In this document: positions 1 through 64,000 of the stretch, piece after piece | How positions within the stretch are numbered: the first letter of the stretch is position 1 | Layout of the letters: the number at the start of each line of letters is the position of its first letter | Assembly: GCA_039806955.1 (NCBI GenBank) | Contig: JBDHQI010000003.1 | Coordinates: 29,856 to 93,855, forward strand | Direction: 5' to 3' | From: Verrucomicrobiota bacterium | Lineage (GTDB): Bacteria > Verrucomicrobiota > Verrucomicrobiia > Limisphaerales > JADLHS01 | DNA length: 64,000 nt | The notes under the pieces: generated by a model | Seen by the model: only the letters and a program-made list of their open reading frames with translations | What the model was told of the DNA's origin: nothing | The model's database searches: none | Program-made: the position numbers and the translations under genes

Positions 1-1921
1 GTTCGTGCGCGGAAGACTCCATCGGCGGATGCTGCTTGCGCCAGTTCTCCTCCGCGATTTTGCCGTGCGCGACTGTGCTCGTGAGCACGAGGTCCATTTC
101 ACACTTCGGACATTTTCCGGGTTTGTCGGAGACCACATCGGCATGAACTGCCATCGGGCAGGTATAGAGCGTGGAAGGAATCGCGGCTGAAGTTGCAGAT
201 GGTTGAGGAATCGGCGGTGCTTCCATCACGGGAATGAGTGTCATGGCGCACTTGGGGCAGTTGCCGGGTTTCTCCGCGCGCACGTCATTGTGTTCGGGCA
301 TCGGGCAGGTGTAGTAAAGGAGCTTCCCGCCGGGTTGTAGTTTTTTCAGCGTCGCTTGAGACACGGGCACGAGCGTCATGGCGCACAGCGGGCACTTGCC
401 GGGTTGGTTGTATTCAATGGAGACGTGCTCCGGCATCGGGCAGATGTATTTGACGGTTGCGTTGGTGGCGGCGGAAGCCATGCCGGGCATTCCCTCGTGA
501 CCTGTTGCTGTCGCGCTTTCCTTGCCCGCCGATGTCGCCGGGCCGGATTCTTTTGGCTTCAACATCTTTTGGATGGCCTCGCGAAGTTGGCTCTCCGAAT
601 CCAACATGAATTGGCCGGACGTAACGATTCGTTCGCCTTCGTTCAATCCACTCAACACTTGATACATGTCACCCTCGGCCTGCGGACCGAGCGTGACGGT
701 GCGCGGATCGAACTTGCCGCCGTCCAACGCCACGAAAACGGTGGTCTTCTCACCGCTGCGCAAAATGGCCATGTCGGGCGCGAGCAACGCGGACGGTTCT
801 AACTCCGACATAACCTGAACCGTGGCAAACATTCCGGGTTTGAGGAAATAGCCGGGGTTGTGGAACTCCATCCGCACTTTTGCGGTGCGGGTTTTCTCGT
901 CCACATTCGGATAGATATAAGTCACCCGCCCACGGAACTCGCGGTCGTTCAGATACGAAAGTGTGACGGTCGCTTCCTGGCCGAGCTTGAGATAAACCAA
1001 ATCCTGTTCGTAAATCTGCGCCTGCACCCAGACCAGTCCCAAGTCAGCCAGCCGGTAAATCTTCATGCCGGCATCCACCATCTGGCCTTGGACCACCATT
1101 TTATCAGCTACAAATCCATCCTGCGGCGCGACGATTCGCAATGTCTTCGTCGCTTTCCGTGTCTTCTCCAGTTCGGCGATCTGCTCGTCTGAAATGTCGA
1201 AGAATTTCAATTTCGTCAGCGCGGAAGTTTTGAGTGCATCATTTCCCGCGCCCGCTTTGTTCGCGGGATCGGTGGCGAGCAGATACTCGACTTGCGCGCT
1301 GTAAAGCTCGGGCGAATAAATCTCGAACAGCGGATCGCCCTTCATCACCAGTTGCCCGGTGGCATTCACGTGAAGCTTTTCAATCCAGCCTTTGAACTTG
1401 GTCGTCACGTCCGCCAGCGCCGTCTCGTTATATTCAATCGCGCCGACAGTGCGAATGGCCCGGCGCAGCGGTCCTCGCGTGACGGTCGCGGTTCGGATTC
1501 CCATAGTCTGCGTGGTCACCGGGTCAACCGCGATGGCGGAAGATTCTGCCGCCGCCGCTTCATCTTCGTAAACCGCGACCATGTCCATGCCCATGCTGTC
1601 CTTGCCCGGCCCGGGCTTCACCTCGCCGGGATTCATGGTGGATTTGTAGTATTTAATCTTCCGTTCGCCGGACGTGGTAGGCGTGCCGCTTGCACCCGAT
1701 GCCTGTTTGCGAATGGGCGTGAGCTTCATGCCGCAAATCGGGCAGTTGCCGGGCGTGTCTTGAACGACCTGCGGGTGCATTCCGCAGGTGTAAAGGGTTT
1801 TGCCTTCCTTGGCGGACTCGCTCGTGACGGCGTGGTTGTGGCCGGTGGAACGTCCGGCGAAAAATGCGCCCACGCCAACTACGGCGATGGCAATAATGGC
1901 AACAATGGTCTTGGCTTTCAT
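1..1921 (-). CDS. RND efflux periplasmic adaptor (CusB/CzcB-type MFP) carrying 4 heavy-metal-binding CxxC modules; C-terminus runs off the window
   Basis: Not in ORF track because it leaves the window. My minus-strand translation from ATG 1921-1919 stays open to nt 1: MKAKTIVAIIAIAVVGVGAFFAG.. It has an N-terminal LYTCGMHPQVVQDTPGNCPICGMKL and an MFP core (VGAIEYNETALADVTTKFKGWIEKLHV; RIVAPQDGFVADKMVVQGQMV). Three C-terminal modules follow: KYICPMPEHV..PGKCPLCAMTL, YYTCPMPEHNDV..PGNCPKCAMTL, LYTCPMAVHADV..PGKCPKCEMDL. Confidence 0.85.
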   Translation of the reverse strand, partial: MKAKTIVAIIAIAVVGVGAFFAGRSTGHNHAVTSESAKEGKTLYTCGMHPQVVQDTPGNCPICGMKLTPIRKQASGASGTPTTSGERKIKYYKSTMNPGEVKPGPGKDSMGMDMVAVYEDEAAAAESSAIAVDPVTTQTMGIRTATVTRGPLRRAIRTVGAIEYNETALADVTTKFKGWIEKLHVNATGQLVMKGDPLFEIYSPELYSAQVEYLLATDPANKAGAGNDALKTSALTKLKFFDISDEQIAELEKTRKATKTLRIVAPQDGFVADKMVVQGQMVDAGMKIYRLADLGLVWVQAQIYEQDLVYLKLGQEATVTLSYLNDREFRGRVTYIYPNVDEKTRTAKVRMEFHNPGYFLKPGMFATVQVMSELEPSALLAPDMAILRSGEKTTVFVALDGGKFDPRTVTLGPQAEGDMYQVLSGLNEGERIVTSGQFMLDSESQLREAIQKMLKPKESGPATSAGKESATATGHEGMPGMASAATNATVKYICPMPEHVSIEYNQPGKCPLCAMTLVPVSQATLKKLQPGGKLLYYTCPMPEHNDVRAEKPGNCPKCAMTLIPVMEAPPIPQPSATSAAIPSTLYTCPMAVHADVVSDKPGKCPKCEMDLVLTSTVAHGKIAEENWRKQHPPMESSAHE

Positions 1922-1922
1922 A

Positions 1923-2345
1923 TCAGTGGGAGGATGGCGTCACCGAGTCGGAGGAATTGGTTGAGTTGTTCACGGACGGGGCAACCGTCCAGCCAGGAAT
2001 CGGCGGATGGCCGGGCGGCAAAGTCCGTTCCGGCACAGGTTCGTTTGTGCTTTTGGCGGCGCAGCAACCAGGATGATTCTCGCCGCTGCTGCCGCATTGT
2101 TCGTGGCCGGCTTTCATCTCGCCCGCAGGCACGAGGGCCATGCCGCACTTCGGGCAATCGCCCGGCTTGGCGCTCACCACGTCGGGGTGCATCGGACAGG
2201 TGTATTGCCCGCTGGCGACAGTTTTCGCCCGCACGTTTTGCAGGCGGGTTGGCACGTCGAAATACAGGCCCGCTGCCGCGCCGACAAAAATCGTCAATAC
2301 AAGAATGCCGAGAAACAGCCGGAGATTTTTGGAGAAGAAGTTCAT
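1923..2345 (-). CDS. membrane-anchored heavy-metal-binding-domain (HMBD) protein
   Basis: 140-aa ORF with an N-terminal TM (LRLFLGILVLTIFVGAAAGLY), then [25 protein letters not shown] and a Cys/His tail (HEQCGSSGENHPGCCAA). It lies between the tolC-like and MFP genes with 1-18 nt gaps. Confidence 0.7.
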   Translation of the reverse strand: MNFFSKNLRLFLGILVLTIFVGAAAGLYFDVPTRLQNVRAKTVASGQYTCPMHPDVVSAKPGDCPKCGMALVPAGEMKAGHEQCGSSGENHPGCCAAKSTNEPVPERTLPPGHPPIPGWTVAPSVNNSTNSSDSVTPSSH

Positions 2346-2363
2346 GGTTGATTGGGTTCGTTG

Positions 2364-3788
2364 TTACATTCCGCCCCGACTCTTTTTATTCATGGAAGGT
2401 TGCGCGCTCTTTGGGGTGTTGCTGCTCACACTGCCGGCCATCGCCGCGCCCGTCGGGGGCATTCCACGGACGATCAAGGACAGTTCCGCCAAAACCACTT
2501 CGCGTTGCGCGGCGACTTCCACCTTGTCCAACTGAAAACCGAGCAACGTGCGTTCGGCGTCAATCACGTTGATGAACTCCGTCTGCCCGGACAGATAACT
2601 CGCCCGCGCGACTTCCAGCGACTTCAGCGCCTTGGGCACAAGCTGGTCGTTCAAGACCTCCAGGTTGCGCGTAGTCTCACGGTAGAGATACATTCGTTCA
2701 GTCACGTCCACCGCGAGTTTGATTTGTTCGTCGGACAAGCGCGCCTGCGTGGAACGCTTGCTGGCCTGCGCTTCGGCGATTTGCGCTGCGATTTTGTCAC
2801 GCCAGATGGGCAACGAAACAGTTCCGAGCGGACGATAGAGCGTGGGATTCATCTTCACGTCCGCCATCAAGCCGAGGGTGAAATCCGGCAAGCGCGACCG
2901 CGTGGCCAAAGTGATCGAGGCTTCGGCAGCACGCACGTCAGCCGCCATCGCTTTCAGTTGGGTGTTCTGCGCCAAGGCCGCTTCAAACACCTGATTGCCG
3001 GAAAGGTCCAGCGCGGTGGATTCGAATCGGCTGGGCATCGGTGGTTCGGGGTCAGTCCCGCCCAAGCCGAGCGCGGCTTTGAATTGAGCCATGAGCGCGC
3101 TACGCGAGTCTTCGAGATTGGCGATTTCCGTCTGGAGGCTGTCCTGTTCGATCTGGGCGCGCAGCACGTCCTGCAAGGTGGCTTTGCCGACTTCGTTTTG
3201 GGCGCGGGCGGATTTTTCCACTTCGTTCAAGAGTTGCAGCGTCTCGCGATCAACGCGGATTTTTTCCGCCAAGAAATAAAGCTGGTAATAGGCACGCTTC
3301 ACATCGAATGCGCTCGCGAGTGCCGCTGACTGAAACGTGAAATACCGGGATTGACTCTCCTCCGACGCGATCTGCGCGCCGACGCGCAGCTTGTCCGGCC
3401 ACGGAATAGCTCCCATCAGACCGGGCATGACGGACGTGACGATGTTTTGAATGTCCATCTGAAACGTCAACTGCGGGTCAGGCAGCGACCGCGCCTGGGT
3501 GATGCGTTCAATGGATGACAACCAATCGTAGTATGCCGCTTCCACCTTGGGCTGGTTGAGCAGCGCGAACGCGAGATAATTGCTCAAGCCGGACTCGCCG
3601 GTCAGTTCAGGCAACGCGGGCTTTTCACCGTGCGGTCGGTAACTGCTCGCCGCCTCTTGCGCCTGACGACGCGCGGCCTTCTCGGTTTTCGTGGGAATGC
3701 CCTTGCAACCGGCGAGCAGCAAACCAACGAGCACAAGACTGGTTGCGCCAGTGAGCCAGCGGCGATGAGATTTGTTTTCTGAATTCAT
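2364..3788 (-). CDS. TolC-family outer-membrane efflux lipoprotein (CusC/CzcC-like)
   Basis: 474-aa ORF with a signal peptide and lipobox (VGLLLAGC) and helical-repeat OMF-like composition. It is the first large gene of a tolC - HMBD - MFP string on the same strand. Confidence 0.85.
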   Translation of the reverse strand: MNSENKSHRRWLTGATSLVLVGLLLAGCKGIPTKTEKAARRQAQEAASSYRPHGEKPALPELTGESGLSNYLAFALLNQPKVEAAYYDWLSSIERITQARSLPDPQLTFQMDIQNIVTSVMPGLMGAIPWPDKLRVGAQIASEESQSRYFTFQSAALASAFDVKRAYYQLYFLAEKIRVDRETLQLLNEVEKSARAQNEVGKATLQDVLRAQIEQDSLQTEIANLEDSRSALMAQFKAALGLGGTDPEPPMPSRFESTALDLSGNQVFEAALAQNTQLKAMAADVRAAEASITLATRSRLPDFTLGLMADVKMNPTLYRPLGTVSLPIWRDKIAAQIAEAQASKRSTQARLSDEQIKLAVDVTERMYLYRETTRNLEVLNDQLVPKALKSLEVARASYLSGQTEFINVIDAERTLLGFQLDKVEVAAQREVVLAELSLIVRGMPPTGAAMAGSVSSNTPKSAQPSMNKKSRGGM

Positions 3789-3835
3789 GCAGTCGAGTTT
3801 CGTTCAATTTCGTCACGACGACGAGCCGGATCGAG

Positions 3836-3982
3836 CTAGTGACAAGAACCCTGATGCGTGGAATGATCGGCTGCGCCGTCGCCTGTGGAAGCGCATCCCG
3901 TCAAAAAGATCACGCCCGCGAGTGCTACCGCGAGCGCGATGAGAGCGAAATTGATTTTGGAAAGGTCTCGGATTGGTTTCAT
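3836..3982 (-). CDS. mini-lipoprotein; predicted mature 19-aa His/Cys-tailed peptide
   Basis: Internal ATG (3982) of the 86-aa track ORF gives MKPIRDLSKINFALIALAVALAGVIFLTGC/ASTGDGAADHSTHQGSCH. Lipobox LTGC. It sits between the promoter motif at 4103-4127 and the tolC-like gene. A paralogue-like ORF lies at 20525-20644. Confidence 0.5.
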   Translation of the reverse strand: MKPIRDLSKINFALIALAVALAGVIFLTGCASTGDGAADHSTHQGSCH

Positions 3983-4102
3983 GGTCGGTTTCAAGTTTTG
4001 TCGTTGCTTTATTACCATTGCGACTCCGCCCCCATCGTTTGGGGCAGCGGAGTCGCGCAATTTTCCGCTTTGTGATCGGGAGCTTTTCCGCTCCACACAT
4101 TG

Positions 4103-4127
4103 ATTACGTTGTCGGAGACGGAATCCC
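4103..4127 (-). promoter_or_regulatory. ECF-type promoter candidate GGGATT-N13-CGTAAT
   Basis: Minus strand reads GAGGGATTCCGTCTCCGACAACGTAATCAAT. Geometry is the same as five other sites in the window. It lies 121 nt upstream of the 3982 start, ahead of the RND operon 1 genes. Confidence 0.55.
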
Positions 4128-4150
4128 TCCAGATTTTTTCTGTGGCCTGC

Positions 4151-4534
4151 TTAATGAAGCGGAGCGTATGGGACGGTGAGATAAACGTGGTGTGCGATGT
4201 ATTGGCTGGCCGCAAAATGCGCTTGCGTGCCCGATGCCGGATGGAAATGCACCTTCACGGATCTTCCTGGTTCAATCTCCTCGGGCCGAATCGGAATCCC
4301 GTTCTTCCAAAACTTTGTGCTCCTGTCCCACGCGAAGACAACAGGCTCACCCGGCTTCAACGGCAACAAGGTGAGACTTTGGTTTGTGAGATTTATGGAC
4401 TGGAGTGTGCCGTCGAAGCTCAAGCCGTGAATTGATCCGGGGTAGGCGCGGTGACTCGCGCAACCAGACCAAACCAAACCGGCCATGAGGAGAGTAAAGC
4501 CAGCGATCAGGAAATTCTTTCGCGTGGTTTTCAT
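4151..4534 (-). CDS. small lipoprotein, tandem paralogue of 4531-4872
   Basis: Start moved to MKTTRKNFLIAGFTLLMAGLVWSGC (lipobox). ATGA overlap with the upstream stop (4531-4534). It shares S-I-(N/E)-L-T-N..L.L...K....F.W..ST.F motifs with its neighbour. Confidence 0.6.
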   Translation of the reverse strand: MKTTRKNFLIAGFTLLMAGLVWSGCASHRAYPGSIHGLSFDGTLQSINLTNQSLTLLPLKPGEPVVFAWDRSTKFWKNGIPIRPEEIEPGRSVKVHFHPASGTQAHFAASQYIAHHVYLTVPYAPLH

Positions 4535-4872
4535 TTCTGATTTCGGTTGGCCTCGCTCCACCGCACTTCACGCAACACAAGTTTTCCGCTCTCTCTGCGG
4601 TAATACACCTTGATGGGCTGGCCTGCACGAAGTGAATTGGGCGATGTCTTTTGCCCGCCAACAAGAAAGCGCGTGGAATCCTTCCAGATGAAGATGCGAT
4701 TGGTCGCAGCCTTGGGTTCAGTCAGAACCAGAGTATGGTTCGTCAGCTCAATGCTTTGAACCACACCTTGAGCCGGATGCTGCACGGGCGGACGCGCCTG
4801 AGTCTCGAATGCCGCCAACGTCACGCCGAGCAGAATCAGAAAGCGAGTTAAAATGAGCGCGGGGAGTTTCAT
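4531..4872 (-). CDS. small secreted protein, tandem paralogue of 4151-4534
   Basis: Start moved to ATG 4872 (MKLPALILTRFLILLGVTLAAFETQA, signal peptide). The upstream part of the 173-aa track ORF is Arg/Gly-rich and looks non-coding. Confidence 0.6.
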   Translation of the reverse strand: MKLPALILTRFLILLGVTLAAFETQARPPVQHPAQGVVQSIELTNHTLVLTEPKAATNRIFIWKDSTRFLVGGQKTSPNSLRAGQPIKVYYRRESGKLVLREVRWSEANRNQK

Positions 4873-4919
4873 AGGTCTTTCATTGGTTCTCTTGTGGCAA
4901 AAAGACTGCGCGACACCGT

Positions 4920-5222
4920 TCAGTGTTGCATCAATAACGTTGCGCCTTTTACCGGCTCGCTGCTTCCAACGCTTGTGTGATGGCCCGCGTTGTTGGTGGC
5001 GCAGGAGGTCGTGATCACCGCGAGCAACACGGCCAGCGCCGCCGCTTGGCACGCTTTGATTGCGCGCGGTGATCGAATTGTGCTTGCGGAGTTCATTGAT
5101 GGTTGCTCAATGAGATTGCTGTTTCCCGGCGTGGGAATCGGGCGGGACGCCGCCGCGCACATTGCCAGAACGAAGAGCGCTGCGAGCAGCGTCCACAGAA
5201 TTGCGATGAGCCAGATTCCCAT
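4920..5222 (-). CDS. small hydrophobic protein (or a 58-aa His-containing lipoprotein from an internal start)
   Basis: 100-aa ORF with two hydrophobic segments. The internal MNSASTIRSPRAIKACQAAALAVLLAVITTSC/ATNNAGHHTS..LLMQH would be a short lipoprotein. There is no homology anchor. Confidence 0.35.
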   Translation of the reverse strand: MGIWLIAILWTLLAALFVLAMCAAASRPIPTPGNSNLIEQPSMNSASTIRSPRAIKACQAAALAVLLAVITTSCATNNAGHHTSVGSSEPVKGATLLMQH

Positions 5223-5258
5223 AACCGGTTTGTGTTTTGGTTGGTGACGTGACGTGCC

Positions 5259-5729
5259 TTACTTCAGCGGCGCAACTTCCACGTTTTTCTTCTCCATGCC
5301 TTTGGTGGCAACGCTGCTGCCCTTGCTCGTGTTGCAGCATGCGGCACTTTCCGCGCCGCATGACGAGCAAGTGTGGGTGGCAACGGATTGTTTGGCTTTG
5401 CCGTGGCCCACGATTTTCCAATCCGTTCCGCAGCCGTCGCAGAGGTGCGTCGAGACGCGGATGAGCGGCTTGTTTGCCCCTCGCGCGGAATAATCCACTC
5501 GCTCCGTCACTTTGTCTTTGCACTTTGCGCACGGCATCGCCGGGATTTCGGCAACCGCAGGAACAGGACTGTGATTCCGCTTATACTCATCGAGGAACTG
5601 GCGCTGTTTCGGCGAGGCAGTAATGCCATCGTCGCCCGTGGGTTTGTATTGGGCCTGTGCTGAACCGGCGAACAGGGACAGGGCAATGCCTGCCAGCGCC
5701 GCGATCAGGAGGTTGTTTGTGCGTTTCAT
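5259..5729 (-). CDS. secreted fusion protein: one ASPK repeat + 8-Cys domain + VAPLK tail
   Basis: Signal peptide MKRTNNLLIAALAGIALSLFAGSAQA, then GDDGITASPKQRQFLDEY. The Cys domain follows: PCAKCK..THLCDGCG..HGKA..THTCSSCGAESAACCNT..KGMEKK. It ends NVEVAPLK. Confidence 0.75.
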   Translation of the reverse strand: MKRTNNLLIAALAGIALSLFAGSAQAQYKPTGDDGITASPKQRQFLDEYKRNHSPVPAVAEIPAMPCAKCKDKVTERVDYSARGANKPLIRVSTHLCDGCGTDWKIVGHGKAKQSVATHTCSSCGAESAACCNTSKGSSVATKGMEKKNVEVAPLK

Positions 5730-5794
5730 AGTTTGCCTTTCGTTTTGTGGTGGTTTGTTTGTTGGTGTGATCCCTTTCGCCCGATGTAAATTGC

Positions 5795-6091
5795 CTATTT
5801 GCCGGTCCAGACAGTGACGGAGGGCGTCGCGTTGTTCGGCGCGTGCAACTCAATGAGCCGGGCAGCGCCGCCCTTGGCGGTCTTCGCTTCGTTGCGGGAA
5901 GGCGTTGCTGACCTGGACGTCCAGATGGTGACGGACGCCGTGGCATTGTTCGGCGCGTGGAGTTGAATCAACTGCGAAGCGCCGCCTTTGGCCGTCGAGG
6001 TTTCGGCGGCGGCGACAATTCCCGCGCTCGTGACGAGCAGAGCTGTTGCGATAGTGAGCCGGGCTAGCGCCGTGATTCGATTCGTTTTCAT
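5795..6091 (-). CDS. secreted protein with two tandem ~40-aa repeats
   Basis: Start moved to ATG 6091 (MKTNRITALARLTIATALLVTSAGIVAA). Repeats are AKGGASQLIQLHAPNNATASVTIWT and AKGGAARLIELHAPNNATPSVTVWT. Confidence 0.6.
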   Translation of the reverse strand: MKTNRITALARLTIATALLVTSAGIVAAAETSTAKGGASQLIQLHAPNNATASVTIWTSRSATPSRNEAKTAKGGAARLIELHAPNNATPSVTVWTGK

Positions 6092-6125
6092 ATTCGTGGG
6101 CTTTCGTCGTGAATTCATTCCGCCT

Positions 6126-6575
6126 CTACTTGAGCGGCGCGACCTCGATGGTTTCCGCCGCAGGCTTGTAACCCCGCGCGAGCCACGGAAACTGTTCAAT
6201 GGCCCTCGGGCTGGCCGCGTAAGCGCGATTCTTGAGCACCCTGGCAATCTCACTGTTCACGGATGCTGGTGTGGTCGTCGGCTTCGCGGTGTTGACGCGG
6301 GCCAACTGCGGGAACTGCTCCAACATGCGCGGGCTGGCGGCCAGCGCGCGGTTGTTCCTGATGTTGGCTGGAACGCTGTCGAAGCGTGTGCTTGATGCCG
6401 TCGTCGCCGACGACTGACGTGTCAGCCAGGGGAACTGCTCCTTCGCACGCGGACTGGCGGCGATGGCGCGGTTGGACAAGTCTTTGACCGAGAAGTCGGC
6501 GGCTTGGATGGTTGCGGTTGCGGTGAGGAGAGCGGCGGCGACCGCTCCCAGCAGAAGTGTTTGTGTCGTTTTCAT
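6126..6575 (-). CDS. secreted repeat protein (3x AASPR..EQFPxL) with IEVAPLK tail
   Basis: 149-aa ORF with a signal peptide ..ATATIQA. Repeats are RAIAASPRAKEQFPWL, RALAASPRMLEQFPQL and RAYAASPRAIEQFPWL. The C-terminus is ETIEVAPLK. Confidence 0.7.
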   Translation of the reverse strand: MKTTQTLLLGAVAAALLTATATIQAADFSVKDLSNRAIAASPRAKEQFPWLTRQSSATTASSTRFDSVPANIRNNRALAASPRMLEQFPQLARVNTAKPTTTPASVNSEIARVLKNRAYAASPRAIEQFPWLARGYKPAAETIEVAPLK

Positions 6576-6634
6576 AGTAAAGTGTTTGCTTTTGTTTTTG
6601 TTATTTCCGGCGATGTCTCTGCCGTTCTCCCTTT

Positions 6635-6659
6635 AATACGTTCGCAGAGTGGAAATCCC
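6635..6659 (-). promoter_or_regulatory. ECF-type promoter candidate GGGATT-N13-CGTATT
   Basis: Minus strand reads AAGGGGATTTCCACTCTGCGAACGTATTAAAG, 60 nt upstream of start 6575. Confidence 0.55.
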
Positions 6660-6761
6660 CTTTGCCATTCCTTGCTATTCGTCGAACATTTTTTGCTCAC
6701 TGCGGCGCAATCGAGGAACGGGATGAAATCCTCTCCGCAAATTGAAGGGCGAGCAGCGGCG

Positions 6762-7022
6762 TTAACTCACCGCAATCAATGATACCTTTTCCCCTTGCGG
6801 GCCGCGCGCCGTGCCCAGCGCGTGGGCATCCAGTGTCGGAACGCCATCAACGAGGAACAGGTAACGATGGTGGCCGTGATGGAGCGGAATCTGGATCGTC
6901 CAGCCGCCATCGGGCTGGCGTTGCATCGGATGCGAGGTGTGATTCCAGTCATTGAAATCCCCCGTCACAAATACCGCTCCGGCTTGGGCGGATCGGTGGA
7001 ACAAGCTGACTGGTTTGCTCAT
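6762..7022 (-). CDS. stand-alone CBM48 / AMPK-beta glycogen-binding-domain-like (E-set) protein
   Basis: Start moved to ATG 7022 (MSKPVSLFHR..). Motif AVFVTGDFNDWNHTSHPMQRQPDGGWTIQIPLHHGHHRYLFLVDGVPTLD fits the xVxVxGxFNxW...W....L.pG.y.Y.f.VDG pattern. No signal peptide. Confidence 0.7.
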   Translation of the reverse strand: MSKPVSLFHRSAQAGAVFVTGDFNDWNHTSHPMQRQPDGGWTIQIPLHHGHHRYLFLVDGVPTLDAHALGTARGPQGEKVSLIAVS

Positions 7023-7140
7023 CCGTTTCGCGGAGTAGCAGTTTGTCGGGAAGCATGAACCCGGTGAGCGCCGAGATGTTTCAGCTTCCACGAGATCAAT
7101 GTCCGTCGTTGCGTAGTTCGGTTGCATAACTCTATCCATG

Positions 7141-7165
7141 ACTACGCCACTCCCGACTCCCGCCC
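7141..7165 (-). promoter_or_regulatory. weak variant of the ECF-type motif (GGGCGG-N13-CGTAGT)
   Basis: Minus strand reads AGGGCGGGAGTCGGGAGTGGCGTAGTCATGG. Spacing is correct (13 nt) and it lies 119 nt upstream of start 7022, but the -35-like hexamer is degenerate. Confidence 0.3.
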
Positions 7166-7223
7166 TTGCCGAAGAAATGGACGCTTGATTGTGAACGGGG
7201 AGAAACTGGACCAATGAAGGGCG

Positions 7224-8534
7224 TCAACGGCTGGAGATTTCTTCCACCATCGCCGTCCAGGTGGAGAGTTCGCGCGACCCTGCGAAACGTCGGCGCAAAT
7301 TTCCCTGCGCATCAATCAGCGCGTAGGTCGGAACTTCTTGCACGTTGAAGCGGAAGACGAGAGAACCGTTCGCGTCCAATAGCACCGGATGATTGATGCT
7401 CATTCGCGAGATCAGCTCCTTGAGAGCAGGCTTGTTCGCCGCGCAGTTGGCGTGGGGGTCAGCAGAGTGCGCGTGATTGTGTTGATGCTCGTGTCCAGCG
7501 CCGCAGTCGTCTTGCGGGCCGACGGCTGGGTCAAACGCGATGCCGACGACTGTCAGTCGCCGGGACTCCTGTTCCTGCAATTGCTTGAGCGTTGCCACAT
7601 CATCGAAACTTGCTGCATTGCCGACTTTCCAAAAGCAAAGCAGAACTGCCTTGCCCTGAAAGTCGGAGAGATGGACTAATCTTCCCTCCGAATCTTCGAG
7701 AGCAAAATCTTTGGCGGGCAATTTGCTGGCAATGATACGTGGCGGCGGGGACGGCTGCGGAAATTCTGCGCGATGCAGCATCCACCACTCGCGCCACTCT
7801 TGCGCGCCGTGACGGATCGCGTCGAGATTGAAAGGCGGAAGTGGGGCTTCATCTGAGCGAGTGAATTTCGGCAGCGCGTGGCTCGAACGGATTCCGAAAT
7901 CCAACCCGGTTGTCTTGCGCAACAGCAAGGCCGCTTGCACGGTCACACGCGGATCGGGATCATCGAGAAGATGAACCGCCAGCGGCACATCGTTGGAACT
8001 GGCAACGCGCTGAAGTTGCTGGAGTGCGAGCACGCGCACGGCTGGGTCGGCATCGTTCGACTGCTGTCGGAGCAAGATCATTGAGTTCGCGCTCCTGGCT
8101 TCTGCCAAAATGTTCATCGCTGGTTCGCGCACATTCAAGTCGGGATCGTTAGCCGCTTCGTTCACGATTGCTTCCATTGCGCCAGCCAGTGCCGGTTCTG
8201 TGTGAAGGCGCGTCTTGAGGTGTTCCATTACAAACTGCTGCACGGTTAGATTGCCACTCCGCCACATTCGCTCCAATGTCGGCGCTCGGTCTGACGTTCC
8301 CTCGACCAGTTCTGATAGCACCGCACCGGACGGCGCATCGGAGCGCAGAGCCAAGGTTATGACCAATTCGTGTCGCACGGGTTTCCAGCAGAGGACGACG
8401 ACTAAGGAGAAAAGCGCGAAGCCTATCAACCACCATCGGTCGCGCGGACCAATCTTCGGCCACCGTTGTCGCGAGGACTCTGAAGCGTTGGTGGGCGCTG
8501 TCGAAACAGTTTGTTTGGCTAATGGCGCTGACAT
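7224..8534 (-). CDS. membrane-anchored HEAT-repeat + thioredoxin-fold (TlpA/redoxin-like) protein lacking the CxxC, with a His-rich insertion
   Basis: 436-aa ORF with a TM (WWLIGFALFSLVVVLCW). HEAT-like DPDLNVREPAMNIL, DADPAVRVLALQQL and DPDPRVTVQAALLL. The redoxin-like C-terminus has KAVLLCFWKVGNAAS where W-C-x-x-C is expected. There is a CGAGHEHQHNHAHSADPHANC loop. Confidence 0.75.
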   Translation of the reverse strand: MSAPLAKQTVSTAPTNASESSRQRWPKIGPRDRWWLIGFALFSLVVVLCWKPVRHELVITLALRSDAPSGAVLSELVEGTSDRAPTLERMWRSGNLTVQQFVMEHLKTRLHTEPALAGAMEAIVNEAANDPDLNVREPAMNILAEARSANSMILLRQQSNDADPAVRVLALQQLQRVASSNDVPLAVHLLDDPDPRVTVQAALLLRKTTGLDFGIRSSHALPKFTRSDEAPLPPFNLDAIRHGAQEWREWWMLHRAEFPQPSPPPRIIASKLPAKDFALEDSEGRLVHLSDFQGKAVLLCFWKVGNAASFDDVATLKQLQEQESRRLTVVGIAFDPAVGPQDDCGAGHEHQHNHAHSADPHANCAANKPALKELISRMSINHPVLLDANGSLVFRFNVQEVPTYALIDAQGNLRRRFAGSRELSTWTAMVEEISSR

Positions 8535-8718
8535 ATTCCCATACCGATTCGAGCAGACGAGTTGGCGAGGCGCGGCCCATGAAACGGTTTGCTATTGCGG
8601 GCCGCGCGCTTCGCTCTTTTGTCTCAACTCATCCGCATCACTTCCTTTCCATTGGTTCGTGTTTTGTGTTTTCGGACCGATCCAAATTTGCTTCGTTCGC
8701 TTCAGGTTCGCGGGAGCG

Positions 8719-9294
8719 TCACTCATTCAAACCCCAATGATTCACGCCTGCACCCTGCTGGATTACGCGCACGGCATCCAGGTCCTCGCCAACATACTTT
8801 GACAATTCAAAGGTGCGGGCTGGGTGATGGGGTGCGTGACCTGACAAATAGTAGTTCACAAAGCAGGCCAGACCGCTGACGCGGGCCGTCTCGCGCAAGT
8901 CGCGCTCCACAAGTGTCTGCGACGGTGTCGTCCCTGCCACAAGCGGAAGCAGAATCACGAGAGCGCCATCCGGCTGCGTGCGCCGCGTGAGCCAGTGGCA
9001 AAGCCAATCTTGCACCGGACGCGGCAGCATGTGTGGATTGCTCGGGCAACAAAATACGACGTCAGCCTCGGCGGCGATGCCCACAGCACGGGCAAAAAGA
9101 CTCCGCTCCGTCAGTGCGTCGAAGCGCCACCAGAAATCACGGAATTCAAATTCCACAGTCAAACTGCGGATCACGCCGAGATACACTTCCTTCGCCGCGC
9201 GGAAGGCCGCATCGTCATCGTATGCCAGTGCCACGGTGATTGGTAAATCGTCCTTTGGTTTGCAGGTCGCGGCGATGGATTTCGGAAGCATCAT
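8719..9294 (-). CDS. hypothetical cytoplasmic protein
   Basis: 191-aa ORF with balanced composition, co-oriented within the operon. It ends ..GVNHWGLNE. No family recognised. Confidence 0.5.
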   Translation of the reverse strand: MMLPKSIAATCKPKDDLPITVALAYDDDAAFRAAKEVYLGVIRSLTVEFEFRDFWWRFDALTERSLFARAVGIAAEADVVFCCPSNPHMLPRPVQDWLCHWLTRRTQPDGALVILLPLVAGTTPSQTLVERDLRETARVSGLACFVNYYLSGHAPHHPARTFELSKYVGEDLDAVRVIQQGAGVNHWGLNE

Positions 9295-9334
9295 AATTTG
9301 TTACGCACCAAGCGGACGAATCCCTCTCACCCAA

Positions 9335-10105
9335 TCAATTCTTGAGAAGACTGTGAACGATGATGAACGCGCCCAAAAGCAGAAGGCCAGTGGCGAGCAC
9401 GCGCGTAAGCCAGAGGCCGGACAGCCGGGCGGCCAGCCACGTGCCCGGCCACAGGCCAATCATTCCACCGAGCGTGAACAGGCCGGTCGTTTCCCAAGAC
9501 ACCCGTTGACCTGTGAGAAAATGAGCGCCGGTCGCTGCTGCGCTGACGAGTGCCACGCTGAACATGGCAGTCGCGATGGCGCGATGAATCTCCACGCGAC
9601 TGATGAGCACCAATCCGGGAACGAGAATGAATCCGCCGCCCACGCCAAGCAGTCCCGACAGCACGCCCGTGCCGAACCCAAGCGACGCCAGCCGGAAAAA
9701 TTGATGTGTCCTTGCGCCGGAGTTTTCACCCGTTGGACCGGATGGATTCTGCGTGCCGTTGGATGGTTGAAGCCATAATCGAATCGCAACGATCAACACG
9801 AGCGCGGCAAATACCAGCAGCAGCCAGCGTTCAGGCAGGTGTCGGCCAATCAACGCACCCACGGGCGCGCCCGCTAACCCGCCGAAGGCAAGCTGCCAGC
9901 CCAGGCGTTTATCAATTCCACGGCCGCGTGTGGTCTGAATCGCACGCACTCCCGCCATCGCACCCACCGCAATCATCGAAGTGCAAACCGCCGCGTGCGG
10001 GCGCAGATGCAGGGCATACACCAGCAATGGCACGGCGAGGGTTGATCCGCCGTTGCCGGTCAACCCAAACAAGACTCCTACAATCAAACCGAGAATCAGT
10101 GTCAT
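9335..10105 (-). CDS. TSUP (TauE/SafE) family anion-exporter-type permease
   Basis: 256-aa polytopic membrane ORF. It has the duplicated 4-TM pattern with GxxGGG-type motifs (FGLTGNGGSTLAVPLL; GLLGVGGGFILVP). Confidence 0.85.
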   Translation of the reverse strand: MTLILGLIVGVLFGLTGNGGSTLAVPLLVYALHLRPHAAVCTSMIAVGAMAGVRAIQTTRGRGIDKRLGWQLAFGGLAGAPVGALIGRHLPERWLLLVFAALVLIVAIRLWLQPSNGTQNPSGPTGENSGARTHQFFRLASLGFGTGVLSGLLGVGGGFILVPGLVLISRVEIHRAIATAMFSVALVSAAATGAHFLTGQRVSWETTGLFTLGGMIGLWPGTWLAARLSGLWLTRVLATGLLLLGAFIIVHSLLKN

Positions 10106-10166
10106 CGCGGGTCATTGCGGTTCTCGCGCGGGTGAAGTGCGACTCATGCGCCGACGTTTCACCCGT

Positions 10167-10628
10167 TTAAGAGACCGCGAACAGATGTAAGCCATCAACT
10201 GGTTCGTTGCGATGCGGCTTCCCGCCGATGAGCGCGGCCAGTTGATCCGAATTCACCGGCTTTTCGAGAAACGCCATTGCACCCAAGCGGCGCGCGGCCT
10301 CGCGGCGCTCCGCGTTGCTGGTGGCGCTCATCAAAATGACTGGCAGTTCCGGCCAGCGAAGGCGGATGAACTGGAGCAAATCAAAGCCGTTCATCACGGG
10401 CATCTCGACATCACTGATGACTATCCCGACCGGTTGTTCGGCGAGCTGGTGGATGGCGTCTTCGCCGTCAAAGGCCACGATGACCTCAAATCCTATGCGG
10501 CGCACGAGTGATTCGACCCAGCGGGCAGTTATCGGATTGTCGTCCACGACAAGAATCGGTTTTGTTTCTGCATCCATACCTGGTGATACGCCGGTTTGCC
10601 TGCCAACCCTCGCGGCGTTGGCGGTCAT
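10167..10628 (-). CDS. single-domain response regulator (CheY-like receiver)
   Basis: ILVVDDNP...VISDVEMPVMNGFDLL...PVILMSA receiver signature with no output domain. An alternative start is ATG 10577. Confidence 0.85.
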   Translation of the reverse strand: MTANAARVGRQTGVSPGMDAETKPILVVDDNPITARWVESLVRRIGFEVIVAFDGEDAIHQLAEQPVGIVISDVEMPVMNGFDLLQFIRLRWPELPVILMSATSNAERREAARRLGAMAFLEKPVNSDQLAALIGGKPHRNEPVDGLHLFAVS

Positions 10629-10631
10629 TCG

Positions 10632-10976
10632 TCACAACGCCTTCTCGCCTTCCTCGCCCGAACGAATGTTGATGGCGCGTTCGATGTTCAGAACAAAGAT
10701 TCTCCCGTCACCTTTTTCGCCGGTGTAGAACGGCTCGCGCAGCACGCCCACAAAACGATCCACGTCGGCGTCGCCACACACGATCTCGATCTTGGCTATC
10801 TTGGAGTATTTCTCCCAATACTGTTTGAACATCTTCAGACGGAACTGTTCGGCGTCGGCGAAAGCGCCGATGGCGATGACGTGAGAGACAGCCACATCAG
10901 TCGCGCCCTCCTCGGTCAAGCGCCCCAACACATGCTCCAGAAAGTTCTCACCGACGTAGGCTTTGATTTCTTTCAT
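10632..10976 (-). CDS. P-II (GlnB-like) family protein with divergent T-loop
   Basis: 114 aa. MKEIKAYV.. N-terminus and a C-terminal TGEKGDGRIFVLNIERAINIRSGEEGEKAL typical of P-II. The T-loop region (AFADAEQFRLKMFKQYWEKY) is atypical. Confidence 0.8.
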   Translation of the reverse strand: MKEIKAYVGENFLEHVLGRLTEEGATDVAVSHVIAIGAFADAEQFRLKMFKQYWEKYSKIAKIEIVCGDADVDRFVGVLREPFYTGEKGDGRIFVLNIERAINIRSGEEGEKAL

Positions 10977-11023
10977 TGGAGCAGATGCTGTGGGTTCGGG
11001 TCGTCCGATCTACTTGCGCCAAT

Positions 11024-11464
11024 CTACTTGGGCGACATTCCCTCGGTGGGCGGCGCTCCCCGATGCGTGGCGCAGCAAAACACAGAGTCGCTCCCACACG
11101 CGTCGCATGTATGCTCGACCTGTTCCTTCGCGCCAAAACCCCGGCCCGTCACGGTGATCGTGGATTTGCAACCCGGACAATAATGCCGATGCTCGAACGG
11201 CGTGAAGAATCGGTTTCGTGGCCGGTTCACGTCGGCGAACAGGACGGTCTTGCATTTGGCGCACGCCATCGCGACGGCGTCGCCTTTTTTGAGATTCAGT
11301 TCGTCACCGGTGTTCTTGACGTGATACAGCGGAATGAATTTGCGTTCTTCATAAACACGCGTGGTTGATTTGCCTCCCGATGACGCGCAACCTGTGACCG
11401 CCAATCCCACCGTGAGGAGTGCCGCCCAAGCGGCGAGATGCTTAAAGTGCCGTGTGATCTTCAT
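11024..11464 (-). CDS. 8-Cys periplasmic lipoprotein (paralogue of 14656-15117 and 5259-5729)
   Basis: Start moved to ATG 11464 (MKITRHFKHLAAWAALLTVGLAVTGC). Cys domain is ACAKCK..RHYCPGCKSTITVTGRGFG..EHTCDACGSDSVFCCATH..PPTEGMSPK. Confidence 0.75.
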   Translation of the reverse strand: MKITRHFKHLAAWAALLTVGLAVTGCASSGGKSTTRVYEERKFIPLYHVKNTGDELNLKKGDAVAMACAKCKTVLFADVNRPRNRFFTPFEHRHYCPGCKSTITVTGRGFGAKEQVEHTCDACGSDSVFCCATHRGAPPTEGMSPK

Positions 11465-11538
11465 GACTTTGCCTTTCTCGTAAGCCGCCACAATGCTTCG
11501 CACTGACGCATGTGACCGCTCGTTTCGCTGTCATTCCT

Positions 11539-11865
11539 TTATACGATCAACACGGAGTTCACCCCTCTACTATCGGCTGTCGCCGTCCCATTTGTCGCCG
11601 GGTTGCTGACAACCTGCCCGTCAACCACCAAGGCATAATCATAACGCCCCGGTGACAGGAACAATGCGCGCGCCCAGCGACCGCGACCTGCCGAACACAT
11701 CGGTGTGGCGGTTGGATTCCAGCCGTTGAATGTTCCCACAATGCTGACGTGATGAACGAAAGCCCGCTGGAGTTTGAACAGAACACACCGCAACTTCGGC
11801 TTGGTTGCGGTGCATCCCGTTTTCACGTGTGCTTGCAGTGATTCGTCATGTCGCGTTGCGCGCAC
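11539..11865 (-). CDS. stand-alone CBM48 / AMPK-beta GBD-like protein
   Basis: HVSIVGTFNGWNPTATPMCSAGRGRWARALFLSPGRYDYALVVDGQVVSNP. It starts 5 nt after the upstream stop. No signal peptide. Confidence 0.7.
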   Translation of the reverse strand: MRATRHDESLQAHVKTGCTATKPKLRCVLFKLQRAFVHHVSIVGTFNGWNPTATPMCSAGRGRWARALFLSPGRYDYALVVDGQVVSNPATNGTATADSRGVNSVLIV

Positions 11866-11869
11866 TGCG

Positions 11870-12478
11870 TCAGTGCATGTGCGCCGAGTGGTCTGCGTGT
11901 TCAGGTGCTCCCGAAGCGGTGGCTTTGACGAACTGGCCGCAGCGGGCCATCGCTTTGCCCATGTAGGGATTGCTCACGGTTGTTCCGGTTTGCAGCCAAC
12001 TGGCTTTTGCCATCGGGCAATGCACCTGCCGATAGATGCCGGACACAGTTGAATCCTTGGCGGCGAATTGAATGAGCGATTCACTCAACGGCTTGAACGC
12101 CTCGCGTGCGGCAACCAGGTCTTTGGCTTTGGCCACGGCTTCCGCCTGCTGTCCAATCGTCGCCGAAAAGGTATTCGCCTTGTCTTCCTTCACCGACTTG
12201 GCAATTGCCTGCGCGCTCGTTGTGATACCTTCGAGCGAATCAGCGGCCAGCGCGGTCTGAATCTGGATGTATCCGTCGAAAACCGCCGAGACCGGCTGCG
12301 GCAACTTGCCGGTGGCGGTGGTTGCCTGCGCGTTGTGCGACTCGTGCCCGGACATTTGCGAACAGCCCGGCATCGTGCTCGGGGTTTCGCCGCCGCAACA
12401 ACCGGCTTGGGCTGCAAACGCGGGCACGGCGATGAACCCAGCTACAAGGACGGAGAGAACGAATGTTTGTTTTTTCAT
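11870..12478 (-). CDS. DUF3347-like periplasmic metal-cluster protein
   Basis: Start moved to ATG 12478 (MKKQTFVLSVLVAGFIAVPAFA). N-terminal GCCGGETPSTMPGCSQMSGHESH, a helical core, then HCPMAKASWLQ...NPYMGKAMARCG and a His-rich tail (EHADHSAHMH). ATGA overlap with the upstream sigma gene. Confidence 0.7.
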   Translation of the reverse strand: MKKQTFVLSVLVAGFIAVPAFAAQAGCCGGETPSTMPGCSQMSGHESHNAQATTATGKLPQPVSAVFDGYIQIQTALAADSLEGITTSAQAIAKSVKEDKANTFSATIGQQAEAVAKAKDLVAAREAFKPLSESLIQFAAKDSTVSGIYRQVHCPMAKASWLQTGTTVSNPYMGKAMARCGQFVKATASGAPEHADHSAHMH

Positions 12479-13341
12479 GTTTTGATTTCGATTTTGTGTT
12501 GAGGTTTGAACGGACAAACGGAAATCCGGGGATGGAGAAAACGCTCGAAGTCGGCGCGCAATTGTTTGCGCGCATGATACAGTCGTGACTCGACTGCTTT
12601 GGCGGAGCAGTGCAGCAGGCCGCCAATCTCGATTTGGGAAAGCTCATCGTAGGCGAACAGGCGCACTGACTCACGCAGTTGAGGCGTCAGCGCCGCAAGC
12701 GAATCCTCCAAGCTGCGCATTTCTTCCTCGTGCTCCAATCGAACATCCGGCGCTGGCTCGCGAGCCGGAATGCGCTGTTGCGATTCCAGTTCCTCCTCGT
12801 TCAATTCCTCCAACGAAATGATCTCGGGCTGGCGAGCGCGGTGACGAAGGCGGTTGCGAGCCAGATTAAATGCGATGGTGTAAAGCCAGGTCGTGAACCT
12901 CGCCTGCAAATCAAACCGATGCCGGTGGCGATAGACCCGGATGAAAGCCTCGTCCACAACGTCCGTCGCCTCGTTCCAGTCCTTCAGCATTCGCGCAATG
13001 ACACCATGCAGACGGGCGGCATGACGTTGCATCAAACGCGTCATCGCTTCGTCTTCATCCCGGCACAGGCAGGCCATGTCAGCCGCATCCTGTCGGGCAA
13101 TCGCTTCCCGTCCGTTCGTGCTTCGGTCTGGCGTGAGACATAAATCCTTTTCAACCGTGAGCGCGCCGGATCGGCTACCGATTTGGCGGGCGTCGACTAC
13201 GAGCGTCTGTGTGGTGCGACTCCATGTCCACTTCGCTTCATGGCCGTTGGTATGCTCACTTCCGTTCGCAGGCGAAACGGACTTGCCGTTTCGGTCCAAA
13301 GTCTGGGTCGTTGTGTCAGAAGGTGAAAGAATCAGAGCCAT
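12475..13341 (-). CDS. ECF (group IV) sigma-70 factor with a long N-terminal extension or upstream leader
   Basis: Region 2 (DVVDEAFIRVYRHRHRFDLQARFTTWLYTIAFNLARNRLRH) and region 4 (FAYDELSQIEIGGLLHCSAKAVESRLYHARKQL). The alternative start MACLCRDEDEAM.. at 13077 would remove the 88-aa extension. Confidence 0.8.
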   Translation of the reverse strand: MALILSPSDTTTQTLDRNGKSVSPANGSEHTNGHEAKWTWSRTTQTLVVDARQIGSRSGALTVEKDLCLTPDRSTNGREAIARQDAADMACLCRDEDEAMTRLMQRHAARLHGVIARMLKDWNEATDVVDEAFIRVYRHRHRFDLQARFTTWLYTIAFNLARNRLRHRARQPEIISLEELNEEELESQQRIPAREPAPDVRLEHEEEMRSLEDSLAALTPQLRESVRLFAYDELSQIEIGGLLHCSAKAVESRLYHARKQLRADFERFLHPRISVCPFKPQHKIEIKT

Positions 13342-13375
13342 GAAATCGCTCCCATGTCAGACACGGCGCGCTGCG

Positions 13376-13678
13376 TCAGCCAATGGTTAGAACCGCGTTC
13401 GCTCCGCCGTGTGGGTTTGCCACGGTCTCTTTGGCGTTCGGGTCGTCCACCCAATTGCCATCCACCACGAGGCGGTATTCGTAGCGCCCCGGCGGCAGTG
13501 TGAGTTCTTTCACCCAACGACCGTTACCGAGAGCAACCATTGGCGTTGCGCCCGGTTGCCAGTCGTTGAACGAACCGGCGATGCACACGGTCTTGGCTTC
13601 GCTGCTCTGAAACTCAAACCGGCAGGCACGTTTGCCGGAAGCGGAAGTCGTTGCGGGATTTTTGTTCTTTCTGGCCAT
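13376..13678 (-). CDS. stand-alone CBM48 / AMPK-beta GBD-like protein
   Basis: Start moved to ATG 13678 (MARKNKNPATT..). CRFEFQSSEAKTVCIAGSFNDWQPGATPMVALGNGRWVKELTLPPGRYEYRLVVDGNWVDDPNA. The promoter motif at 13800-13824 supports the shorter start. Confidence 0.75.
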   Translation of the reverse strand: MARKNKNPATTSASGKRACRFEFQSSEAKTVCIAGSFNDWQPGATPMVALGNGRWVKELTLPPGRYEYRLVVDGNWVDDPNAKETVANPHGGANAVLTIG

Positions 13679-13799
13679 GCGGATTCCTTTCTTGCTCGCG
13701 GGTGAGCATTCCCCTGTGCGATGGGAACTTGAAATCCGGTGCTGGACCAGTCGCGCAGAGGAATTTTCACGAGCGTATTCATAAACTTCGTCGAACCTT

Positions 13800-13824
13800 G
13801 ATACGCCGCAGAACAACGCATCCC
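13800..13824 (-). promoter_or_regulatory. ECF-type promoter candidate GGGATG-N13-CGTATC
   Basis: Minus strand reads CAGAGGGATGCGTTGTTCTGCGGCGTATCAAGG, 122 nt upstream of start 13678. Confidence 0.5.
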
Positions 13825-13909
13825 TCTGCAAACACGGAGAAATCGTGCCGCCCGGTCGGAATGGAAAGCTCCGTCCGTTCTTGCGTGCTGCCGCATTTCG
13901 CGCGTCAAC

Positions 13910-14575
13910 CTATTCCGCCAGTAGTGGCGCGAGGCTTTCGCGGAGTTGCTGACGCGCTTTGTAGATACGCACCTCGACTGCTTTGGCGGAGCAATTTAGA
14001 ATCTCGCCGATCTCGGCGTGGGACTTCTCCTCGTATTCCGCCAGCACCAGCGGGACGCGCCACTTTTCAGGCAACGCGGCAACGGCGCGGCGCACGGTCT
14101 CCGCCCGTTCCTCCGCTTGTGTGGCTTCACTTGGCGACGGCCTGTTTTCGGGAAGCGATTCACTGAAGCTATTGCCCGTGGCTTCGTTATCCGCGTCGAG
14201 CGAAACCTGCTGATGGCGTCCGCGCCAGCGGTAACGGTCGCGCACTAGATTGCTGGCGATGGCGTAGAGCCAGGTGGAGAATCGTTTGGCCGCGTCGAAC
14301 TTCGTCCGGTTCTGATAAACACGGACGAAAGTTTCCTGCGCCAAGTCCGCCGCATCCTCCTCGTTTTGCAATGAACGAACCAAATACTGGAAGATCCGTT
14401 CCGCGTGGCGTTCCATCAAATCGTTCAACGCCGCGCCATGTCCCGACGCCAACCGCGCCATGTCGAGGCGATCCTGCTCGTCGGCATCGGCGGGTTTCGC
14501 GAACGAACTGCCCGCCTCCGTCTGCACCGACAAGGTGCTGATGCCGGGATGCGTGGTTGGCTGCTGCGAGAACAT
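13910..14575 (-). CDS. ECF sigma factor, close paralogue of 31073-31669
   Basis: [71 protein letters not shown], plus region 4 AEYEEKSHAEIGEILNCSAKAVEVRIYKARQQL. By eye it is about two-thirds identical to the sigma at 31 kb. Confidence 0.85.
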   Translation of the reverse strand: MFSQQPTTHPGISTLSVQTEAGSSFAKPADADEQDRLDMARLASGHGAALNDLMERHAERIFQYLVRSLQNEEDAADLAQETFVRVYQNRTKFDAAKRFSTWLYAIASNLVRDRYRWRGRHQQVSLDADNEATGNSFSESLPENRPSPSEATQAEERAETVRRAVAALPEKWRVPLVLAEYEEKSHAEIGEILNCSAKAVEVRIYKARQQLRESLAPLLAE

Positions 14576-14655
14576 GGCTTCAATCTATTTGCCCCCGCAT
14601 CAGGGCGGGCGGACGGACTCATGCCGTCACGCCGCGCCCCGGCGGGCAATGCGCG

Positions 14656-15117
14656 TTACTTTTTCTCCATGCCTTCGGTGGGCTTGGCGCTCTTGGTCGT
14701 AGCGCAGCAAAATGCCGAGTCATCGCCACATGCCTTGCAACTGTGCTTGAGTTCGGTGATGTCGCCTTTAGCGTGGCCGGTGACGGTGATGGTGGAATTG
14801 CAGCCGGCGCACGCGTGCGTGCCGATCAACTCCTTCGGCTGGCCGCCTTCCATCAGAAGTTGCGCGCCTTTCGTGCCCTGCTTGACGCGGGTAACCCACA
14901 CGGTTTTGCACTTACTGCACACCATCGCCATCGTGTCGTCGTCCTTGAGTGCCGCTGCGTCCTTGGTGGTTTTCACTTCCTTGAGCAGCATGAGTTGATG
15001 CTCGCCGCCTTTCATGGGCTTCATCGGCTCATCCGCGCGGGCGTTGAGCGACATGGCCAGAGCGAACGCGACGCCGAGGCCGAGGATTGTTTTGCAGACT
15101 GACTTGTTTGTTTTCAT
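14656..15117 (-). CDS. 8-Cys secreted protein (family exemplar)
   Basis: Signal peptide MKTNKSVCKTILGLGVAFALAMSLNARA. Cys domain is VCSKCKTVW..THACAGCNSTITVTGHAKG..KHSCKACGDDSAFCCATT..PTEGMEKK. Confidence 0.75.
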   Translation of the reverse strand: MKTNKSVCKTILGLGVAFALAMSLNARADEPMKPMKGGEHQLMLLKEVKTTKDAAALKDDDTMAMVCSKCKTVWVTRVKQGTKGAQLLMEGGQPKELIGTHACAGCNSTITVTGHAKGDITELKHSCKACGDDSAFCCATTKSAKPTEGMEKK

Positions 15118-15177
15118 TTTTGTTCCTTTTGGCTTTTTGTTTGTTGTTCGTTTCGGGGCGAGCCTGCGACCGCAGGC

Positions 15178-15606
15178 TCAAAGCGTTTCATCGGGTTCTT
15201 CGTCCGCCTTCAGCACTTCGTGGATGATGGTGATCAATTTCTCCGGGCCGTCCTGTTTGGGAGCAAAACCGCAAGCCCCTGCCGCGCGGGCGAGACGCTC
15301 CGTTCGACGCACGTCGAACATGGTGGTGGCCACGATGGGAAGCGCGGGAGTTTGCGCGTGGAGCAGCTTGATTAAATCCAGTCCGCTGGAAGATTTGAGC
15401 TGGATGTCGGTTAAAACGAGATCGGGTTGCAGGGACGCAATGGCTTCAATTGCTTCGCGCGCGTCCTCGGCCTCGCCGCACACGGTCAAATCGGTCTCGC
15501 GTTCCAGTGCGCCGACGATGCTTTGGCGCATCAGCGGGTGATCCTCGATGACAAAAACTCGGCGTTTCAAAATCCGCGTCGGTCGTTGAACTTTTGTGGC
15601 GTTCAC
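15178..15606 (-). CDS. single-domain response regulator (NarL-type receiver without HTH)
   Basis: VFVIEDHPLMRQ...DLVLTDIQLKSSSGLDLIK..PIVATTMF. It resembles the receiver half of 17472-18209. The start is a GTG (uncertain). Confidence 0.8.
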   Translation of the reverse strand: MNATKVQRPTRILKRRVFVIEDHPLMRQSIVGALERETDLTVCGEAEDAREAIEAIASLQPDLVLTDIQLKSSSGLDLIKLLHAQTPALPIVATTMFDVRRTERLARAAGACGFAPKQDGPEKLITIIHEVLKADEEPDETL

Positions 15607-15773
15607 GAGAGCAGATTACGTCGAGGTGGAACGCCTGCCCATTGGCGCAGAAGTCACGCTCGCGTAAAGGAGGGAGAATGCTGCGGATAAAGGAAATGCT
15701 TATGCACGAGGCGATGATGATGTCCGCTGTCCTTGCCTGCTCCTGGCGCTCGGGTTAATTTGGTTGCCTGACG

Positions 15774-16244
15774 ATGGCAGAATCTCTTTTCAAAGTTGGT
15801 GAACTAGCCGAGCGCGCCGAAGTCGGTGTGCAGACGCTGCATTATTACGAGCGGCTTGGACTGTTGCCGAAACCAGAACGCTCCGCCTCGAATTATCGTC
15901 TTTACCCGACGGATGCCCTTCGCCGAGTCCAGTTCATCAAGAAATCTCAATCGCTCGGTTTTGCGTTGGAGGAAATCAAAGAGATTCTCGGCTTGCGCGG
16001 GCAAGGCCGCGCTCCCTGCCGCTGCGTTGCGGACGTGGGCAAAAAGCATTTGAAAGAGTTGGATGCGCGCATTGCGGCGTTGCAGGAATTCCGGCGGGCG
16101 TTGGCAGCCGTCGTGCCGAAATGGGAAAAGGAAACGTCACGTCAACGGAAGTGTGCGGGCGAGTTTTGCGATTTAATCGAGCGTTTGCCCCAGATTCCAA
16201 GCGGCCCTCCTCCTCTTGAAAAACGGGTAAGAAAAGGCCCTTGA
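15774..16244 (+). CDS. MerR-family heavy-metal-responsive transcriptional regulator
   Basis: N-terminal wHTH FKVGELAERAEVGVQTLHYYERLGLL, then a coiled-coil dimerisation helix. Cys ligand candidates are PCRC and, ~46 aa later, KCAGEFC. Confidence 0.9.
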   Translation: MAESLFKVGELAERAEVGVQTLHYYERLGLLPKPERSASNYRLYPTDALRRVQFIKKSQSLGFALEEIKEILGLRGQGRAPCRCVADVGKKHLKELDARIAALQEFRRALAAVVPKWEKETSRQRKCAGEFCDLIERLPQIPSGPPPLEKRVRKGP

Positions 16245-16272
16245 CCCTCTAGCCAGATAGAGGCTGTAGGTT
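16241..16272 (+). promoter_or_regulatory. MerR-type promoter/operator: TTGACC - 19/20 bp spacer containing dyad CCTCTA-N6-TAGAGG - TAGGTT
   Basis: Sequence TTGACCCTCTAGCCAGATAGAGGCTGTAGGTT overlaps the merR-family stop codon and lies 29 nt upstream of the merT-like start. An over-long spacer carrying a dyad is the hallmark of MerR-family activated promoters. Confidence 0.55.
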
Positions 16273-16300
16273 TGTTCAGAAACTGAAACTGGAAAAGTTT

Positions 16301-16912
16301 ATGGACAAATCGAAAGCTCTACAAAAGGCCACGTTGGGCGGCAGTCTTCTCGCTGCTGTCATTGCCTCGCTGTGTTGCATCGGGCCGCTGCTCGCGGTGG
16401 CGTTCGGACTCGGCGGCTTTGCCGCGTCCGCCGTGTTTGAAAAATGGCGACCGGTATTTTTGGGCGTGACGTTCGCCCTGCTCGCGCTGGCCTGGTATCT
16501 TACTTATCGCAAACCGAAAGAAAGCTGCGAGGAAGGCTCGGCCTGCGCGACCAAGCCGGCGGGCAAATGGAACAAAGTAGTTTTGTGGATTGCTACGGGC
16601 ATTGTCTTACTCACGACCGCCTTTCCCAGTCTTTCGTCGGTGATCCTTCGCGGAACGCAGTCGAGTGTTCCCGGCGCGGTCGCGGGCGATAACAGCGTCG
16701 TCTTGAAGGTGGAGATACCGAGCATGGATTGCGCGGCGTGCGCCGTCAGCATCCAGACGAAAATGCGCAAGCTGGCAGGCGTCATCACCGCCAGCGTCAA
16801 CTACGACACGAAGGAGGCCGAGGTGCAATACGACGCCACAAAACTCGCGCCGGAGAAGATCATCGCGGCCATTGATGAAACCGGGTTCAAGGCCGAGCCT
16901 GCCAACAAATAA
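16301..16912 (+). CDS. MerT-like transporter fused to a MerP-like HMA domain (MerTP)
   Basis: TM1 has the vicinal Cys pair (ASLCCIGPLLAV) and there is a second Cys pair, CEEGSAC. The C-terminal ferredoxin-like HMA domain carries MDCAACAVSI. Confidence 0.85.
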   Translation: MDKSKALQKATLGGSLLAAVIASLCCIGPLLAVAFGLGGFAASAVFEKWRPVFLGVTFALLALAWYLTYRKPKESCEEGSACATKPAGKWNKVVLWIATGIVLLTTAFPSLSSVILRGTQSSVPGAVAGDNSVVLKVEIPSMDCAACAVSIQTKMRKLAGVITASVNYDTKEAEVQYDATKLAPEKIIAAIDETGFKAEPANK

Positions 16913-16933
16913 TTTCAACCAAGTCACCCTACG

Positions 16934-17446
16934 ATGTCAGACTGCTGCTTAATCAACTCAACGGATGAAAAGCCTTGCCCCGAAACAGAGAGGGCCGGAG
17001 CGAGCAATTGCCCGGAATGTGGTCACCCCGGCAAGGCCGTCGAAACGAAAACGCTGAAACAAATGGTGCAACCGCAGCACCTCGAACTTGCCAGCAAGCC
17101 GGGTTTCTTGTTTTGCCGCACCGCAGATTGCGACGTGGTTTATTTCCATCCTGACGGCGACTGTTTGCGGAAGCCCGATGTGCGCGTGCGGGTGGGACTC
17201 AAGGAAACCGAAGATCCCGTGCCTGTCTGCTACTGCTTCGGGTTCACGGAGGCGATGGCCGTGGAGGAAATCCGTGCGACCGGCAAATGCAGCATCCCGC
17301 GACGCATCACCGCCGAAGTGAAAGCCGGAAACTGCGCCTGCGAAATCCGCAATCCGCAAGGCTCATGCTGTCTGGGCAACGTCAACGCCGCAGTCAAAAG
17401 AGTGATGAGACTCATGGCGGTCGAAAACCCGGCAGCACTCCCCTGA
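16934..17446 (+). CDS. Cys-rich CopZ-N-terminal-domain-like metallochaperone (Zn/[2Fe-2S]-type)
   Basis: CPECGHPGKAVETKTL.., FLFCRTADCDVVYF, RVGLKETEDPVPVCYCFGF and NPQGSCCLGNV. This matches my recollection of the Archaeoglobus CopZ N-terminal domain family. I cannot confirm it without a profile search. Confidence 0.65.
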   Translation: MSDCCLINSTDEKPCPETERAGASNCPECGHPGKAVETKTLKQMVQPQHLELASKPGFLFCRTADCDVVYFHPDGDCLRKPDVRVRVGLKETEDPVPVCYCFGFTEAMAVEEIRATGKCSIPRRITAEVKAGNCACEIRNPQGSCCLGNVNAAVKRVMRLMAVENPAALP

Positions 17447-17471
17447 AATCCGCCGGCTGTTACGAACCTGC

Positions 17472-18209
17472 CTATACACTCGGCCCGCCCTGCGAAGCAA
17501 CCCACCGAATCGCAAACCGCGTGAACTCGGGCGTGGCTTTCAGGCCGAGCTTTTCTTTGATGTGCATCCGATGCACGTCAACGGTCTTGGGACTAAGATG
17601 AAGGCGCTGGGCAATCTCATCGGTGCTCCAGCCTTCGCCAAAAAGGCGCATCACTTCCAGTTCGCGGTCACTCAATTTGGTTTCCGGGTCGTTGCCGATT
17701 TTGCCGGAGGGAGCGGCCACGGATTCCAGAATCTTGGCGGACATGCGCGGGCTTACCGCAATTTGCCCGCTCAACACGGTGCGGATGGCGTTTGCAAGTT
17801 GCTCGTCCGAACCCGCGCCTTTCATCACGTATCCGCGTCCGCCTGCTCGCAACACGCGTGCCGCGTAAAGCGATTCATCCTGCATGGACATCGCGAGCAC
17901 GGGCAGACCGGGATGCAATGCGAGAATGTCCTTGATCAGTTCAAGGCCCTCCTTGTCGGGCAGCGTCATGTCCACCAGGACGAGATCGGGTTTCAGTTTT
18001 GCAATGGCTTCCATCGCTTCGCGCGCTGTGCCCGCCTCGCCGCAGACCATCAAGTCTTGTTCACGGCTCAAGAGATCAGCCTGACCTCGGCGCATCAACG
18101 GGTGGTCGTCCACCAGCAGAATCCTTTTGAACTGCGGAGGCGCTGGGCGCAAGGCAGGCGGCGCGAGCTTGCGCTGAGAACGGCTCGATCCTGACTCCAG
18201 ATGGCTCAT
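17472..18209 (-). CDS. NarL/FixJ (LuxR-HTH) family response regulator
   Basis: Receiver (ILLVDDHPLMRR..DLVLVDMTLPDKEGLELI) plus C-terminal LSDRELEVMRLFGEGWSTDEIAQRLHLSPKTVDVHRMHIKEKL. 4-nt overlap with the kinase gene. Confidence 0.9.
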   Translation of the reverse strand: MSHLESGSSRSQRKLAPPALRPAPPQFKRILLVDDHPLMRRGQADLLSREQDLMVCGEAGTAREAMEAIAKLKPDLVLVDMTLPDKEGLELIKDILALHPGLPVLAMSMQDESLYAARVLRAGGRGYVMKGAGSDEQLANAIRTVLSGQIAVSPRMSAKILESVAAPSGKIGNDPETKLSDRELEVMRLFGEGWSTDEIAQRLHLSPKTVDVHRMHIKEKLGLKATPEFTRFAIRWVASQGGPSV

Positions 18210-19357
18210 AGATTTCCTTTCGATTCAGTTGCTTTTCCGAGCATTGCCTCCGGCACGGAACAAATCACGGTGACACCTGCGCCGGGTTCGATGTTCACCT
18301 TTAATTGCCCGCCAATCAGTCGAGCACGCTGTTCCATCGTGCGCAAACCCAGGCCGTGGCAATTCTTCTGCGTGTCAAAACCGACGCCGTTGTCACGCAC
18401 GCGCAATTCCACATCTGCGGGGCGGCGCACCAGCTCAATGGCGATCCGCGAAGCGTGCCCGTGCTTGAGCGCGTTATGCACCGCTTCCTGCGCGATACGA
18501 TAAATGTGACTCGCCACATTCAGGTCATGCACCACAATCGCATCGGAAGACAATTCGGACGTGATGCCGTAACTGGCAGAAATACGTTCAGCGAGACTGT
18601 CCAACGCCTGAACCAAACCGTCGGGCTGCGGCGGCACGGCGTAAAGTTCGTGAGACAGATCGCGCGCCTGGGTGATGGCGGTGGCGAGCTCCTTGGAAAG
18701 TTGCGCGGCGATTTCGGCCTGTGCCGAGTTGGCGGATTTCAAATCACGATGCAGTCCGTTCATCAAAAAGAGCAATCCGCCAAGCTGTTGCCCCAAGCCA
18801 TCGTGCAATTCCCTCGCGATGCGGGAGCGTTCCTGCTCCGCCGCTGCCGCGACCGTCTGCTCAAGCTGCCGCCGCTCGGCTTCGCTCTGACGAAGCTTCT
18901 CCTCGGCGCGTTTGCGCTCGGTGATGTCGGCACGGATGGCGATGTATTGGCGGGGTTTGCCATGTTCGTCGAGGAAAGGGACGATGGTGGTATCCACCCA
19001 ATAAAACGAACCGTCCTTGGCCTTGTTCTTAATTTCGCCCTTCCAAACCTTGCCACGCGCAATGGTCGTCCACAGGCCGCGCATGAATTCCTTGGCATGG
19101 TGGCCGGAATTGATTACGCGGTGGTCCTGACCCAAGAGTTCCTCACGCGAATACTTCGAGATCGCGCAGAACTTGTCGTTGACGTAGGTAATCTTTCCTT
19201 GCGGATCGGTGATGGCCACGATGGCGTGCTCGTCGAGCGCGGCCTTCAATTCAGCCACTTCGCGATACCGCTCGTCACCTTGTGCAGAATGGGTTTTGCT
19301 CATCCGGTCTCCTTGGTTGTTTTCGGCGGTGGAAGTGGATCGCCACTTCCCGACCAA
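18206..19357 (-). CDS. cytoplasmic PAS-domain sensor histidine kinase (HisKA_3/NarX-type)
   Basis: PAS (AIVAITDPQGKITYVNDKFCAISKYSREELLGQDHRVINSG..), H-box IARELHDGLGQQL, and HATPase N/G boxes (QEAVHNALKHG; DNGVGF; GLGLRTMEQRA). An alternative start is ATG 19303. Confidence 0.9.
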   Translation of the reverse strand: MVGKWRSTSTAENNQGDRMSKTHSAQGDERYREVAELKAALDEHAIVAITDPQGKITYVNDKFCAISKYSREELLGQDHRVINSGHHAKEFMRGLWTTIARGKVWKGEIKNKAKDGSFYWVDTTIVPFLDEHGKPRQYIAIRADITERKRAEEKLRQSEAERRQLEQTVAAAAEQERSRIARELHDGLGQQLGGLLFLMNGLHRDLKSANSAQAEIAAQLSKELATAITQARDLSHELYAVPPQPDGLVQALDSLAERISASYGITSELSSDAIVVHDLNVASHIYRIAQEAVHNALKHGHASRIAIELVRRPADVELRVRDNGVGFDTQKNCHGLGLRTMEQRARLIGGQLKVNIEPGAGVTVICSVPEAMLGKATESKGNL

Positions 19358-19438
19358 ATGCAGAGGAACGGCAGCGCGCTGCCGAGGGCATAAAGCAGGA
19401 AGATGGCGACAATGAACGCAGTCATGTTTTGCCCAGGA

Positions 19439-20452
19439 TTACTCTTTCGCCACATTCAGAGTGAACCGCGCGAATTTGGACACGCCGCCGATTTGGACTT
19501 GGGCGTAGAGTCGCATCAGGCCGGGTTGCTCGGGTTCAATGTGGAACTCCAGACTGCCCGCGCCGCGATCGGCATCTGACTTCGGCTCTGCGCCCATCGG
19601 GTGAATGTGGACGATGGATTTGTAATCTTCGCCAAAGCCCACAAGGTGCGCGTAGGTGGCCATGATGGGTTCAAGCTGGGTGAAGATTTTTCCGTCGGGC
19701 GAGGTGATGCGGAGTTTGCCCATCGTGGCTTCGCCAACCTTGAGCTTGGCTTTGTTGAACACGACTTCGTATTTCAACCCTTCCACCTCGGTCACCGTCT
19801 TGATGTCCCGCTCAGTGATCGGTTCGCCCTGGGTGGGTGCGGCGATGTCCGTCATGGAATACTCCTGCGCGTCCGTGGCGACAGGGAGCAAGTCTGCCCA
19901 TGCACGATAAGCGCCCGGCTTGAGTGGTGTGAAGCTGAAGGCGTATTCGCCCGGTGTGCCGGTCGGCACGGGGTGTTCGTGATGATAATCCGTGAGGCTC
20001 TGGTCGTTGATGAGCAGGTGAATCTTTTTCGTGTGCGCGTCCTTCAAGTCGGAGAGCAGCACGGGCGAGCCGTCCTTCTTGGTCAGCCGCAAGATGGCTT
20101 CGGCCTTCTGCCCCACCTGCAAAGGCGCGGTGGTGGTGACGGTGGCGATGAGCGTCGGCTCGGTGGCATGGCCGCCGTGTGCGCCTTCCTCGTGTCCGCC
20201 GCCTGCGACCTGTTTCAACGTCATGCCGCACTTGGGACATTTGCCCGGTTTGTCGGATTCACTGCCCTCGCACTTCATCGGACAGATGTATTTGGCGGCG
20301 GCAACGGCGTGTTCATGGCCGGCCTTTTCAGCAGTGGCATGATCGTGGCCGGGCGCTTCGCCAGCGCTGTGTTCGTGTTCGCTGCGGTTGCAGGCGGTGA
20401 ACGCCAGCGCGATGGCCAGCACGGAAACGGAGAGGAGCAATGTTTTCTTCAT
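19439..20452 (-). CDS. lipoprotein with His-rich linker, HMBD module and two Ig-like (YtkA/FixH-like) domains
   Basis: Start moved to ATG 20452 (MKKTLLLSVSVLAIALAFTAC). HEHSAGEAPGHDHATAEKAGHEH, then YICPMKCEGSESDKPGKCPKCGMTL, then ..IHLLINDQSLTDYHHEHP.. and ..HIHPMG.. Confidence 0.75.
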   Translation of the reverse strand: MKKTLLLSVSVLAIALAFTACNRSEHEHSAGEAPGHDHATAEKAGHEHAVAAAKYICPMKCEGSESDKPGKCPKCGMTLKQVAGGGHEEGAHGGHATEPTLIATVTTTAPLQVGQKAEAILRLTKKDGSPVLLSDLKDAHTKKIHLLINDQSLTDYHHEHPVPTGTPGEYAFSFTPLKPGAYRAWADLLPVATDAQEYSMTDIAAPTQGEPITERDIKTVTEVEGLKYEVVFNKAKLKVGEATMGKLRITSPDGKIFTQLEPIMATYAHLVGFGEDYKSIVHIHPMGAEPKSDADRGAGSLEFHIEPEQPGLMRLYAQVQIGGVSKFARFTLNVAKE

Positions 20453-20524
20453 GGATTTTGGATTGATGAGTTTGGTGCGCGGCGGGTGGACGACCAAAGT
20501 CGCCCGCCCGCCGCCGAGATTTTA

Positions 20525-20644
20525 TTAGTGGCTATGCGTGTGAGTCGCGGAAGGCTGGCTGGAATTATCCTCCATGCTGGCGCAGCCGGTCAGCATAAGG
20601 CCCGCCGCCAACAACGTGAGCAAGACGGTGATTTTGATTTTCAT
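20525..20644 (-). CDS. mini-lipoprotein (39 aa; predicted mature 19-aa His-tailed peptide), absent from ORF track
   Basis: My translation gives ATG 20644 .. TAA 20527-20525: MKIKITVLLTLLAAGLMLTGC/ASMEDNSSQPSATHTHSH. Lipobox and mature length match 3836-3982. It is wedged between two HMBD genes. Confidence 0.5.
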   Translation of the reverse strand: MKIKITVLLTLLAAGLMLTGCASMEDNSSQPSATHTHSH

Positions 20645-20673
20645 TATTTAGTTGGAGCAACGCGTTCTGGCGT

Positions 20674-21234
20674 TCAGTGTTTGTGTTCGTCCTTTTTGGC
20701 CACGAGCTTCATGCCGCACTTGGGGCATTTACTGGGGCTGTCCTGCACCACGTCTTCGTGCATCGGGCAGGTGTATTGCATCGCGTGCTCGCCGCTTTCC
20801 ATCTTCATGCCGAACTGCGTTCCCAGCACTTTGAGCAAGCCGTCGAGCTTCTTGAGGTTCGCCTCGGTCTTCGCCTGATCCTTCGCGTCGCCGGAGGCGT
20901 CGAGGTCCTCGGCCAGCTTGGCGATGTTCTTTACCGTGCCTTCGACCTGGGTTTTCTTGTCTGCGGGAGCTTTGGGCACGAGCGCCTTCGCCAAGTCACG
21001 GATTTCAAAGGCAGTTTCGTGGACCTTTTCGAGCTGCTTCTTTTCCACGATTTCCTTCAACTCCGCGTGGTGCTCTTTGATTTCCTTCCAGATACCTTCG
21101 ACCGTGTCGGGGATTTTCGCCTTCTCCCCGGCCTTGTGTTCGTGGCCTTCCTGCGCCGACGCGGTGGTGGCGGTCAGGCCGGTAAATCCGATGGCGGCGC
21201 AAAGCCCCATCGCCAGTAGTGTTTTCATTTTCAT
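20674..21234 (-). CDS. periplasmic helical protein with C-terminal HMBD module
   Basis: Signal peptide ..TATTASA, a Lys/Glu-rich helical domain, then YTCPMHEDVVQDSPSKCPKCGMKLV and a KDEHKH tail. Its start overlaps the RND pump stop by 1 nt (TAATG). Confidence 0.75.
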   Translation of the reverse strand: MKMKTLLAMGLCAAIGFTGLTATTASAQEGHEHKAGEKAKIPDTVEGIWKEIKEHHAELKEIVEKKQLEKVHETAFEIRDLAKALVPKAPADKKTQVEGTVKNIAKLAEDLDASGDAKDQAKTEANLKKLDGLLKVLGTQFGMKMESGEHAMQYTCPMHEDVVQDSPSKCPKCGMKLVAKKDEHKH

Positions 21235-24200
21235 TATTTTTCTTTCGTGGTTGCTTCTCCAACACCGGACGCAACACCGGTTTCCGCCAACGTGGCGGCG
21301 GCGTCTTGTTTGCGATGTTGGGGAAAATCATTTGAGCCGTTCCCCGGCAAAGCCGGGATGGCATCCAGTGGATCGGTCTGGTCGCGCTGGATGTATTTCT
21401 CCGCCGCTTTGCGGCCGAATTTGAAAAACACGGCGGGCGTCACCGCCATGTCGAGCAGCGTCGAGCTGATGAGTCCGCCGAGAATGACAACGGCGACCGG
21501 ATACAAAATCTCTTTACCGGGCTGACCCGCCGCGAGCACGAGCGGAATGAGCGCCAGGCCCGCGACGGCGGCGGTCATCGTCACGGGCACGAGCCGTTCG
21601 AGCGAGCCGCGCACGATCATCTTCTCGTCGAACTTCTCGCCCTCGTGTTCCATCAGGTGGATGTAGTGCGAAATCATCATGATGGTGTTGCGCGAGGCGA
21701 TGCCGGCCAGCGTGATGAGGCCGACGAGCGTGGCGATGGAAACTTTGCCGACCATGAAGTAGGTCAGCGCCAGCCCACCGATGAACGCCAGCGGGATGTT
21801 CAGCAGGATTTGCCCAACAATCATCGTCGAGCGGAAGTGTGAAAAGAGGACGAGGAACATCGTCGCCAGCGTCACGATGGAAAGGATGCCGATGAGCCGT
21901 GTGGCTTCCTGCTGGCTCTGGAACTGGCCTTCGTAGCTGATGAAGAAACCGGTCGGCAAGTGAACCTTCTCGGTAATCTTCTTTTGAATTTCAGTGACGA
22001 CCGCCCCGAGGTCGCGCCCGGAGACGTTCGCCTGAACCACGATGCGCCGCTGGACGTTTTCGCGGTTGATGATGTTCGGGCCTTTGCTCTCGCGCACGTC
22101 CGCCAGCAACGCCAGCGGAACTTTCTGGCCGTTGGCCGTATCCACGAGCATCTGGCGCATGTCTTCAACGTGGTTGCGCGACACTTCGTCGTAGCGGACA
22201 AACACATCGTAAGTCTTCTGGCCGTCGAGCACCTGGGCGACCGTTCGACCGTTGAGCGCGGTTTCGAGCAGCTCGTTGAGTTCGCCCACTTGAATGCCAT
22301 AGAGCTTGGCCTTTTCGCGGTCGGGCTGGATGCGGACTTGCGGCATCAACACCTGCTTCTCGATCTGCAAATCCACGATGCCCTCCACGGTTTTCATCTG
22401 GCCCTCGACCTCGGCGGCGGCGGCGCGTAACGCTTCGAGGTTCTCGCCGAAAATCTTCACGGCGATTTGCGCGCGCACGCCGGAAAGCAAATGATCCAGT
22501 CGGTGCGAAATCGGCTGGCCCACGCTGAAGACCACGCCGGGGATTTGGCCGAGTTTGTCGCGCACGTCGTCGAGGATTTGCTCGCGCGTTCGTTTGGACT
22601 TGCGGAAGTCCACGTCAATTTCGGTGTAGTGAACGCCTTCGGCGTGTTCATCCAGTTCCGCGCGCCCGGTGCGGCGTCCGGTGGAGATGACTTCGGGGAC
22701 GGTGAGCAAAAGCTTCTCGGCGATTTCGCCGATGCGGTCGGATTGTTTGAGCGACGTGCCGGGTGCGGACAGCACGTTGATGGTGGCCGTGCCTTCGTTG
22801 AACTCCGGCAAAAATTCCTTGCCCATCATCGGGTAAAGCGCGAATGAGCCGATCACCAGCACCAGCGCGATGCCCATTACCCACCACGGATGGCGCAGCG
22901 TGTATTTCAAAATCACCGCGCGGTCGAAGGCTTTGAGTTGCCGCACGACCCAGCCGTCCGCCTCGTGTTCCATGCGTTTCATGCGCGGCAACAGGTAGGA
23001 ACAGAGCGCGGGAATCACCGTCAACGACACGACGAACGACGCAATCATTGCCACGATGGTCGCCACGCCGATGGGTGCGAACAATCGGCCTTCAATGCCG
23101 CCCAATCCGAACAGCGGGATGAACACCAGGATGATGAGCAGCGTGGCGAACAGGATGGAGTTCCGCACTTCCGCCGAAGCGTTGGCGATGACGCGCAGAA
23201 CCGGCTTCGGTTGCGTCGCGTGGCGGTTCTCGCGCAGGCGGCGGAAGACGTTTTCCACATCTACAATCGCGTCGTCCACCACCATGCCGATGGCTACGGC
23301 CAGACCGCCGAGCGTCATGGTGTTGATGGTGATGCCCGCCCACTTGAAATAGAGAATCGTCACAACGAACGACAGCGGGATGGCCGTGAGCGTGATGAGC
23401 GTGGTGCGGAAGTTCAGCAGGAACAGGAACAGGATGATGACGACCATGATCGCGCCGTCGCGAATGGCTTCTTCGACGTTGCTGATGGCGGCGTCAATGA
23501 AGCTGGCCTGCTTGAACAGCGGCGTGATTTTGATGTCGGCGGGCAAACCTTTTTGGATTTCGGCCAGCGCCTTCTCGACTTCAGCGGTGAGTTTGATGGT
23601 GTCCATGCCGGGCTGTTTCTGCACCGACACAATGACGGCGGACACGCCGTTGACGCCCGCGTCGCCGCGCATGACCCGTTTGTCGAACTTCACCTCGGCC
23701 ACGTCCTTGAGCAGGATGGGCACGCCCTGGCGCGATTCGATGACGGTGTTGGCGATGTCCTCGATGGCGATGCTGCGTCCGATATTACGGATGAGCGCCT
23801 CTTGGTTCGCGCCTTCGAGAAATCCACCGGCGGTGTTGACCTGCGACTTCTCAGCGGCATCAGTGACTTGTTTGAGCGTGATGCCAAAGGCCGCCATCTT
23901 CTCCGGCGAAGCAAGCACCTGGTATTGTTTCACGCCGCCGCCAATCGGGATGACTTGCGATACGCCCGGAATGGTCAGCAGGCGCGGGCGCACCGTCCAA
24001 TCGGCGATGGTGCGCACGTCCATCGGCGCGGTCTTGCCGCCCTCGCTCGACAGGCCGATCAACATGATCTCGCCCATGATGGAGGAAATCGGACCCATCA
24101 CCGGGCTGACGCCCTTGGGCAATTTTTCGGCGGCAAGTTGCAGACGTTCCTGAACAAGTTGGCGAGCGCGATAGATGTCCATGCCCCAATCGAATTCCAC

Positions 24201-24482
24201 GTAAAGAATCGAAAGTCCGATGCCGGAGTTGGAGCGGACACGCTTGACGCCCGGTGCGCCGTTCAACGCGGTTTCCAGCGGCAGCGTGACCAGCGTCTCG
24301 ACTTCTTCGGGCGCGAGGCCGGCCGCTTCCGTGAGGATGTTGACGGTCGGGCGGTTCAAGTCCGGGAACACGTCCACCGGCAGTTTGAGCGCCACGAACG
24401 CGCCGTAAGCCAGCACGAGGATGCTGGCCGCCACGATGAACAGGCGGTTGCGCAGCGAAAATTCAATGAGGCGGTTTAACAT
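21234..24482 (-). CDS. heavy-metal-efflux RND inner-membrane pump (CusA/CzcA family)
   Basis: 1082-aa, 12-TM RND architecture. MLNRLIEFSLRNRLFIVAASILVLAYG N-terminus. The TM4 motif is AIGMVVDDAIVDVENVFRRL. Confidence 0.95.
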   Translation of the reverse strand: MLNRLIEFSLRNRLFIVAASILVLAYGAFVALKLPVDVFPDLNRPTVNILTEAAGLAPEEVETLVTLPLETALNGAPGVKRVRSNSGIGLSILYVEFDWGMDIYRARQLVQERLQLAAEKLPKGVSPVMGPISSIMGEIMLIGLSSEGGKTAPMDVRTIADWTVRPRLLTIPGVSQVIPIGGGVKQYQVLASPEKMAAFGITLKQVTDAAEKSQVNTAGGFLEGANQEALIRNIGRSIAIEDIANTVIESRQGVPILLKDVAEVKFDKRVMRGDAGVNGVSAVIVSVQKQPGMDTIKLTAEVEKALAEIQKGLPADIKITPLFKQASFIDAAISNVEEAIRDGAIMVVIILFLFLLNFRTTLITLTAIPLSFVVTILYFKWAGITINTMTLGGLAVAIGMVVDDAIVDVENVFRRLRENRHATQPKPVLRVIANASAEVRNSILFATLLIILVFIPLFGLGGIEGRLFAPIGVATIVAMIASFVVSLTVIPALCSYLLPRMKRMEHEADGWVVRQLKAFDRAVILKYTLRHPWWVMGIALVLVIGSFALYPMMGKEFLPEFNEGTATINVLSAPGTSLKQSDRIGEIAEKLLLTVPEVISTGRRTGRAELDEHAEGVHYTEIDVDFRKSKRTREQILDDVRDKLGQIPGVVFSVGQPISHRLDHLLSGVRAQIAVKIFGENLEALRAAAAEVEGQMKTVEGIVDLQIEKQVLMPQVRIQPDREKAKLYGIQVGELNELLETALNGRTVAQVLDGQKTYDVFVRYDEVSRNHVEDMRQMLVDTANGQKVPLALLADVRESKGPNIINRENVQRRIVVQANVSGRDLGAVVTEIQKKITEKVHLPTGFFISYEGQFQSQQEATRLIGILSIVTLATMFLVLFSHFRSTMIVGQILLNIPLAFIGGLALTYFMVGKVSIATLVGLITLAGIASRNTIMMISHYIHLMEHEGEKFDEKMIVRGSLERLVPVTMTAAVAGLALIPLVLAAGQPGKEILYPVAVVILGGLISSTLLDMAVTPAVFFKFGRKAAEKYIQRDQTDPLDAIPALPGNGSNDFPQHRKQDAAATLAETGVASGVGEATTKEK

Positions 24483-24495
24483 GATGGCATCCTGT

Positions 24496-25695
24496 TCACT
24501 TGGAAACCGATCCGGTTGGTGCGTTGCTGGCAGACGGCGGCACCGCAGCCTCGGTCGTGGTGACTGCGCGTTTTTTCAGCAGCACCGCAATCAGGTTCGC
24601 CAGCAACAGCACGCCCAGCGCGAGGCCCATCCAGAGCAATGGCGAAGCCGCCGCGCCTGCGTGTTCGTGGTCGGCAGTCTTTGGCTCATCATGGGTGGCA
24701 GCGGGTGCATTTGTGCCGCCCGCTGCGGCGGGCTTGCGCGTGGTAACATATTGAAGCTGGTAGTTGCCGAGCGTGACGACTTTGTCGCTGGGGAAAATGC
24801 CCTCGACCACTTCCACGTAACGGTCGTCCTTCATGCCGAGCACGACGGGCTTTCGCTCAAACACCAATTCGTCCGTGTCCGACTGCACGAAGGCGAACAA
24901 GTTACCCGCCTCGCCAAGCACGGCGCTGTGCGGCACGGTTACGACCGAATCCGCCTCGGCGGTGACGATGTTGAGTCGCGCGCGCATGTTGGGGCGCAAC
25001 TTGAGGTCGGGGTTCTTGATTCGCACCCACACCTTGAGCGTGCGGGTTTCGGCATCGAGCGTGCCACTCAACAAATCCACCGTGCCGATGAACTCGTTCG
25101 TAGGATACGATTCAACCGAGACGCGAACCTTCTGGCCCGTTTTAATCGCGGCGATTTGTCCCTCGAAAATCCGCCCTTCGGCATAGACCTCCGACAAATC
25201 CACGATTTCCATCAAGTGTTTGTTCGGCTCAACCGAGTCACCTTGCACGGCGTGGCGGTCAATGACGACGCCATCAATCGGCGCGGCGTATTGCACGCGC
25301 GGCGGCGGGTCGCCGAGTTGCAGGCTTTCCACTTCCACGACGACCTGGCCTTTCTTCACCGACTCGCCATCGCTGACTTTCACATCAATCACGCGACCGG
25401 CGATACGGCTGCTGACGGCAGCGGAGTGATTGGGGATGATTTCGATCTGGCCGAAGACGAGCACGGTTTTGTCGAGCGTGCGCAACTGCGCTTCCTCGAC
25501 CACAAGCGCGAGGTTTTTCCTCGCCTCGGCGGTAATGGCAATTGGACCGGTGGTCGCGGCGTTGCCATCTTCGCCGGGTGCTTTGTTGTGGCCTTCATGC
25601 GGGAAGGCGGCAGGCGCGAAAGCGAGCAGCGCGACGAGTGTCGCGGATAATTTCAAATGGTTTGGTTTCATAATCGTTTCAGTCGGTAATTTCAT
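24496..25695 (-). CDS. RND efflux periplasmic adaptor (MFP)
   Basis: Biotinyl-lipoyl/beta-barrel MFP pattern (APIDGVVIDRHAVQGDSVEP..; VRVSVESYPTNEFIGTVDLLSG). The C-terminal TM tail is unusual. The start at 25695 gives an ATGA overlap with the tolC-like stop; an alternative start is ATG 25671. Confidence 0.9.
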   Translation of the reverse strand: MKLPTETIMKPNHLKLSATLVALLAFAPAAFPHEGHNKAPGEDGNAATTGPIAITAEARKNLALVVEEAQLRTLDKTVLVFGQIEIIPNHSAAVSSRIAGRVIDVKVSDGESVKKGQVVVEVESLQLGDPPPRVQYAAPIDGVVIDRHAVQGDSVEPNKHLMEIVDLSEVYAEGRIFEGQIAAIKTGQKVRVSVESYPTNEFIGTVDLLSGTLDAETRTLKVWVRIKNPDLKLRPNMRARLNIVTAEADSVVTVPHSAVLGEAGNLFAFVQSDTDELVFERKPVVLGMKDDRYVEVVEGIFPSDKVVTLGNYQLQYVTTRKPAAAGGTNAPAATHDEPKTADHEHAGAAASPLLWMGLALGVLLLANLIAVLLKKRAVTTTEAAVPPSASNAPTGSVSK

Positions 25696-26957
25696 TTCAC
25701 GGGCAGCACGGCGGCAGTTGCCGTTTCCCACTCGGTCTTGGCGCGGACAAATCCAGCGAGTGACTCAAGGTAGGAGAGGCGCAAATCCGTCAACTGTTGT
25801 TGCGCTTGAATGACGGCGGTGATGGTGACGAGGCCGTCGGCGTAGCCCTTTTGCAGCAGCGCGATGTTTTCCTCCGCGAGCTTGATGGATTCCTCGCGAT
25901 ACTGGCGCAGGATGTCGAGCAATCGGCGCATCTGGTTCTCCGCCGTCTGCGCCTCGGTGGCGATGCGCAAATCGAGCGCGTTTAACTCGGCTTCGGCGCG
26001 CTGTTGGGTGGCTTGCGCTTCGTTGACTCGACCTTGATTGCGATTCCAAAATGGCAGCGGAATCGAAACACCCACGCCAAGGAAATTGTCGGTCTTTGTG
26101 CCAATGGGCGCATCGAACTTGCCCACCGAGCGGCTGTAATCAAAGCCCACCGTCCAATCCTCCCACTTCTCTGCCTTGGCCAGTTTGATTTCCGCTCCCG
26201 CGCGGTCAATGCCGAGCGCCGCCAACTGACGGTCGGGGCGGCGGGCAATCGCCTGGCGCGAAATCTCTGCAACGGTATTCGTGTCAAACTCTGCGCTCGT
26301 CGCGCCGGACATCTGGAGCGGCGTTTGCGGCTCGCGCCCAAGCAGGCGGTTCAGCGTCGTCGCGGCGATTTCCTGCTGATTGCTCAACGTCGCCTGCGCC
26401 AACGCCAGCCTCTGCAATTCCAGCTTGGCTGAGTTCACATCAGCAGCAGAAACCTCGGCGACTTTCAATCGCTTCTCCGAAACCTCGATGACTTTTTGAA
26501 TGACGCCCTGAATCTCCTGATTCGCCTTGAGCTTCTCCTGCGTGACGAGTAGTTCGCGGCTCAGCCCAAGCGCTTCACCCGCAAGCAGCCGCTCCTGATT
26601 GCGCACTTCGGCCAACGCCATCGCCACGTCCACGCGGGCGACGGCCTTGGCTTTCTTCAGTCGTCCGGTGATTGGGAAGCGTTGCTTGAAGCCGGTCGCG
26701 AAATCGTATTCGCCGTCGTTGGCAAACGCGCTGTCGTTCTTCCCGCCAAGTTCAAACTCCGGATTGGGCCACAGCCCGGCCTGCTTCAGCCGCCCCTCGG
26801 CTTGGCGGATGGCAAAGCGCGCGGCGGCAAGATCGCGGTTCTCTGCCAGCGCCGTTGCCACGGCGCTTTCCGGCGTGAGGTTGGTCGCTATTGGCCCGGC
26901 GATTGCGCTGAACCCGGCCAACAGAACCACTGAATAAATTGAAAATCGTTTGAACAT
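25692..26957 (-). CDS. TolC-family outer-membrane efflux protein (CzcC-like)
   Basis: 421-aa ORF with a signal peptide and two OEP repeats. It lies directly upstream of the MFP and RND pump. Confidence 0.9.
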   Translation of the reverse strand: MFKRFSIYSVVLLAGFSAIAGPIATNLTPESAVATALAENRDLAAARFAIRQAEGRLKQAGLWPNPEFELGGKNDSAFANDGEYDFATGFKQRFPITGRLKKAKAVARVDVAMALAEVRNQERLLAGEALGLSRELLVTQEKLKANQEIQGVIQKVIEVSEKRLKVAEVSAADVNSAKLELQRLALAQATLSNQQEIAATTLNRLLGREPQTPLQMSGATSAEFDTNTVAEISRQAIARRPDRQLAALGIDRAGAEIKLAKAEKWEDWTVGFDYSRSVGKFDAPIGTKTDNFLGVGVSIPLPFWNRNQGRVNEAQATQQRAEAELNALDLRIATEAQTAENQMRRLLDILRQYREESIKLAEENIALLQKGYADGLVTITAVIQAQQQLTDLRLSYLESLAGFVRAKTEWETATAAVLPVK

Positions 26958-27046
26958 AATTCGTCATCTAAAATTGGATTTCGGAAATAATCTGCCTGTA
27001 ACAAGACAGAGGACTCCCCTGACACAAAGGACAGGGAACGGAGAGG

Positions 27047-27090
27047 AACTTGAATCAGGCCCGCGCGATGGCGCGCAGTTGATTCAAGTT
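27047..27090 (-). other. two-tier intercistronic stem-loop (11-bp outer + 5-bp inner stem)
   Basis: AACTTGAATCA (27047-57) pairs with TGATTCAAGTT (27080-90). Inner GCGCG (27063-67) pairs with CGCGC (27072-76). It starts at the stop codon of 27089-27550 and precedes the tolC-like gene. Confidence 0.5.
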
Positions 27091-27550
27091 AAACGAGGGG
27101 CGGAGCGTGACTGCGGAACGCCGGACCAAGGCACACTTCAGGCGTGAAGATGAATTCACGGTGTGGCGGTTGGCGCGAAATTGGCGCTTCGGACTGAACG
27201 AAAGTCAGCGCCTGGGACAGCCAAAGCAGATTAAACGAGAGCAGCTTCCCAAAATCAGGCTTGGTAAGGATGGTTTGGTGGGCCGAAGGCGCGGCGGCTG
27301 TGAGCGAAGAACAACAGGCATGTTCGTCGCCGCTGTTCTTGTCCGAATCGTGCGAGTGATGATCGGAATCTGCGGACGCAGGAGCAGCGTCGTGCTCATG
27401 TTGGACTGCACCGTCTGCATGATGATCTGCACCGATCAAGGACTCCACCGAGCAGAAGCCGGACGCAGCAACCCAGACCAATAGCGACACCACCGCACAG
27501 AGGCGAAGGGCCAGCGATGATTTGCGTTGTCGCGAATGGGTCATGCTCAA
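27089..27550 (-). CDS. His/Asp-rich membrane-anchored or secreted protein
   Basis: 153-aa ORF with a hydrophobic N-terminus (LALRLCAVVSLLVWVAASGFC), then ADHHADGAVQHEHDAAPASADSDHHSHDSDKNSGDEHACC. It holds the position occupied by small accessory genes upstream of czcC-type genes. Confidence 0.55.
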   Translation of the reverse strand: MSMTHSRQRKSSLALRLCAVVSLLVWVAASGFCSVESLIGADHHADGAVQHEHDAAPASADSDHHSHDSDKNSGDEHACCSSLTAAAPSAHQTILTKPDFGKLLSFNLLWLSQALTFVQSEAPISRQPPHREFIFTPEVCLGPAFRSHAPPLV

Positions 27551-27603
27551 TTGAAATCCGCCCGTATATTATTGAAATTGATTCTCACCGTCAACGCCGC
27601 TGG

Positions 27604-27894
27604 TTACTTCTTGGCCTTCTTTTCCTCCTCGGAAAGTTTCTTCATGTATTTGGCACTGTCCTTCTTGAAGTCGGAGAGGCAGCCCTTGCAGCAGAGTTTG
27701 ATTTCTTGGCCTTCGTGCGTGAACACGTAAGGATCGCCCATGCTGCCAAGCTTTTCGCCATCGGTGATGCAGGTCGTGAGCGGATACGGCTTGGGTTTGT
27801 CAGCTTTCTTGGCATCGTCAGCAAATCCGGCGAACGGCGCGGCCAGCAGGGTGGCAGCGATGAGTGCGGCAAAGGCGTGTTTCAATGATTTCAT
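27604..27894 (-). CDS. secreted YHS/TRASH-like Cys protein
   Basis: Signal peptide ..APFAGFA, then YPLTTCITDGEKLGSMGDPYVFTHEGQEIKLCCKGCLSDFKKDSAKY (C..CC-x2-C-x3-F pattern as in YHS/TRASH metal domains) and a Lys/Glu tail. Confidence 0.6.
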   Translation of the reverse strand: MKSLKHAFAALIAATLLAAPFAGFADDAKKADKPKPYPLTTCITDGEKLGSMGDPYVFTHEGQEIKLCCKGCLSDFKKDSAKYMKKLSEEEKKAKK

Positions 27895-27932
27895 GGCTTT
27901 TAATCTTATGTCGTGTTCAGACCGACGCTTGT

Positions 27933-27957
27933 ATTACGCCGGTGCGCGGCAAATCCC
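27933..27957 (-). promoter_or_regulatory. ECF-type promoter candidate GGGATT-N13-CGTAAT
   Basis: Minus strand reads TGAGGGATTTGCCGCGCACCGGCGTAATACAAG, 39 nt upstream of start 27894. It heads the RND operon 2 gene string. Confidence 0.55.
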
Positions 27958-28069
27958 TCAAAAATCTTTTGGCCGTGCCAGCGCATACCTGATCAGACAC
28001 CGGGACGGGCTGAAGATTCAATTTGACGCGGCTGGCACGCCACCCGTCTCATGTTGAGGGATAACCCGT

Positions 28070-29362
28070 ATGGACACGACTGCCTTGGTTGAATTGATCG
28101 CCCGCTACAAAGCCGACCCGGAGTCGGTCTATAACACCTGGTTCATCAACGGCGCGGAGCGCATGAAGGCGTTTCGCGCGATTCGACGCGGGGTGAAGGA
28201 CACGGTTGACGCCATCGCCGCCGGCACTTTTGGCAATGATTTCAAAGGCTCGCCGCTGGAAATCGTGCTCACGGCCATCACGGAGCAAAAGCAGGTCTTT
28301 GAGGGCGCGGCCCATCCGTTTTACTGGAAGCCCAAGCTGCGGATTCCCGACATTTACGAGAATCAGATCAACAAACAGAAGTTTGGCGCATTTCTGCAAG
28401 CGTGCCTCGTCGCGACTCGCGAAGACCAGGTGCTTGCCGAAATGAGTCGCCTCGGTTCGGCGCAAATCAAAGGGCTTGGCCCGGCGGCTGCCAGCATCAT
28501 TTACTTTTTACACCCAACGCTCGTTCCGCCGTTCAACACGGCGATGGTCAACGGATTCAACGCACTGTTTGCGGACAAGAAGAAACTCGGTTCGTGGACC
28601 AGCTATCTCGACATGCGCGAAGTCATCGTCCGCACGAATGACGAAGTGCGCGATCATCTCTCGAAAGACCTTGGCGCGTTTGCTGGTTTGTTATTTGAAA
28701 TCGGCAGTGGACGACTCGTCATCGCGGGCAATGCCGAGAACGTGCTGCAAGACGCAAAAGAGAAAGCGGTGAAAGTCGCCCGTGCTCGCCACAAAGATGT
28801 CCTGGCCGAACAAGAGGAAGAATCCGAGCACACGCGGATGCAACACCTGCTCATCAAAATCGGGCGTTCGCTGAAATACGATGTCCATGTCGCCCGCAAC
28901 GACCGGCATCGCACCTGTCACGGCGAAAACTTTGCGATGCTCACCGTGCCGCAACTACCACCGCAGAACTTGTCGGCGGAAGTGATGGACACCGTGACAT
29001 TGATTGACGTGATCTGGCTCAAGCCCGGCAACGGCGAGATTGTGAGCGCGTTTGAAATCGAGAAAAGCACGTCCATCTATTCCGGCATCCTGCGGCTGGA
29101 GGATTTAGCGCGCTCGATCCCCAACGGCGCGTGCCCGCTTTACCTCGTCGCGCCGAATGACCGCGAGAAGGAAGTCTTGGCACAATTGGCCCGTCCCGCG
29201 TTTCGCGCCGACCTTGAAAAAATCTCGCTCGCGTTTCTGCCGTTCAAGGAGCTTGCCGAACATTGCGACGCGCTTTGCAAGTTTGGAGACGACCACACGA
29301 TCTTGCAGAAGATTGCACGCGGCTTGAAGTCTTCCGCGCCGCCGCTTCAGCCGGCCAATTGA
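28070..29362 (+). CDS. PD-(D/E)xK nuclease-fold protein (restriction-endonuclease-like), solitary
   Basis: 430-aa ORF. The C-terminal HLLIKIGRSLKYDV...TLIDVIWLKPGNGEIVSAFEIEKSTSIYSGILRLEDL fits a D...(D/E)xK core (IDV..EIEK). The N-terminal ~230 aa domain is unassigned. It is the only plus-strand gene between 19.4 and 34.4 kb. Confidence 0.55.
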   Translation: MDTTALVELIARYKADPESVYNTWFINGAERMKAFRAIRRGVKDTVDAIAAGTFGNDFKGSPLEIVLTAITEQKQVFEGAAHPFYWKPKLRIPDIYENQINKQKFGAFLQACLVATREDQVLAEMSRLGSAQIKGLGPAAASIIYFLHPTLVPPFNTAMVNGFNALFADKKKLGSWTSYLDMREVIVRTNDEVRDHLSKDLGAFAGLLFEIGSGRLVIAGNAENVLQDAKEKAVKVARARHKDVLAEQEEESEHTRMQHLLIKIGRSLKYDVHVARNDRHRTCHGENFAMLTVPQLPPQNLSAEVMDTVTLIDVIWLKPGNGEIVSAFEIEKSTSIYSGILRLEDLARSIPNGACPLYLVAPNDREKEVLAQLARPAFRADLEKISLAFLPFKELAEHCDALCKFGDDHTILQKIARGLKSSAPPLQPAN

Positions 29363-29371
29363 GCTTCGTTC

Positions 29372-29869
29372 TCAATTTCCAACGCGACTGTAAGTGTCGG
29401 TGCGCGAAACGTCGTCGTGATTCATCATCTGCTCGCGCAGGCAGGTTTGCTCCTGCACCCAGGATAAATAGCGCCTACCTTGTTCCGGCGGCATGGCGCG
29501 GCTGACTTCAAAGAAATGCTTGAGCATCGCGGTCTGACATTCGCTTCGCATTTTGGCCCGTTCGGTGAGTGCGTTTTCAATTGCGGGCGTCAGGTCGGAA
29601 GTGGTGGCAAGCAATTGGCCCAGCCTGTCGTTCATTTGCCGGATGAGACGACAACGCTCCCGGCACTGCGGGAGATAGGCTTCATGCAATTTTGAAAGCC
29701 GCTCGAATTCCCCGTCGCTTAATTTGAACTCCTGCTTGAGCCAGACGAGTTCGGGTTGGCGGCTTTGCAACAATGCTCGCGGCCCGGTCGTTCCTGCCAG
29801 ATAGATGCAGTAATAGGAAGCAATTGCTGCCATCATACCGAAACCGAGAATCAAGAATCCGCGTCGCAT
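29372..29869 (-). CDS. membrane-anchored helical periplasmic sensor, CnrX-like architecture (copy 2)
   Basis: N-terminal TM (FLILGFGMMAAIASYYCIYL). It shares PEL.WL..EF, LH.AY.P.C.E.C, R.EC.TAML.HF and MPPEQG.RYL.WVQ.QT with 31666-32154. Confidence 0.7.
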   Translation of the reverse strand: MRRGFLILGFGMMAAIASYYCIYLAGTTGPRALLQSRQPELVWLKQEFKLSDGEFERLSKLHEAYLPQCRERCRLIRQMNDRLGQLLATTSDLTPAIENALTERAKMRSECQTAMLKHFFEVSRAMPPEQGRRYLSWVQEQTCLREQMMNHDDVSRTDTYSRVGN

Positions 29870-29872
29870 AGC

Positions 29873-30217
29873 TCACCTGGCCGCTTGATAGGGATCAACC
29901 GATTGCACATAGCGCTGGCTCATCTGTGTGCTAACTCGCAACCTCTCCTGCTGCGCCTGCGCCCACCCCGCACTTGCACCAATGACGAGGAGGATCGCCA
30001 CGTAGGAAACGGCCAACCCGGGGCGGCGCAACCGCGCGTCAACCCAGCGCGCGCAAGTCAGCCACAGGGCAACGAGAGTGGAAGGCTCGTCTTCTTGGCG
30101 CGCGATTTGTCGCCAGACTCTCTCTTGGAAACGCGGTGGCAACGTGACTGTGATCTTGCACTCGCGCAACAAGGCGCTCAATCCCGCGTCCTGCTCAATT
30201 CGTGCTTCGGCTTTCAT
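29873..30217 (-). CDS. single-pass anti-sigma-like protein, CnrY-like architecture (copy 2)
   Basis: 114 aa with LPPRFQERVW in the cytoplasmic part, one TM (LAVSYVAILLVIGASAGW) and a short periplasmic tail ending YVQSVDPYQAAR. Paralogue of 32155-32493. Confidence 0.6.
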   Translation of the reverse strand: MKAEARIEQDAGLSALLRECKITVTLPPRFQERVWRQIARQEDEPSTLVALWLTCARWVDARLRRPGLAVSYVAILLVIGASAGWAQAQQERLRVSTQMSQRYVQSVDPYQAAR

Positions 30218-30227
30218 TGTTTGATTC

Positions 30228-30257
30228 GGAGGGCGGTGGGTTTGAGCCGCGCCCTCC
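30228..30257 (-). other. GC-rich stem-loop between repeat-protein gene and anti-sigma-like gene
   Basis: GGAGGGCG (30228-35) pairs with CGCCCTCC (30250-57), 11 nt upstream of the 30217 start. Its position is equivalent to the hairpin at 32501-32525. Confidence 0.4.
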
Positions 30258-30287
30258 AGTTTGGTGGTTGCCGGTTTTGATTCGCTC

Positions 30288-30692
30288 TCACTTCAATGGC
30301 GCGATCTGGTAAGCGCCGTTGCGCTCGTCGAGAAACTGACGGAGTTTCGGCGAGGCTGTGATACCGTCATCGCCGGTCGCGCGATAGCCGACCTTGACGA
30401 CTGCTGTTCCGGGCATGCTCTCCACACCACGGCTGTCATTGATGAATTGCCGCAGTTTCGGCGAAGCGGTTATCCCATCCACGCCGGTGGCTCGATAACC
30501 GACGGACGCGACGGTGGCAGACTTCGCGCCTTTCACCATCGGCTTGCCGCGCTCATTCATAAACTGGCGCAGTTTGGGAGACGCCGCGATGCCATCATCG
30601 CCCACGGTGTTGTGTTGAGCCTGGCTTTGGCTGGTCGAGGCGAGCAAAGCGACTGCGGCGGCTGCAATCAGAATCAATTTTGTATTTTTCAT
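30288..30692 (-). CDS. secreted repeat protein (3x DGI(T/A)ASPKLRQF) with YQIAPLK tail
   Basis: Start moved to ATG 30692 (MKNTKLILIAAAAVALLASTSQSQA). Repeats are GDDGIAASPKLRQFMNERG, GVDGITASPKLRQFINDSRG and GDDGITASPKLRQFLDERNG. It ends AYQIAPLK. Confidence 0.75.
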   Translation of the reverse strand: MKNTKLILIAAAAVALLASTSQSQAQHNTVGDDGIAASPKLRQFMNERGKPMVKGAKSATVASVGYRATGVDGITASPKLRQFINDSRGVESMPGTAVVKVGYRATGDDGITASPKLRQFLDERNGAYQIAPLK

Positions 30693-30738
30693 AGTGTTAC
30701 TTTCGTTGGGTGCGCTTTGTTCGCACCATCCACTCTTC

Positions 30739-30763
30739 ATTACGCCGCAGCCGGGAAAATCAC
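30739..30763 (-). promoter_or_regulatory. ECF-type promoter candidate GTGATT-N13-CGTAAT
   Basis: Minus strand reads CGAGTGATTTTCCCGGCTGCGGCGTAATGAAGA, 47 nt upstream of start 30692. Confidence 0.5.
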
Positions 30764-30834
30764 TCGCAGGAAGGAAAAAGCCGTCTCGCTGCGAACTTCG
30801 GCAGTGAGACGGCTGAGAAGGAATGGCCTTGGGG

Positions 30835-31041
30835 TCAGCGTTTTTCGACTAGCGCCATACCGCACTTGGGGCAGCTACCGGGCTTGTCCTGCACAACTTC
30901 CGGGTGCATACCACATGTGTATTTGACGGCCTGTCCACTGCCTTGCGTGGAGGATTCTTTTTTGCAGCCGGTCGCACCAATGGCAATGACTGCGACTGCT
31001 GCAACCGTGAACGCAGCGATGATGAGTTTGGATGTCTTCAT
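30835..31041 (-). CDS. small lipoprotein consisting of one HMBD module
   Basis: [26 protein letters not shown], then a short linker, then [28 protein letters not shown]. Confidence 0.7.
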
Positions 31042-31072
31042 GTTGTGTCGTTTGTGGAGTGAGGTTTTCGGT

Positions 31073-31669
31073 TCACGCGTAACTTTTCAGCAGCCAGCCG
31101 AGGTTTTCGCGCAAGAGTTTTCGGGCGCGGTAAATCCGCGTCTCCACCGCCTTTGGAGTGCAAGCCAGGATCGCGCCAATCTCCGCATGGGAAAGTTCCT
31201 CATATTCGGAAAGGATGAGTGGCGTGCGGAGTTCTTCGGGCAGTTGACCCACCGCGTTACGAACGGCTTCCGCCCGCTCTGCGCCTTGCAGTGACTCGCT
31301 GGGTGTCGGTTTGTCCTCCGCCACGCTCTCCCGGAAGCTCTCGCCGGTAACTTCGTTTTCTGCGTCCAGCGACACTTGCGGATGGCGCGTGCGGTAGCGG
31401 TAGCGGCTTTTGACGAGGTTGGTGGCGATAACGTAAAGCCATGTCGAAAACTTGTGGCTCGCATCGAACCTCGCGCGGTTCTGGTAAACGCGCACAAATG
31501 TCTCCTGCGCGAGATCAGCGGCATCCTCCTCGCTTTGCAAACTGCGGACCAGATAGTGAAACAGTTTCTCGGCGTGTCGCTCCATGAGATCGTTCAACGC
31601 CGCGTCGTGGCCGGCGACCAATCGCGCCATGTCCGTCCGATCCGGGTCGTCGGTCGTGGCGGAATTCAT
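31073..31669 (-). CDS. ECF sigma factor (CnrH-like position in a Y-X-H module)
   Basis: Start moved to ATG 31669 ([17 protein letters not shown]..), giving an ATGA overlap with the upstream stop. Region 2 is [42 protein letters not shown]. Region 4 is [33 protein letters not shown]. Confidence 0.85.
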
Positions 31670-32154
31670 GGTTTGTTCATCGGAGCGACAGACGGCGAAT
31701 CGCCGGGCATCATCTTGCTCGGCTTCAAGGTTTGCTGCTGCACCCAATCGAGATAGCGTTTGCCCTGCTCGGGGGGCATGGTCTGCGCGACCTTGTAGAA
31801 GTGGTCAAGCATCGCGGTTTCACACTCGGCGCGGATTTCAGCAGCTTGGGCGAGCGCCTGTTTGATCTCCGGGGTGATGATGTTGGTGGCGGCGAGCAAC
31901 CTTTGGATTTCTGCGTTCTTCGCGTCAATCGTGCGGCACATTTCCTCGCACTTGGGCGCGTAAGCATTATGCAGTTCCATGACACGCGCCAACTGCGCGT
32001 CGGTGAGTTGAAACTCCATCTGCAACCACGCCAGCTCCGGGCGGGTGTTGCGTTCAACAGAACGCTGTGCGGATGTTTTGCCGAAATAGATGCAAAGGTA
32101 GGCGCACACCGCGAGCGCCAGCCCGCCGAAGATGATGAGCCACGGACGTTTCAT
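31666..32154 (-). CDS. membrane-anchored helical periplasmic sensor, CnrX-like architecture (copy 1)
   Basis: N-terminal TM (WLIIFGGLALAVCAYLCIYF). Helical periplasmic domain with C-x3-C (PKCEEMC), AEC, HF and MPPEQGKRYLDWVQQQT. Confidence 0.7.
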   Translation of the reverse strand: MKRPWLIIFGGLALAVCAYLCIYFGKTSAQRSVERNTRPELAWLQMEFQLTDAQLARVMELHNAYAPKCEEMCRTIDAKNAEIQRLLAATNIITPEIKQALAQAAEIRAECETAMLDHFYKVAQTMPPEQGKRYLDWVQQQTLKPSKMMPGDSPSVAPMNKP

Positions 32155-32493
32155 TCAGTTGCGGGGCGCTTGATACGGGTCAATGGACTGAACGTAGAGA
32201 GAGCGCATCTTGGATTCGGTTTGCGCGGTCTTGTCCTGCGCTTGCAAGTAGCCCGCTCCCAAGCCGACGAACAGGAGCACGGCGACATACACGGTGGCAA
32301 ATGCCGGACGCCGAAACACGGCCTCAATCCAGCGAACAGCCCCGGCAAAGACGCTCTGCGGCTTGCTTGCTTCCGCCCGGTCAATGGCTTTCCAAACCCG
32401 CTCTTGAAAGCGTGGCGGCAATGATGATTGTGGCTTCCACTCGTGGAGCAGTCCGCTCAACTGCCGGTCATTTTCGGGAATAGGTGTTTTCAT
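32155..32493 (-). CDS. single-pass anti-sigma-like protein, CnrY-like architecture (copy 1)
   Basis: 112 aa with LPPRFQERVW, a TM (FATVYVAVLLFVGLGAGYL) and a tail ..YVQSIDPYQAPRN. Its stop abuts the next start (TGAATG). Confidence 0.6.
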   Translation of the reverse strand: MKTPIPENDRQLSGLLHEWKPQSSLPPRFQERVWKAIDRAEASKPQSVFAGAVRWIEAVFRRPAFATVYVAVLLFVGLGAGYLQAQDKTAQTESKMRSLYVQSIDPYQAPRN

Positions 32494-32500
32494 AACGTGT

Positions 32501-32525
32501 GGGCGGCGGATTCATTCCGCCGCCC
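32501..32525 (-). other. perfect 10-bp GC stem-loop between repeat-protein gene and anti-sigma-like gene
   Basis: GGGCGGCGGA (32501-10) pairs with TCCGCCGCCC (32516-25) with a 5-nt loop. It ends 8 nt upstream of the 32493 start codon and has no U-tract. Confidence 0.5.
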
Positions 32526-32558
32526 GCTAAGTGTCGTTTGCGCGCCCGACATTTCAAG

Positions 32559-32909
32559 TTACTTCAGCGGCGCGATTTGAACTTCAGCCTTGCTGACGGC
32601 GTTGGCGCGGAGCGCGGCCTCGTAGCGCGAGTCTTTGGGCGACATCGTGGGGCGCGGCGCATGGGCCAGGTCAATACTCGGACCAGTGCTGGGCACAGAG
32701 CGGAAACTGCGGGCGAGTTCCCACGCTTTGGCGTTTCCTGCCGGGCGGTCCAGCGCCAGATTCACGTCGCTGGTGGCGGCGGGGACTTTCTTGAGCGAAT
32801 CGGCGAGGGCTTTGGCCTTCGGCGAATAGAGGGGTTCACCGGCATTGGCGTTGGCCGCGAGCGTGAACACACCGACAGCGGCAACTGCGAGGAGGATCAT
32901 TTTTTTCAT
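32559..32909 (-). CDS. secreted divergent SPK/AKA-repeat protein with VQIAPLK tail
   Basis: Start moved to ATG 32909 (MKKMILLAVAAVGVFTLAANANA). Degenerate repeats are YSPKAKALADSLKKVP, GNAKAWELARSFRSVP and MSPKDSRYEAALRANA. It ends AEVQIAPLK. Confidence 0.7.
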   Translation of the reverse strand: MKKMILLAVAAVGVFTLAANANAGEPLYSPKAKALADSLKKVPAATSDVNLALDRPAGNAKAWELARSFRSVPSTGPSIDLAHAPRPTMSPKDSRYEAALRANAVSKAEVQIAPLK

Positions 32910-32963
32910 AGCTTTATCTTTCTTTTTGCTGCGGCGTTTTGCCGCTGTTAATTCACATCCTTG

Positions 32964-32988
32964 AATACGCCGGGGGTCAAAGAATCCC
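32964..32988 (-). promoter_or_regulatory. ECF-type promoter candidate GGGATT-N13-CGTATT
   Basis: Minus strand reads TGGAGGGATTCTTTGACCCCCGGCGTATTCAAGG, 55 nt upstream of start 32909. The unit it heads contains the sigma gene 31073-31669. Confidence 0.55.
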
Positions 32989-33080
32989 TCCAAGATTCTT
33001 CAAAAGTGTGAACGCGAGGTAGATTTCTCAACGCAACCCGCAGAAATGCAGCCTAAAATGGAAGAAGACGACCCGAAGAC

Positions 33081-33932
33081 TTATCGCGCTTGGATGCGCT
33101 TTTCCAAGATTACGCGACCGGCCTTTGCATCAATGGTGACGGTGGAAAACCGGGAAAGCAGGCCGTTGCCGAGCAAACCAGCCTCGCCGGGAAAGATTGC
33201 CTTTTCGTGCAAGCCGGTTGGAACGTCGGAAAACTGATTTCCACCAATGCCGACAGATGTTTTGGTCTGAGGAATGGAAATCTCGGCCAAGCCGATGGCC
33301 ATCTGGTGCGTGCATTGGTCGGGCACATCCGAAGTCACCCATTGCAGCGCGGTGGCGCAACCGGTGTCGAGCCGCACCCATTGGCGGTCGTGACCATTTA
33401 CGCTGATCGGCACGCGCATCCCGCAGGAACGCAATTGGAGCGGCAAAGTTTCGCCGGATTGTCCGCCCTTCGGTGATTTCACCAACCGTATCTTCTTCGC
33501 GTCGAAATCAATTTGCACCACGCGCTCGCGAAAGAAATCCGCACCCACCAGTCCGTCCACGGGTCGCTCGCATGAACTGCTCAACTTTTCCAAATCAACC
33601 GCCAGATATTCGCTGGGCAACTTCGTGTCGCCGATTTTGGCGATCATGTGTTGCTGCCAATAGCCGGTGAGCATCGTGTCCACGCCGCGAACCGTGACCT
33701 GTTGTCCCAGCTTCAATCCGATGCGTTTGGCCGTGTCGAGATTGATGACGCTGACGCCCGCGCCGGTATCTACGAGAAAATTGAGCGGCTTCTCCGACTG
33801 CGGGATGACGACTTTGATCCAAAGCAATCCCTCGCGGTATTCAAACGGAAACTCGGTGGGAGAAGTTGCCGCCACTTCGTCGCGAGCAAACGCGACTTGA
33901 ACGGCTAAAATTGAGCACAACAACCAACGCAC
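33081..33932 (-). CDS. secreted two-lobed retropepsin-like aspartic protease
   Basis: Signal peptide MRWLLCSILAVQVAFA. Two catalytic-type motifs, FLVDTGAGVSVI and VRLDTGCATALQW, each sit in a ~120-aa lobe. Confidence 0.75.
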   Translation of the reverse strand: MRWLLCSILAVQVAFARDEVAATSPTEFPFEYREGLLWIKVVIPQSEKPLNFLVDTGAGVSVINLDTAKRIGLKLGQQVTVRGVDTMLTGYWQQHMIAKIGDTKLPSEYLAVDLEKLSSSCERPVDGLVGADFFRERVVQIDFDAKKIRLVKSPKGGQSGETLPLQLRSCGMRVPISVNGHDRQWVRLDTGCATALQWVTSDVPDQCTHQMAIGLAEISIPQTKTSVGIGGNQFSDVPTGLHEKAIFPGEAGLLGNGLLSRFSTVTIDAKAGRVILEKRIQAR

Positions 33933-34454
33933 TCCCGACAGCTTGCAGGAACAATGCCGTCGAAATCAACGGCAACCGATGCCTCAAAACTAAGGGGTTT
34001 CGCAGACAGCTATGAAGCGCGCATGATTTTATGTGTCGCCTTTTGCTCATGCCGTCGAAGATTTGCCATCGTTTTGTGCGACCCGCTCCCGTTGGCCGAA
34101 TCATGTTTTGCGAAAAAGCTTCGGTCGGGAGTTTGACGGCGTGAAGCGGAAGGCGAAGCGGACGGAACGAAATGAGTGAAGCCGCGCAGCCAGAGCGACG
34201 ACGCCAAACTCCCGACGGAAGCGCCGGCGGATGCGTTGCGTGTGGAGAATTCCGCTCGTGACGAGCGCGCGGTTTGTGACGCGGAACGGGCGTCGTCGAG
34301 AGGGGGACAGGGACGACGGGTAGCCCGTGGAGAGGAGCAAGCCGCGCGTTGGTCACGGCGGCTTCCGTCTCCGTGTGAGACGATAATGCAGATTGTCGGC
34401 CTCCGCTCCATCAGATAGCCTTCGGAGAACGCAGCGCACGGAAACCCTTGGCAC

Positions 34455-37400
34455 ATGGACATCTTTGAAGTTCACCGTCGAATTATGGACGATTATGCGA
34501 GCTACATTCGCAGTTTCGTTTCCATTTCTGATGATGAGATGCGCAAGCGGGTCGAGCAGCATCTGAATGACGGGCATCTCTGGCCAGAGCCGCTGCTGAC
34601 ATTCAATCCGTCGTTCGCGAAGGTTGGACGGATTGAAGAACTCGTCGCGTCGAAGGTGTTGGCCGCGCCATTGGGGGATGCGTTTCGTGGCTACGAATTG
34701 TTCGAGCACCAGTTGCAGGCGATCCAGCTTGGCGCGGGCGGCAACGATTTCGTTGTCACCTCCGGCACAGGTTCAGGGAAATCGCTCACTTACATCGCTG
34801 CGATTTTTGATCACTTGTTCAAGTCTGGCAATCCGATGCCGAACGGAGTGACGGCGGTAATCGTTTATCCGTTGAACGCGCTGGTGAATTCACAGGAGGA
34901 GGAGCTTCGCCGTTACGCTGAAAATTACAGCCTGGCACGCGGCGGCGAGAAATTTCCCATTCGCTTTGCGAAATTCACCGGCCAGGAGGACAAAACCCGC
35001 CGTGACGAATTGGAAGCTGAACCGCCGCACATTCTCCTCACGAATTACATGATGCTGGAGTTGCTGCTGACCCGTGGGGGGCAACGAACCTTGCGAGAGG
35101 CAATTTACGATCAGGTTCGCTTTTTAGTTTTTGATGAGCTGCACACCTATCGCGGTCGGCAAGGCGCGGACGTTGGCCTGCTCATTCGCCGGATTCGGGC
35201 GCGGGCAAAACACCCGGTCGTCTGCATCGGCACTTCTGCGACGATGATTTCGGTCGGCACGATTGCGGAACAAAAGCAACAGGTGGCGAAAGTCGCCGAA
35301 CAACTTTTCGGAAAGTCCTTCAATCCCGAAGCCGTCGTTCGTGAAACGCTGGTGGCAAAATTTCCCGGCGCTCCCAAATCGGACGCTTTGAAATCGGCTG
35401 TTGCCACGCCGGTGAACATAAACGCGCCGGAAGCGGCGCTGTTGGCGCACCCGACAGCCGCATGGCTCGAAGCTCTCATCGCCTTGGCCGAGCGCGAAGG
35501 GCAACTGGTTCGCAACAAGCCGTTGCGCTTTTCCGATGTCGTCGCTTTGCTGGCGGATGCAACGGGCCTTTCGCAACCGCAGTGCGATGCTCATCTGCGC
35601 GAAGTTTTGCTTTGGATTGGCGGAACGAACAAGCGCCTGCTCGATTCGGGCAAGCGATACACGCACCTGCCGTTCAAGCTTCATCAGTTTTTTTCTCAAA
35701 CGGGCGCGATCTACGTCACCCTCGACCGGGGAGCGGAACGTCACATTACGTTGCAGGCTGGGTATCATGTCGTCGGCGAACCAGACAGGCCGCTGTTCGC
35801 CGCCGTCTTCAGTCGCTACTCCGGCGAGACGCTCCTTTGCGTCTCGAAAGACCCGGCGGGCCGCAAACTGATGCCGCGTGCATTTTATCCGTCCCAAGAC
35901 GAGGAAGACGACATCACACGAGGCTATCTCATCCCGAACGCCGACTTGTGGAATCCCGAAACTGATTTGGAACTGCTGCCCGATTCCTGGCTGGACATAA
36001 ACTCCTCCGGGCAAATCCGCGTGCAAAAGAAATACAAAGCGCGGATACCGCAACGCATCTATTACGACACCCACGGCAATTGCTCGGATGAACCGCGTGA
36101 GGGCTGGATGCAGGGATGGTTCATGACAGCGCCGTTGCTGTTCGATCCGACTTCGGGACTGATGCCCGACCGTCAGACGAAGGATTCCACCAAGCTCAGT
36201 CAGCTTGGCACTGAAGGTCGCAGCACGGCGACTAGCATTTCTGCTTTCGCGATTCTCACACGAATGGCGGAACATGGCTATCGGCTGCGTGACCAAAAAC
36301 TTCTCAGCTTCACAGACAATCGGCAGGACGCCGCGCTTCAAGCCGGGCACTTCAACGACTTCATGGATGTCGTCCGGCTGCGCTCGGCGATTCGCAAGGC
36401 CGTCGAGATGGCGGAAGGAAAGGAACTCCGCCTCACTACGCTGGGTCGGGCGGTGCGCGTTGCCAGCGGCCTTCGATTTGATGATTACGCGACGGGCGGT
36501 TCGGACCTCCCGGAATTTCGCAAACGCATTTACGAAGAAACACTGGAAAGCTACTTTGCGTTTCGCTCAATCCACGACCTGCGCCGTGGCTGGCGCGTGG
36601 TGCTGCCCAATCTCGAACAATGTGCGCTACTAGAAATTGACTACGACCATCTCGACGAGATTGCCGCGATGGACAAACTCTGGGCGGATGTTCCGGTGTT
36701 CAACCAAATCAGCGCAGGCGACCGCCGTGAGTTGATTCGTGCGACGCTTGATTTCTTCCGGCACGAATTCGCGCTTCATAGCGAATCGTATCTGACGGAA
36801 GCGAAAATCAAGGAACACGCGACGGCCTTCCGCGAACGGCTTCGCGCGCCGTGGCGGTATGAGGATGAAGACGATATTCCGTCGCCCGCTTCGATTCGCA
36901 CCGAATCGCTCGCGCGTTACAGTCGCCGCGAGACGAGGAGCATCGGGCCGCAAAGCGGATACGGAAGGTTTGTGCGTCGTTTCGCGCAAGACAAACTGAA
37001 CCACACATTGAAGGCTGCGGACTACCAGGACTTCATCGAGAAGTTGTTGGCCGCGCTGGAAAACAAAGCCGGTTACTTGACCAGCACGGAAGCTAAAAAT
37101 CGCGAGGGCAAACCAACTCGTCTCTACCAACTGAAACTCACGGAAGTCATTTGGAAGCCCGGCGACGGTCAGACCGTGCGTGCGGACGCAGTGAAGTCGC
37201 GCGCTTACAAAAAGCTCGAACTTCGTCCGAATTCATTTTTTCAGGGCGTTTATCGCCGCGATTACGGCGTCGGAAAGCTGCTGCTCGCCGCCGACCATAC
37301 CGGGCAACTCAACTACAAAGACAAGCAGGATCGCGAGGATCGCTTTCGCGCGGAGTGGAAGACGAAAGATGGTCGCGACGACGAAAGCGAAATCCGTCGC

Positions 37401-37550
37401 CGCTCCATCAGTTCGCTGTTCTGTTCGCCAACAATGGAATTGGGGATAGACATCGGCGGCTTGAGTGTCGTCCACATGCGGAACGCGCCGCCGAATCCGG
37501 CGAACTACGCGCAGCGCAGCGGTCGCGCGGGTCGCAGCGGACAGCCACCG
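34455..37550 (+). pseudogene. SF2 DEAD/DEAH-box helicase of the large defence/repair-associated type, truncated just after motif VI
   Basis: Motif I TSGTGSGKS, Ia VYPLNALVNSQ, II FDELH, III TSATM, VI QRSGRAGRSGQP. Immediately after motif VI (about nt 37545-37555) the frame switches to hydrophobic membrane-protein sequence. No C-terminal domain (for example DUF1998-type) is present. Confidence 0.6.
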
Positions 37551-38048
37551 GAATACATCCACACGCTGCTGAATCCGCTGCCAGTTTATGGATTAAGCAT
37601 GGGTGTGCTGGCTTTGATGGCAGCCTTGTTCACGCGAAGTCGTGCAGCGAAGGGCGTCGCGCTGGGAATCATCATTCTTACATCGGCGGCGGCGTGGCCA
37701 GTTCTGCATTACGGGCAGAATGGTTATCAAAACGTCAGCAACACCAGCGATGAAGAAGGGAGACGCTGGCTGGCGGAACACATGGCGCGCGCGGCAAAGT
37801 TTATCTGGGGATTTTACGCGACCGCGTTGCTCGGTGTTGCCGCGCTGGTCAGTTTGAGAAAATTCCCGAAGGCAGCGAATCCACTGACGGTGACGACGCT
37901 GATTGTGGCCGTGATTTCGCTGGGCGTCGGCGCGTGGGTCAGCCGCGCGGGCGGACAAATTCACCATCCGGAATTTCGCCACGAACCCGCGCCGTTGGAT
38001 TCTTCCTCAGCCAGTGAAGATCATCATTCATCAGAAGCAAACCAATAG
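37551..38048 (+). pseudogene. 3' fragment of a polytopic membrane-protein gene fused in frame to the helicase
   Basis: ..YGLSMGVLALMAALF..GVALGIIILTSAAAWPVLHYG..FIWGFYATALLGVAALVSL..LTVTTLIVAVISLGVGAWV..HHPEFRH.. followed by a stop. It is followed 7 nt later by a multicopper-oxidase 5' stub, so it looks like a piece of a copper locus. Confidence 0.5.
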
Positions 38049-38055
38049 AATTACC

Positions 38056-38220
38056 ATGAAATCAAAACCGTCGAACCGCCGCCCTTTTCAACTGCTCGCC
38101 GCCACAATCCTTGCGCTCTGCGCCCTGCCTGTCGCCGCTGCGACTGTGGAATATCATCTCACCATTGCGGAGAAGGCCGTGAACTTCACGGGCAAGCCGC
38201 GCACCGCCATCGCGGTCACC
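38056..38220 (+). pseudogene. 5' stub of a Tat-exported multicopper oxidase (CopA/CueO-like)
   Basis: MKSKPSNRRPFQLLAATILALCALPVAAATVEYHLTIAEKAVNFTGKPRTAIAV. This shows a twin-Arg signal plus the typical MCO N-terminus. It breaks off near 38220, where the sequence becomes antisense of an integrase-like fragment. Confidence 0.5.
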
Positions 38221-38442
38221 CCACGTGCGGGTTGCGGCTTTGGGGTCGCTTACGGAAAGGTAAGCCCTGGCAATCTGCAAATTGATAATCGGCTGGCGGT
38301 GCGCCTCGTTCCTGGCCTGAAGAAGTTGCTCCGCTTCATCCCGGTCCTTTACGCCAAGCGATTCCTGTTTCCTCGTGAAGTTGTCCTGAACCCAATAAAC
38401 AGAACCACGGAGGAACATCCGAAACTTTTTCTTTACGCTCAT
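38221..38442 (-). pseudogene. N-terminal stub (~74 aa) of a probable tyrosine recombinase/integrase
   Basis: MSVKKKFRMFLRGSVYWVQDNFTRKQESLGVKDRDEAEQLLQARNEAHRQPIINLQIARAYLSVSDPKAATRTW resembles phage/ICE integrase N-termini. The rest of the 126-aa track ORF is antisense of the MCO stub. It lies next to the tRNA-like sequence. Confidence 0.45.
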
Positions 38443-38614
38443 AATTTTTCATTACGAGCTTAGAGCGGTTTCCTCTCGACCAGTCAGAACTGTCTGAGCC
38501 CCTTTTGCCGGTATGGTGCCGGTGTAGTGGCATCGTCAGTTTGTTTGCTGACGATTTTGCTGACAGTTCGCTCGTCAGTCCTCCAAAAACCACTGAAACA
38601 CGCGGGTTTCAGAT

Positions 38615-38689
38615 TGGAGGCGAGGGTCGGAATCGAACAGATGCAGGGAGTTTTTTCAAAATCCACTACTCCGTTACTACCACCCCGCC
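38615..38689 (-). pseudogene. degenerate tRNA-like sequence (GAA-anticodon-like loop, encoded CCA)
   Basis: Minus strand reads GGCGGGGTGGTAGTAACGGAGTAGTGGATTTTGAAAAAACTCCCTGCATCTGTTCGATTCCGACCCTCGCCTCCA (75 nt). The acceptor stem is 7 bp (1 G-U), with a TTCGATT T-loop and a TTGAAAA loop. However, the D-arm does not pair and the T-stem pairs at only 3 of 5 positions. Confidence 0.4.
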
Positions 38690-38994
38690 ACCAGAGGCGA
38701 ACAGCCTCATAACTAACGAACGCCAATAGAATCAGGCGTTTTCGCGTTTGTGTCAAGCACTCGACATCACGCACCAGATACCAAGCAGCTACTCCCCAAT
38801 TACTCATTTATCACCCGTTCACTGGCACTTTCACTGGCACTTCCTTATGCAAAAATGCCCTGTTAATCAGGGCTAAATGGCATTCGCCATCGGTGTGTGT
38901 TTGCTGACGCGACAGGGCATCTGCCGATGAGTTTATCCGCCGTGTTCATCCCGTCTGCACCCGCGCCTCTGGTTGCTCCGCGCAACCTCGCGCC

Positions 38995-39131
38995 AGCGGT
39001 CGAAACATCTTTTCGACCGCTGTCACTTTGTTGCTGATGCTCCGCTGCCCGGCGGCGCGGGCGCAGACGGGTGCGTTTCGTCAGGAGCGGGGCTGCTCTC
39101 TCCGTGCGGTGAAGAGAGCAGTCCCGCTCCT
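38995..39131 (+). other. two long perfect or near-perfect hairpins in the radC leader
   Basis: Hairpin 1: AGCGGTCGAAA (38995-39005) pairs with TTTCGACCGCT (39011-21). Hairpin 2: a ~19-bp stem, 39083-39101 with 39113-39131 (one G-T), and an 11-nt loop, ending 20 nt before the radC ATG. Confidence 0.5.
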
Positions 39132-39150
39132 TCGGAACGAAACGCAAAAC

Positions 39151-39696
39151 ATGAACACAACGGAAAACCTCATCTCCACTGGATGCCCCGCAACCACTCC
39201 GCAGCCCATCAATCAAATCATCAAGCCGGTAAAATTCCCGGCTCAACCGCAGGAATGGAAAATCGTATCACTTCGGGAATGTCCCACACCTGACACAATG
39301 CAACAGTGCGAAACACCGGATCAGGCAGCCGCCTATTGGAAAACGCACATCGCGACACATCCTTACTTCAATTCTGAATGTGAATGTCTGGTGGTGTTCA
39401 TCCTCAACACACGTCGGCGCATCAAGGGTCACTATCTGGTGTCCATTGGAACGATGGATACAATTCTCTGTCATCCCAGGGAAGTATTCCGTTTAGCAAT
39501 CATGGCGAGTGCCGCTGCAATCATCATCGCGCACAATCATCCGAGCGGTGAACCAACTCCGTCCGAAGCGGACATCAAAATCACCCGCGACCTCATCCGA
39601 GCCGGTCAACTTCTTAAAATCGAAGTTCTCGACCACATTGTAATTGGAAATCCCAACCATTCATCGCTCCGCTCCTTGGGTTATTTTTACTCCTAG
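39151..39696 (+). CDS. radC: RadC-like JAB/MPN domain protein
   Basis: Start moved to ATG 39151 (MNTTENL..). JAMM motif is AAIIIAHNHPSGEPTPSEADIKITRDL, followed by LDHIVIG. Confidence 0.85.
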   Translation: MNTTENLISTGCPATTPQPINQIIKPVKFPAQPQEWKIVSLRECPTPDTMQQCETPDQAAAYWKTHIATHPYFNSECECLVVFILNTRRRIKGHYLVSIGTMDTILCHPREVFRLAIMASAAAIIIAHNHPSGEPTPSEADIKITRDLIRAGQLLKIEVLDHIVIGNPNHSSLRSLGYFYS

Positions 39697-39780
39697 CCGA
39701 TCACGGCTTTCCCAAAAAAGGGGAGACCGCTGCTTGATCGAGCAGGTTGGACGACCTTCATTCCGTCCCCGACAGATTTC

Positions 39781-40137
39781 TCATTCCTGGTCTTTTTGAG
39801 CGCGCTTCTCAACATCTTTGGTCTCCGTAACGACAATTTCGACAATCACCGGCTGTCCCTCCGCAATTAGTTTCCGCTGACTGCTGGACAAAGCGGCGAG
39901 GAATGACAATTCCATTCGCTGCATCGTCGTCTCGATTCGGCGCAAGGCGTTGCCGCGAATCAAAACCTCGTGGGTCGCGAAGACCAAACGAAGATGCTGC
40001 TGCTTCGCTTCGGTTTTTAGTTCGGCGAAAGCGAACTGGTCAAACGGCAGCAATAGACTCCGTTCAGCCGACAGTTCGATTTTGACGCCGTGAGCGTTCG
40101 GATCGCTCGACCAACATTCGGGTGTTTTTGTGTTCAT
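39781..40137 (-). CDS. hypothetical protein (mobile-element accessory?)
   Basis: 118-aa ORF with balanced composition. It overlaps the Arg-rich 3' tail of the relaxase-helicase frame by 74 nt. No family recognised. Confidence 0.4.
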   Translation of the reverse strand: MNTKTPECWSSDPNAHGVKIELSAERSLLLPFDQFAFAELKTEAKQQHLRLVFATHEVLIRGNALRRIETTMQRMELSFLAALSSSQRKLIAEGQPVIVEIVVTETKDVEKRAQKDQE

Positions 40138-41461
40138 GTTTTTGCATTGGTTTTAGGTGACGACGATGCGCCAGTTTCAGCCGACAAAACGTGTCGGCGG
40201 CACGTTGTCCAAATCGAAGCATGTAGCCGTGCAACCGATCCCATAGCAGACGGCGTCCGCGCGGAACAAAGCCCGTCGCGAATTCCATTGCCAGTGGCCG
40301 ATGGCCGGAGCGGGTGACATTCTCGCGTAGCTGTTGCTTGTCCGGCGTGAAGATGCGGATGCCACGCCGCCCCCGCGAAATGGTCACATACCATTGCTGC
40401 GCGTTCGTCGCGGGCTTGATGGTCGAATCGGAGAACAAAACATAATCCACCGTCTTGCCTTGCGAACCGTAGGACGTGACCGCGTAGCCGGGAAGAAATT
40501 CACGGAATGATTTGTCCAGGACGCGGCCATCGGTGAGTTCAACTCCACCATCGGGACGAACTGACTTTGCGGTGACAAGCTCGCCATTCGTGACGCGCCC
40601 GCCCGAAGCCAGTTTGCGGTTCGCTTTGAGATGAAGACGGTCGCCTTGTGCGACCGAGATTTCGCGCGGGAGATAAACCGTAACGTGATCCAGAACTTTA
40701 TTTGAAACGGTGATGAACTTCCCGCCGACCTCGACGAGCACGCTTGATTTCAAAATGCCCGCCAGCTTTCCTTTCGCGCCCGGTTCAGCTTCACGCACTT
40801 TCTGATTGAAGACTACGACGGCATCAGGCGGGTAGAATCGTTCATCCCGTTTCTGCGCGTTCGTCAGGTCGAGCTTGTCCAGGACTTGAACCGCCGTGTC
40901 GGTTGCACCGAGCAACCCTTTGCCTTTGAGCGCATCGCGGACGCGCGAGTTGACCCGATGCACTTCACCCCAAGTCTGCGAGACGACGACCGCCGAAGCG
41001 TCTTGCTCGGCGAGTCGAAGATATTCTTCTGCCAGCTTGTCGGCTTGATCGCCCAAGCCGCACGCCACGACTGCGCCCATCTTGTCGAGGCGTTCAAACG
41101 ATTCACTCAATTTGCCCGCCGCCGCTGATTCGACCGCGTTTCGATAATCCTTGATGCGTGTGCGCTCATCGGCGTCTTTGCCAAGCGCGGGGTCTTGCCG
41201 ACGAATCTTGTGTAACTCGACCGGCCTGACGCCGGCGTGCCGCTCAATTGCCAGCAACGCGTCCGAAGCCTCAACTGCTCCGTGCTGCCGCGTGTCGCCC
41301 GAAAGAATCATTCGAGCATTACGCTCGCGGACCAACCGCATCAATTCCAACATTTGCCGCCCACCGATTTGCCCGGCCTCGTCCACGACAACGACGGCGT
41401 GTTCAGCCAGTTCACGCTTGAGGATGAAATTGGCGACCGTGGTGGGCGACGGGAATGGCGC
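40064..41461 (-). pseudogene. 5'-truncated conjugative relaxase-helicase (TraI/TrwC/MobF-type helicase half only)
   Basis: The frame is open from the stop at 41462-64 and begins mid-domain: ..ELAEHAVVVVDEAGQIGGRQMLELM..ARMILSGDTRQHGAVEA.. (Walker B onward). UvrD_C-like YAVTSYGSQGKTVDYVLF is present. There is no Walker A, no relaxase domain and no plausible start (the track M is an internal GTG). Confidence 0.65.
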
Positions 41462-41516
41462 TTAGGAAGGCACGCCGGGAGTGTGCATGTTTGGTTCAGG
41501 AATCGGCTTGTCGCCT

Positions 41517-41573
41517 GATTAGTTTAGGCGGTATAGTTAAAGCATGGCTTTAACTACGCGCCACAAACTAATC
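41517..41573. promoter_or_regulatory. nested palindrome centred on the abiEi-like start codon (candidate autoregulatory operator)
   Basis: Outer arms GATTAGTTT (41517-25) and AAACTAATC (41565-73). Inner arms AGTTAAAGC (41535-43) and GCTTTAACT (41547-55) flank the ATG at 41544-46. Both tiers share the same centre (41545). Confidence 0.5.
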
Positions 41574-42287
41574 AAAAGCCTGCAAACAGCTTTCCCACGC
41601 GGGACGCCGTTTGACCATCAACAACTGGCGAAATTGGGCGTGTCGTCGGCGTTGGCGCATCATTATTTGAAGTCGGGCTGGCTGACGCGACTGGGACGCG
41701 GTGTCTTTATGTTTCCGAACGACACATTGCGTCGGGACGATTGTTTGAAATTCCTGTCTCGTCAAATGCCGGGCTTTCACGTTGGCGGGAAAACAGCATT
41801 GGCTTGGCGCGGCGTTCGCCACAACCTGCCCGCACGTGAACCGCTGTCATTGTGGGGCGAGGGAAAGGCCAGCTTGCCGGAATGGTTTGAAAAGCTGTTT
41901 CCGTCGCGCTACACGACGCGAAACCCGTTCTCCCCCAAGTTGCCAAAGAACTTTGGCCTGCAACCGCTGCCCGAAACGTCCGGCGGAGTTCTCGTCTCCG
42001 TGCCGGAGCGAGCGTTGCTGGAAATGTTGAGCGAAGTGGGTGTGCATCAGGGAATCGAGGAGGCCCGCAATATCATGGAAGGGGCAAGGTCGCTCAGGCC
42101 AGAAGTGTTGACCACGCTGCTGAAGAACTGCCGGCGCGTCAAAGTCGTGCGGCTTTGCGTGAGTTGGGCAGAAGAACTTAACTTGCCGTGGGCCGACGCA
42201 GCGAAAAAGGCAGCGGAAAAGCGATTGGGCCGCGGTCGCTGGATGCATCGCCTCAAGGACGGAACATATCTCGTGCTGAAATCATAA
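41544..42287 (+). CDS. AbiEi-like (type IV TA antitoxin family) wHTH regulator
   Basis: N-terminal FDHQQLAKLGVSSALAHHYLKSGWLTRLGRGVFMF fits the AbiEi N-terminal wHTH pattern (..G.L.R..RG.Y). It is 247 aa. No nucleotidyltransferase toxin gene follows. Confidence 0.65.
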   Translation: MALTTRHKLIKSLQTAFPRGTPFDHQQLAKLGVSSALAHHYLKSGWLTRLGRGVFMFPNDTLRRDDCLKFLSRQMPGFHVGGKTALAWRGVRHNLPAREPLSLWGEGKASLPEWFEKLFPSRYTTRNPFSPKLPKNFGLQPLPETSGGVLVSVPERALLEMLSEVGVHQGIEEARNIMEGARSLRPEVLTTLLKNCRRVKVVRLCVSWAEELNLPWADAAKKAAEKRLGRGRWMHRLKDGTYLVLKS

Positions 42288-42557
42288 TGGACAAAGCTTA
42301 TAGGCGGCTGCCTGATCCGGTGTCTCGCACTGTTGCATGGTGTCGGGTGCCGGCGAGCGAACGAAGCGGTCCTTGCGGACAGCTACGTTGGCGTTGAATT
42401 ACCAGCGACGAACAGGCTCATCTGGCTGAAAGGCCAAGTGACGCACGAATTGTTGGGACGGACAGGACAGACACGACGAATGTGACCGGAAAAGGCTCAA
42501 AATCCCAATTTGCGGGTGTGAAAATAAGAAGCCGGCTTATTTGCGTTTTTTGGCTTT

Positions 42558-42588
42558 CGTGAAAATAGCGAGCTGTGCTATTTTCACG
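42558..42588. promoter_or_regulatory. perfect 12-bp inverted repeat upstream of fic
   Basis: CGTGAAAATAGC (42558-69), 7 nt spacer, GCTATTTTCACG (42577-88), ending 16 nt before the fic ATG (42604). Confidence 0.45.
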
Positions 42589-42603
42589 GTCGAAAGTAAC
42601 GAC

Positions 42604-43758
42604 ATGGCCAGCCAATCGAACATTCCGGGCCGGAAAGTGCCGCTGGGCAAATACGAAGCCTTCGTGCCTGCCCCACTGCCGCCCAAGTTTGAATGGACGC
42701 CGCGATTGATTCGAGTCCTTTCGGATGCTGATCGTCTGATTGGAAAACTTGCCGGGGAAGGCGGACGCCTGCCGAACCCGCATGTCCTCATGCGACCGTT
42801 CGTGAAACGTGAGGCCGTTCTTTCCAGCAAAATCGAGGGGACACAGGCCACGCTCGGTGAACTGCTGGCGGCGGAAGCGGGCGCAACCGTGGATCGCAGT
42901 CCCGAAGACTTGCGCGAAGTGGGCAACTACGTCATCGCGCTGGAACATGGCATCGCCCGACTGAAAGACCTGCCGCTTTGTGTCCACATCATCCGCGAGT
43001 TGCACGAAAAACTGATGACGGGAGTTCGCGGCGAACAAGCGACGCCCGGACGCTTCCGTAAAATCCAGAACTGGATTGGGAAACCCGGCAGCACGCCGCC
43101 CACGGCGTCCTTCGTGCCGCCACCGCCCGATGAAGTTGAACCGTGTCTGGCTGCGTGGGAAAAATTCGTTCATGATTCGGATTTGCCGCCGTTGATCACC
43201 GTGGCGCTGGCACACTACCAGTTTGAAGCCATCCATCCGTTCCTCGACGGCAATGGCCGTGTCGGTCGTTTGCTCATCACGCTCTTTCTGATTGAACGTG
43301 GCATACTGCCCACGCCGCTGCTCTATCTATCCGCATTCTTTGAGGCCGCACGCCGGGATTACTACGATGGCCTGCGTGGAGTGAGCGAGCGCGGCGAATG
43401 GAACGAATGGCTTGAATACTTTTTGCTCGGCGTGGCGCGCATGTCTGACGATGCCCTGAACCGCGCGACGCGGATCAACACAAAACTCGCCGACTGGCAG
43501 AAGAAAGTGGCTGGCGACTCGACCAACGCGCCGTTGCGCGTGGTGGAACTTCTGGCGGCGAATCCTTTCATCACCGCGAAAGGCGCGGCGGACAAACTGG
43601 ACGTGGCGTTCACGACGGCACAACGCGCAATTGAGCGATTGGCGCGATTGAAGATCGTGAAGCAGGTCGGTGACGCCAAGCGCGATCGCGTTTATTGTGC
43701 CGATGCATTGCTGGACATTCTGGAAGAACCGGCACAATTACGACCACAGAAAGAGTAG
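42604..43758 (+). CDS. Fic/DOC family protein (AMPylase-type) with N-terminal inhibitory helix motif and C-terminal wHTH
   Basis: Start moved to ATG 42604 (MASQSNIPG..). The active-site loop is HPFLDGNGRVGRLL. The upstream SSKIEG matches the (S/T)xxxE(G/N) auto-inhibition motif. Confidence 0.9.
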   Translation: MASQSNIPGRKVPLGKYEAFVPAPLPPKFEWTPRLIRVLSDADRLIGKLAGEGGRLPNPHVLMRPFVKREAVLSSKIEGTQATLGELLAAEAGATVDRSPEDLREVGNYVIALEHGIARLKDLPLCVHIIRELHEKLMTGVRGEQATPGRFRKIQNWIGKPGSTPPTASFVPPPPDEVEPCLAAWEKFVHDSDLPPLITVALAHYQFEAIHPFLDGNGRVGRLLITLFLIERGILPTPLLYLSAFFEAARRDYYDGLRGVSERGEWNEWLEYFLLGVARMSDDALNRATRINTKLADWQKKVAGDSTNAPLRVVELLAANPFITAKGAADKLDVAFTTAQRAIERLARLKIVKQVGDAKRDRVYCADALLDILEEPAQLRPQKE

Positions 43759-43778
43759 CGCGTTGGTGACATTGTTCG

Positions 43779-43816
43779 CGGCTCGCTGGCGCAAGTCAGC
43801 GAGCCGTTTCGTTTTT
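43779..43816 (+). terminator. intrinsic terminator after fic
   Basis: CGGCTCGCTG (43779-88), 8-nt loop, CAGCGAGCCG (43797-806), then TTTCGTTTTT. Confidence 0.7.
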
Positions 43817-44483
43817 GCCGCGCCGCCCGGCACGGCAATGAGTCAAGTGTCAGTCAAGTTATTGGTCAAGCGGCGCATGGTCGCCGGGTAGCTCACACTG
43901 GCCACTCGCGCCGCCGGGATGGCCGCGCCCAGCCGGTGATGACGAGCCAGCGCCAGACGAACGGCTGCCACCACGGGAGACGCGGAGTGAACTGTGCTGG
44001 ACGACCGAGCGCGTGCCAGAACTGCAACGGCTGTGTGACACGCCGGAAGTAAGCGCCGGAGATGCGCGACTGCAAGCGTAGCCAGTGCCCAAGTGCCGCG
44101 TTCCATCCAGTGGGTCGCTCATCGCCGCTTCCGTGGACATCTCGTATATCAATGCCGCTGAATGCATCAAGTAGCGCGGCATGCCTCCGTCTGGCTCCAT
44201 GAAAATGGCCGCCAGTCGCTCAAAATCTATCGGCGCTTCTGCTCCGGTTGGCAGACGAAACCCAGCGCAGGGGATGGTCGGACGCGCGGTGATGGGTCCG
44301 GGGCGTTGTCTGAACCTGCATCTGCGAAAGTGGCGGCGGAGCGCCCGACTGCAAGCGGTGCGCGGATAATTCTGGCCTCCTTTCCTTGACCGCTTCCATC
44401 AATGACGGTCCACTTCCGACGGCGCCGGCACGTCAGTTAGACAGATTTCGTGCCCGCGCGCGTCCTGAACGGGAACGACTTGA

Positions 44484-44990
44484 ATGGCAGCCGACTTGGA
44501 AAGGCTTTACGACGAACACGCCCAGGCGTTGTTCGCCTTCCTGCTGAATTTCACCCGCGACGAGGCGGATACCCGCGACGTGCTCCAGGACGTGTTCGTG
44601 AAACTGGCCCGGCAGTCGGAACTGCTTGCGGCGGTGCGCGACGAACGCGGCTTTCTGCTCCGCCTCGCCCACAATGCCGCGATTGATCTGATGCGCCGGC
44701 GCGGCACGCGCGACCGGAAGCATGAACAGTTCGGCACGGAGCAACTCCCGGCTTTTGCTCGCACCGAAGATCCTGACGAAGCCGCGTTTCGCACCGAACT
44801 CGCCGCCGCGCTCGGAGAGTTGCCCGCCGACCAGCGGGCCGTGGTTCACTTGAAACTTTGGGAAGGCTTGACCTTCGAGCAGATTGCCGCCGCGCTGGAA
44901 ATTCCCCTGAACACCGCTGCCAGTCGCTATCGCTACGGGCTAGACAAATTGCGCGACCGGCTGCGTCCCCTGTATGACGAGATCAAATGA
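44484..44990 (+). CDS. ECF sigma factor
   Basis: Region 2 DVLQDVFVKLARQ..ERGFLLRLAHNAAIDLMRRR. Region 4 LKLWEGLTFEQIAAALEIPLNTAASRYRYGLDKLR. ATGA overlap with the next gene. Confidence 0.85.
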   Translation: MAADLERLYDEHAQALFAFLLNFTRDEADTRDVLQDVFVKLARQSELLAAVRDERGFLLRLAHNAAIDLMRRRGTRDRKHEQFGTEQLPAFARTEDPDEAAFRTELAAALGELPADQRAVVHLKLWEGLTFEQIAAALEIPLNTAASRYRYGLDKLRDRLRPLYDEIK

Positions 44991-45427
44991 ACGACGACTT
45001 TGAAAAGCGATTGCAGCGTCAGCCGGTGCGGCCCGTGCCTTCCGCCTGGCGGGAGGAAATCCTCGGTGCCGCGCGTCAGGCTGCCCCGCTTGTTCACACG
45101 CGGCGCGAGGCGTCGTCCGACTGGCTGGTGACGATCCGCCAGGTTCTTTCATTCCTGTTTCGCCCGCAACGCGCTGGCTGGACAGGCCTCGCCGCTGTCT
45201 GGGTCGTCATCATCGCCTTGCATCTGGCCGCTCGCGATGATTCAGCGCCGGCTCCGACGATGCAGGCTGCGAACATCACCTCACCGGAAACCTTGCGGGC
45301 GTTGCGGCAACAACGCCTGCTGCTCACCGAACTTGTGGGCCGCCCGGAAGAACATCCGCCGACCCGGCAGCACTCCGCGTCTCCCGGGCCGCGGAGCCAA
45401 AGGTGGGAGACGGCGGTGGCCGTTTAG
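44987..45427 (+). CDS. single-pass anti-sigma-like protein
   Basis: 146 aa, translationally coupled to the sigma gene. One TM (WTGLAAVWVVIIALHLAA). No zinc-finger motif. Confidence 0.55.
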   Translation: MNDDFEKRLQRQPVRPVPSAWREEILGAARQAAPLVHTRREASSDWLVTIRQVLSFLFRPQRAGWTGLAAVWVVIIALHLAARDDSAPAPTMQAANITSPETLRALRQQRLLLTELVGRPEEHPPTRQHSASPGPRSQRWETAVAV

Positions 45428-45441
45428 TGAGGAACAAACGC

Positions 45442-47190
45442 ATGGACAAAGAACCCAAAAGTATTTGGCGACGGCATCTCAAAGGCAGGGCGGGGATCCT
45501 CGCCTGGCTGTTCATCCTGACGCTGGGGGTTTTTGCCGCATTGCTGATCCTCGGGTTGATTTCGGCTCGAAATATCGAATGGTCCACGTTTGCGATTGGA
45601 AGTCTAGGCATTTCGTTCGTCATTGCGACGGGGGCAATGTTGATTTTCTTTTTCCTGCGCTGGCTGTGTTGCTGGCGGAATGTCCGTCGGTTCCTGTTCG
45701 GCGTCGCGTGTCTGATCACGCTGGTTGCGCTGTTCTACGCGGAAGAGGACTGGCGCGGGAAGCGGGCGTGGGAGAAGCATCGCCGGGAGTGGGAGGCCAA
45801 AGGCGAGAAATTCAACATTGCGGACTTCGTGCCACCGCCGGTGCCGGATGAGAAGAATTTTGCCCTGACCCCATTGCTCAAACCGGCCTTGGAATTCAGC
45901 CACAGCCCGCGGGGTGTCGTGTGGACGGATACCAACGGCTGGGCGCGCCTGCGAAGCATTCGCGCCGATCTCGCGCCCAGCCCCAGGCGGCTCACCAACG
46001 ACCACCTGGTCCTGGGCAGTCTGGAGAAAGGGACCTTCGCCGATCTCGCGGCCTGCCGGGATTTTTACCGTGGCAATACCAACTACCCGCAACCCGCGAC
46101 CCCCGGAACACCGGCTGAGGACATCGCGTTTGCGCTGGCGAAATTTGATCCGGAAATGGCCGAGCTCCACGCGGCGACGATGAGCCGGCCTTTGTCGCGT
46201 TATCCCATCGAGTATGGATTTGAGCCGTCGTGGGGCATTCTGCTGCCGCATTTGGCGGATTTGAAAGGTTTGATCCAAGTAACGCAACTCCGCGCCGTCG
46301 CTGCGTTGGCAACGGGCCGATCCGCTGACGCGCTCGCGGATCTGGAGGTGGGATTGCGGCTTTCGGACAGCATTCGTGAGGAACCCACCCTGATTGCCCA
46401 CCTCGTGCGGATTGCCGGACTGGCGATCAATCTCCAAACCCTGCGCGAGGGATTGTGGCGCCACGCATGGAACGAATCTCAATTGGCCGAACTCCAGACG
46501 TCTCTGGCAGCGGTGGATTTGCTGGCCGAATACAAGCACGCGATGCGCGGTGAGCGCGCGTTCAATACCGCCGGCCTGGATTACCTGCGACGACAACGCT
46601 TTCGGCTTAATCCCATGGATTACCTTGGCAGCGAAGACGGTGGTGCAGCCTCCACGCCCACTCCGGTGTTGATGCCGTCCGGCTGGTTTTACCAGAACAT
46701 GCTGACCATTTCTGAACTGTACCAGAACTTCATCCTGACTTCGGTGGATGAAAACAATCGGCGTGTCTATCCCGGGCAGTGCGCGGCGTTCGATTCGCGG
46801 TTGGAAGCCATGCGCTCTGGTCCTTACACCATCTTTGCCAGACTGTTGATGCCCGCCTTGAGCCGGGCCATCGTCAAGTCGGCACGGATGCAATTCTACG
46901 TGGACACCGCGCAGGTGGCCTGCGCGCTGGAGCGCTACCGCCTGGCGAACGGCAAATTTCCCGAGACGCTCGATGCGCTGACCCCGCAGTTTCTCGGGAA
47001 AGTTCCGCACGACATCATTGACGGGAAACCGCTGCATTACCGCCCCACCTCAGACCACGACTACCTCCTCTACTCCGTGGGCTGGAATCAGACCGACGAC
47101 GGCGGCGAGCTGGCTTGGAAGACCGACAAGGAACGGACTGTGGACGCCACGCAGGGCGACTGGGTGTGGACCTGTCCTGCGCCGCTTTGA
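45442..47190 (+). CDS. large membrane protein with helical-repeat body and pseudopilin (GspG)-like C-terminal module; paralogue of 48272-49711
   Basis: Start moved to ATG 45442 (MDKEPKSIW..), with several N-terminal TMs. FYAEEDWRGKRAWEKHRREWEAKGEKFNIADFVPPPVPDEKN. The C-terminus is ALTPQFLGKVPHDIIDGKPLHYRP..YLLYSVGWNQTDDGG..GDWVW. Confidence 0.7.
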   Translation: MDKEPKSIWRRHLKGRAGILAWLFILTLGVFAALLILGLISARNIEWSTFAIGSLGISFVIATGAMLIFFFLRWLCCWRNVRRFLFGVACLITLVALFYAEEDWRGKRAWEKHRREWEAKGEKFNIADFVPPPVPDEKNFALTPLLKPALEFSHSPRGVVWTDTNGWARLRSIRADLAPSPRRLTNDHLVLGSLEKGTFADLAACRDFYRGNTNYPQPATPGTPAEDIAFALAKFDPEMAELHAATMSRPLSRYPIEYGFEPSWGILLPHLADLKGLIQVTQLRAVAALATGRSADALADLEVGLRLSDSIREEPTLIAHLVRIAGLAINLQTLREGLWRHAWNESQLAELQTSLAAVDLLAEYKHAMRGERAFNTAGLDYLRRQRFRLNPMDYLGSEDGGAASTPTPVLMPSGWFYQNMLTISELYQNFILTSVDENNRRVYPGQCAAFDSRLEAMRSGPYTIFARLLMPALSRAIVKSARMQFYVDTAQVACALERYRLANGKFPETLDALTPQFLGKVPHDIIDGKPLHYRPTSDHDYLLYSVGWNQTDDGGELAWKTDKERTVDATQGDWVWTCPAPL

Positions 47191-47264
47191 TCGCGATTCG
47201 CTCCGTTCACAAATCGGTGTTCTCATTGAACCTTTTCTCGCCTTGGGCATTCCTCTGATTGTAA

Positions 47265-47819
47265 ATGCTGGTGGTGGCTGCACCCGAACAACTGCCCGTG
47301 GCCCAGGCCCGCGCCGGGAAACCGGAGGCGTGGGACGCTTTGTTCCGCCGCTACCAGAAACCGCTTTACGTTTATGCGTATGAAATGGTTCACGACGAAC
47401 AAGCAAGCCTCGACATCGTGCAGGAAACGTTCATCGCGGCCACCCGTCACCTCGGCAGCCTGCGCGACGATGCCAGGTTCGGCAGTTGGCTGTTTGGCAT
47501 TGCGCACCAAAAGTGCCTGCAACGCTGGCGCAAGCAGGATCGCGAATCGCTCGCATTGGAGGAACTGGCAGCCGCCCCGGAGGAGTTTGAAACCGACCCC
47601 GCTGATCTGCTCATCCGCCGGGAACAGGAGGTCGAGTTCATGAACCTGTTGAATCAATTGCCCTGGCCGCAACGGTCGGTGTTGCTGCTTCATTTCATCG
47701 CGGATTTTTCCCTCGACGAAATCGCCATGGTCACCGCCACGCCGCTGGGCACGGTGAAGTCGCGCTTGCACTATGCCAGGCGCGCCTTGCGGGAACTGCT
47801 GAAGGAGAAGGTCCAATGA
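47265..47819 (+). CDS. ECF sigma factor
   Basis: Region 2 DIVQETFIAATRHLGSLRDDARFGSWLFGIAHQKCLQRWRK. Region 4 LHFIADFSLDEIAMVTATPLGTVKSRLHYARRAL. ATGA overlap with the next gene. Confidence 0.85.
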   Translation: MLVVAAPEQLPVAQARAGKPEAWDALFRRYQKPLYVYAYEMVHDEQASLDIVQETFIAATRHLGSLRDDARFGSWLFGIAHQKCLQRWRKQDRESLALEELAAAPEEFETDPADLLIRREQEVEFMNLLNQLPWPQRSVLLLHFIADFSLDEIAMVTATPLGTVKSRLHYARRALRELLKEKVQ

Positions 47820-48238
47820 AAACACCGCGAGACATCCTGTTCCACCGGCATCGAGCAGCCGAGTCAAAACTCAACGCCCTCCGCCATGAGGTCGTGGCGC
47901 AGCTTGCTCCTGTTGCCACCGAGCGTCCCGACGCGCTCCCGTGGCGCGTGGCCTTCACCCTCTGGCGGGAACTCATCCTGCCCGCCCACCGGATTTGGGC
48001 CGGGCTGGCCTGTGCTTGGGTTCTGTTGCTCCTCGTCAACTCGCAGCTTGCGCCGCCGCCTCGTGCAACCGTCGCCGGGCAAGACGACTCGTCGATGGCA
48101 TTCTGGCAACGTTACCAGGAGGAAAGACGATTCTTCGCCGAATTGTCGGGAGTGGCGGGAATCAAAGCCGTCCCCCCGGCGCAACCGTTCACGCCGCGTC
48201 CACGCAGTGAACGTCCGTTTCAACGGAGGCCGGCGTGA
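47816..48238 (+). CDS. single-pass anti-sigma-like protein
   Basis: 140 aa, coupled to the sigma gene. One TM (IWAGLACAWVLLLLV). Confidence 0.55.
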   Translation: MKTPRDILFHRHRAAESKLNALRHEVVAQLAPVATERPDALPWRVAFTLWRELILPAHRIWAGLACAWVLLLLVNSQLAPPPRATVAGQDDSSMAFWQRYQEERRFFAELSGVAGIKAVPPAQPFTPRPRSERPFQRRPA

Positions 48239-48271
48239 TGCTGTCCCCAACCTCCTCGCCAACGATTTGCC

Positions 48272-49711
48272 ATGACTGATCCGCGAACCTCTCCTCGTCC
48301 CGGGCGATTGAAACAGCTTTGGAACTGGCTGACCGCCTGGCGTTTCATCCGGCGTGCGCTGCTCACAATGGTGGTGTTCGCCACGCTGGTCGCGACGTTT
48401 TACACTGTTGAAAACTGGCGCGGCCGGCGGGCTTGGGAGCGGTGCAAGCGCGAACTCGTGGCCGCCGGTTTTGAACTGGATTGGAATAAATTCATCCCGC
48501 CGCCAATTCCAGACGGACAAAACATTTTCAAAGCCCCACACATGGAGGAATGGTTCGTCAAATCCAACACCGTCCCCGGCGGCGAGATTTCCCGGGTACT
48601 GGTCCAGCGACTCAGTAATACCAACACCACCGTTACCATCACCAATCGCCAAGTCGCGCAAAGTTATCTTGCATGGAGTGACGAACACGCGGCGGAATTT
48701 GAGGCCATCCGCGTGGCACTCCAGCGTCCGCAGGCCCGGATTGATTGTGATTATCGAGACCCGTACAAAATCGCCATTCCCAATTTCGTCAACCTGCGGG
48801 TTGTAGCCCAAGTGCTGGCACAACGGGCGCGCTGTCATCTGCTGCTGGGTGAACCGGCCGAGGCCGCCCGGGATTTGAGCCTGATATTTGAAACCCGCCG
48901 CCTGATGGAAACCCGCCCATTGACGTTGGTTGCGGCCATGATCAACGTGGCCATCACCGGCCTATACATGGAAGTCGTGAGCGAGGGAATACAACAACAG
49001 GCCTGGACGGAAACCGAGTTGAAACAACTGGAGCCGCAATTGAATCAAATCAAGCTCACACCGTTGATGCTGGCGGCTTTTCGGATGGGACTCACGGCCA
49101 CGAGTCATAGCTGGCATGAGAATCCGCGCCCTCTGTTGGAATTCTGGCGCTCGTCAAACGAGAACTCGGGCTGGAAGCGATACGCAAATCCCACATTTTG
49201 GTTCGCTCATTTCGCGCCCCGGGGCTGGTTTGACCAGAATTTGGTTGTCTTCTCCTCGTATCTCAAACGCATCACGGAAGTCTGCGTCTCGCAAGGCCGC
49301 TATTTCGAGCCCGCCAAACAGGAAAGCATCTTCAGTGAGTTGACTTCATTGCCGCAGCCACATTACAACCCGTTTGCCATCCTCGCCAACATCGGGATTC
49401 CCAATTCTCTCAAGGCCAGCCAGACCGCCGCGCGCGCTCAGGCCAAAGCTGATCAGGCGTTGATCGTTCTCGCCTTGGAAAAATTCCGTCAAGTGAACGG
49501 GCAATTCCCAACTGCGCTGGCCGCGCTGAAACCGCAGTTCCTGGCGGAAATCCCCGGCGATGTCATCAATGGCCAGCCGCTCCACTATCGGCGCGTGGAC
49601 AACGACTCTTTCCTTCTCTATTCGGTTGGTTGGAATGAAACTGACGACGGTGGCAAGACCGCCTCCTCCATTACCGAAGGCGACTGGGTCTGGCGGTATC
49701 GGTGGGAATAG
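48272..49711 (+). CDS. membrane-anchored helical-repeat protein with pseudopilin-like C-terminal module; paralogue of 45442-47190
   Basis: One TM (ALLTMVVFATLVATF). FYTVENWRGRRAWERCKRELVAAGFELDWNKFIPPPIPDGQN. The C-terminus is ALKPQFLAEIPGDVINGQPLHYRR..FLLYSVGWNETDDGG..GDWVW. Confidence 0.7.
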   Translation: MTDPRTSPRPGRLKQLWNWLTAWRFIRRALLTMVVFATLVATFYTVENWRGRRAWERCKRELVAAGFELDWNKFIPPPIPDGQNIFKAPHMEEWFVKSNTVPGGEISRVLVQRLSNTNTTVTITNRQVAQSYLAWSDEHAAEFEAIRVALQRPQARIDCDYRDPYKIAIPNFVNLRVVAQVLAQRARCHLLLGEPAEAARDLSLIFETRRLMETRPLTLVAAMINVAITGLYMEVVSEGIQQQAWTETELKQLEPQLNQIKLTPLMLAAFRMGLTATSHSWHENPRPLLEFWRSSNENSGWKRYANPTFWFAHFAPRGWFDQNLVVFSSYLKRITEVCVSQGRYFEPAKQESIFSELTSLPQPHYNPFAILANIGIPNSLKASQTAARAQAKADQALIVLALEKFRQVNGQFPTALAALKPQFLAEIPGDVINGQPLHYRRVDNDSFLLYSVGWNETDDGGKTASSITEGDWVWRYRWE

Positions 49712-49799
49712 AGGTGTCGCATTGGTTCGTCGTTTCCGTTCCGCCGGAATTCGGCGGCTTGATTCTGAACCGCGACATCCGGCACGAAGGGGCTCAGTG

Positions 49800-49870
49800 A
49801 ATGCGGAAGCATTTTGGAGTGCGGCGGAAAGCGAAGCGTCACGCCGCCATGGAAGGCTCCGGGGCGCAGG
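49800..49870. repeat. REP-like intergenic element (tentative)
   Basis: Its two strands translate to ..ECGGKRSVTPPW.. and ..VTLRFPPHSKML.. I recall these strings as signatures of a dispersed intergenic repeat in PVC/soil-bacterial genomes. Only one copy is visible here, with a short GCGGCG/CGCCGC stem. Confidence 0.3.
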
Positions 49871-50057
49871 ACAGTTTCGACGGCCCACTCCATCTGCCAG
49901 CGGGATCGCCGCCGCAACGCATGCGATCGGGGAAGACCTGCGGCGGCACCCGGGCTTCAGCGGTCGCAAGCGTGTCCGGTCGCGCGCGGTCCGGCGGGAA
50001 AATCATTTGACGCGGCGGATGGCGGTTTGTAGAGTTCGCGTCCGACTTGATCTGGGT

Positions 50058-50132
50058 TCCAGAGTAGCTCAATGGTAGAGCACGCGGCTGTTAACCGTGT
50101 GGTTGAAGGTTCGAGTCCTTCCTCTGGAGCCA
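50058..50132 (+). tRNA. tRNA-Asn (anticodon GTT), CCA encoded
   Basis: TCCAGAG TA GCTC AATGGTA GAGC A CGCGG CTGTTAA CCGTG TGGTT GAAGG TTCGAGT CCTTC CTCTGGA G CCA. All four stems pair. Confidence 0.9.
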
Positions 50133-50430
50133 TATTCAAACTCCTGTTCTCCGGGTTTTCTTCAAGGAAGGACTGGCCACTGGCAGGCACACGCGCTGGG
50201 GATCGTCAACTACTCCAGTAAATTGCCGGGAAACCGCCCGCCTGTAACTCCAATTCTTCCCACCTTAACCCAAAATCGTCGAAACCGGTTTTTAACCCGC
50301 GCTCCCCGGAAAAACGACGCTTCATGACGCTCTACACGCGGTTTTTAGAGCGGGCGAGGCTAAAGACCGGATCGCGTTCACCTGTCGGTCTGGGTTGCTT
50401 CCGGTACGCGTCGTAGTCCATATTGCCGCC

Positions 50431-51831
50431 ATGAAATTCGCCCGGAATAATTTTTCATCCCCAACGGCGTTCAACATCAATCGCCGCCAGTTTCTCAAAT
50501 CGGCCTCAGCGCTTACCGCGTTGGCGGCGCTGCCGAGCTGGGGCGCAGACGCGCTGGACTTGATCAACGGCAAACCCAAACGCGTGGGGTTGATTGGCGC
50601 GGGTTGGTACGGGAAAAGTGATTTGTGGCGGCTGATGCAGGTCGCTCCCGTTGAAGTGGTTTCCATTTGTGATCCGGACAAAAATCTGCTGGCGGGCGCG
50701 GTGGAGATGGCGAGTCAGCGGCAAAAATCCAACCGCAAGCCACGCGGGTATGGCGATTACCGCGAGATGCTGCGCGAAAAAGATTTGGACGTGGTGCTGG
50801 TCGGTTCGCCGGATCACTGGCACGCGTTGCACGCGATCGCCGCAATGGAAGCGGGCGCGGACGTTTACTGCCAGAAACCCATCAGTCGGGACGTGCGCGA
50901 AGGGGAAGCGATGCTGGACGCGGCGCGTAAATATGGGCGGGTGGTGCAGATCGGCACCCAACGCAGAAGCACACCGCATTTGATTGATGTAAAGAAGCAG
51001 GTGGTGGATGCCGGATTGTTGGGCAAGATCGGCCTCGTCGAGGTGTGTTGTTATTATCACATGCGCGCCAATGGCAATCCGCCGGTGCAGCCCGTGCCGG
51101 ATTTTCTGGATTATGAAATGTGGACCGGCCCCGCGCCGTTGCGTCCGTACGACCGGCTGCCGCATCGCAGTTGGTGGCGTACGTTCATGGAATACGGGAA
51201 CGGCATTATGGGCGACATGTGCGTTCACATGCTGGACGCCGGGCGCTGGATGCTGGATCTGGGCTGGCCGAAAGCCGTTCATTCCACGGGCGGCATCTTC
51301 GTGCAGAAGGAAGGGAAATCCAACATCGCGGACACGCAACACGCGGTGTTTGAATTCAAGGAGTTCAACGTCGCTTGGCAACACCGCACCTGGGGCAGCG
51401 CGCCCGATCCGGATTATCCGTGGGCGCTGTTTATTTATGGCGAAAAAGGCACGCTCAAGGTCAGCGTGATGCGCGCGGATTTTATTCCCATGGATCGGAA
51501 TGAAAAATCGCTGCACTTCGATTGTGTGTACGAACGCGAGCAGTATCCCGAGGATTTAACCGAGAAGGACATTGAACTTAACGCCGCTCCAGCAACGCGG
51601 CGGCACATGCTGGATTTTCTTGCGGCCATCGAAAAACGCAGCCGTCCGGTGGCGGACATCGAGGAGGGACACATTTCGACCGCCAGTTGCATTCTCGCCA
51701 ACCTGGCCATGGATCAGGGACGACCGGTGTACTACGATCCGGGGCAACGGGTGGCGTTGGGAGATGACGTTGTCACCAAATTGCTGAAGCGCGAGTATCG
51801 CGGTCCGTGGCAACATCCGAATCCAGTCTGA
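50431..51831 (+). CDS. Tat-exported Gfo/Idh/MocA family oxidoreductase
   Basis: Start moved to ATG 50431. Twin-Arg signal NINRRQFLKSASALTALAALP. Rossmann motif VGLIGAGWYG. EKP-type motif YCQKPIS. Confidence 0.9.
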   Translation: MKFARNNFSSPTAFNINRRQFLKSASALTALAALPSWGADALDLINGKPKRVGLIGAGWYGKSDLWRLMQVAPVEVVSICDPDKNLLAGAVEMASQRQKSNRKPRGYGDYREMLREKDLDVVLVGSPDHWHALHAIAAMEAGADVYCQKPISRDVREGEAMLDAARKYGRVVQIGTQRRSTPHLIDVKKQVVDAGLLGKIGLVEVCCYYHMRANGNPPVQPVPDFLDYEMWTGPAPLRPYDRLPHRSWWRTFMEYGNGIMGDMCVHMLDAGRWMLDLGWPKAVHSTGGIFVQKEGKSNIADTQHAVFEFKEFNVAWQHRTWGSAPDPDYPWALFIYGEKGTLKVSVMRADFIPMDRNEKSLHFDCVYEREQYPEDLTEKDIELNAAPATRRHMLDFLAAIEKRSRPVADIEEGHISTASCILANLAMDQGRPVYYDPGQRVALGDDVVTKLLKREYRGPWQHPNPV

Positions 51832-51876
51832 TCCGTGAGCGGTCCAGGTTGGGAATGGGAACACCCAGGTGTGACA

Positions 51877-52776
51877 ATGGCAATTGATCAACCGATGATG
51901 ACTTCATTCCGCTCCATTCGCTGTTTCGCAATCTGGTGCGCAGGATTTGGTTTGCTGGGTTCGCACCTGGCTCGCGCAGATAGCTTGACGACCGAGCATC
52001 CGTTTCCGGGCGTGTTGCTTTATTCCGAGGTGCGCACGAATCCACCGCAGTGCCTGTTTGTGGCTGAGATTGATTTGACGAACCCGCAGTTGCGGTTGTG
52101 CGTTGCGCCGGGCGGCGCGGATCCGGATGGGCCGGGCCCGTGGCAGACCACGCTGATGCATCCGACGCAAATAGCCATGCGGGAGAAATTCGATCTGGTG
52201 GTGAATGGAGATTTTTTCTCGATCCGCCGAACCAACGTCGCGGGCGCACCCAACCCCGGCTTTCGCCCCGCAGTTTGGAGTTCCGTTTTGGGACCGGCCA
52301 TGAGCGCGGGCCAGCTTTGGTCGTCGGGAACGGGCACGCGCCCGGCCTTGGTGGTGGATCGCGCGGGTCGGGTGTCCATTCGTCCCCTGCAGAAACCAGG
52401 CTCGAACGATTGGCAGATTGTTTCAGGAAACGTGATGCTGGTGCAGGCGGGGAAAGCCGTTAAACCCAATAACCAGGCGCGACACCCGCGTACTGTGGCG
52501 GGGCTGAATCAGTCGGCGACCAAACTGATTTTGCTGGTGGTTGACGGACGCAAACCGGGAATAGCGCGAGGGATGAGTTATGCCGAGCTGGCACAGGAAA
52601 TGTTGGCTCGCGGTTGCTCTGAAGCTCTGAATCTGGATGGCGGTGGCAGTTCGGTGCTGGCGGTGCGTGATCCAGATCAAAATACATTCAGGATTCTCAA
52701 TCAACCCTCGGACGGGCGCGAGCGGGCTGTGGCCAATGTGTTGGGCATCCGTGTTTCGTCGCGTAAAGATCCGTAA
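51877..52776 (+). CDS. phosphodiester glycosidase (DUF2233/NAGPA-like) family protein
   Basis: ..LVVNGDFFS.., HPRTVAGLN..LILLVVDGR.., MSYAELAQEML..GCSEALNLDGGGSSVL. The start is uncertain (51835, 51877 or 51895). Confidence 0.75.
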   Translation: MAIDQPMMTSFRSIRCFAIWCAGFGLLGSHLARADSLTTEHPFPGVLLYSEVRTNPPQCLFVAEIDLTNPQLRLCVAPGGADPDGPGPWQTTLMHPTQIAMREKFDLVVNGDFFSIRRTNVAGAPNPGFRPAVWSSVLGPAMSAGQLWSSGTGTRPALVVDRAGRVSIRPLQKPGSNDWQIVSGNVMLVQAGKAVKPNNQARHPRTVAGLNQSATKLILLVVDGRKPGIARGMSYAELAQEMLARGCSEALNLDGGGSSVLAVRDPDQNTFRILNQPSDGRERAVANVLGIRVSSRKDP

Positions 52777-52895
52777 GCTTTCCAATTCACCAGCGGGGTC
52801 ATCGCCGCCGTTGAGCGATTTACTTTCGACCCATTCAAAATCTGAACGAACGCGTTTTGGCCCGGTCGAAGAACTTGGTCAATACTGGAAATACC

Positions 52896-53171
52896 ATGAA
52901 ACAAGCACGAGTGAAAGTAGCGTGGGACCGGCGGTTTCCCATGCGGGCGACCGTTCAAATGGTGCAACTTGCGCGTCGGTTCCGTTCCCGCATCCTGTTC
53001 CGCGCGGAGGCACAGTTGGCCGACGCCCAGAGTATTTTGGGAATCTTGATCCTGGCCTCGAGCCTGGTTTCCTACATGGATGTCGAGGTTTCCGGCGACG
53101 ACGAACAAGAGGCAGTTCAAGCCATGGTTGAGCATTTCGATCGCCACCAACCGCCAGCTCAGAGCGCGTAG
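52896..53171 (+). CDS. HPr-like phosphocarrier-fold protein lacking the active-site His
   Basis: Start moved to MKQARVKV. It aligns by eye to HPr: RRFPMRATVQMV where G(I/L)HARPA is expected, ADAQSILGIL retaining the Ser46-like Ser, and VSGDDEQEAVQAMVEHF. Confidence 0.65.
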   Translation: MKQARVKVAWDRRFPMRATVQMVQLARRFRSRILFRAEAQLADAQSILGILILASSLVSYMDVEVSGDDEQEAVQAMVEHFDRHQPPAQSA

Positions 53172-53244
53172 GCGCGGCACGGGCGGCTCGGTTGGTTCTC
53201 TGATGCGAAGCGATCGGCCCCGAACGGAATGTCGAAGGTTGCAA

Positions 53245-53277
53245 TAAAAAAGCGCAGGTGAAGCACCTGCGCTTTGT
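53245..53277. terminator. bidirectional intrinsic terminator between convergent HPr-like and gnd genes
   Basis: AATAAAAA AGCGCAGGTG aag CACCTGCGCT TTGT. This is a 10-bp stem with an A-tract on one side and a T-tract on the other. Confidence 0.6.
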
Positions 53278-53345
53278 AAGACTGTAACTTCGTTGACGCT
53301 CAATTCCCCGCCTGCCGCATGGCGCGGACGGGGTTGACTCAGCCA

Positions 53346-54818
53346 TCAGACATTGTAGGTGCTGCTGCTTGTGGTACCGCCGCGCCCGGTCCAATTGGTA
53401 TGGAAAAATTCGCCGCGCGGTTTGTCCACGCGCTCGTAAGTGTGCGCGCCGAAGTAATCACGCTGCGCCTGCAACAAATTGGCCGGCAATATCGCGCTGC
53501 GATACTGATCATAAAATGCCAGTGCGGTGCTGAAGGCCGGCGCGGGGATGCCCTTCTTTGCGGCGGTGGCCACGACGTTGCGCCAGCCTTTTTGCGCCTT
53601 CTTAATTTCGGCGCGAAAATAATCATCCAGCAGCAGATTTGAGAGCTTGGGCTTGGCATCGTAAGCCGCTTTGATTTTCCCGAGGAAGCGCGAACGGATG
53701 ATGCAACCGCCCCGCCACATCAACGCAATCCCGCCGTAGTTCAAGTTCCATTTGTATTGTTGGGCCGCCGCGCGCATCAGCATGTAGCCCTGCGCGTAAC
53801 TGATGATTTTTGAAGCGTAAAGAGCGTTTTTGATGTCGTTGATAAACGCTTTTTTCTTTTCCGGATTGGTGGCAGTTGTGCCCAGGACCGGACGGGGGCC
53901 TTTCAATTTGCGCGCGGCTTTCACACGCTCGTCCTTCAAGGCGGAAACGCAACGGGAATAAACCGCTTCCGCAATCAACGTGATCGGAATCCCGAGGTCC
54001 TGCGAATTGATCACCGTCCATTTCCCCGTGCCTTTCTGGCCGGCGGTGTCGAGAATGTTGTCCACCAACGGCGTACCGTCGGCGTCTTTGTGCGCCAGGA
54101 TGTCGCGGGTGATTTCAATCAGATAACTGTCCAGCTCGCCCTGATTCCACTCGGCAAAGACGGAGTGCATTTCATCAGCGCTCATGCCCAGGCCATGCTT
54201 CATGATGTTGTAGGCTTCACAAATGAGTTGCATGTCGCCGTATTCAATGCCGTTATGCACCATCTTGACGTAATGGCCGGCGCCCTGTTCGCCGACCCAA
54301 TCGCAACACGGCGTGCCGTCCTCTACTTTGGCGGCAACGGCCTGCAATATATTTTTAACATGCGGCCAGGCGGCGGAAGAACCGCCCGGCATGATGCTGG
54401 GGCCGTGGCGCGCGCCTTCTTCACCGCCGCTCACGCCCGTGCCGATGTAGAGCAGCCCTTTGCTTTCGACATAGTGCTGGCGGCGGTTGGTATCCTCAAA
54501 GAGGGAGTTGCCGCCATCAATGATGATGTCGCCCGATTCGAGGTGCGGCAGCAGTTGTTCGATAAAATCATCCACCGGCTTGCCCGCCTTGACGAGCAGC
54601 ATCACGCGGCGGGGCCGCTTCAGCTTGGCGACCATTTCCGCGATGGAATGAGCGCCAAGGACTTTCGTGCCCCGGGCCTCATTCGCCAGAAAGTGATCCA
54701 CTTTTTCGATGGTGCGATTATAAGCCACGACGGTAAAACCGTGGTCGTTCATGTTTAAGATGAGATTCTGGCCCATGACGGCCAGACCAATGAGAGCAAT
54801 GTCACCTGTAGGTTGCAT
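53346..54818 (-). CDS. gnd: 6-phosphogluconate dehydrogenase, decarboxylating
   Basis: Start moved to ATG 54818 (MQPTGDIALIGLAVMGQNLILNMNDHGF..). It is full-length with a conserved core (IIDGGNS; GTGVSGGEEGAR; GAGHYVKMVHNGIEYGDMQ). Confidence 0.95.
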   Translation of the reverse strand: MQPTGDIALIGLAVMGQNLILNMNDHGFTVVAYNRTIEKVDHFLANEARGTKVLGAHSIAEMVAKLKRPRRVMLLVKAGKPVDDFIEQLLPHLESGDIIIDGGNSLFEDTNRRQHYVESKGLLYIGTGVSGGEEGARHGPSIMPGGSSAAWPHVKNILQAVAAKVEDGTPCCDWVGEQGAGHYVKMVHNGIEYGDMQLICEAYNIMKHGLGMSADEMHSVFAEWNQGELDSYLIEITRDILAHKDADGTPLVDNILDTAGQKGTGKWTVINSQDLGIPITLIAEAVYSRCVSALKDERVKAARKLKGPRPVLGTTATNPEKKKAFINDIKNALYASKIISYAQGYMLMRAAAQQYKWNLNYGGIALMWRGGCIIRSRFLGKIKAAYDAKPKLSNLLLDDYFRAEIKKAQKGWRNVVATAAKKGIPAPAFSTALAFYDQYRSAILPANLLQAQRDYFGAHTYERVDKPRGEFFHTNWTGRGGTTSSSTYNV

Positions 54819-55004
54819 ATTCGTAGTCGTTTTGAATGGAAACCAAACCAGGGAACCATACAAAAGTTCCGCCGTCCCGCCAGAAGATTTATGGGCTGCA
54901 AAATTTACCAGGAAGAACGGAACGAGTCAGTGTGGCCAGCTCTCTGACCGAGACGGGGCAGAATCGGGGCGGATTTCGATTGAGTGGCGACGTTTAATCG
55001 AGGT

Positions 55005-55508
55005 TCAACTCGCGCCGAGCTGCAAACGGGTGTCGTTCTCCAGCAGGGTTTGGAGATTCGACCAGTTCGCCTCATTCATTCCGTTGAAAGCGTTCAGATA
55101 AACCGCCACAGCTTCCGGCGGATACTTGGCCAGCAACGCTTCCACGGCCGCCTTCAATTTTTCATCGCTCATGGATTCCGGCAGATCTTCCACCACGCCA
55201 TTTTCGTTCGGGATCTCCAAGGCGTTGAGAAAATCTGTCAGCATGGATTGATATTTTTTGACGAGCCAGGTACGAAGCAGCGTGCCGGCGGCGGCGTCCA
55301 AATTCGGTCGGGCGAGGGTACTCAACATGGTGGCATGACGCTCGTTGCGTTCGCGACGCTCGAGAAAAACCGGCCGCACCCGACGCGCCTCGGCCACGGC
55401 TTGCAGAACCGCGCGATACGTGGGCTTCTCCGATTCGTGAGCAAAGGTAAGAATTTCACTCGCCAGCGCGGGCGACATGAAGCCGAACAATTCGTAAGAC
55501 TTGAACAT
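55005..55508 (-). CDS. conserved hypothetical helical protein
   Basis: Start moved to ATG 55508 (MFKSYELFGFMSP..). Balanced composition. No family recognised. Confidence 0.55.
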   Translation of the reverse strand: MFKSYELFGFMSPALASEILTFAHESEKPTYRAVLQAVAEARRVRPVFLERRERNERHATMLSTLARPNLDAAAGTLLRTWLVKKYQSMLTDFLNALEIPNENGVVEDLPESMSDEKLKAAVEALLAKYPPEAVAVYLNAFNGMNEANWSNLQTLLENDTRLQLGAS

Positions 55509-55662
55509 CGTTAGGGAGGTTAAGTTCTGAAGTCTGCGGTCTTTGGTCAAGCGGCGAGTTTTGACGACCCGGTCGCCTATGGCGGTTCGCGGGCCGGGTT
55601 CAAGCCAGCCTGGCGGGAAAGTTTGCTTCGGTTACTCGATATCCGCTATAAACCTGCGCCAC

Positions 55663-56331
55663 ATGAGAGAACTGTTACAACCAATCGTGGACTGGTATTT
55701 CAGCGTCCTCAGCACGTGGGGCGTTTGGGCCGTGGTGCTGTTGATGGCGGTGGAGAGTTCCATTGTCCCGTTGCCCAGTGAAGTGGTGATTCCCCCTGCC
55801 GCGCATCTGGCCTGGACGGGCGAAGGTATCTCCTGTTTGGGCTGGCGCTTGAGCGGCTGGCCAGCTCAAGGCGCGATCGTAGCGGCCGGCACGCTGGGGT
55901 CCTGGCTGGGCGCAGCGTTGATGTACTGGGTGTCGCGGATCGCAGGGCGTCCGTTTGTCCTGCGGTACGGAAAGTTTCTTTTCATCGGTCCGGAAAAGGT
56001 GAAAGGCGCGGAGCGTTGGGCGGCGCATTACGGCGCCATGGGAATTTTCGCCGCGCGATTGTTGCCCGTGGTGCGGCATCTCATCGGGATTCCCGCCGGC
56101 ATCGTGCGGATGAATTTTTGGAAGTATTCGTTCTACACCGTGCTGGGATCGGCGCTTTGGTCGGCGGTGTTATGCTGGCTGGGCGTGAAAATCGGCGGGG
56201 ACATCAGCAACGGAGAAATGCACCAGGTGACGTTCTGGCTGGTCGGTTTTGTGGGCGTGGTTGGCATCCTTTATTACTTTTTCGTGCATCGCCACATGAA
56301 GCCACCGTCGTCCAATGATGCCGCCGATTAA
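55663..56331 (+). CDS. DedA family membrane protein
   Basis: Start moved to ATG 55663 (MRELLQPIVDWYF..). ..AVESSIVPLPSEVVIPPAA.. and ..RLLPVVRHLIGIPAGI.. are DedA signatures. Confidence 0.85.
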   Translation: MRELLQPIVDWYFSVLSTWGVWAVVLLMAVESSIVPLPSEVVIPPAAHLAWTGEGISCLGWRLSGWPAQGAIVAAGTLGSWLGAALMYWVSRIAGRPFVLRYGKFLFIGPEKVKGAERWAAHYGAMGIFAARLLPVVRHLIGIPAGIVRMNFWKYSFYTVLGSALWSAVLCWLGVKIGGDISNGEMHQVTFWLVGFVGVVGILYYFFVHRHMKPPSSNDAAD

Positions 56332-56339
56332 GAAGCGGA

Positions 56340-56993
56340 TTAAATCGGCAGGCGGCGCGGCGGCGGCGCCTTGACGAAGGTTGTTTCCCGGAGGTAAATG
56401 GGCGTCAGATTTTCCGCAGTCACGAAATCCGGGCGCTGAGCCGCGAGTTGAGCCAGCAGGGTGGCGGAGGGGAAAACATCCCGTCCGCGCGGAAACCATC
56501 GCGTCACCCCCGGGCCGACGATCAACTCTCCCGCGCTGGCGCGGTGTTCCACTTCGGCACGCGTGACGATTTGCAAGGGCGTCATCACGCGCGCGTGCCC
56601 CGACTCAGCAAGATAACTGGCGCGATAAAATTCACCGCGCTGTGCATCCACTACGATCTGAAACTTGCCTTCCTTTTCCTGAATCGCAGTTTGCGCCGCC
56701 ATGCACTTCACGCTGCTGATTCCGAGTAGTTTTGCGTCGGTGACCAAATGCCAGCCTTGCGCCAGCGCGATCGCCACGCGGATTCCCGTATAGGACCCCG
56801 GCCCGATTCCAATTGCCAGAACGTCGATGTCTTCCCGGCGCAGCGCAGCGGCTTGCAAGGCGGATTCGATCAGATCGAAAGGGCGCATTTCATGGCCGGG
56901 CCGCTGTTCCGCCACTTCCCGAACACTTCCGCTCCCGTTCCAAACGGCGGCGCTCCGTCGCGCGGAACTGAAATCAAGCGCCAGAATCCTCAT
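56340..56993 (-). CDS. tsaB: tRNA t6A37 biosynthesis protein TsaB
   Basis: MRILALDFSSARRSAAVW.. and IDVLAIGIGPGSYTGIRVAIALAQGW. Confidence 0.85.
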   Translation of the reverse strand: MRILALDFSSARRSAAVWNGSGSVREVAEQRPGHEMRPFDLIESALQAAALRREDIDVLAIGIGPGSYTGIRVAIALAQGWHLVTDAKLLGISSVKCMAAQTAIQEKEGKFQIVVDAQRGEFYRASYLAESGHARVMTPLQIVTRAEVEHRASAGELIVGPGVTRWFPRGRDVFPSATLLAQLAAQRPDFVTAENLTPIYLRETTFVKAPPPRRLPI

Positions 56994-57420
56994 AAGTAAT
57001 GCGTCGTTCCGTTTCACCAATCACTTCGATCTGTGCGCGCCAGGGCGGTATCGGCGCGCTTTTTTTCCAGGTCGCCCAATTGCCCGGCAGGCGTTCGGCC
57101 CATTCGATGACGGCCACGCCATCGGGTTGCAAAAACTCTTCCAAACCCGCGCCGTGGATTTGTTCCGGCGTTTCGAGCCGATACAGGTCCAGATGAAATA
57201 ATTTCAACCGGCCACCCGGATACTCATTAACCAGAGTGAAGGTGGGCGAATGTACTCGTGCGGTGGCGCCCAGCCCCCGCGCAAGGCCGCGCACCAACTG
57301 GGTTTTGCCCGCGCCGAGATCACCGCTCAAGGCGATCACCAAACCGTGCCGCGCTTGGCGACCCCACTCGAAGCCGAACCGTTCGGTGTCCACCGGACTA
57401 TGAGAAATGAACATACCCAT
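56974..57420 (-). CDS. tsaE: tRNA t6A37 biosynthesis ATPase TsaE
   Basis: LSGDLGAGKTQLVRGLARGLG, SPTFTLVNEY and LFHLDLYRL. The start is 57420 or 57414. Confidence 0.85.
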   Translation of the reverse strand: MGMFISHSPVDTERFGFEWGRQARHGLVIALSGDLGAGKTQLVRGLARGLGATARVHSPTFTLVNEYPGGRLKLFHLDLYRLETPEQIHGAGLEEFLQPDGVAVIEWAERLPGNWATWKKSAPIPPWRAQIEVIGETERRITYEDSGA

Positions 57421-58330
57421 GAGCGGTAATTGGATGCAACCCGGTCTGGTCGCGGAGACGCAAGCCGGTCCCCGCAACAATTTTGCCGATGCAGCTTAGT
57501 TTTAATTCGGGAAATCGCGCCTTCCATGCATCCAACAACGGAACGGCATCCCGGCTCGCGACGGTGAACAGCAATTCAAAATCCTCGCCATCAGTGAGCG
57601 CCGCCACCAAAGCGGGTTTGGCGGCATCGCCACGACGAGCCATTGCCCGCGCGGCCCCGCTGATGGGCACGGCGGATTTGAGCAGCTCCGCGCCCACCTC
57701 GCTGGCGCGCAAAATGTGCGGTAAATCTCCCGCCAATCCGTCGCTCAAATCCATCATGGCGTGAATGGGATAATGTTCCGCCAGCCAGCGCGCCTCGACG
57801 AGTCGCGGCGTAAAGTCCAGATGCTTGCCGTTGATGCTGCCACCCAATTCGCCCGTGACCAAAATCGCATCGCCAACCTGCGCCCCCGAGCGCCGGATGG
57901 CTTTACCGGCGGCGACCCGGCCGAGCAACGCCACGGAAATCAGCAGCCGTTCGGGATTGGTGGTGGTTTCACCACCGACGATGGCGACGTCGTATTGGCG
58001 GGCGAGTTGATTCAATCCTGCGTAAATTTCGCTGACGAACTCAGGCGAGAATTGTTGGGGCAATCCCAACGTGATAATGGCGGCGAACGGGGTGCCGGCC
58101 ATCGCGGCCATATCGCTCAAACCACGCGCCAGCGCTTTACGCCCGATTTTTTGCGGCGGCGTGTCGTGCTTGAAATGAATGCCCTCCACCACTGCATCCG
58201 TCTTGAACAGTAACTGCTGTCCCGGAGCGCCGCCGTCCAACACCGCACAGTCGTCGCCGGCGCCGAGAACCACCGAGCCATTCGTCGGCAAGTCGCGGGT
58301 TAGTTGCGCGATCAATTCAAACTCATTCAT
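57398..58330 (-). CDS. thiL: thiamine-monophosphate kinase
   Basis: MNEFELIAQL..GAGDDCAVL.., AIITLGLP and IVGGETT. 310 aa. Confidence 0.9.
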   Translation of the reverse strand: MNEFELIAQLTRDLPTNGSVVLGAGDDCAVLDGGAPGQQLLFKTDAVVEGIHFKHDTPPQKIGRKALARGLSDMAAMAGTPFAAIITLGLPQQFSPEFVSEIYAGLNQLARQYDVAIVGGETTTNPERLLISVALLGRVAAGKAIRRSGAQVGDAILVTGELGGSINGKHLDFTPRLVEARWLAEHYPIHAMMDLSDGLAGDLPHILRASEVGAELLKSAVPISGAARAMARRGDAAKPALVAALTDGEDFELLFTVASRDAVPLLDAWKARFPELKLSCIGKIVAGTGLRLRDQTGLHPITAHGYVHFS

Positions 58331-58343
58331 ACGGCGGCAACGA

Positions 58344-59060
58344 TCATGGGGTGCGTTCGCGCAAGACCAGAAATAAGGTGAAGTTCACCGCATTAAACAG
58401 AGTGTGCGCGAGGATAGGAGCGAGGAGGTTATCCGTCTTTTCATAGAGCCAGACGAAGAGCAACGCCAGCCCCACCAGCGGCAGCAAAGCCGCCAGATTC
58501 CAATGAATGGCGCCGAACAGAATCGCCGTGCTCCATAAGGCCAGTCGCGGGAATCCCAGGTTTTTGATCCAAGGATACAACACGCCGCGGAAGACGATTT
58601 CCTCCGCCAGCGGCGCGAGAACTACGACGATGAATCCCAGCAGCAACAGGGCGGGCAGCGTGTTGGCGCTTTGCAGAATGAGTAAAGCGCTCTGCTCCTG
58701 ATCCGACCAGCCCACTGATTTCAACAGCAGCGCAATTCCGCCCCGCAGCAGCGCGCCGACGGGAAGAAACAAGGCAATGGTCACCAGAGGCAGCCAAAGC
58801 ACTGGCGCGCCATGGTTGCCCCAGCCAAACCCGGCGCGCCAGCCCGTCTGGTGCTGACGCAGAAACCGGCCGGCGCAGATCAAAGTGCCCAACTGATAGC
58901 ACAGCACACCGATCGCAACGCGCGGGACGGTCGGGACCGCGTCCTCGGGCAGCGGCCTGAAAAACAGGCGGGTGAGCACCATGCCGAGCAACAAAAAACT
59001 CAGCACGCCGAGCAGAAAAGCCACGACGGTTTCCGTTTTCCAATGACGATTGGACAACAC
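58344..59060 (-). CDS. CPBP family intramembrane glutamic endopeptidase
   Basis: Polytopic, with LAPLAEEIVFRGVLY, FGAIHWN and AHTLFNAVNF motifs. Confidence 0.8.
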   Translation of the reverse strand: MLSNRHWKTETVVAFLLGVLSFLLLGMVLTRLFFRPLPEDAVPTVPRVAIGVLCYQLGTLICAGRFLRQHQTGWRAGFGWGNHGAPVLWLPLVTIALFLPVGALLRGGIALLLKSVGWSDQEQSALLILQSANTLPALLLLGFIVVVLAPLAEEIVFRGVLYPWIKNLGFPRLALWSTAILFGAIHWNLAALLPLVGLALLFVWLYEKTDNLLAPILAHTLFNAVNFTLFLVLRERTP

Positions 59061-59235
59061 GGCGTCAGCTTAATGCAGCGGTTGCCGCCGGGCGAGAATT
59101 GGTTTCGCCTGCGGCCTTGGTCGGCAAGTTTAACCTGAAATCAATTGGTCAGCGGGACGAGGGTTACCCATTAGGGCCGACACCCGATGGCCATGTTGCG
59201 TTTGCGCTTTGGGTTCCTGAGAGTAGCTTTTCCTC

Positions 59236-59415
59236 ATGGAAGTCACTGAAACCATTCAATGCCCGTTTTGCGGACAACGCTTTGAGATCGTCGTGGACAC
59301 GAGCATGGGCGCGAACCGGTTCACGACGGATTGTGAAGTGTGCTGTCGCCCGATCGAAGTGGTGGCCGAGTGCGAACCGGGGGAAATTCTGAGCTTGGAC
59401 GTGCAGGCGGGCTGA
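59236..59415 (+). CDS. CPXCG-motif cysteine-rich small protein (59 aa), absent from ORF track
   Basis: My translation gives MEVTETIQCPFCGQRFEIVVDTSMGANRFTTDCEVCCRPIEVVAECEPGEILSLDVQAG, a zinc-ribbon-like CPFCG ... CEVCC. Confidence 0.6.
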   Translation: MEVTETIQCPFCGQRFEIVVDTSMGANRFTTDCEVCCRPIEVVAECEPGEILSLDVQAG

Positions 59416-59430
59416 GGCATTCTGCGCGCA

Positions 59431-59721
59431 ATGCAAAACACGGTCCTCTGGGTTTACATCGGCCTGCTGGTGCTCGGCGGCCTTCTCGGCTATTTCAAGG
59501 GCAAGAGCAAGGTTTCACTCCTCATGTCCGTGGGCTTTGCCGCGCCTCTGATTCTTTGCGCGCTGGGTGCCATCACCCAGCCGAAGGTTCCGGATGTTCT
59601 CATGACGGTGTTGTTGATCGTGTTTGCCATCCGCCTTGCCAAGACCAAAAAACTCATGCCGGCGGGCCTCATGCTGCTGGTGACAGTGGTTGCGCTGGCG
59701 TTGCGGAACATTCAATTTTGA
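59431..59721 (+). CDS. TMEM14-like small membrane protein
   Basis: 96 aa with four hydrophobic helices and GGLLGYFKGKS typical of TMEM14/UPF0136. Confidence 0.55.
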   Translation: MQNTVLWVYIGLLVLGGLLGYFKGKSKVSLLMSVGFAAPLILCALGAITQPKVPDVLMTVLLIVFAIRLAKTKKLMPAGLMLLVTVVALALRNIQF

Positions 59722-59866
59722 ACGGCTCCCCGGAAAATGTCAGCTTCCCTTTTGGCCTTCGCCAGCCACCAAGGAAAGCTGGGGAATTGATTTATCGAAG
59801 CTTCGTCTTGCACACACTGCCGTCGGATTTGTTCGTGAGGAATGACCGGCCTCGTGGTCTGTTGAA

Positions 59867-60697
59867 GTGGTGAACTGGAGTCCCTGGCTCGAATCGGCGG
59901 CGGTGGCCTTGCTGGCCGCGGGTGGTTTCCTGTTGGGCCATTGGTTTTCCCGGTTGCCCCGGCATTATTGGCTGCTTGGCTACTTCCTGCCATTGTTCCT
60001 CGTCCTTGTTTATGGTGCCGCCATGCGGTTTCCCCAGCTCTCATTTGTTCCGCCGGTCTCGTGGATGATGATGGGCCGCAACAAATTTGCCACCATCGGC
60101 TTCATTGCGGCCATGGTGTTGACCGCACCACTTTCCCGGCTGCCGCAACGGCGCAGTCGTATTGCCGTCGTTGTCTTGATGGTGGTGGTCGTTTGTGTCA
60201 TGTCGGTGTGGCCATTTCTCGCACCGGCCTTCAACCGGAAACATCTGGCTGGGTTGAAGACCCGTTTTGATGCCGATGGCATTTGCCTGCAAAGCAACGA
60301 CTACAACTGTGGGCCCGCTGCTGCCGTCACCGCCTTGCGCAAACTGGGTTTGCCCGCCGAGGAAGGAGAGATTGCTCTGCTTGCGCACACCAGTTCAGCG
60401 ATTGGCACGCCGCCCGATATGCTCGCCCGCGCGCTTCGAGACCGTTATGAGAAGGAAGGTTTGGTGAGCCAATACCGGGTCTTCAACCGGGTGGATGAAC
60501 TCAAGCACGATGGGCTGACTCTGGTCGTCATCAAGTACCGTTTCTGGGTGGATCATTATGTAACCGTGCTGGAAGTCACCGATGAGCAGATCGTGGTGGG
60601 CGACCCGTCGCGGGGACGAGGCACATTCACGCACCAGGAGTTCCGTGACAAGTGGCGCTTCGAGGGAGTGGTGCTCAGGCGTCCACAGCGTTCCTGA
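59867..60697 (+). CDS. membrane-anchored C39-like cysteine peptidase domain protein
   Basis: About 4 N-terminal TMs, then LQSNDYNCGPAAAVTALRKLG (catalytic-Cys context of C39 peptidases) and ..VDHYVTVL.. (His). There is no ABC-transporter domain. Confidence 0.65.
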   Translation: MVNWSPWLESAAVALLAAGGFLLGHWFSRLPRHYWLLGYFLPLFLVLVYGAAMRFPQLSFVPPVSWMMMGRNKFATIGFIAAMVLTAPLSRLPQRRSRIAVVVLMVVVVCVMSVWPFLAPAFNRKHLAGLKTRFDADGICLQSNDYNCGPAAAVTALRKLGLPAEEGEIALLAHTSSAIGTPPDMLARALRDRYEKEGLVSQYRVFNRVDELKHDGLTLVVIKYRFWVDHYVTVLEVTDEQIVVGDPSRGRGTFTHQEFRDKWRFEGVVLRRPQRS

Positions 60698-60836
60698 TGG
60701 AACGAAGAAGTAGCGGCGACGCCCCGTAGCCACAGTCCGGGAGTTCGAAGCACCAAGCGGTCGAAATGCGACAAGGCGGCGCTGCCACCATGTGGAAATT
60801 CGTTTTCATCTGTTCGCCATTCGCTATCTTCCGCGC

Positions 60837-62564
60837 ATGAGTTTATTGCCTTTTGGTGCGTTGCCGGCCTACAAACCCCGCCGCTTTGTGCCGGCGCAAC
60901 TGGATTTTGGTGACTGGTCAAAAATCGCGTCACTGTTCGATCAACTGGAAGCCCGCGTTGACCAATGCCGGACGGTCGCCGAACTGGAGCAATGGCTCTT
61001 GGATTGGGGTGAAATGAGCGCCGCGTTGGACGAGGAATCTTCACGTCGCCACATCGCCATGACCTGTCACACAGACAATGCCGAGGCGGAGAAAGCTTTT
61101 CTGTATTTTGTCGAGCACATCGAACCGCAACTCAAGCCGCGTCAGTTCCAGTTGGAGAAGCGGTTCATCGCCCACCCGCAGCGGGCAAAGTTGCCCTCAC
61201 CGCGTTATGACGTGTTCATCCGCGATGTCCAGAACCACCTCGAGTTGTTTCGCAAGGAGAACGTGGCGTTGGAAACGGAGGAAGCCAAGGTCGGCCAGCA
61301 ATACCAGAAAATCAGTGGCTCGCTCACCGTGCAATTTCGTGGTGAGGAGAAAACGCTTACTCAGATGGGCAAGTTTCTCGAAGAACCGGATCGCCCGTTG
61401 CGGCGGGAGGTGTGGGAACTGGTGGGCAAGCGTCGTTTGCAGGAACGCGACCAGTTCGAGGAGCAGTTCGATCAACTGGTGAAACTGCGCGAACAGATGG
61501 CGGCCAACGCAGGCTTCCAGAATTATCGCGACTACGCCTTTCGGCTGAAAGGGCGCTTTGATTACACGCCTGAAGATTGTGTGAAGTTCCACGATGCCGT
61601 CGCCAGCGAAGTGATGCCGGTCTTACGTGAATTGCAGGCGCAACGACGCCGGCAGCTTGGTTTGGAAAAACTGCGCCCGTGGGATCTGGCTGTGGACCCG
61701 ATGAATCGTCCGGCGCTCAAGCCGTTTGAGAAGGTTGAGGGCATGGTGACACGTTCCCAGCGCATCTTCGACAAACTGGATGGTGAACTGGCCGGAGGTT
61801 TTCAGCAGATGCAGGATTTGAAACTGCTCGATCTGGCGAATCGCAAAGGCAAGGCGCCCGGTGGCTATCAATCCACACTCAACGAGGCGCGCTTGCCGTT
61901 CATTTTCATGAACGCGGTCGGTCAGCAGCGTGACGTGGAGACAATTTTGCACGAAGCCGGGCACGCCTTTCACGCGCTCGCCACGCGCGACGAGGATTTG
62001 CTCGCCTATCGCAGCGCGCCGATCGAGTTTTGCGAGGTCGCCTCGATGAGCATGGAATTGCTCGGCAATGAGTTTATCGAGGAATTTTATTCGCCCACCG
62101 ACGGCAACCGTGCCCGGCGCGCGCACCTGGAAGGCATCATTGGCGTGCTGGCGTGGATTGCGACGGTGGACGCGTTTCAGCACTGGATTTACACGCACCC
62201 AGGGCACAGCCGCGCCGAACGCGCCGCTGCCTGGCAAGCCCGGATGGATCGCTTTGCCGGGGACGTGGACTGGAGCGGTTACGAGGAAGCCCGCGCACAT
62301 GCGTGGCATCGGCAACTGCACATCTTTCTGTATCCGTTTTACTACATCGAATACGGCATTGCCCAATTGGGCGCGTTGCAGGTGTGGGCCAATTCCCGAC
62401 GGGATAAAGCGAAGGCGCTGCGGGACTACAAAGCGGCGCTCGCCCTGGGTGGTTCGAAGTCCCTGCCGGAATTGTTCGCCACAGCGGGTTGCAAATTTCA
62501 GTTTGACGCGGCCACCATCAAACCGTTGGTGGAACTGGCCCGATCGGAACTAAAGAAGCTTTAA
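60837..62564 (+). CDS. M3B family oligoendopeptidase (PepF-like)
   Basis: Start moved to ATG 60837. Zinc motif ILHEAGHAFH with a downstream E (EVASMSMELL). About 575 aa. Confidence 0.9.
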   Translation: MSLLPFGALPAYKPRRFVPAQLDFGDWSKIASLFDQLEARVDQCRTVAELEQWLLDWGEMSAALDEESSRRHIAMTCHTDNAEAEKAFLYFVEHIEPQLKPRQFQLEKRFIAHPQRAKLPSPRYDVFIRDVQNHLELFRKENVALETEEAKVGQQYQKISGSLTVQFRGEEKTLTQMGKFLEEPDRPLRREVWELVGKRRLQERDQFEEQFDQLVKLREQMAANAGFQNYRDYAFRLKGRFDYTPEDCVKFHDAVASEVMPVLRELQAQRRRQLGLEKLRPWDLAVDPMNRPALKPFEKVEGMVTRSQRIFDKLDGELAGGFQQMQDLKLLDLANRKGKAPGGYQSTLNEARLPFIFMNAVGQQRDVETILHEAGHAFHALATRDEDLLAYRSAPIEFCEVASMSMELLGNEFIEEFYSPTDGNRARRAHLEGIIGVLAWIATVDAFQHWIYTHPGHSRAERAAAWQARMDRFAGDVDWSGYEEARAHAWHRQLHIFLYPFYYIEYGIAQLGALQVWANSRRDKAKALRDYKAALALGGSKSLPELFATAGCKFQFDAATIKPLVELARSELKKL

Positions 62565-62849
62565 CCAGAAACATTCCGCGATTGCGTGGAAGCACCCTGC
62601 CGCTTATCTGCTGGCTGCAGGTTCTGCCGGGAAGAGATTCTGGCGCGGGGCGGAGCGCGCGGGGTGCATTACAGCGTAGGCCTGTCAAAAAATCCCGGGT
62701 TGATTGAGCGATTGCAACCGACGCCGGCCGACGCGCGGGCGCGGCGGGGTCTGACCGGAGCGGCCGGTGTGCGGGTGTTCACTGAGTTTGCCCATCTGCT
62801 GCTGGAACGGGTACGGGCTTGGACTGCAGTTTTCACACTCGCATCGTAG

Positions 62850-62965
62850 CGCAGACTTCCCGTGTGCCGTCTCGCAGGTTTCCAAACCCGCGAACGCCTC
62901 GGACCATCGGACCGTCTGCCGATTTGGAAACCGGCGACACGGCAGGTTGGGAAACCTGCGCTCCA
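62850..62965. repeat. structured intergenic REP/MITE-like element
   Basis: CGCAGGTTTCCAAACC (62873-88) is inverted against GGTTGGGAAACCTGCG (62945-60), with 1 mismatch. GGTTTCCAAA (62877-86) is also inverted against TTTGGAAACC (62923-32). Translations give ..FGNRRHGRLGNLRS.. and ..ETGDTAGWETCA.., which I recall from dispersed PVC repeats. Confidence 0.45.
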
Positions 62966-63009
62966 CGGATTGTGTCCGGCGTCACCCGGCTGCCTGCAAA
63001 ATATCCGGG

Positions 63010-63702
63010 CTAATTGGTTTTCGGCTGGGCTGGGCCATCCTTGTCTGCTTCCAACAGGAACAAATCGTCCTTATCGGTGAGGGAGCAGAGTCGCAGCCCG
63101 GCCGCACTGGTGAGACCAAGCCATTGGTCTGGCGAGGGCATGAGGTCGCGGCAGACGGGATGACTGAGCTTGGAGTGGAACTGATCCAGATGGGCGCTGC
63201 CAGCAAGGTGCAAGATTAACAAGCGACCACCCGATTTGAGCAACCGCCCGATGTTCTGGAGGGCTCGCGGTTTGTCACGGAAATGCGGAAACGCATTGAA
63301 ACAGAAAACCACATCGAATCGCTCGGCCCCGGGCGGGTCCTGGCAAATATCCAACAACCAGAACTCGGCCGCGGTCTTGCGGGCCTGAGCCTGGGCCAGC
63401 ATGTCGGGAGAAAAGTCCGCCGCCACCACGCGTCCGGGGTGAACGCAATCCACCAGCCAGTTCGTGAGGCGACCGGTGCCACAGCCCAATTCCAGCAGGT
63501 CTTGCCCGGGGCGGAGCGCCAGCCGTTCGCGCAACGCATTGAGCCGTTCCAAAGTTCGCGTCACCTCCTGGTTGTTCTGATCCCAGGTGGGCGCATGATG
63601 GTTGAAGAAGGCCACGCGCGGATCGGAAGCCGGATGCGCTCCAGGGGGGTGATGCACACGAAATTGCGGTTGCGTAACACTGGATTTGTCAGTAAGACTC
63701 AT
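63010..63702 (-). CDS. class I SAM-dependent methyltransferase
   Basis: Motif I is DLLELGCGTGRLT. Post-I is VVAADFS. It is 230 aa. Confidence 0.85.
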   Translation of the reverse strand: MSLTDKSSVTQPQFRVHHPPGAHPASDPRVAFFNHHAPTWDQNNQEVTRTLERLNALRERLALRPGQDLLELGCGTGRLTNWLVDCVHPGRVVAADFSPDMLAQAQARKTAAEFWLLDICQDPPGAERFDVVFCFNAFPHFRDKPRALQNIGRLLKSGGRLLILHLAGSAHLDQFHSKLSHPVCRDLMPSPDQWLGLTSAAGLRLCSLTDKDDLFLLEADKDGPAQPKTN

Positions 63703-63706
63703 TCCT

Positions 63707-64000
63707 GTGAGCGTAACCCTCGATACAAATGCCGGTCAAGCGCAGCCCGCGCGGCGCTTTTCTGAAACCGTTTCCCACTCGCTGCTGAGAGCTTTTTGCA
63801 GTTTGCTTCTGGCCGCTGGCGTCAGCCACGCGGAGACGCACTGGAATCTGCAAGCCGTCAATGCCAACGGGGTGGCCACCTGGAGCGGACCCTTTCCCGG
63901 CACCGTGGTCGGAGTGCTGTTGACGGATCCGGAAGAGATGCTCGATGCAACCCCGAATTTTCTGCCGTGGGATGGCGGCGCCAACCAGTTCAACCTGGGG
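63707..64000 (+). CDS. secreted protein, 5' part only (runs off window)
   Basis: The GTG at 63707 opens a frame to the window end: ..RRFSETVSHSLLRAFCSLLLAAGVSHA/ETHWNLQAVNANGVATWSGPFPGTVVGVLLTDPEEML.. It has a signal-peptide-like segment. The start is uncertain. Confidence 0.35.
   Translation, partial: MSVTLDTNAGQAQPARRFSETVSHSLLRAFCSLLLAAGVSHAETHWNLQAVNANGVATWSGPFPGTVVGVLLTDPEEMLDATPNFLPWDGGANQFNLG

Follow-up and report, generated by a model that had tools for sequence, protein, structure and literature searches.

What must be explained at this locus is whether a short two-box sequence, repeated upstream of several operons, is a true promoter and, if so, which genes it joins together. The window, a 64-kb stretch of DNA (64,000 nucleotides), belongs to an uncultured soil/wastewater bacterium of the phylum Verrucomicrobiota. 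A sequence-only reading of it had proposed that the repeats form an autoregulated, ECF-type promoter defining one regulon. Overall, the comparisons described here give strong support to the view that one promoter sequence, present in seven to eight copies, ties two metal-efflux pumps and several uncharacterised secreted proteins to a metal-sensing sigma switch. The regulon appears real but largely expected in kind, since the switch resembles the nickel/cobalt CnrYXH system.

The repeated motif in the window and in related loci

In the window, GAGGGATT-N13-CGTAWT has seven matches when up to two mismatches are allowed; every one is on the minus strand, a short way upstream of a gene. The expectation from dinucleotide-shuffled sequence is 0.44 +/- 0.66 matches, and none of 100 shuffles reaches seven; the same two boxes with spacers of N8-N12 or N14-N19 yield 0-3 matches per spacer. 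When a position weight matrix (PWM) trained only on 108 sites from other genomes was applied to both strands of the whole window, its seven highest scores (13.2-43.8 bits) fell on the seven motif sites and the eighth (11.9 bits) on positions 10585-10611. The best plus-strand score was 5.1 bits. The six sites that the sequence-only reading had listed are all present with the sequences it gave and at the right positions, except that their upper ends were placed 1-2 nt short of the actual 27-nt spans. Its count of six plus a weak seventh was too low: a strong site at 9300-9326 and the candidate at 10585-10611 had been overlooked, and the weak site (7141-7167) is present but marginal, at 6.0 bits. 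The first start codon follows the end of the -10 box by 5-121 nt across sites and by 38-121 nt for the six first listed, in agreement with the 39-122 nt that had been given for them.

The comparison used 79 loci surrounding homologous sigma genes (55-95% identity), chosen for their similarity to sigA and sigB, two sigma genes of the window; nearly all are labelled Verrucomicrobiota, many of them Limisphaerales. The motif is present in 71 of the 79 loci, and the N13 spacing accounts for 131 matches against 5-21 for other spacings. An unbiased dyad search placed GAGGG-N15-GCGTA at the top (z = 48), with 53 of 75 loci compared with 0.69 for other gaps, and relatives share the extended consensus aAaAtttTTTGAGGGATTT-N10-GCGGCGTATTAA. 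The motif usually lies upstream of an operon of anti-sigma, sensor and sigma genes, with or without an extra first gene, and upstream of metal genes. It is on the sigma strand in 110 of 121 matches, the next homologous gene is a median of 93 nt away, and a homolog of a window gene begins within 150 nt of 78 of the 121. A site is found within 900 nt upstream of 54 of the 63 anti-sigma homologs, which supports the autoregulated arrangement that had been proposed. In a motif-first scan of metagenomes, homologs of regulon genes were downstream of 47 of 118 sites, compared with 2 of 119 in the mirrored control.

These results bear on two other explanations. The copies could be a chance pattern, or remnants of duplicated or mobile DNA without a regulatory role, in an island that looks mobile and holds paralogous gene units. 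However, only the two boxes are conserved, while spacers and flanks vary among copies and among genomes, the observed count is beyond every shuffle, and the motif is spacing- and strand-specific and enriched beside the same gene families in unrelated metagenomes; this explanation is effectively refuted. It is also very improbable that the motif is an operator for a nearby DNA-binding regulator. Several such regulators are encoded in the island (response regulators, a LuxR-type protein at 17472-18209, and a MerR protein at 15774-16244), but the two boxes are unlike each other and not palindromic, the gap between them is constant to the base, and they always face the downstream gene at a distance of 5-121 nt. 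Their geometry is that of -35 and -10 elements, and the motif accompanies the sigma/anti-sigma/sensor unit across phyla in loci without these regulators.

Sigma, putative anti-sigma and sensor genes

All sites and genes described in this and the next section are on the minus strand. The island contains three ECF sigma genes: sigA (31073-31669; 198 aa, with Sigma70_r2 and r4_2 domains), sigB (13910-14575), which is 70% identical to sigA, and sigC (12475-13341), which is 38% identical to it. The count of three corrects the sequence-only reading, and for sigB neither a motif upstream nor an adjacent anti-sigma gene was found. Homologs of sigA fall into 5633 clusters, of which those with names are Verrucomicrobiota.

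The site P1 (32964-32990), GAGGGATT-N13-CGTATT, has the highest PWM score in the window (43.8 bits) and is the predicted autoregulatory site upstream of sigA's own operon, unit A; its equivalent is retained in most related loci. The first gene of unit A (32559-32909) encodes a small secreted protein of 116 aa with a signal peptide and an IAPLK-COOH end, for which Pfam and NCBIfam searches gave no match. No four-residue C-terminus is commoner in the related loci than this xAPLK tail, which ends 33 of 4483 crude ORFs, each of them on the strand of the sigma gene. The next gene, two positions before sigA, encodes the putative anti-sigma A (32155-32493; 112 aa), with a cytoplasmic N-terminal part of about 60 aa, a single hydrophobic span and a short C-terminal tail. 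Its homologs, 63 in 75 loci, keep this position, and both position and topology point to an anti-sigma role. The match to an NCBIfam 'anti-sigma' model is weak (E 2.5e-4, below cut-off), no homology to CnrY was detectable (hhalign probability 0.3%), and nothing similar was found among solved structures. Directly before sigA is the gene of sensor A (31666-32154), a membrane-anchored, periplasmic, CnrX-like protein of the Metal_resist family (PF13801, 48.2 bits against a cut-off of 29.2). Its best PDB matches are CnrX and NccX, and profile-profile comparison of the sensor with the CnrX family by hhalign gives a probability of 95.1% (E 3e-8, 96 columns). Unit A ends with a small heavy-metal-binding domain (HMBD) protein (30835-31041; Pfam HMBD, 54 bits).

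Immediately upstream of P1, a gene with no motif in front of it (33081-33932) encodes a secreted, bilobal, retropepsin-like aspartic protease with two DTG motifs, as assigned by Pfam. Homologs are present in 24 of the 79 loci and usually stop right before the motif, and the protease is associated with the extra first gene: 15 of 30 operons with that gene have the protease, compared with none of 18 that begin with the anti-sigma gene (Fisher p = 2e-4).

The second site, P2 (30739-30765; GAGTGATT-N13-CGTAAT, 28.8 bits), precedes unit B (29372-30692), which has no sigma gene. Its products are a three-repeat protein with an xAPLK tail (30288-30692), the putative anti-sigma B (29873-30217) and a second CnrX-like sensor, sensor B (29372-29869); the two APLK/anti-sigma/sensor units reported earlier are both present. 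Between units A and B, identity is 49% for the anti-sigma paralogs and 44% for the sensors; it is possible that sigB is the partner of unit B.

The motif is very probably a promoter recognised by a local ECF sigma, namely sigA and probably also its paralog sigB, with GAGGGATT as the -35 element, (G)CGTAWT as the -10 element and a predicted transcription start about 7-8 nt past the -10 box. At rest, the sigma would be kept at the membrane by the small single-pass anti-sigma encoded two genes upstream, and metal binding by the periplasmic sensor would lift this inhibition. The free sigma may then transcribe its own operon in positive feedback, as well as the second sensor/anti-sigma unit, sigC (possibly forming a cascade), both RND metal-efflux operons, and a number of operons encoding small secreted proteins that are Cys/His-rich or uncharacterised. 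Which sigma reads the motif, that the small membrane protein acts as an anti-sigma, which metal or metals induce the system and where transcription begins are inferences. The conserved Cys, His and Met of the sensors and the HMBD/TRASH cargo suggest that the inducers are soft metals, for example Cu, Ag, Cd, Zn or Hg.

Alternatively, the promoter may be read mainly by another sigma, either sigC or one encoded elsewhere in the genome. Region 4 of sigC has the K-A-V-E-x-R sequence that is invariant in the sigA family and common to CnrH and the sphingomonad sigmas, sigC is itself downstream of a site in an island with three sigma genes, and CnrH-family sigmas, which are no closer to sigA than sigC is, use the same motif. 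Yet most comparison loci have only a sigA/sigB-type sigma, and the motif still precedes its operon and the efflux genes; homologs of sigC are seldom seen there. Recognition mainly by such a sigma is unlikely.

Operons behind the other sites

The gene contents that had been described downstream of the sites agree with those found. P3 (27933-27959; GAGGGATT-N13-CGTAAT, 37.3 bits) precedes an efflux operon (19439-27894; Pfam and NCBIfam) that encodes a TRASH/YHS-like periplasmic protein, a His-rich protein, a TolC-like outer-membrane protein (OEP), a CzcB-like MFP, a CusA/CzcA-family RND pump (TIGR00914, 826 bits against a cut-off of 701) and two HMBD proteins. Orthologous sites in other genomes are upstream of TRASH, His-rich and OEP genes. 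P7 (4103-4129; GAGGGATT-N13-CGTAAT, 30.2 bits) precedes the second efflux operon (1-3982), which extends beyond the window and encodes a 48-aa lipoprotein with a His/Cys tail (3836-3982), an OEP (2364-3788), an HMBD protein (1923-2345) and a CusB-like MFP with four HMBD domains (2-1921). The motif precedes homologs of the OEP operon in at least eight other loci, and the 120-nt leader after P7 has a strong predicted hairpin (-41 kcal/mol, z -3.6).

P4 (13800-13826; GAGGGATG-N13-CGTATC, 28.3 bits), whose ortholog in the related locus L020 is upstream of the same genes, precedes genes at 10632-13678 (Pfam) for a CBM48-like protein, sigC, a DUF3347 protein, a second CBM48-like protein, an 8-Cys protein and a P-II-like protein. 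The candidate P4b (10585-10611; GAGGGTTG-N13-CGTATC) stands 7 nt before the start codon (ATG, 10577) of a response-regulator gene that is followed by a TauE gene (9335-10105); a leaderless transcript is predicted, and the motif is directly upstream of response-regulator homologs also in L020 and L079. P5 (9300-9326; GAGGGATT-N13-CGTAAC, 22.1 bits), also predicted leaderless, is 5 nt upstream of an ATG at 9294, and L032 has two orthologous sites 6-7 nt before homologs. Its genes (6762-9294; Pfam) encode an uncharacterised 191-aa protein, a HEAT-repeat/AhpC-TSA redoxin protein and a third CBM48-like protein, the last being preceded by the marginal site. P6 (6635-6661; AGGGGATT-N13-CGTATT, 13.2 bits), with an ortholog in L032, precedes a cluster (4151-6575) whose translations are secreted proteins without an assigned family, a Pfam search having given no significant match. 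Two of them have an xAPLK tail, one with repeats (6126-6575) and one with an 8-Cys domain (5259-5729); the others are a further repeat protein (5795-6091) and two more small proteins (4531-4872 and 4151-4534).

Relationship to CnrYXH and other ECF systems

The closest model is CnrYXH-cnrCBA(T) of Cupriavidus metallidurans pMOL28 (ECF group ECF291s9), with the same gene order of anti-sigma (-2), PF13801 periplasmic metal sensor (-1), ECF sigma and RND efflux operon. Its sigma operon is autoregulated, as is proposed for the window unit. The experimentally mapped CnrH promoters have a GAGGG-type -35 box and a (C/G)CGTAT -10 box: cnrCp is GAGGGGAA-N14-CGTATA, and cnrYp is AAGGG-N17-CGTATA with a run-off-verified, mapped start 7 nt after the -10 box (CGTATA), its CGTA being one base further from the G-box than in the window motif. 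The comparison of boxes and spacing shows that the motif is equivalent to the promoters of CnrH-family modules; it is of an already-known type (CnrH/ECF291), not new in kind. The same motif stands before proteobacterial CnrH-family modules, and the relatives' loci and these modules together strongly support reading it as an ECF promoter.

The unit is CnrYXH-like but departs from its model in four ways: sigma divergence, anti-sigma type, a Cys-rich sensor and an accessory pair, formed by the xAPLK-tail protein and the secreted aspartic protease. SigA is only 28-34% identical to CnrH, and the window anti-sigma has no detectable relationship to CnrY. The sensors are homologous to CnrX (hhalign 95%), but of its ligand positions H42 is replaced by A, H46 by M and E63 by H, only H119 being kept, and three conserved Cys are added. 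The host is a member of Verrucomicrobiota rather than Proteobacteria, and the window has 7-8 promoters, two pumps, an additional sigma-less sensor unit, additional sigma genes and an added first gene with its xAPLK tail.

Copper-associated ECF291 modules on plasmids of Sphingomonadales and Caulobacter have the same three-gene order (anti-sigma, 'periplasmic heavy metal sensor', sigma) together with copAB and divergent copCD. Their motif and spacing are identical, TGAGGGAT...(T/C)GCGTAT, that is, GAGGG-N15-GCGTA, which in the sphingomonad modules is upstream of the anti-sigma gene, the multicopper oxidase gene (copA) and divergent copC. On the Caulobacter plasmid, a 45%-identical NmeDI_C-like endonuclease gene is convergent to the module, as in the window. 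Identities to the window proteins are low, however (sigmas 28-32%, sensors 16-18%, anti-sigmas 20-25%), the plasmid sensors retain the CnrX-type HxxxH...E...H ligands, unlike those of the window, and the cargo is CopABCD instead of RND pumps and HMBD/TRASH/xAPLK proteins. For these sphingomonad and Caulobacter modules, no experimental study was found.

By overall sequence, sigA best matches SigW of Bacillus subtilis (ECF30) and RpoE/AlgU-type sigmas: SigW/RpoE-type sigmas give 100 and 89 bits compared with 67 bits for CnrH, the best PDB match is 5wuq (100 bits), and the NCBIfam SigW model reaches 133 bits, short of its cut-off. With TGAAAC-N16-CGTA as its consensus, SigW shares the CGTA-type -10. 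The -35 box, however, is AAC-type in SigW against GAGGGATT in the window, the region-4 recognition helix reads GTVKTR against KAVETR, and anti-sigma type, sensor and regulon also differ. CorE/CorE2, CarQ and FecI-type sigmas likewise turn on metal-homeostasis genes, but CorE-type sigmas bind the metal themselves in the cytoplasm, FecI-type sigmas receive an iron starvation signal via outer-membrane receptors, and none of them has the PF13801 periplasmic sensor with a short anti-sigma (PMC6851896).

The island also has a mobile look: an identical sigA protein occurs in 132 blocks of a public assembly collection, most of them assemblies of metagenomes or sequencing runs, and helicase and Fic genes and a tRNA-Asn gene are nearby.

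Predicted promoter sites of the island and the genes behind them

The bipartite motif GAGGGATT-N13-CGTAWT has seven matches with two mismatches or fewer in the 64-kb window, all on the minus strand, against a chance expectation of 0.44 ± 0.66 in dinucleotide-preserving shuffles of the window, none of 100 of which reached seven. Identical boxes separated by any other spacer of 8-19 nt gave 0-3 matches in the window. The six sites from which the sequence-only reading had proposed an ECF regulon are all among the seven; the sites stand, and their 27-nt spans are corrected to 32964-32990 (P1), 30739-30765 (P2), 27933-27959 (P3), 13800-13826 (P4), 6635-6661 (P6), and 4103-4129 (P7), where each P number denotes one minus-strand site. 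The remaining match, P5 (9300-9326; GAGGGATT-N13-CGTAAC), had been overlooked. The boxes alone are common to the copies in the window; the spacers and flanks differ.

When an independent position weight matrix (PWM), trained on 108 sites from other genomes, was run over the window, the same sites took the first seven ranks in the entire window (13.2-43.8 bits). The eighth rank is a candidate, P4b (10585-10611), with 11.9 bits. A weak extra site that had been suggested at 7141-7167 scores 6.0 bits, and no position on the plus strand of the window exceeds 5.1 bits. The matrix extends the consensus to aAaAtttTTTGAGGGATTT-N10-GCGGCGTATTAA and shows that a tG located 7-8 nt past the -10 box is also conserved. 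A scan for the sigma-70 consensus TTGACA-N16-18-TATAAT gave background numbers and no match at the motif sites, which lack the boxes of housekeeping sigma-70 promoters. Scans for sigma-70 promoters and intrinsic terminators over positions 1-35000 of the window returned background numbers and did not help to delimit the operons.

The -10 box of P5 lies 5 nt before the ATG at 9294 and that of P4b 7 nt before the ATG of a response-regulator gene (sites 9294-9326 and 10577-10611, minus strand), and the spacing is equally tight at orthologous sites in three comparison loci (L032, L020, and L079). Therefore, leaderless mRNAs are predicted for an unknown 191-aa protein and for the response regulator. 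The leader of P7 (120 nt; 3983-4096, minus strand) folds into a strong hairpin of -41 kcal/mol (z = -3.6), and P1, P2, and P6 are each trailed by shorter 5'-proximal hairpins. No riboswitch was found by Rfam in the promoter leaders, including that of P7; the only match was a tRNA.

Pfam and NCBIfam scans together with direct translation bear out the gene descriptions in the sequence-only reading. Behind P1 lie genes for a secreted protein with an IAPLK tail, a 112-aa single-pass protein, a membrane-anchored protein of PF13801 (Metal_resist, CnrX-like), the ECF sigma factor sigA (31073-31669), and a small HMBD protein. P2 precedes a paralogous unit (29372-30692) of xAPLK, single-pass, and PF13801 proteins, in which there is no sigma gene. 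P3 is followed by TRASH/YHS-like, His-rich, OEP, and MFP genes, an RND pump of the CusA/CzcA family (TIGR00914, 826 bits), and two HMBD proteins. P4 stands before a CBM48-like protein, an ECF sigma factor of a second type (sigC, 12475-13341), a DUF3347 protein, and more small proteins, and P5 before the 191-aa protein, a HEAT/redoxin protein, and a CBM48-like protein. P6 heads a cluster of secreted proteins of unknown kind, and two of them have a VAPLK tail. Behind P7 come genes for a 48-aa lipoprotein, an OEP, and an HMBD protein, then one for a CusB-like MFP, which has four HMBD domains and is cut off by the edge of the window. RND metal efflux/resistance operons lie downstream of P3 and P7, which are of the GAGGG...CGTAT type. 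No NCBIfam or Pfam match was obtained for the xAPLK, repeat, 8-Cys, His-rich, and 191-aa proteins.

Three small CBM48/AMPK-beta-like proteins are found in the regulon (6762-7214, 11539-11865, and 13376-13678, minus strand). One of their genes is directly upstream of sigC, and homologs in L020 and L079 also stand behind the motif.

In the predicted scheme, two RND pumps, a sigma cascade, and four or more unannotated families of secreted Cys/His-rich proteins are all driven by a single ECF switch. This predicted wiring would place these families in a metal-stress context, and it offers a well-supported wiring diagram for the 33-kb metal-resistance island of an uncultured member of the Verrucomicrobiota (Limisphaerales).

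Conservation of the motif in relatives

Public assemblies, for the most part of metagenomes and sequencing runs, contain the exact sigA protein in 132 indexed blocks, and homologs of sigA fall into 5633 clusters at E <= 1e-10, with Verrucomicrobiota as the sole organism label among the matches listed. For comparison, 79 genome loci (1.27 Mb) around sigA homologs of 55-95% identity were collected, nearly all from Verrucomicrobiota MAGs and many from Limisphaerales or Pedosphaera. In these loci the N13 spacing gave 131 matches (25 of them exact), compared with 5-21 at other spacings, and 71 of the 79 loci contain at least one N13 match. All combinations of two 5-mers and a gap were also searched de novo on the sigma strand of 75 loci of no more than 80% identity. 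Since raw dyad counts were swamped by the coding periodicity of GC-rich genes, normalisation against other gaps was required, and the top dyad was then GAGGG-N15-GCGTA, found in 53 loci as compared with 0.69 at other gaps (z = 48). This dyad is the same motif as that of the window promoters.

The motif lies on the strand of the sigma gene in 110 of 121 matches, and a homolog of a window gene starts within 150 nt downstream in 78 of the 121, at a median distance of 93 nt. Behind a match there most often begins an (xAPLK)-single-pass-PF13801-sigma operon, whose first gene encodes either an xAPLK or the single-pass protein; in other cases the first gene is a TRASH-like, His-rich, DUF3347, OEP, CBM48-like, or response-regulator gene. 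The bipartite -35/-10 motif upstream of sigA's own operon (P1) is kept in orthologous loci, and a site of at least 12 bits lies within 900 nt upstream of 54 of 63 homologs of the single-pass protein, the putative anti-sigma factor. In the reverse direction, a metagenome collection was scanned for exact GAGGGATT-N11-GGCGTAWT; a homolog of a regulon gene of the window was found downstream, in the orientation of the motif, at 47 of 118 usable sites, compared with 2 of 119 in a mirrored upstream control.

The spacing, strand, and downstream-gene tests in relatives bear on an outcome that the sequence-only reading had named as counting against it, namely a motif at background frequency with no positional bias. 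Because of the N13 enrichment, the orientation, and the PWM and motif-first results, this outcome is excluded. The reading as an ECF regulon is supported, and the original observation is confirmed and extended by one more strong site and into relatives.

A CnrH-type promoter and a probable CnrYXH-like switch

The motif of the window is the promoter type of the CnrH family. In sequences taken directly from pMOL28, the promoter cnrCp reads GAGGGGAA-N14-CGTATA and cnrYp reads AAGGG-N17-CGTATA, CGTA in both being one base further from the G-box than in the window motif. A nickel-induced start was mapped 7 nt after CGTATA in a 2026 transcriptome paper (PMC13492112), which also recalls the earlier verification of the CCGTATA -10 box by primer extension and run-off transcription. 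Five more proteobacterial plasmid loci with CnrH homologs were compared, three of which are sphingomonad modules composed of a hypothetical single-pass protein, a 'periplasmic heavy metal sensor', and a sigma factor. These modules carry GAGGG-N15-GCGTA, spaced exactly as in the window, upstream of the first gene, of a multicopper oxidase gene, and, on the other strand, of a divergent copC; exact dyads number 8 in about 51 kb with both strands counted.

The published consensus for the group, ECF291, is given differently, as -35 ATACGC and -10 CCCTCA by the ECF Hub (quoted in PMC13492112, Table 4) and as TCTCC / TACGCA for ECF291s1 (Casas-Pastor ECF classification supplement). Both read as reverse complements of TGAGGG...GCGTAT. 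The reverse-complement string stands on the sigma strand of the sphingomonad intergenic regions (3165-3192 of L089 and the intergenic regions of L091 and L092) since the copC promoter there, seen in mirror image, has that sequence, and the verrucomicrobial sites, which all point in one direction, fix the orientation of the motif. As judged from these sequences, the published consensus is probably strand-flipped, having been picked up from divergent copC promoters; if real, the flip would affect promoter assignments made with that consensus. The ECF classification supplement lists the GAGGG/GGGAT motif for no group, and none of its groups containing Verrucomicrobia has this gene context; nothing relevant on a verrucomicrobial metal ECF system was found in the literature.

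The three ECF sigma genes of the island, sigA, sigB (13910-14575), and sigC, encode regions 2 and 4 only (Sigma70_r2 and Sigma70_r4_2 in Pfam), and TIGR02937 scores higher than its NCBIfam cut-off. sigB is 70% identical to sigA. On pairwise and database scores, sigA was not placed in ECF291: it is 28-34% identical to CnrH and five other sigma factors of ECF291 context, and it scores 100 and 89 bits with SigW/RpoE-type sigma factors as compared with 67 bits with CnrH, in agreement with NCBIfam. ECF291 is described as 98% proteobacterial and 1.6% cyanobacterial, and the list of groups for Verrucomicrobia does not include it (Casas-Pastor 2021). Given this low identity and the proteobacterial range of the group, the system is likened to CnrYXH in its working and its promoter, and sigA is not filed under ECF291. 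In region 4, K-A-V-E-x-R is invariant across the verrucomicrobial sigma family and is shared by CnrH and the sphingomonad sigma factors, but it is absent from SigW, a distribution in keeping with a common -35 specificity. The GAGGG-N15-GCGTA specificity appears to be common to sigma factors only about 30% identical and in two phyla. This bears on how ECF sigma factors are classified and on how ECF/promoter pairs might serve as orthogonal switches.

In the literature, CnrYXH consists of a short single-pass anti-sigma factor (position -2), a PF13801 periplasmic sensor (position -1), and the sigma factor. The P1 operon has the same order, and an RND efflux operon stands under the same promoter type. 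Its sensor and that of the P2 unit reach 48.2 and 35.6 bits with PF13801 (cut-off 29.2), have CnrX and NccX as best PDB matches, and align with the CnrX family at 95.1% probability (E 3e-8) in hhalign; this profile-profile comparison shows homology to CnrX. The putative anti-sigma factors are 112-114 aa long with one hydrophobic span at position -2, and their role is inferred from position, size, and topology. Profile comparison found no similarity between them and CnrY-family proteins (probability 0.3%), the PDB gave nothing useful, and the NCBIfam match was sub-threshold; anti-sigma factors of the ECF291/CnrH-like group are described in the literature as highly variable. Overall, a CnrYXH-like mode of action with a promoter of the same type is most likely, and the sequence evidence supports a set of CnrH-type ECF promoters that would control a large metal-resistance regulon in the verrucomicrobial island.

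Under this scheme, metal would release the sigma factor and induce the regulon, as in a CnrYXH-type switch. The sensor positions that correspond to the CnrX ligands H42, H46, E63, H119, and M123 hold A, M, H, H, and V; the ligands are not conserved as a set in the alignment, and three added Cys are kept across the sensor family. One may speculate from these residues and from the HMBD/TRASH cargo that soft metals are sensed rather than Ni/Co. The sigma-less P2 unit and sigB, which has no anti-sigma factor, could form a second input into the same promoters, and sigC downstream of P4 could form a cascade.

The PWM found no motif site upstream of sigB in the window. A merR / merT-HMA / zf_CopZ set (15774-17446, plus strand) diverges from the operon of a response regulator, an 8-Cys protein, and sigB (13910-15606, minus strand), an arrangement that accounts for sigB without the shared motif; sigB may be expressed from the MerR-side intergenic region at 15607-15773. 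Pairing of the P2 unit with sigB through best-hit labels in other genomes was dropped, since the labels were mixed.

The xAPLK tail, its protease neighbour, and the surroundings of the island

Among C-terminal tetrapeptides of the 79 loci, xAPLK is by far the most frequent, ending 33 of 4483 crude ORFs as compared with 9 for the next commonest. These ORFs are always on the sigma strand and always encode signal-peptide proteins, with otherwise diverse bodies of repeats, 8-Cys domains, and CC motifs (33 ORFs of relatives, within L008-L086), and for 29 of the 33 a motif site scoring 12 bits or more is found no further than 300 nt upstream. The window has four such proteins (32559-32909, 30288-30692, 6126-6575, and 5259-5729, minus strand). 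In the window and in relatives alike the tail is [QEK][IVL]APLK-COOH, and no family model matches these proteins.

Directly upstream of P1 is a gene for a secreted, bilobal, retropepsin-like aspartic protease with two DTG motifs (33081-33932, minus strand), which has no motif site of its own. A homolog is present in 24 of the 79 loci (within L016-L081, e.g. L021 7403-8242 and L052 7810-8640), usually ending just before the motif. Where an operon has an extra first gene, the protease is present in 15 of 30 cases, as compared with none of 18 operons that start with the anti-sigma gene (p = 2e-4). The pair of protease and extra first gene occurs in about half of the verrucomicrobial units and is absent from CnrYXH, which points to an accessory protease/tail module.

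DegS, which senses the C-termini of outer-membrane proteins, and PerP, as a site-1 protease, are possible analogues of such a protease. On one reading, which seems unlikely, the protease would recognise the tail as a tag, and the pair would add a proteolytic input or feedback layer on the anti-sigma factor. Alternatively, by analogy with Braun's lipoprotein, the C-terminal Lys might anchor metal-binding proteins to peptidoglycan. If either reading held, an ECF switch would be joined to a principle of signalling or anchoring that is new, with a new C-terminal motif for sorting or recognition as its mark. Nothing relevant on a retropepsin/anti-sigma link was found in the literature. Both the Cys-rich, CnrX-like sensors and the pair of xAPLK protein and protease offer definite targets for experimental work.

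A gene for an NmeDI_C-like 'type II restriction endonuclease' (28070-29362, plus strand) runs convergently towards the sensor/sigma units. On a Caulobacter plasmid, a homolog of 45% identity (L090 4555-5820, minus strand) adjoins the 3' end of an ECF291 sigma gene, and homologs of 85-88% identity abut the sigma gene in two verrucomicrobial loci, L018 and L042 (about 10575-11864), where the sigma factors are only about 70% identical. These findings suggest that the genes move together or are linked in function.

The right-hand neighbours of the island (34455-44000) encode a Fic protein, an AAA_30 protein, and a large DEAD/ResIII helicase, and beyond them come a tRNA-Asn gene (50058-50132) and core metabolic genes. 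The island is probably mobile or integrated near the tRNA gene. The GC content falls to 0.53 at 38-40 kb, and the identical sigma factor is present in another locus (L006) with a different left flank.

What the first reader, a model, noticed from the sequence alone, without database searches (positions are those of the whole stretch)
5259..6575. Left-hand secreted cluster: a fusion protein physically links the ASPK-repeat, 8-Cys and APLK-tail families
One promoter motif (6635-6659) precedes three secreted proteins. These are the ASPR-repeat/APLK protein (6575-6126), a 2x AKGGA..LI.LHAPNNAT.SVT.WT repeat protein (6091-5795), and 5729-5259.

The last combines in one chain a single GDDGITASPKQRQFLDEY repeat, the complete 8-Cys domain and the VEVAPLK tail. 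Domain fusion (Rosetta-stone logic) argues that the repeat/APLK proteins and the 8-Cys proteins act in the same periplasmic process.
Basis: seen in the sequence. Interest (0 to 1): 0.65.

Follow-up and report, generated by a model that had tools for sequence, protein, structure and literature searches.

The report
Motif-sharing secreted proteins beside copper pump
Three small secreted proteins of a Verrucomicrobia bacterium, one a cysteine-rich likely metal binder, share portable peptide motifs and a stress promoter with an adjacent copper/silver efflux pump; the family is conserved but has never been described.

Summary
On the minus strand, 6575-6126, 6091-5795 and 5729-5259 encode three signal-peptide proteins behind a promoter-like motif at 6635-6659. 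The last protein combines one GDDGITASPK motif, eight cysteines and a VEVAPLK C-terminus.

The fusion is not a local accident. More than 100 full-length homologues (50-99% identity) from Limisphaerales/Verrucomicrobiia metagenomes keep the same architecture. The family is combinatorial. The N-module is either the ASPK motif or the KGGA motif of the middle gene. The core carries MxCxxC, HxCxxC, HxCxxC, CC and GM. The ΦxΦAPΦK tail is optional.

The motif GGGATT-N13-CGTAWT occurs six times in the window against 0.3 expected. Each copy heads an operon, including an ECF sigma/anti-sigma/PF13801 operon and two heavy-metal efflux operons. It recurs at orthologous positions in other genomes.

In all ten distinct related loci with enough flank, the fusion gene lies upstream of an outer-membrane factor, HMBD, CusB-like and CusA-like operon. 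The four pumps examined keep the CusA Cu(I)/Ag(I) methionine triad.

Most likely these are periplasmic soft-metal-binding proteins, with motif-only partners, serving a Cus-type pump. No biochemistry has been done, and the role of the tail is unknown. No Pfam, NCBIfam or PDB relative exists.

The parts
6635..6659 (-). ECF-sigma-type promoter motif GGGATTTCCACTCTGCGAACGTATT (GGGATT-N13-CGTAWT), 60 nt upstream of the first ATG
   Evidence: The pattern has 6 hits against 0.30 expected in the window, all heading operons. It is conserved upstream of the orthologous gene in L006, L007, L009 and L011. In L008, L012 and L013 it lies directly before the fusion gene.
6126..6575 (-). ASPRx3 protein: signal peptide, three NRAxAASPRxxEQFPxLAR units, IEVAPLK C-terminus
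   Evidence: The search found 280 homologues. Of the top 120, 112 have the AP[LVI]K end, and 104 of those 112 show exactly three repeats by regex (range 1-4 over all 120); none has a Cys core. AF2 predicts three local helical units (pLDDT 80-88) joined by disordered linkers, pTM 0.24.
5795..6091 (-). AKGGAx2 protein: signal peptide and two AKGGAxxLIxLHAPNNATxSVTxWT units; ends TGK
   Evidence: There are 48 homologues. 41 end in Lys and 6 carry an APLK-type tail.
5259..5729 (-). ASPK / 8-Cys / APLK protein (the 'fusion'), 156 aa
5583..5648 (-). ASPK motif, residues 28-49 (YKPTGDDGITASPKQRQFLDEY)
   Evidence: It matches the repeats of 30288-30692 at up to 86% identity. AF2 predicts a helix at residues 40-53 with pLDDT about 81.
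5295..5537 (-). 8-Cys core, residues 65-145: MxCxxC, HxCxxC, HxCxxC, CC, TKGM
   Evidence: M65, C70, H95, C97, C100, C121, C131 and C132 are invariant, and C67, H119, C124, G144 and M145 are at least 90% conserved, in 78 sequences. Met and His sit at position -2 of the first two CxxC in 190 of 190 family members. AF2 predicts four beta strands. There is a weak TFIIS zinc-ribbon match, E 0.005.
5262..5282 (-). C-terminal tail VEVAPLK (ΦxΦAPΦK-COOH)
   Evidence: A153 and P154 are at least 90% conserved while the preceding linker varies in length. 105 of 120 homologues carry the tail. AF2 gives pLDDT below 50 here.
4920..5222 (-). Small lipoprotein or membrane protein ending PVKGATLLMQH (KGGA-like motif); same operon
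4531..4872 (-). Small secreted protein conserved in the cluster
   Evidence: Conserved in L001, L003 and L005-L009. No Pfam or NCBIfam hit.
4151..4534 (-). Lipoprotein conserved in the cluster; ends VPYAPLH
4103..4127 (-). Second copy of the promoter motif, heading the efflux operon
   Evidence: It lies at the orthologous position in L001, L005, L008, L009 and L012.
3836..3982 (-). Small lipoprotein with a His/Cys-rich C-terminus (start codon uncertain)
2364..3788 (-). Outer-membrane efflux protein (CusC-like)
   Evidence: Pfam OEP, E 9e-36. It is 95% identical to the L008 orthologue.
1923..2345 (-). HMBD heavy-metal-binding-domain protein
   Evidence: Pfam HMBD, E 1e-14.
1..1923 (-). CusB-like membrane fusion protein with several HMBD motifs; runs off the window edge, and the CusA-like pump is expected beyond it
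   Evidence: 33% identical to E. coli CusB, E 3e-55. In L006, L008, L009 and L012 the next gene is 48-52% identical to CusA and keeps M573, M623 and M672.
7224..8534 (-). Membrane-anchored HEAT-repeat plus thioredoxin-fold protein without CxxC and with a His-rich insert; syntenic neighbour and candidate docking partner (inferred)
9300..9324 (-). Promoter motif copy (1 mismatch) heading 8719-9294 and the HEAT-redoxin gene
11024..11464 (-). 8-Cys paralogue (lipoprotein type; ends TEGMSPK, no tail)
14656..15117 (-). 8-Cys paralogue with an MKGGEHQLMLL N-module; ends TEGMEKK, no tail
30288..30692 (-). ASPKx3 protein ending YQIAPLK; first gene of an operon with an anti-sigma-like gene (29873-30217) and a PF13801 gene (29372-29869)
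   Evidence: Promoter motif at 30739-30763. The same gene order occurs in L014 and L015.
32559..32909 (-). SPK protein ending VQIAPLK; first gene of an operon with an anti-sigma-like gene (32155-32493), a PF13801 gene (31666-32154) and an ECF sigma gene (31073-31747)
   Evidence: Promoter motif at 32964-32988.
27933..27957 (-). Promoter motif copy heading 27604-27894 and a second heavy-metal RND operon (21234-26957)

Best explanation
The three genes are the promoter-proximal part of an operon that belongs to an ECF-sigma heavy-metal stress regulon of a Limisphaerales (Verrucomicrobiota) bacterium. The operon lies directly upstream of, and is co-regulated with, a cusCBA-type Cu(I)/Ag(I) efflux operon.

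The 'fusion' is the conserved founding form of an uncharacterised family of small Sec-exported proteins. Its all-beta, zinc-ribbon-like core carries three [M/H]xCxxC motifs, a CC pair and a conserved GM.

I infer that this core binds soft metal ions, Cu(I)/Ag(I) being most likely. It would do so in the periplasm, as a buffer or chaperone for the Cus-type pump. No CusF homologue is detectable in the cluster to fill that role.

The ASPK helix motif, the KGGA motif and the ΦxΦAPΦK C-terminus are portable short linear motifs. The Cys-less proteins ASPRx3, AKGGAx2 and ASPKx3 are multivalent arrays of the same kinds of motif. I infer that the motifs dock these proteins onto a shared envelope partner. 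Candidates are the membrane-anchored HEAT-repeat/thioredoxin-fold protein, the CusB/HMBD proteins and the PF13801 sensor.

Shown: gene structure, conservation, modular architecture, shared promoter, synteny, and the CusA-type signature of the neighbouring pump.

Inferred: export to the periplasm, metal binding, metal identity, and the docking role of the motifs.
For: Architecture is conserved in more than 100 homologues.

Modules are swapped combinatorially. Among 190 core-bearing proteins the N-module is ASPK in 125, KGG in 40 and other in 25. The tail is present in 117.

The signature residues M65, H95 and the cysteines are invariant, and H119 and M145 are at least 90% conserved. MxCxxC is the Cu(I) site motif of HMA/CopZ/Atx1 domains (established knowledge).

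The core shows weak zinc-ribbon similarity and AF2 predicts beta strands.

The promoter motif has 6 hits against 0.3 expected, each heading an operon. These include the sigma/anti-sigma/PF13801 operon and both RND operons. The motif is conserved at orthologous sites in other genomes.

The fusion gene lies upstream of an OEP, HMBD, CusB-like, CusA-like operon in all ten distinct related loci with enough flank.

The four downstream pumps examined (L006, L008, L009, L012) are 48-52% identical to E. coli CusA, and all three Met ligands are retained. The L008 pump, the one scanned, scores above the NCBIfam CusA/CzcA cut-off. The window's own left end encodes a CusB-like protein.

BLAST finds no CusF homologue.

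AF2 predicts ASPRx3 as three local helical units joined by disordered linkers, which fits a multivalent peptide-motif protein.

ECF groups with a PF13801 neighbour are linked to heavy-metal stress (PMC7826278).
Against: There is no biochemical or expression evidence.

Cysteines exported to an oxidising periplasm may form four structural disulfides instead of binding metal.

The adjacent thioredoxin-fold protein lacks a CxxC site, so it cannot be the reductase that keeps them reduced.

The AF2 model is of low confidence (pLDDT 60) and has no structural neighbour.

The repeat motifs contain no Cys, His or Met, so they are not metal ligands themselves.

No partner for the motifs was identified.

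The window also holds a non-Cus RND pump and mer-like genes, so the metal is not pinned down.

The CusA gene of this window lies beyond its edge and is inferred from synteny.
Confidence: 0.5

Rival explanations
1. Regulatory ligands. The motif-bearing proteins are periplasmic signalling or titration partners of the ECF system. Their ASPK/SPK motifs or APLK tails would bind the PF13801 (CpxP/Spy-like) protein or the short periplasmic tail of the anti-sigma factor. This would give feedback on sigma activity. The 8-Cys core would report metal or redox state.
For: ASPKx3-APLK and SPK-APLK are the first genes of operons that continue with an anti-sigma-like gene, a PF13801 gene and, in one case, the ECF sigma gene. 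The order ASPKx3, anti-sigma, PF13801 recurs in L014 and L015. By analogy with established knowledge, CpxP-type proteins are titrated by periplasmic clients, and C-terminal peptides activate DegS in the sigma-E pathway.
Against: The fusion gene itself is always beside the efflux operon, not beside the sigma operon. The invariant [M/H]xCxxC signature points to direct metal chemistry. No PDZ-type or other C-terminus-reading domain was found in the regulon.
Confidence: 0.2
2. Envelope anchoring or sorting. ΦxΦAPΦK-COOH is a localisation signal. It might mediate covalent attachment through the terminal Lys (as Braun's lipoprotein is linked to peptidoglycan) or beta-strand addition to an outer-membrane component. 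The proteins would then be structural, disulfide-rich envelope components made under stress.
For: The terminal Lys is strongly conserved: 103 of 120 fusion homologues, 115 of 120 ASPRx3 and 41 of 48 AKGGAx2 end in K. The tail is conserved while the preceding linker varies. The same tail occurs on four otherwise different protein types. The tail is enriched 4 against 0.005 expected.
Against: Tail-less paralogues and orthologues are common. The tail has no transmembrane segment or basic cluster like known sorting signals. No sortase, exosortase or L,D-transpeptidase gene is seen in the window parts examined. NCBIfam has no matching signal model.
Confidence: 0.15
3. Accidental or recent fusion, or non-coding artefact.
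For: One relative (P0108) shows a broken reading frame.
Against: There are hundreds of intact homologues with the same architecture at 50-99% identity. P0108 reads through several frames of the same locus, as expected from assembly indels. GC3 exceeds GC2 in all three genes.
Confidence: 0.01

Closest known systems
CusF, the periplasmic Cu(I)/Ag(I) chaperone of the E. coli cusCFBA system
   Same: It is a small Sec-exported protein encoded with a CusC/CusB/CusA-type pump. Its proposed role is periplasmic metal hand-off or buffering.
   Different: No sequence similarity was found and there is no CusF Pfam hit. CusF is an OB-fold using Met/His/Trp ligands. Here the core is cysteine-rich with zinc-ribbon-like strands, plus extra peptide motifs and a conserved C-terminal tail.
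HMA-domain metallochaperones (CopZ/Atx1), MxCxxC motif
   Same: The first site M65-x-C67-x-x-C70 has the same motif, and two further HxCxxC sites follow. The motif is invariant across the family.
   Different: HMA is a cytoplasmic beta-alpha-beta-beta-alpha-beta fold with one site. This protein is exported, is predicted all-beta, and has three sites plus CC. The Pfam HMA model is matched only at E 0.064 in 2 of 78 members.
C4 zinc ribbons (TFIIS type)
   Same: It has CxxC-x26-CxxC spacing with beta strands between the knuckles. There are weak profile matches (E 0.005 to PDB TFIIS chains) and sub-threshold Pfam zinc-ribbon hits.
   Different: All matches are below curated thresholds. The protein is exported rather than nucleic-acid associated. 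It has a second half-site, CxxC-x6-CC. No structural match was found.
CnrYXH / ECF20-derived heavy-metal ECF systems (ECF281, ECF290, ECF291)
   Same: An ECF sigma is paired with a small membrane anti-sigma and a PF13801-type protein, and controls metal efflux operons.
   Different: The gene order differs, and each operon begins with an extra APLK-tailed motif protein. ECF group membership was not determined.
SilE/PcoE and Csp1 periplasmic metal sponges or stores
   Same: They are small exported accessory proteins of copper/silver resistance loci.
   Different: SilE/PcoE use Met/His motifs in disordered chains. Csp1 is a Cys-lined four-helix bundle. There is no sequence or predicted fold similarity here.

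Membership tests
CusF (PF11604 CusF_Ec) | Sequence match to the CusF OB-fold with the H-x(n)-W-x-M-x-M metal site | tested here: not met
   None of the cluster proteins scanned at E up to 1 or 0.01 hits this Pfam family. BLASTP of E. coli CusF against 35 window proteins gives no meaningful hit.
HMA domain (PF00403) | MxCxxC metal-binding motif | tested here: met
   M65, C67 and C70 are present. Met at position -2 is found in 190 of 190 members.
HMA domain (PF00403) | Ferredoxin-like beta-alpha-beta-beta-alpha-beta fold and a profile match above threshold | tested here: not met
   Pfam HMA is matched only at E 0.064 in 2 of 78 members. AF2 predicts four strands and no helices in the core.
Zinc ribbon (TFIIS-type C4) | Two CxxC knuckles flanking a three-stranded sheet | tested here: inconclusive
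Zinc ribbon (TFIIS-type C4) | Bound Zn(II) coordinated by four Cys | not testable with these tools
   This needs metal analysis of purified protein.
Known C-terminal sorting signals (PEP-CTERM, LPXTG, GlyGly-CTERM and similar) | Signature motif followed by a hydrophobic transmembrane segment and a basic cluster, with a matching NCBIfam/TIGRFAM model | tested here: not met
   The protein ends one residue after AP-Φ, with no hydrophobic segment. No NCBIfam hit.
Braun-lipoprotein-type peptidoglycan attachment | C-terminal Lys | tested here: met
   The sequence ends in K in 103 of 120, 115 of 120 and 41 of 48 homologues of the three genes.
Braun-lipoprotein-type peptidoglycan attachment | Covalent link of the Lys epsilon-amine to peptidoglycan by an L,D-transpeptidase; lipobox and coiled-coil body | not testable with these tools
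   No lipobox or coiled coil is present in the three proteins. Linkage needs muropeptide mass spectrometry.
ECF sigma regulon (heavy-metal type, ex-ECF20) | ECF sigma with regions 2 and 4, adjacent membrane anti-sigma, and a PF13801 neighbour | tested here: met
   Sigma70_r2 and r4_2 are found in 31073-31747. PF13801 is matched by Pfam in 29372-29869, and its paralogue 31666-32154 was not scanned against Pfam. The anti-sigma match is weak, E 2.5e-4, below cut-off.
ECF sigma regulon (heavy-metal type, ex-ECF20) | Shared -35/-10 promoter upstream of the sigma operon and of target operons | tested here: met
   GGGATT-N13-CGTAWT has 6 hits against 0.30 expected, all upstream of operons including the sigma operon. 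It is conserved in other genomes. Which of the three ECF sigmas in the window reads it was not tested.
CusCBA-type Cu(I)/Ag(I) efflux (neighbouring operon) | CusA Met triad M573/M623/M672 and a CusA/CzcA family match | tested here: met
   The triad is kept in the L006, L008, L009 and L012 pumps at 48-52% identity. TIGR00914 scores 1126 bits against a cut-off of 701. In this window the pump is beyond the edge. CusB-like and CusC-like genes are present.

The most novel reading that the evidence does not exclude
ΦxΦAPΦK-COOH, together with the ASPK and KGGA motifs, could be a previously unknown peptide 'address' system of the Verrucomicrobia envelope. In this reading a dedicated receptor or enzyme reads the conserved C-terminal tail. 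For example, it might attach the terminal lysine covalently to the cell wall, or dock the proteins onto the efflux machinery. This would assemble a set of metal-stress proteins at one site. The Cys-less repeat proteins would act as multivalent scaffolds or competitors.
Probability: 0.15. Interest if true: 0.8.

Novelty: new variant of a known kind. Interest (0 to 1): 0.55.

Why it matters
Periplasmic handling of copper and silver is understood mainly from proteobacterial CusF, CopC, PcoE and SilE. This cluster suggests that Verrucomicrobia, which are abundant in soil, freshwater and wastewater, use an unrelated cysteine-rich exported protein family beside an otherwise canonical Cus pump.

The family is built from swappable short motifs and a conserved C-terminal tail that are also shared with cysteine-free repeat proteins. 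If this is confirmed, three things follow:
- It would add a new metal-binding fold.
- It would define the regulon and promoter of a verrucomicrobial ECF sigma factor.
- It might reveal a new C-terminal recognition signal.

It also gives names and testable roles to several hundred 'hypothetical proteins' in metagenomes.

Tried and rejected
- Pfam and NCBIfam scans of the five motif proteins and of relatives gave only sub-threshold hits.
- The PDB sequence profile search gave only weak TFIIS zinc-ribbon matches.
- The afdb50 library was unavailable.
- The search for related loci with the broad alignment failed for lack of a conserved stretch. A narrower alignment worked.
- BLAST of E. coli CusF found no relative in the window.
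- A sigma-54 reading of the upstream TGGCA...TTTCC was considered and dropped. The GG-N10-GC spacing does not fit, and the GGGATT-N13-CGTAWT pattern recurs instead.
- A RiPP-precursor reading of the repeat proteins was rejected. They have Sec-type signal peptides and no modifying enzymes nearby.
- The thioredoxin-fold neighbour was considered as the reductase for the cysteines. This was rejected because it lacks CxxC in all homologues examined.
- No DNA-level tandem repeats, no Rfam families and no convincing intrinsic terminators between the genes were found.
- Two literature searches found no description of the family.
Full report
**1. Observation**

The minus strand of 5259-6575 carries three consecutive ORFs exactly as described.

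- ORF 6575-6126 (149 aa) has a signal-peptide-like N-terminus (MKTTQTLLLGAVAAALLTATATIQA), three units of consensus xNRA[ILY]AASPRxxEQFPxLAR, and ends IEVAPLK.
- ORF 6091-5795 (98 aa) has a signal peptide and two units AKGGAxxLIxLHAPNNATxSVTxWT. The two copies are 77% identical in DNA. Seven of the twelve differing codons are synonymous. They are therefore old, selected repeats and not a DNA-level tandem array.
- ORF 5729-5259 (156 aa) has four parts:
  - a signal peptide, residues 1-26;
  - YKPTGDDGITASPKQRQFLDEY, residues 28-49;
  - cysteines at 67, 70, 97, 100, 121, 124, 131 and 132;
  - VEVAPLK, residues 150-156.

In all three genes GC3 exceeds GC2.

The window holds paralogues of each element:
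- two further 8-Cys proteins, at 14656-15117 and 11024-11464;
- an ASPKx3 protein ending QIAPLK, at 30288-30692;
- an SPK protein ending VQIAPLK, at 32559-32909.

The pattern [VIL]AP[LIV]K-stop occurs four times in the six-frame translation, against 0.005 expected.

**2. The fusion is an old, conserved architecture**

A search of 5.8 billion proteins returned 239 hits. The best 120 are almost all full length at 50-99% identity. Where they carry a name, it is Verrucomicrobia MAGs. Eighty-one of the 120 show one ASPK motif, eight Cys and an AP[LVI]K end by simple regular expressions. Most of the remainder are truncated or minor variants.

An exhaustive HMMER search of 1.84 billion cluster representatives found 449 at E no greater than 1e-3.

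The only apparent split form, P0108, reads through several frames of the same locus on a 799-kb contig. It is an assembly or gene-calling artefact.

**3. The family is modular**

Among 190 retrieved proteins with the Cys core, the N-terminal module is:
- the ASPK motif in 125;
- a KGG[A]xxLLxL motif in 40, which is the same motif that is duplicated in the middle gene;
- something else in 25.

The tail is present in 117 of the 190. The tail-less forms usually stop right after the conserved TKGMEKK.

Stand-alone ASPKx3 proteins with the tail form many clusters.

The AKGGAx2 family has 48 hits. Six carry an APLK-type tail and 41 end in Lys.

The ASPRx3 family has 280 hits. Of the top 120, 112 carry the tail. 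Nearly all show three repeats (104 of the 112 tail-bearing members by regex), and none has a Cys core.

Three short motifs are thus shuffled among otherwise different exported proteins:
- an ASP[KR]-started helix;
- the KGGA motif;
- the ΦxΦAPΦK C-terminus.

The ASPR and ASPK units share only ΦAASP[KR] and are distinct subtypes.

**4. Structure-level evidence**

In an alignment of 78 homologues, M65, C70, H95, C97, C100, C121, C131 and C132 are invariant. C67, H119, C124, G144, M145, A153 and P154 are at least 90% conserved. Met and His occupy position -2 of the first two CxxC in 190 of 190 members.

The signature is MxCxxC, HxCxxC, HxCxxC, CC, GM. From established knowledge, MxCxxC is the Cu(I) site motif of HMA/CopZ/Atx1 domains. 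The fold here is different, however.

AF2 gives mean pLDDT 60. It predicts:
- a helix at residues 40-53 for the ASPK motif;
- four beta strands between residues 72 and 121;
- a disordered tail.

AF2 of ASPRx3 gives pLDDT 68 and pTM 0.24. It shows three local helical units (pLDDT 80-88) joined by disordered linkers. This is the layout of a multivalent peptide-motif protein rather than a globular domain.

**5. Regulation**

The sequence at 6635-6659 fits GGGATT-N13-CGTAWT. With at most one mismatch this pattern has six hits in the window, against 0.30 expected. All are on the minus strand and just upstream of a gene. The six sites and what they head are:

| Site | Heads |
|---|---|
| 4103-4127 | small lipoprotein, OEP, HMBD, CusB-like |
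| 6635-6659 | this cluster |
| 9300-9324 | 8719-9294 and the HEAT/thioredoxin-fold gene |
| 27933-27957 | a second heavy-metal RND operon |
| 30739-30763 | ASPKx3, anti-sigma-like, PF13801 |
| 32964-32988 | SPK-APLK, anti-sigma-like, PF13801, ECF sigma 31073-31747 |

The motif has the form of an ECF promoter. Its presence before a sigma operon suggests autoregulation.

It recurs at orthologous positions in other genomes:
- before ASPRx3 in L006, L007, L009 and L011;
- directly before the fusion gene in L008, L012 and L013, where the first two genes are absent;
- before the efflux operon in L001, L005, L008, L009 and L012;
- before ASPKx3 in L013 and L014.

No terminator-like site separates the three genes.

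ECF groups with a PF13801 neighbour (ECF281, ECF290) and the CnrH group (ECF291) are linked to heavy-metal stress in the ECF reclassification paper (PMC7826278).

**6. Genomic context**

In all ten distinct related loci with enough flank, the fusion gene lies upstream of, and on the same strand as, an OEP, HMBD, CusB-like, CusA-like operon. The same set of small lipoproteins and secreted proteins separates them.

The order ASPRx3, AKGGAx2, fusion is kept in L006, L007 and L009-L011. L008 has the fusion alone. L001 and L003 carry two tandem 8-Cys genes, with ASPRx3 further downstream.

The four downstream pumps examined (L006, L008, L009, L012) are 48-52% identical to E. coli CusA and retain M573, M623 and M672. 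The L008 pump, the one scanned, scores above the NCBIfam CusA/CzcA cut-off.

In this window, the sequence 1-1923 encodes a CusB-like protein with several HMBD motifs. The pump itself lies beyond the left edge. The window's second RND pump (21234-24482) lacks the Met triad.

BLAST detects no CusF relative.

**7. Interpretation**

Shown:
- the three proteins and their paralogues form a network of shared motifs;
- they are conserved;
- they are driven by one promoter type together with the sigma system and two metal pumps;
- they are syntenic with a Cus-type pump.

Inferred:
- the proteins are periplasmic;
- the Cys core binds soft metal, Cu(I)/Ag(I) being most likely, and serves the pump as a buffer or chaperone;
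- the motifs dock onto a common partner.

The best partner candidate on context alone is the membrane-anchored HEAT-repeat/thioredoxin-fold protein 7224-8534. It lacks CxxC but carries a His-rich insert in all homologues.

The rivals are a regulatory role at the anti-sigma/PF13801 sensor and an anchoring or sorting role for the Lys-terminated tail. These are not mutually exclusive with metal binding.

**8. Novelty**

No Pfam, NCBIfam or PDB family covers any of the three proteins. Two literature searches found no description.

The kind of system is known: accessory exported proteins of a Cus-type pump under an ECF sigma. The protein family, its motif-shuffling design and the conserved C-terminal tail are new. 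The family appears restricted to Limisphaerales/Verrucomicrobiia. The two odd taxon labels are probably mis-binned contigs.

Noticed in passing
window 7224-8534 (-); L003 5139-6506, L008 8073-9338, L009 7174-8496, L013 12270-13478: The HEAT-repeat plus thioredoxin-fold protein has no CxxC active site (LLCFWKVGNAASF). It carries a His-rich insert (DDCGAGHEHQHNHAHSADPHANC). Both features are shared by all homologues looked at. It appears redox-dead, probably metal-binding, and membrane-anchored facing the periplasm.
   Followed up: partly
window 4920-5222 (-): The small lipoprotein in the same operon ends PVKGATLLMQH, a KGGA-type motif. The L003 orthologue ends PVKGATLLMDHSR.
   Followed up: partly
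window 4151-4534 (-): This lipoprotein of the cluster ends VPYAPLH, which resembles the APLK tail. More distant orthologues (L001, L003) end HRTVH instead.
   Followed up: no
P0303 (365-kb metagenome contig): In a close relative, the signal peptide and first residues of ASPRx3 are fused in frame to the AKGGAx2 body. This implies a deletion between the adjacent genes.
   Followed up: no
window 6762-7214, 11539-11865, 13376-13831 (-): Three single-domain AMPK1_CBM/CBM48-like proteins without signal peptides sit next to ECF sigma, DUF3347 and 8-Cys genes. The arrangement is conserved in L001, L003 and L006-L009. Their role in a metal regulon is unexplained.
   Followed up: partly
window 33081-33932 (-); L013 7051-7836: A secreted retropepsin-like aspartic protease lies directly upstream of the SPK-APLK operon. 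A homologue lies next to ASPKx3 in L013. It may process the motif proteins.
   Followed up: no
window 12475-13341, 13910-14575, 31073-31747 (-): The window holds three ECF sigma genes. Which one reads the GGGATT-N13-CGTAWT promoters was not resolved. 12475-13341 has a 100-residue N-terminal extension.
   Followed up: no
window 15774-17446 (+): This stretch holds a mer-like module: MerR regulator, MerT-HMA fusion and a zf_CopZ protein. With two RND operons, the window looks like a multi-metal resistance island.
   Followed up: partly
L007 (labelled Hyphomicrobiales), P0061 (labelled Fimbriimonadaceae): The taxon labels conflict with L007's 75-93% protein identity and P0061's 60% identity to Limisphaerales sequences. 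The contigs are probably mis-binned.
   Followed up: no
window 27604-27894 (-): A 96-aa secreted Cys-containing protein (CITDGEKLG...KLCCKGC) heads the second RND operon. Homologues sit just upstream of DUF3347 and the fusion gene in L012 and L013.
   Followed up: no
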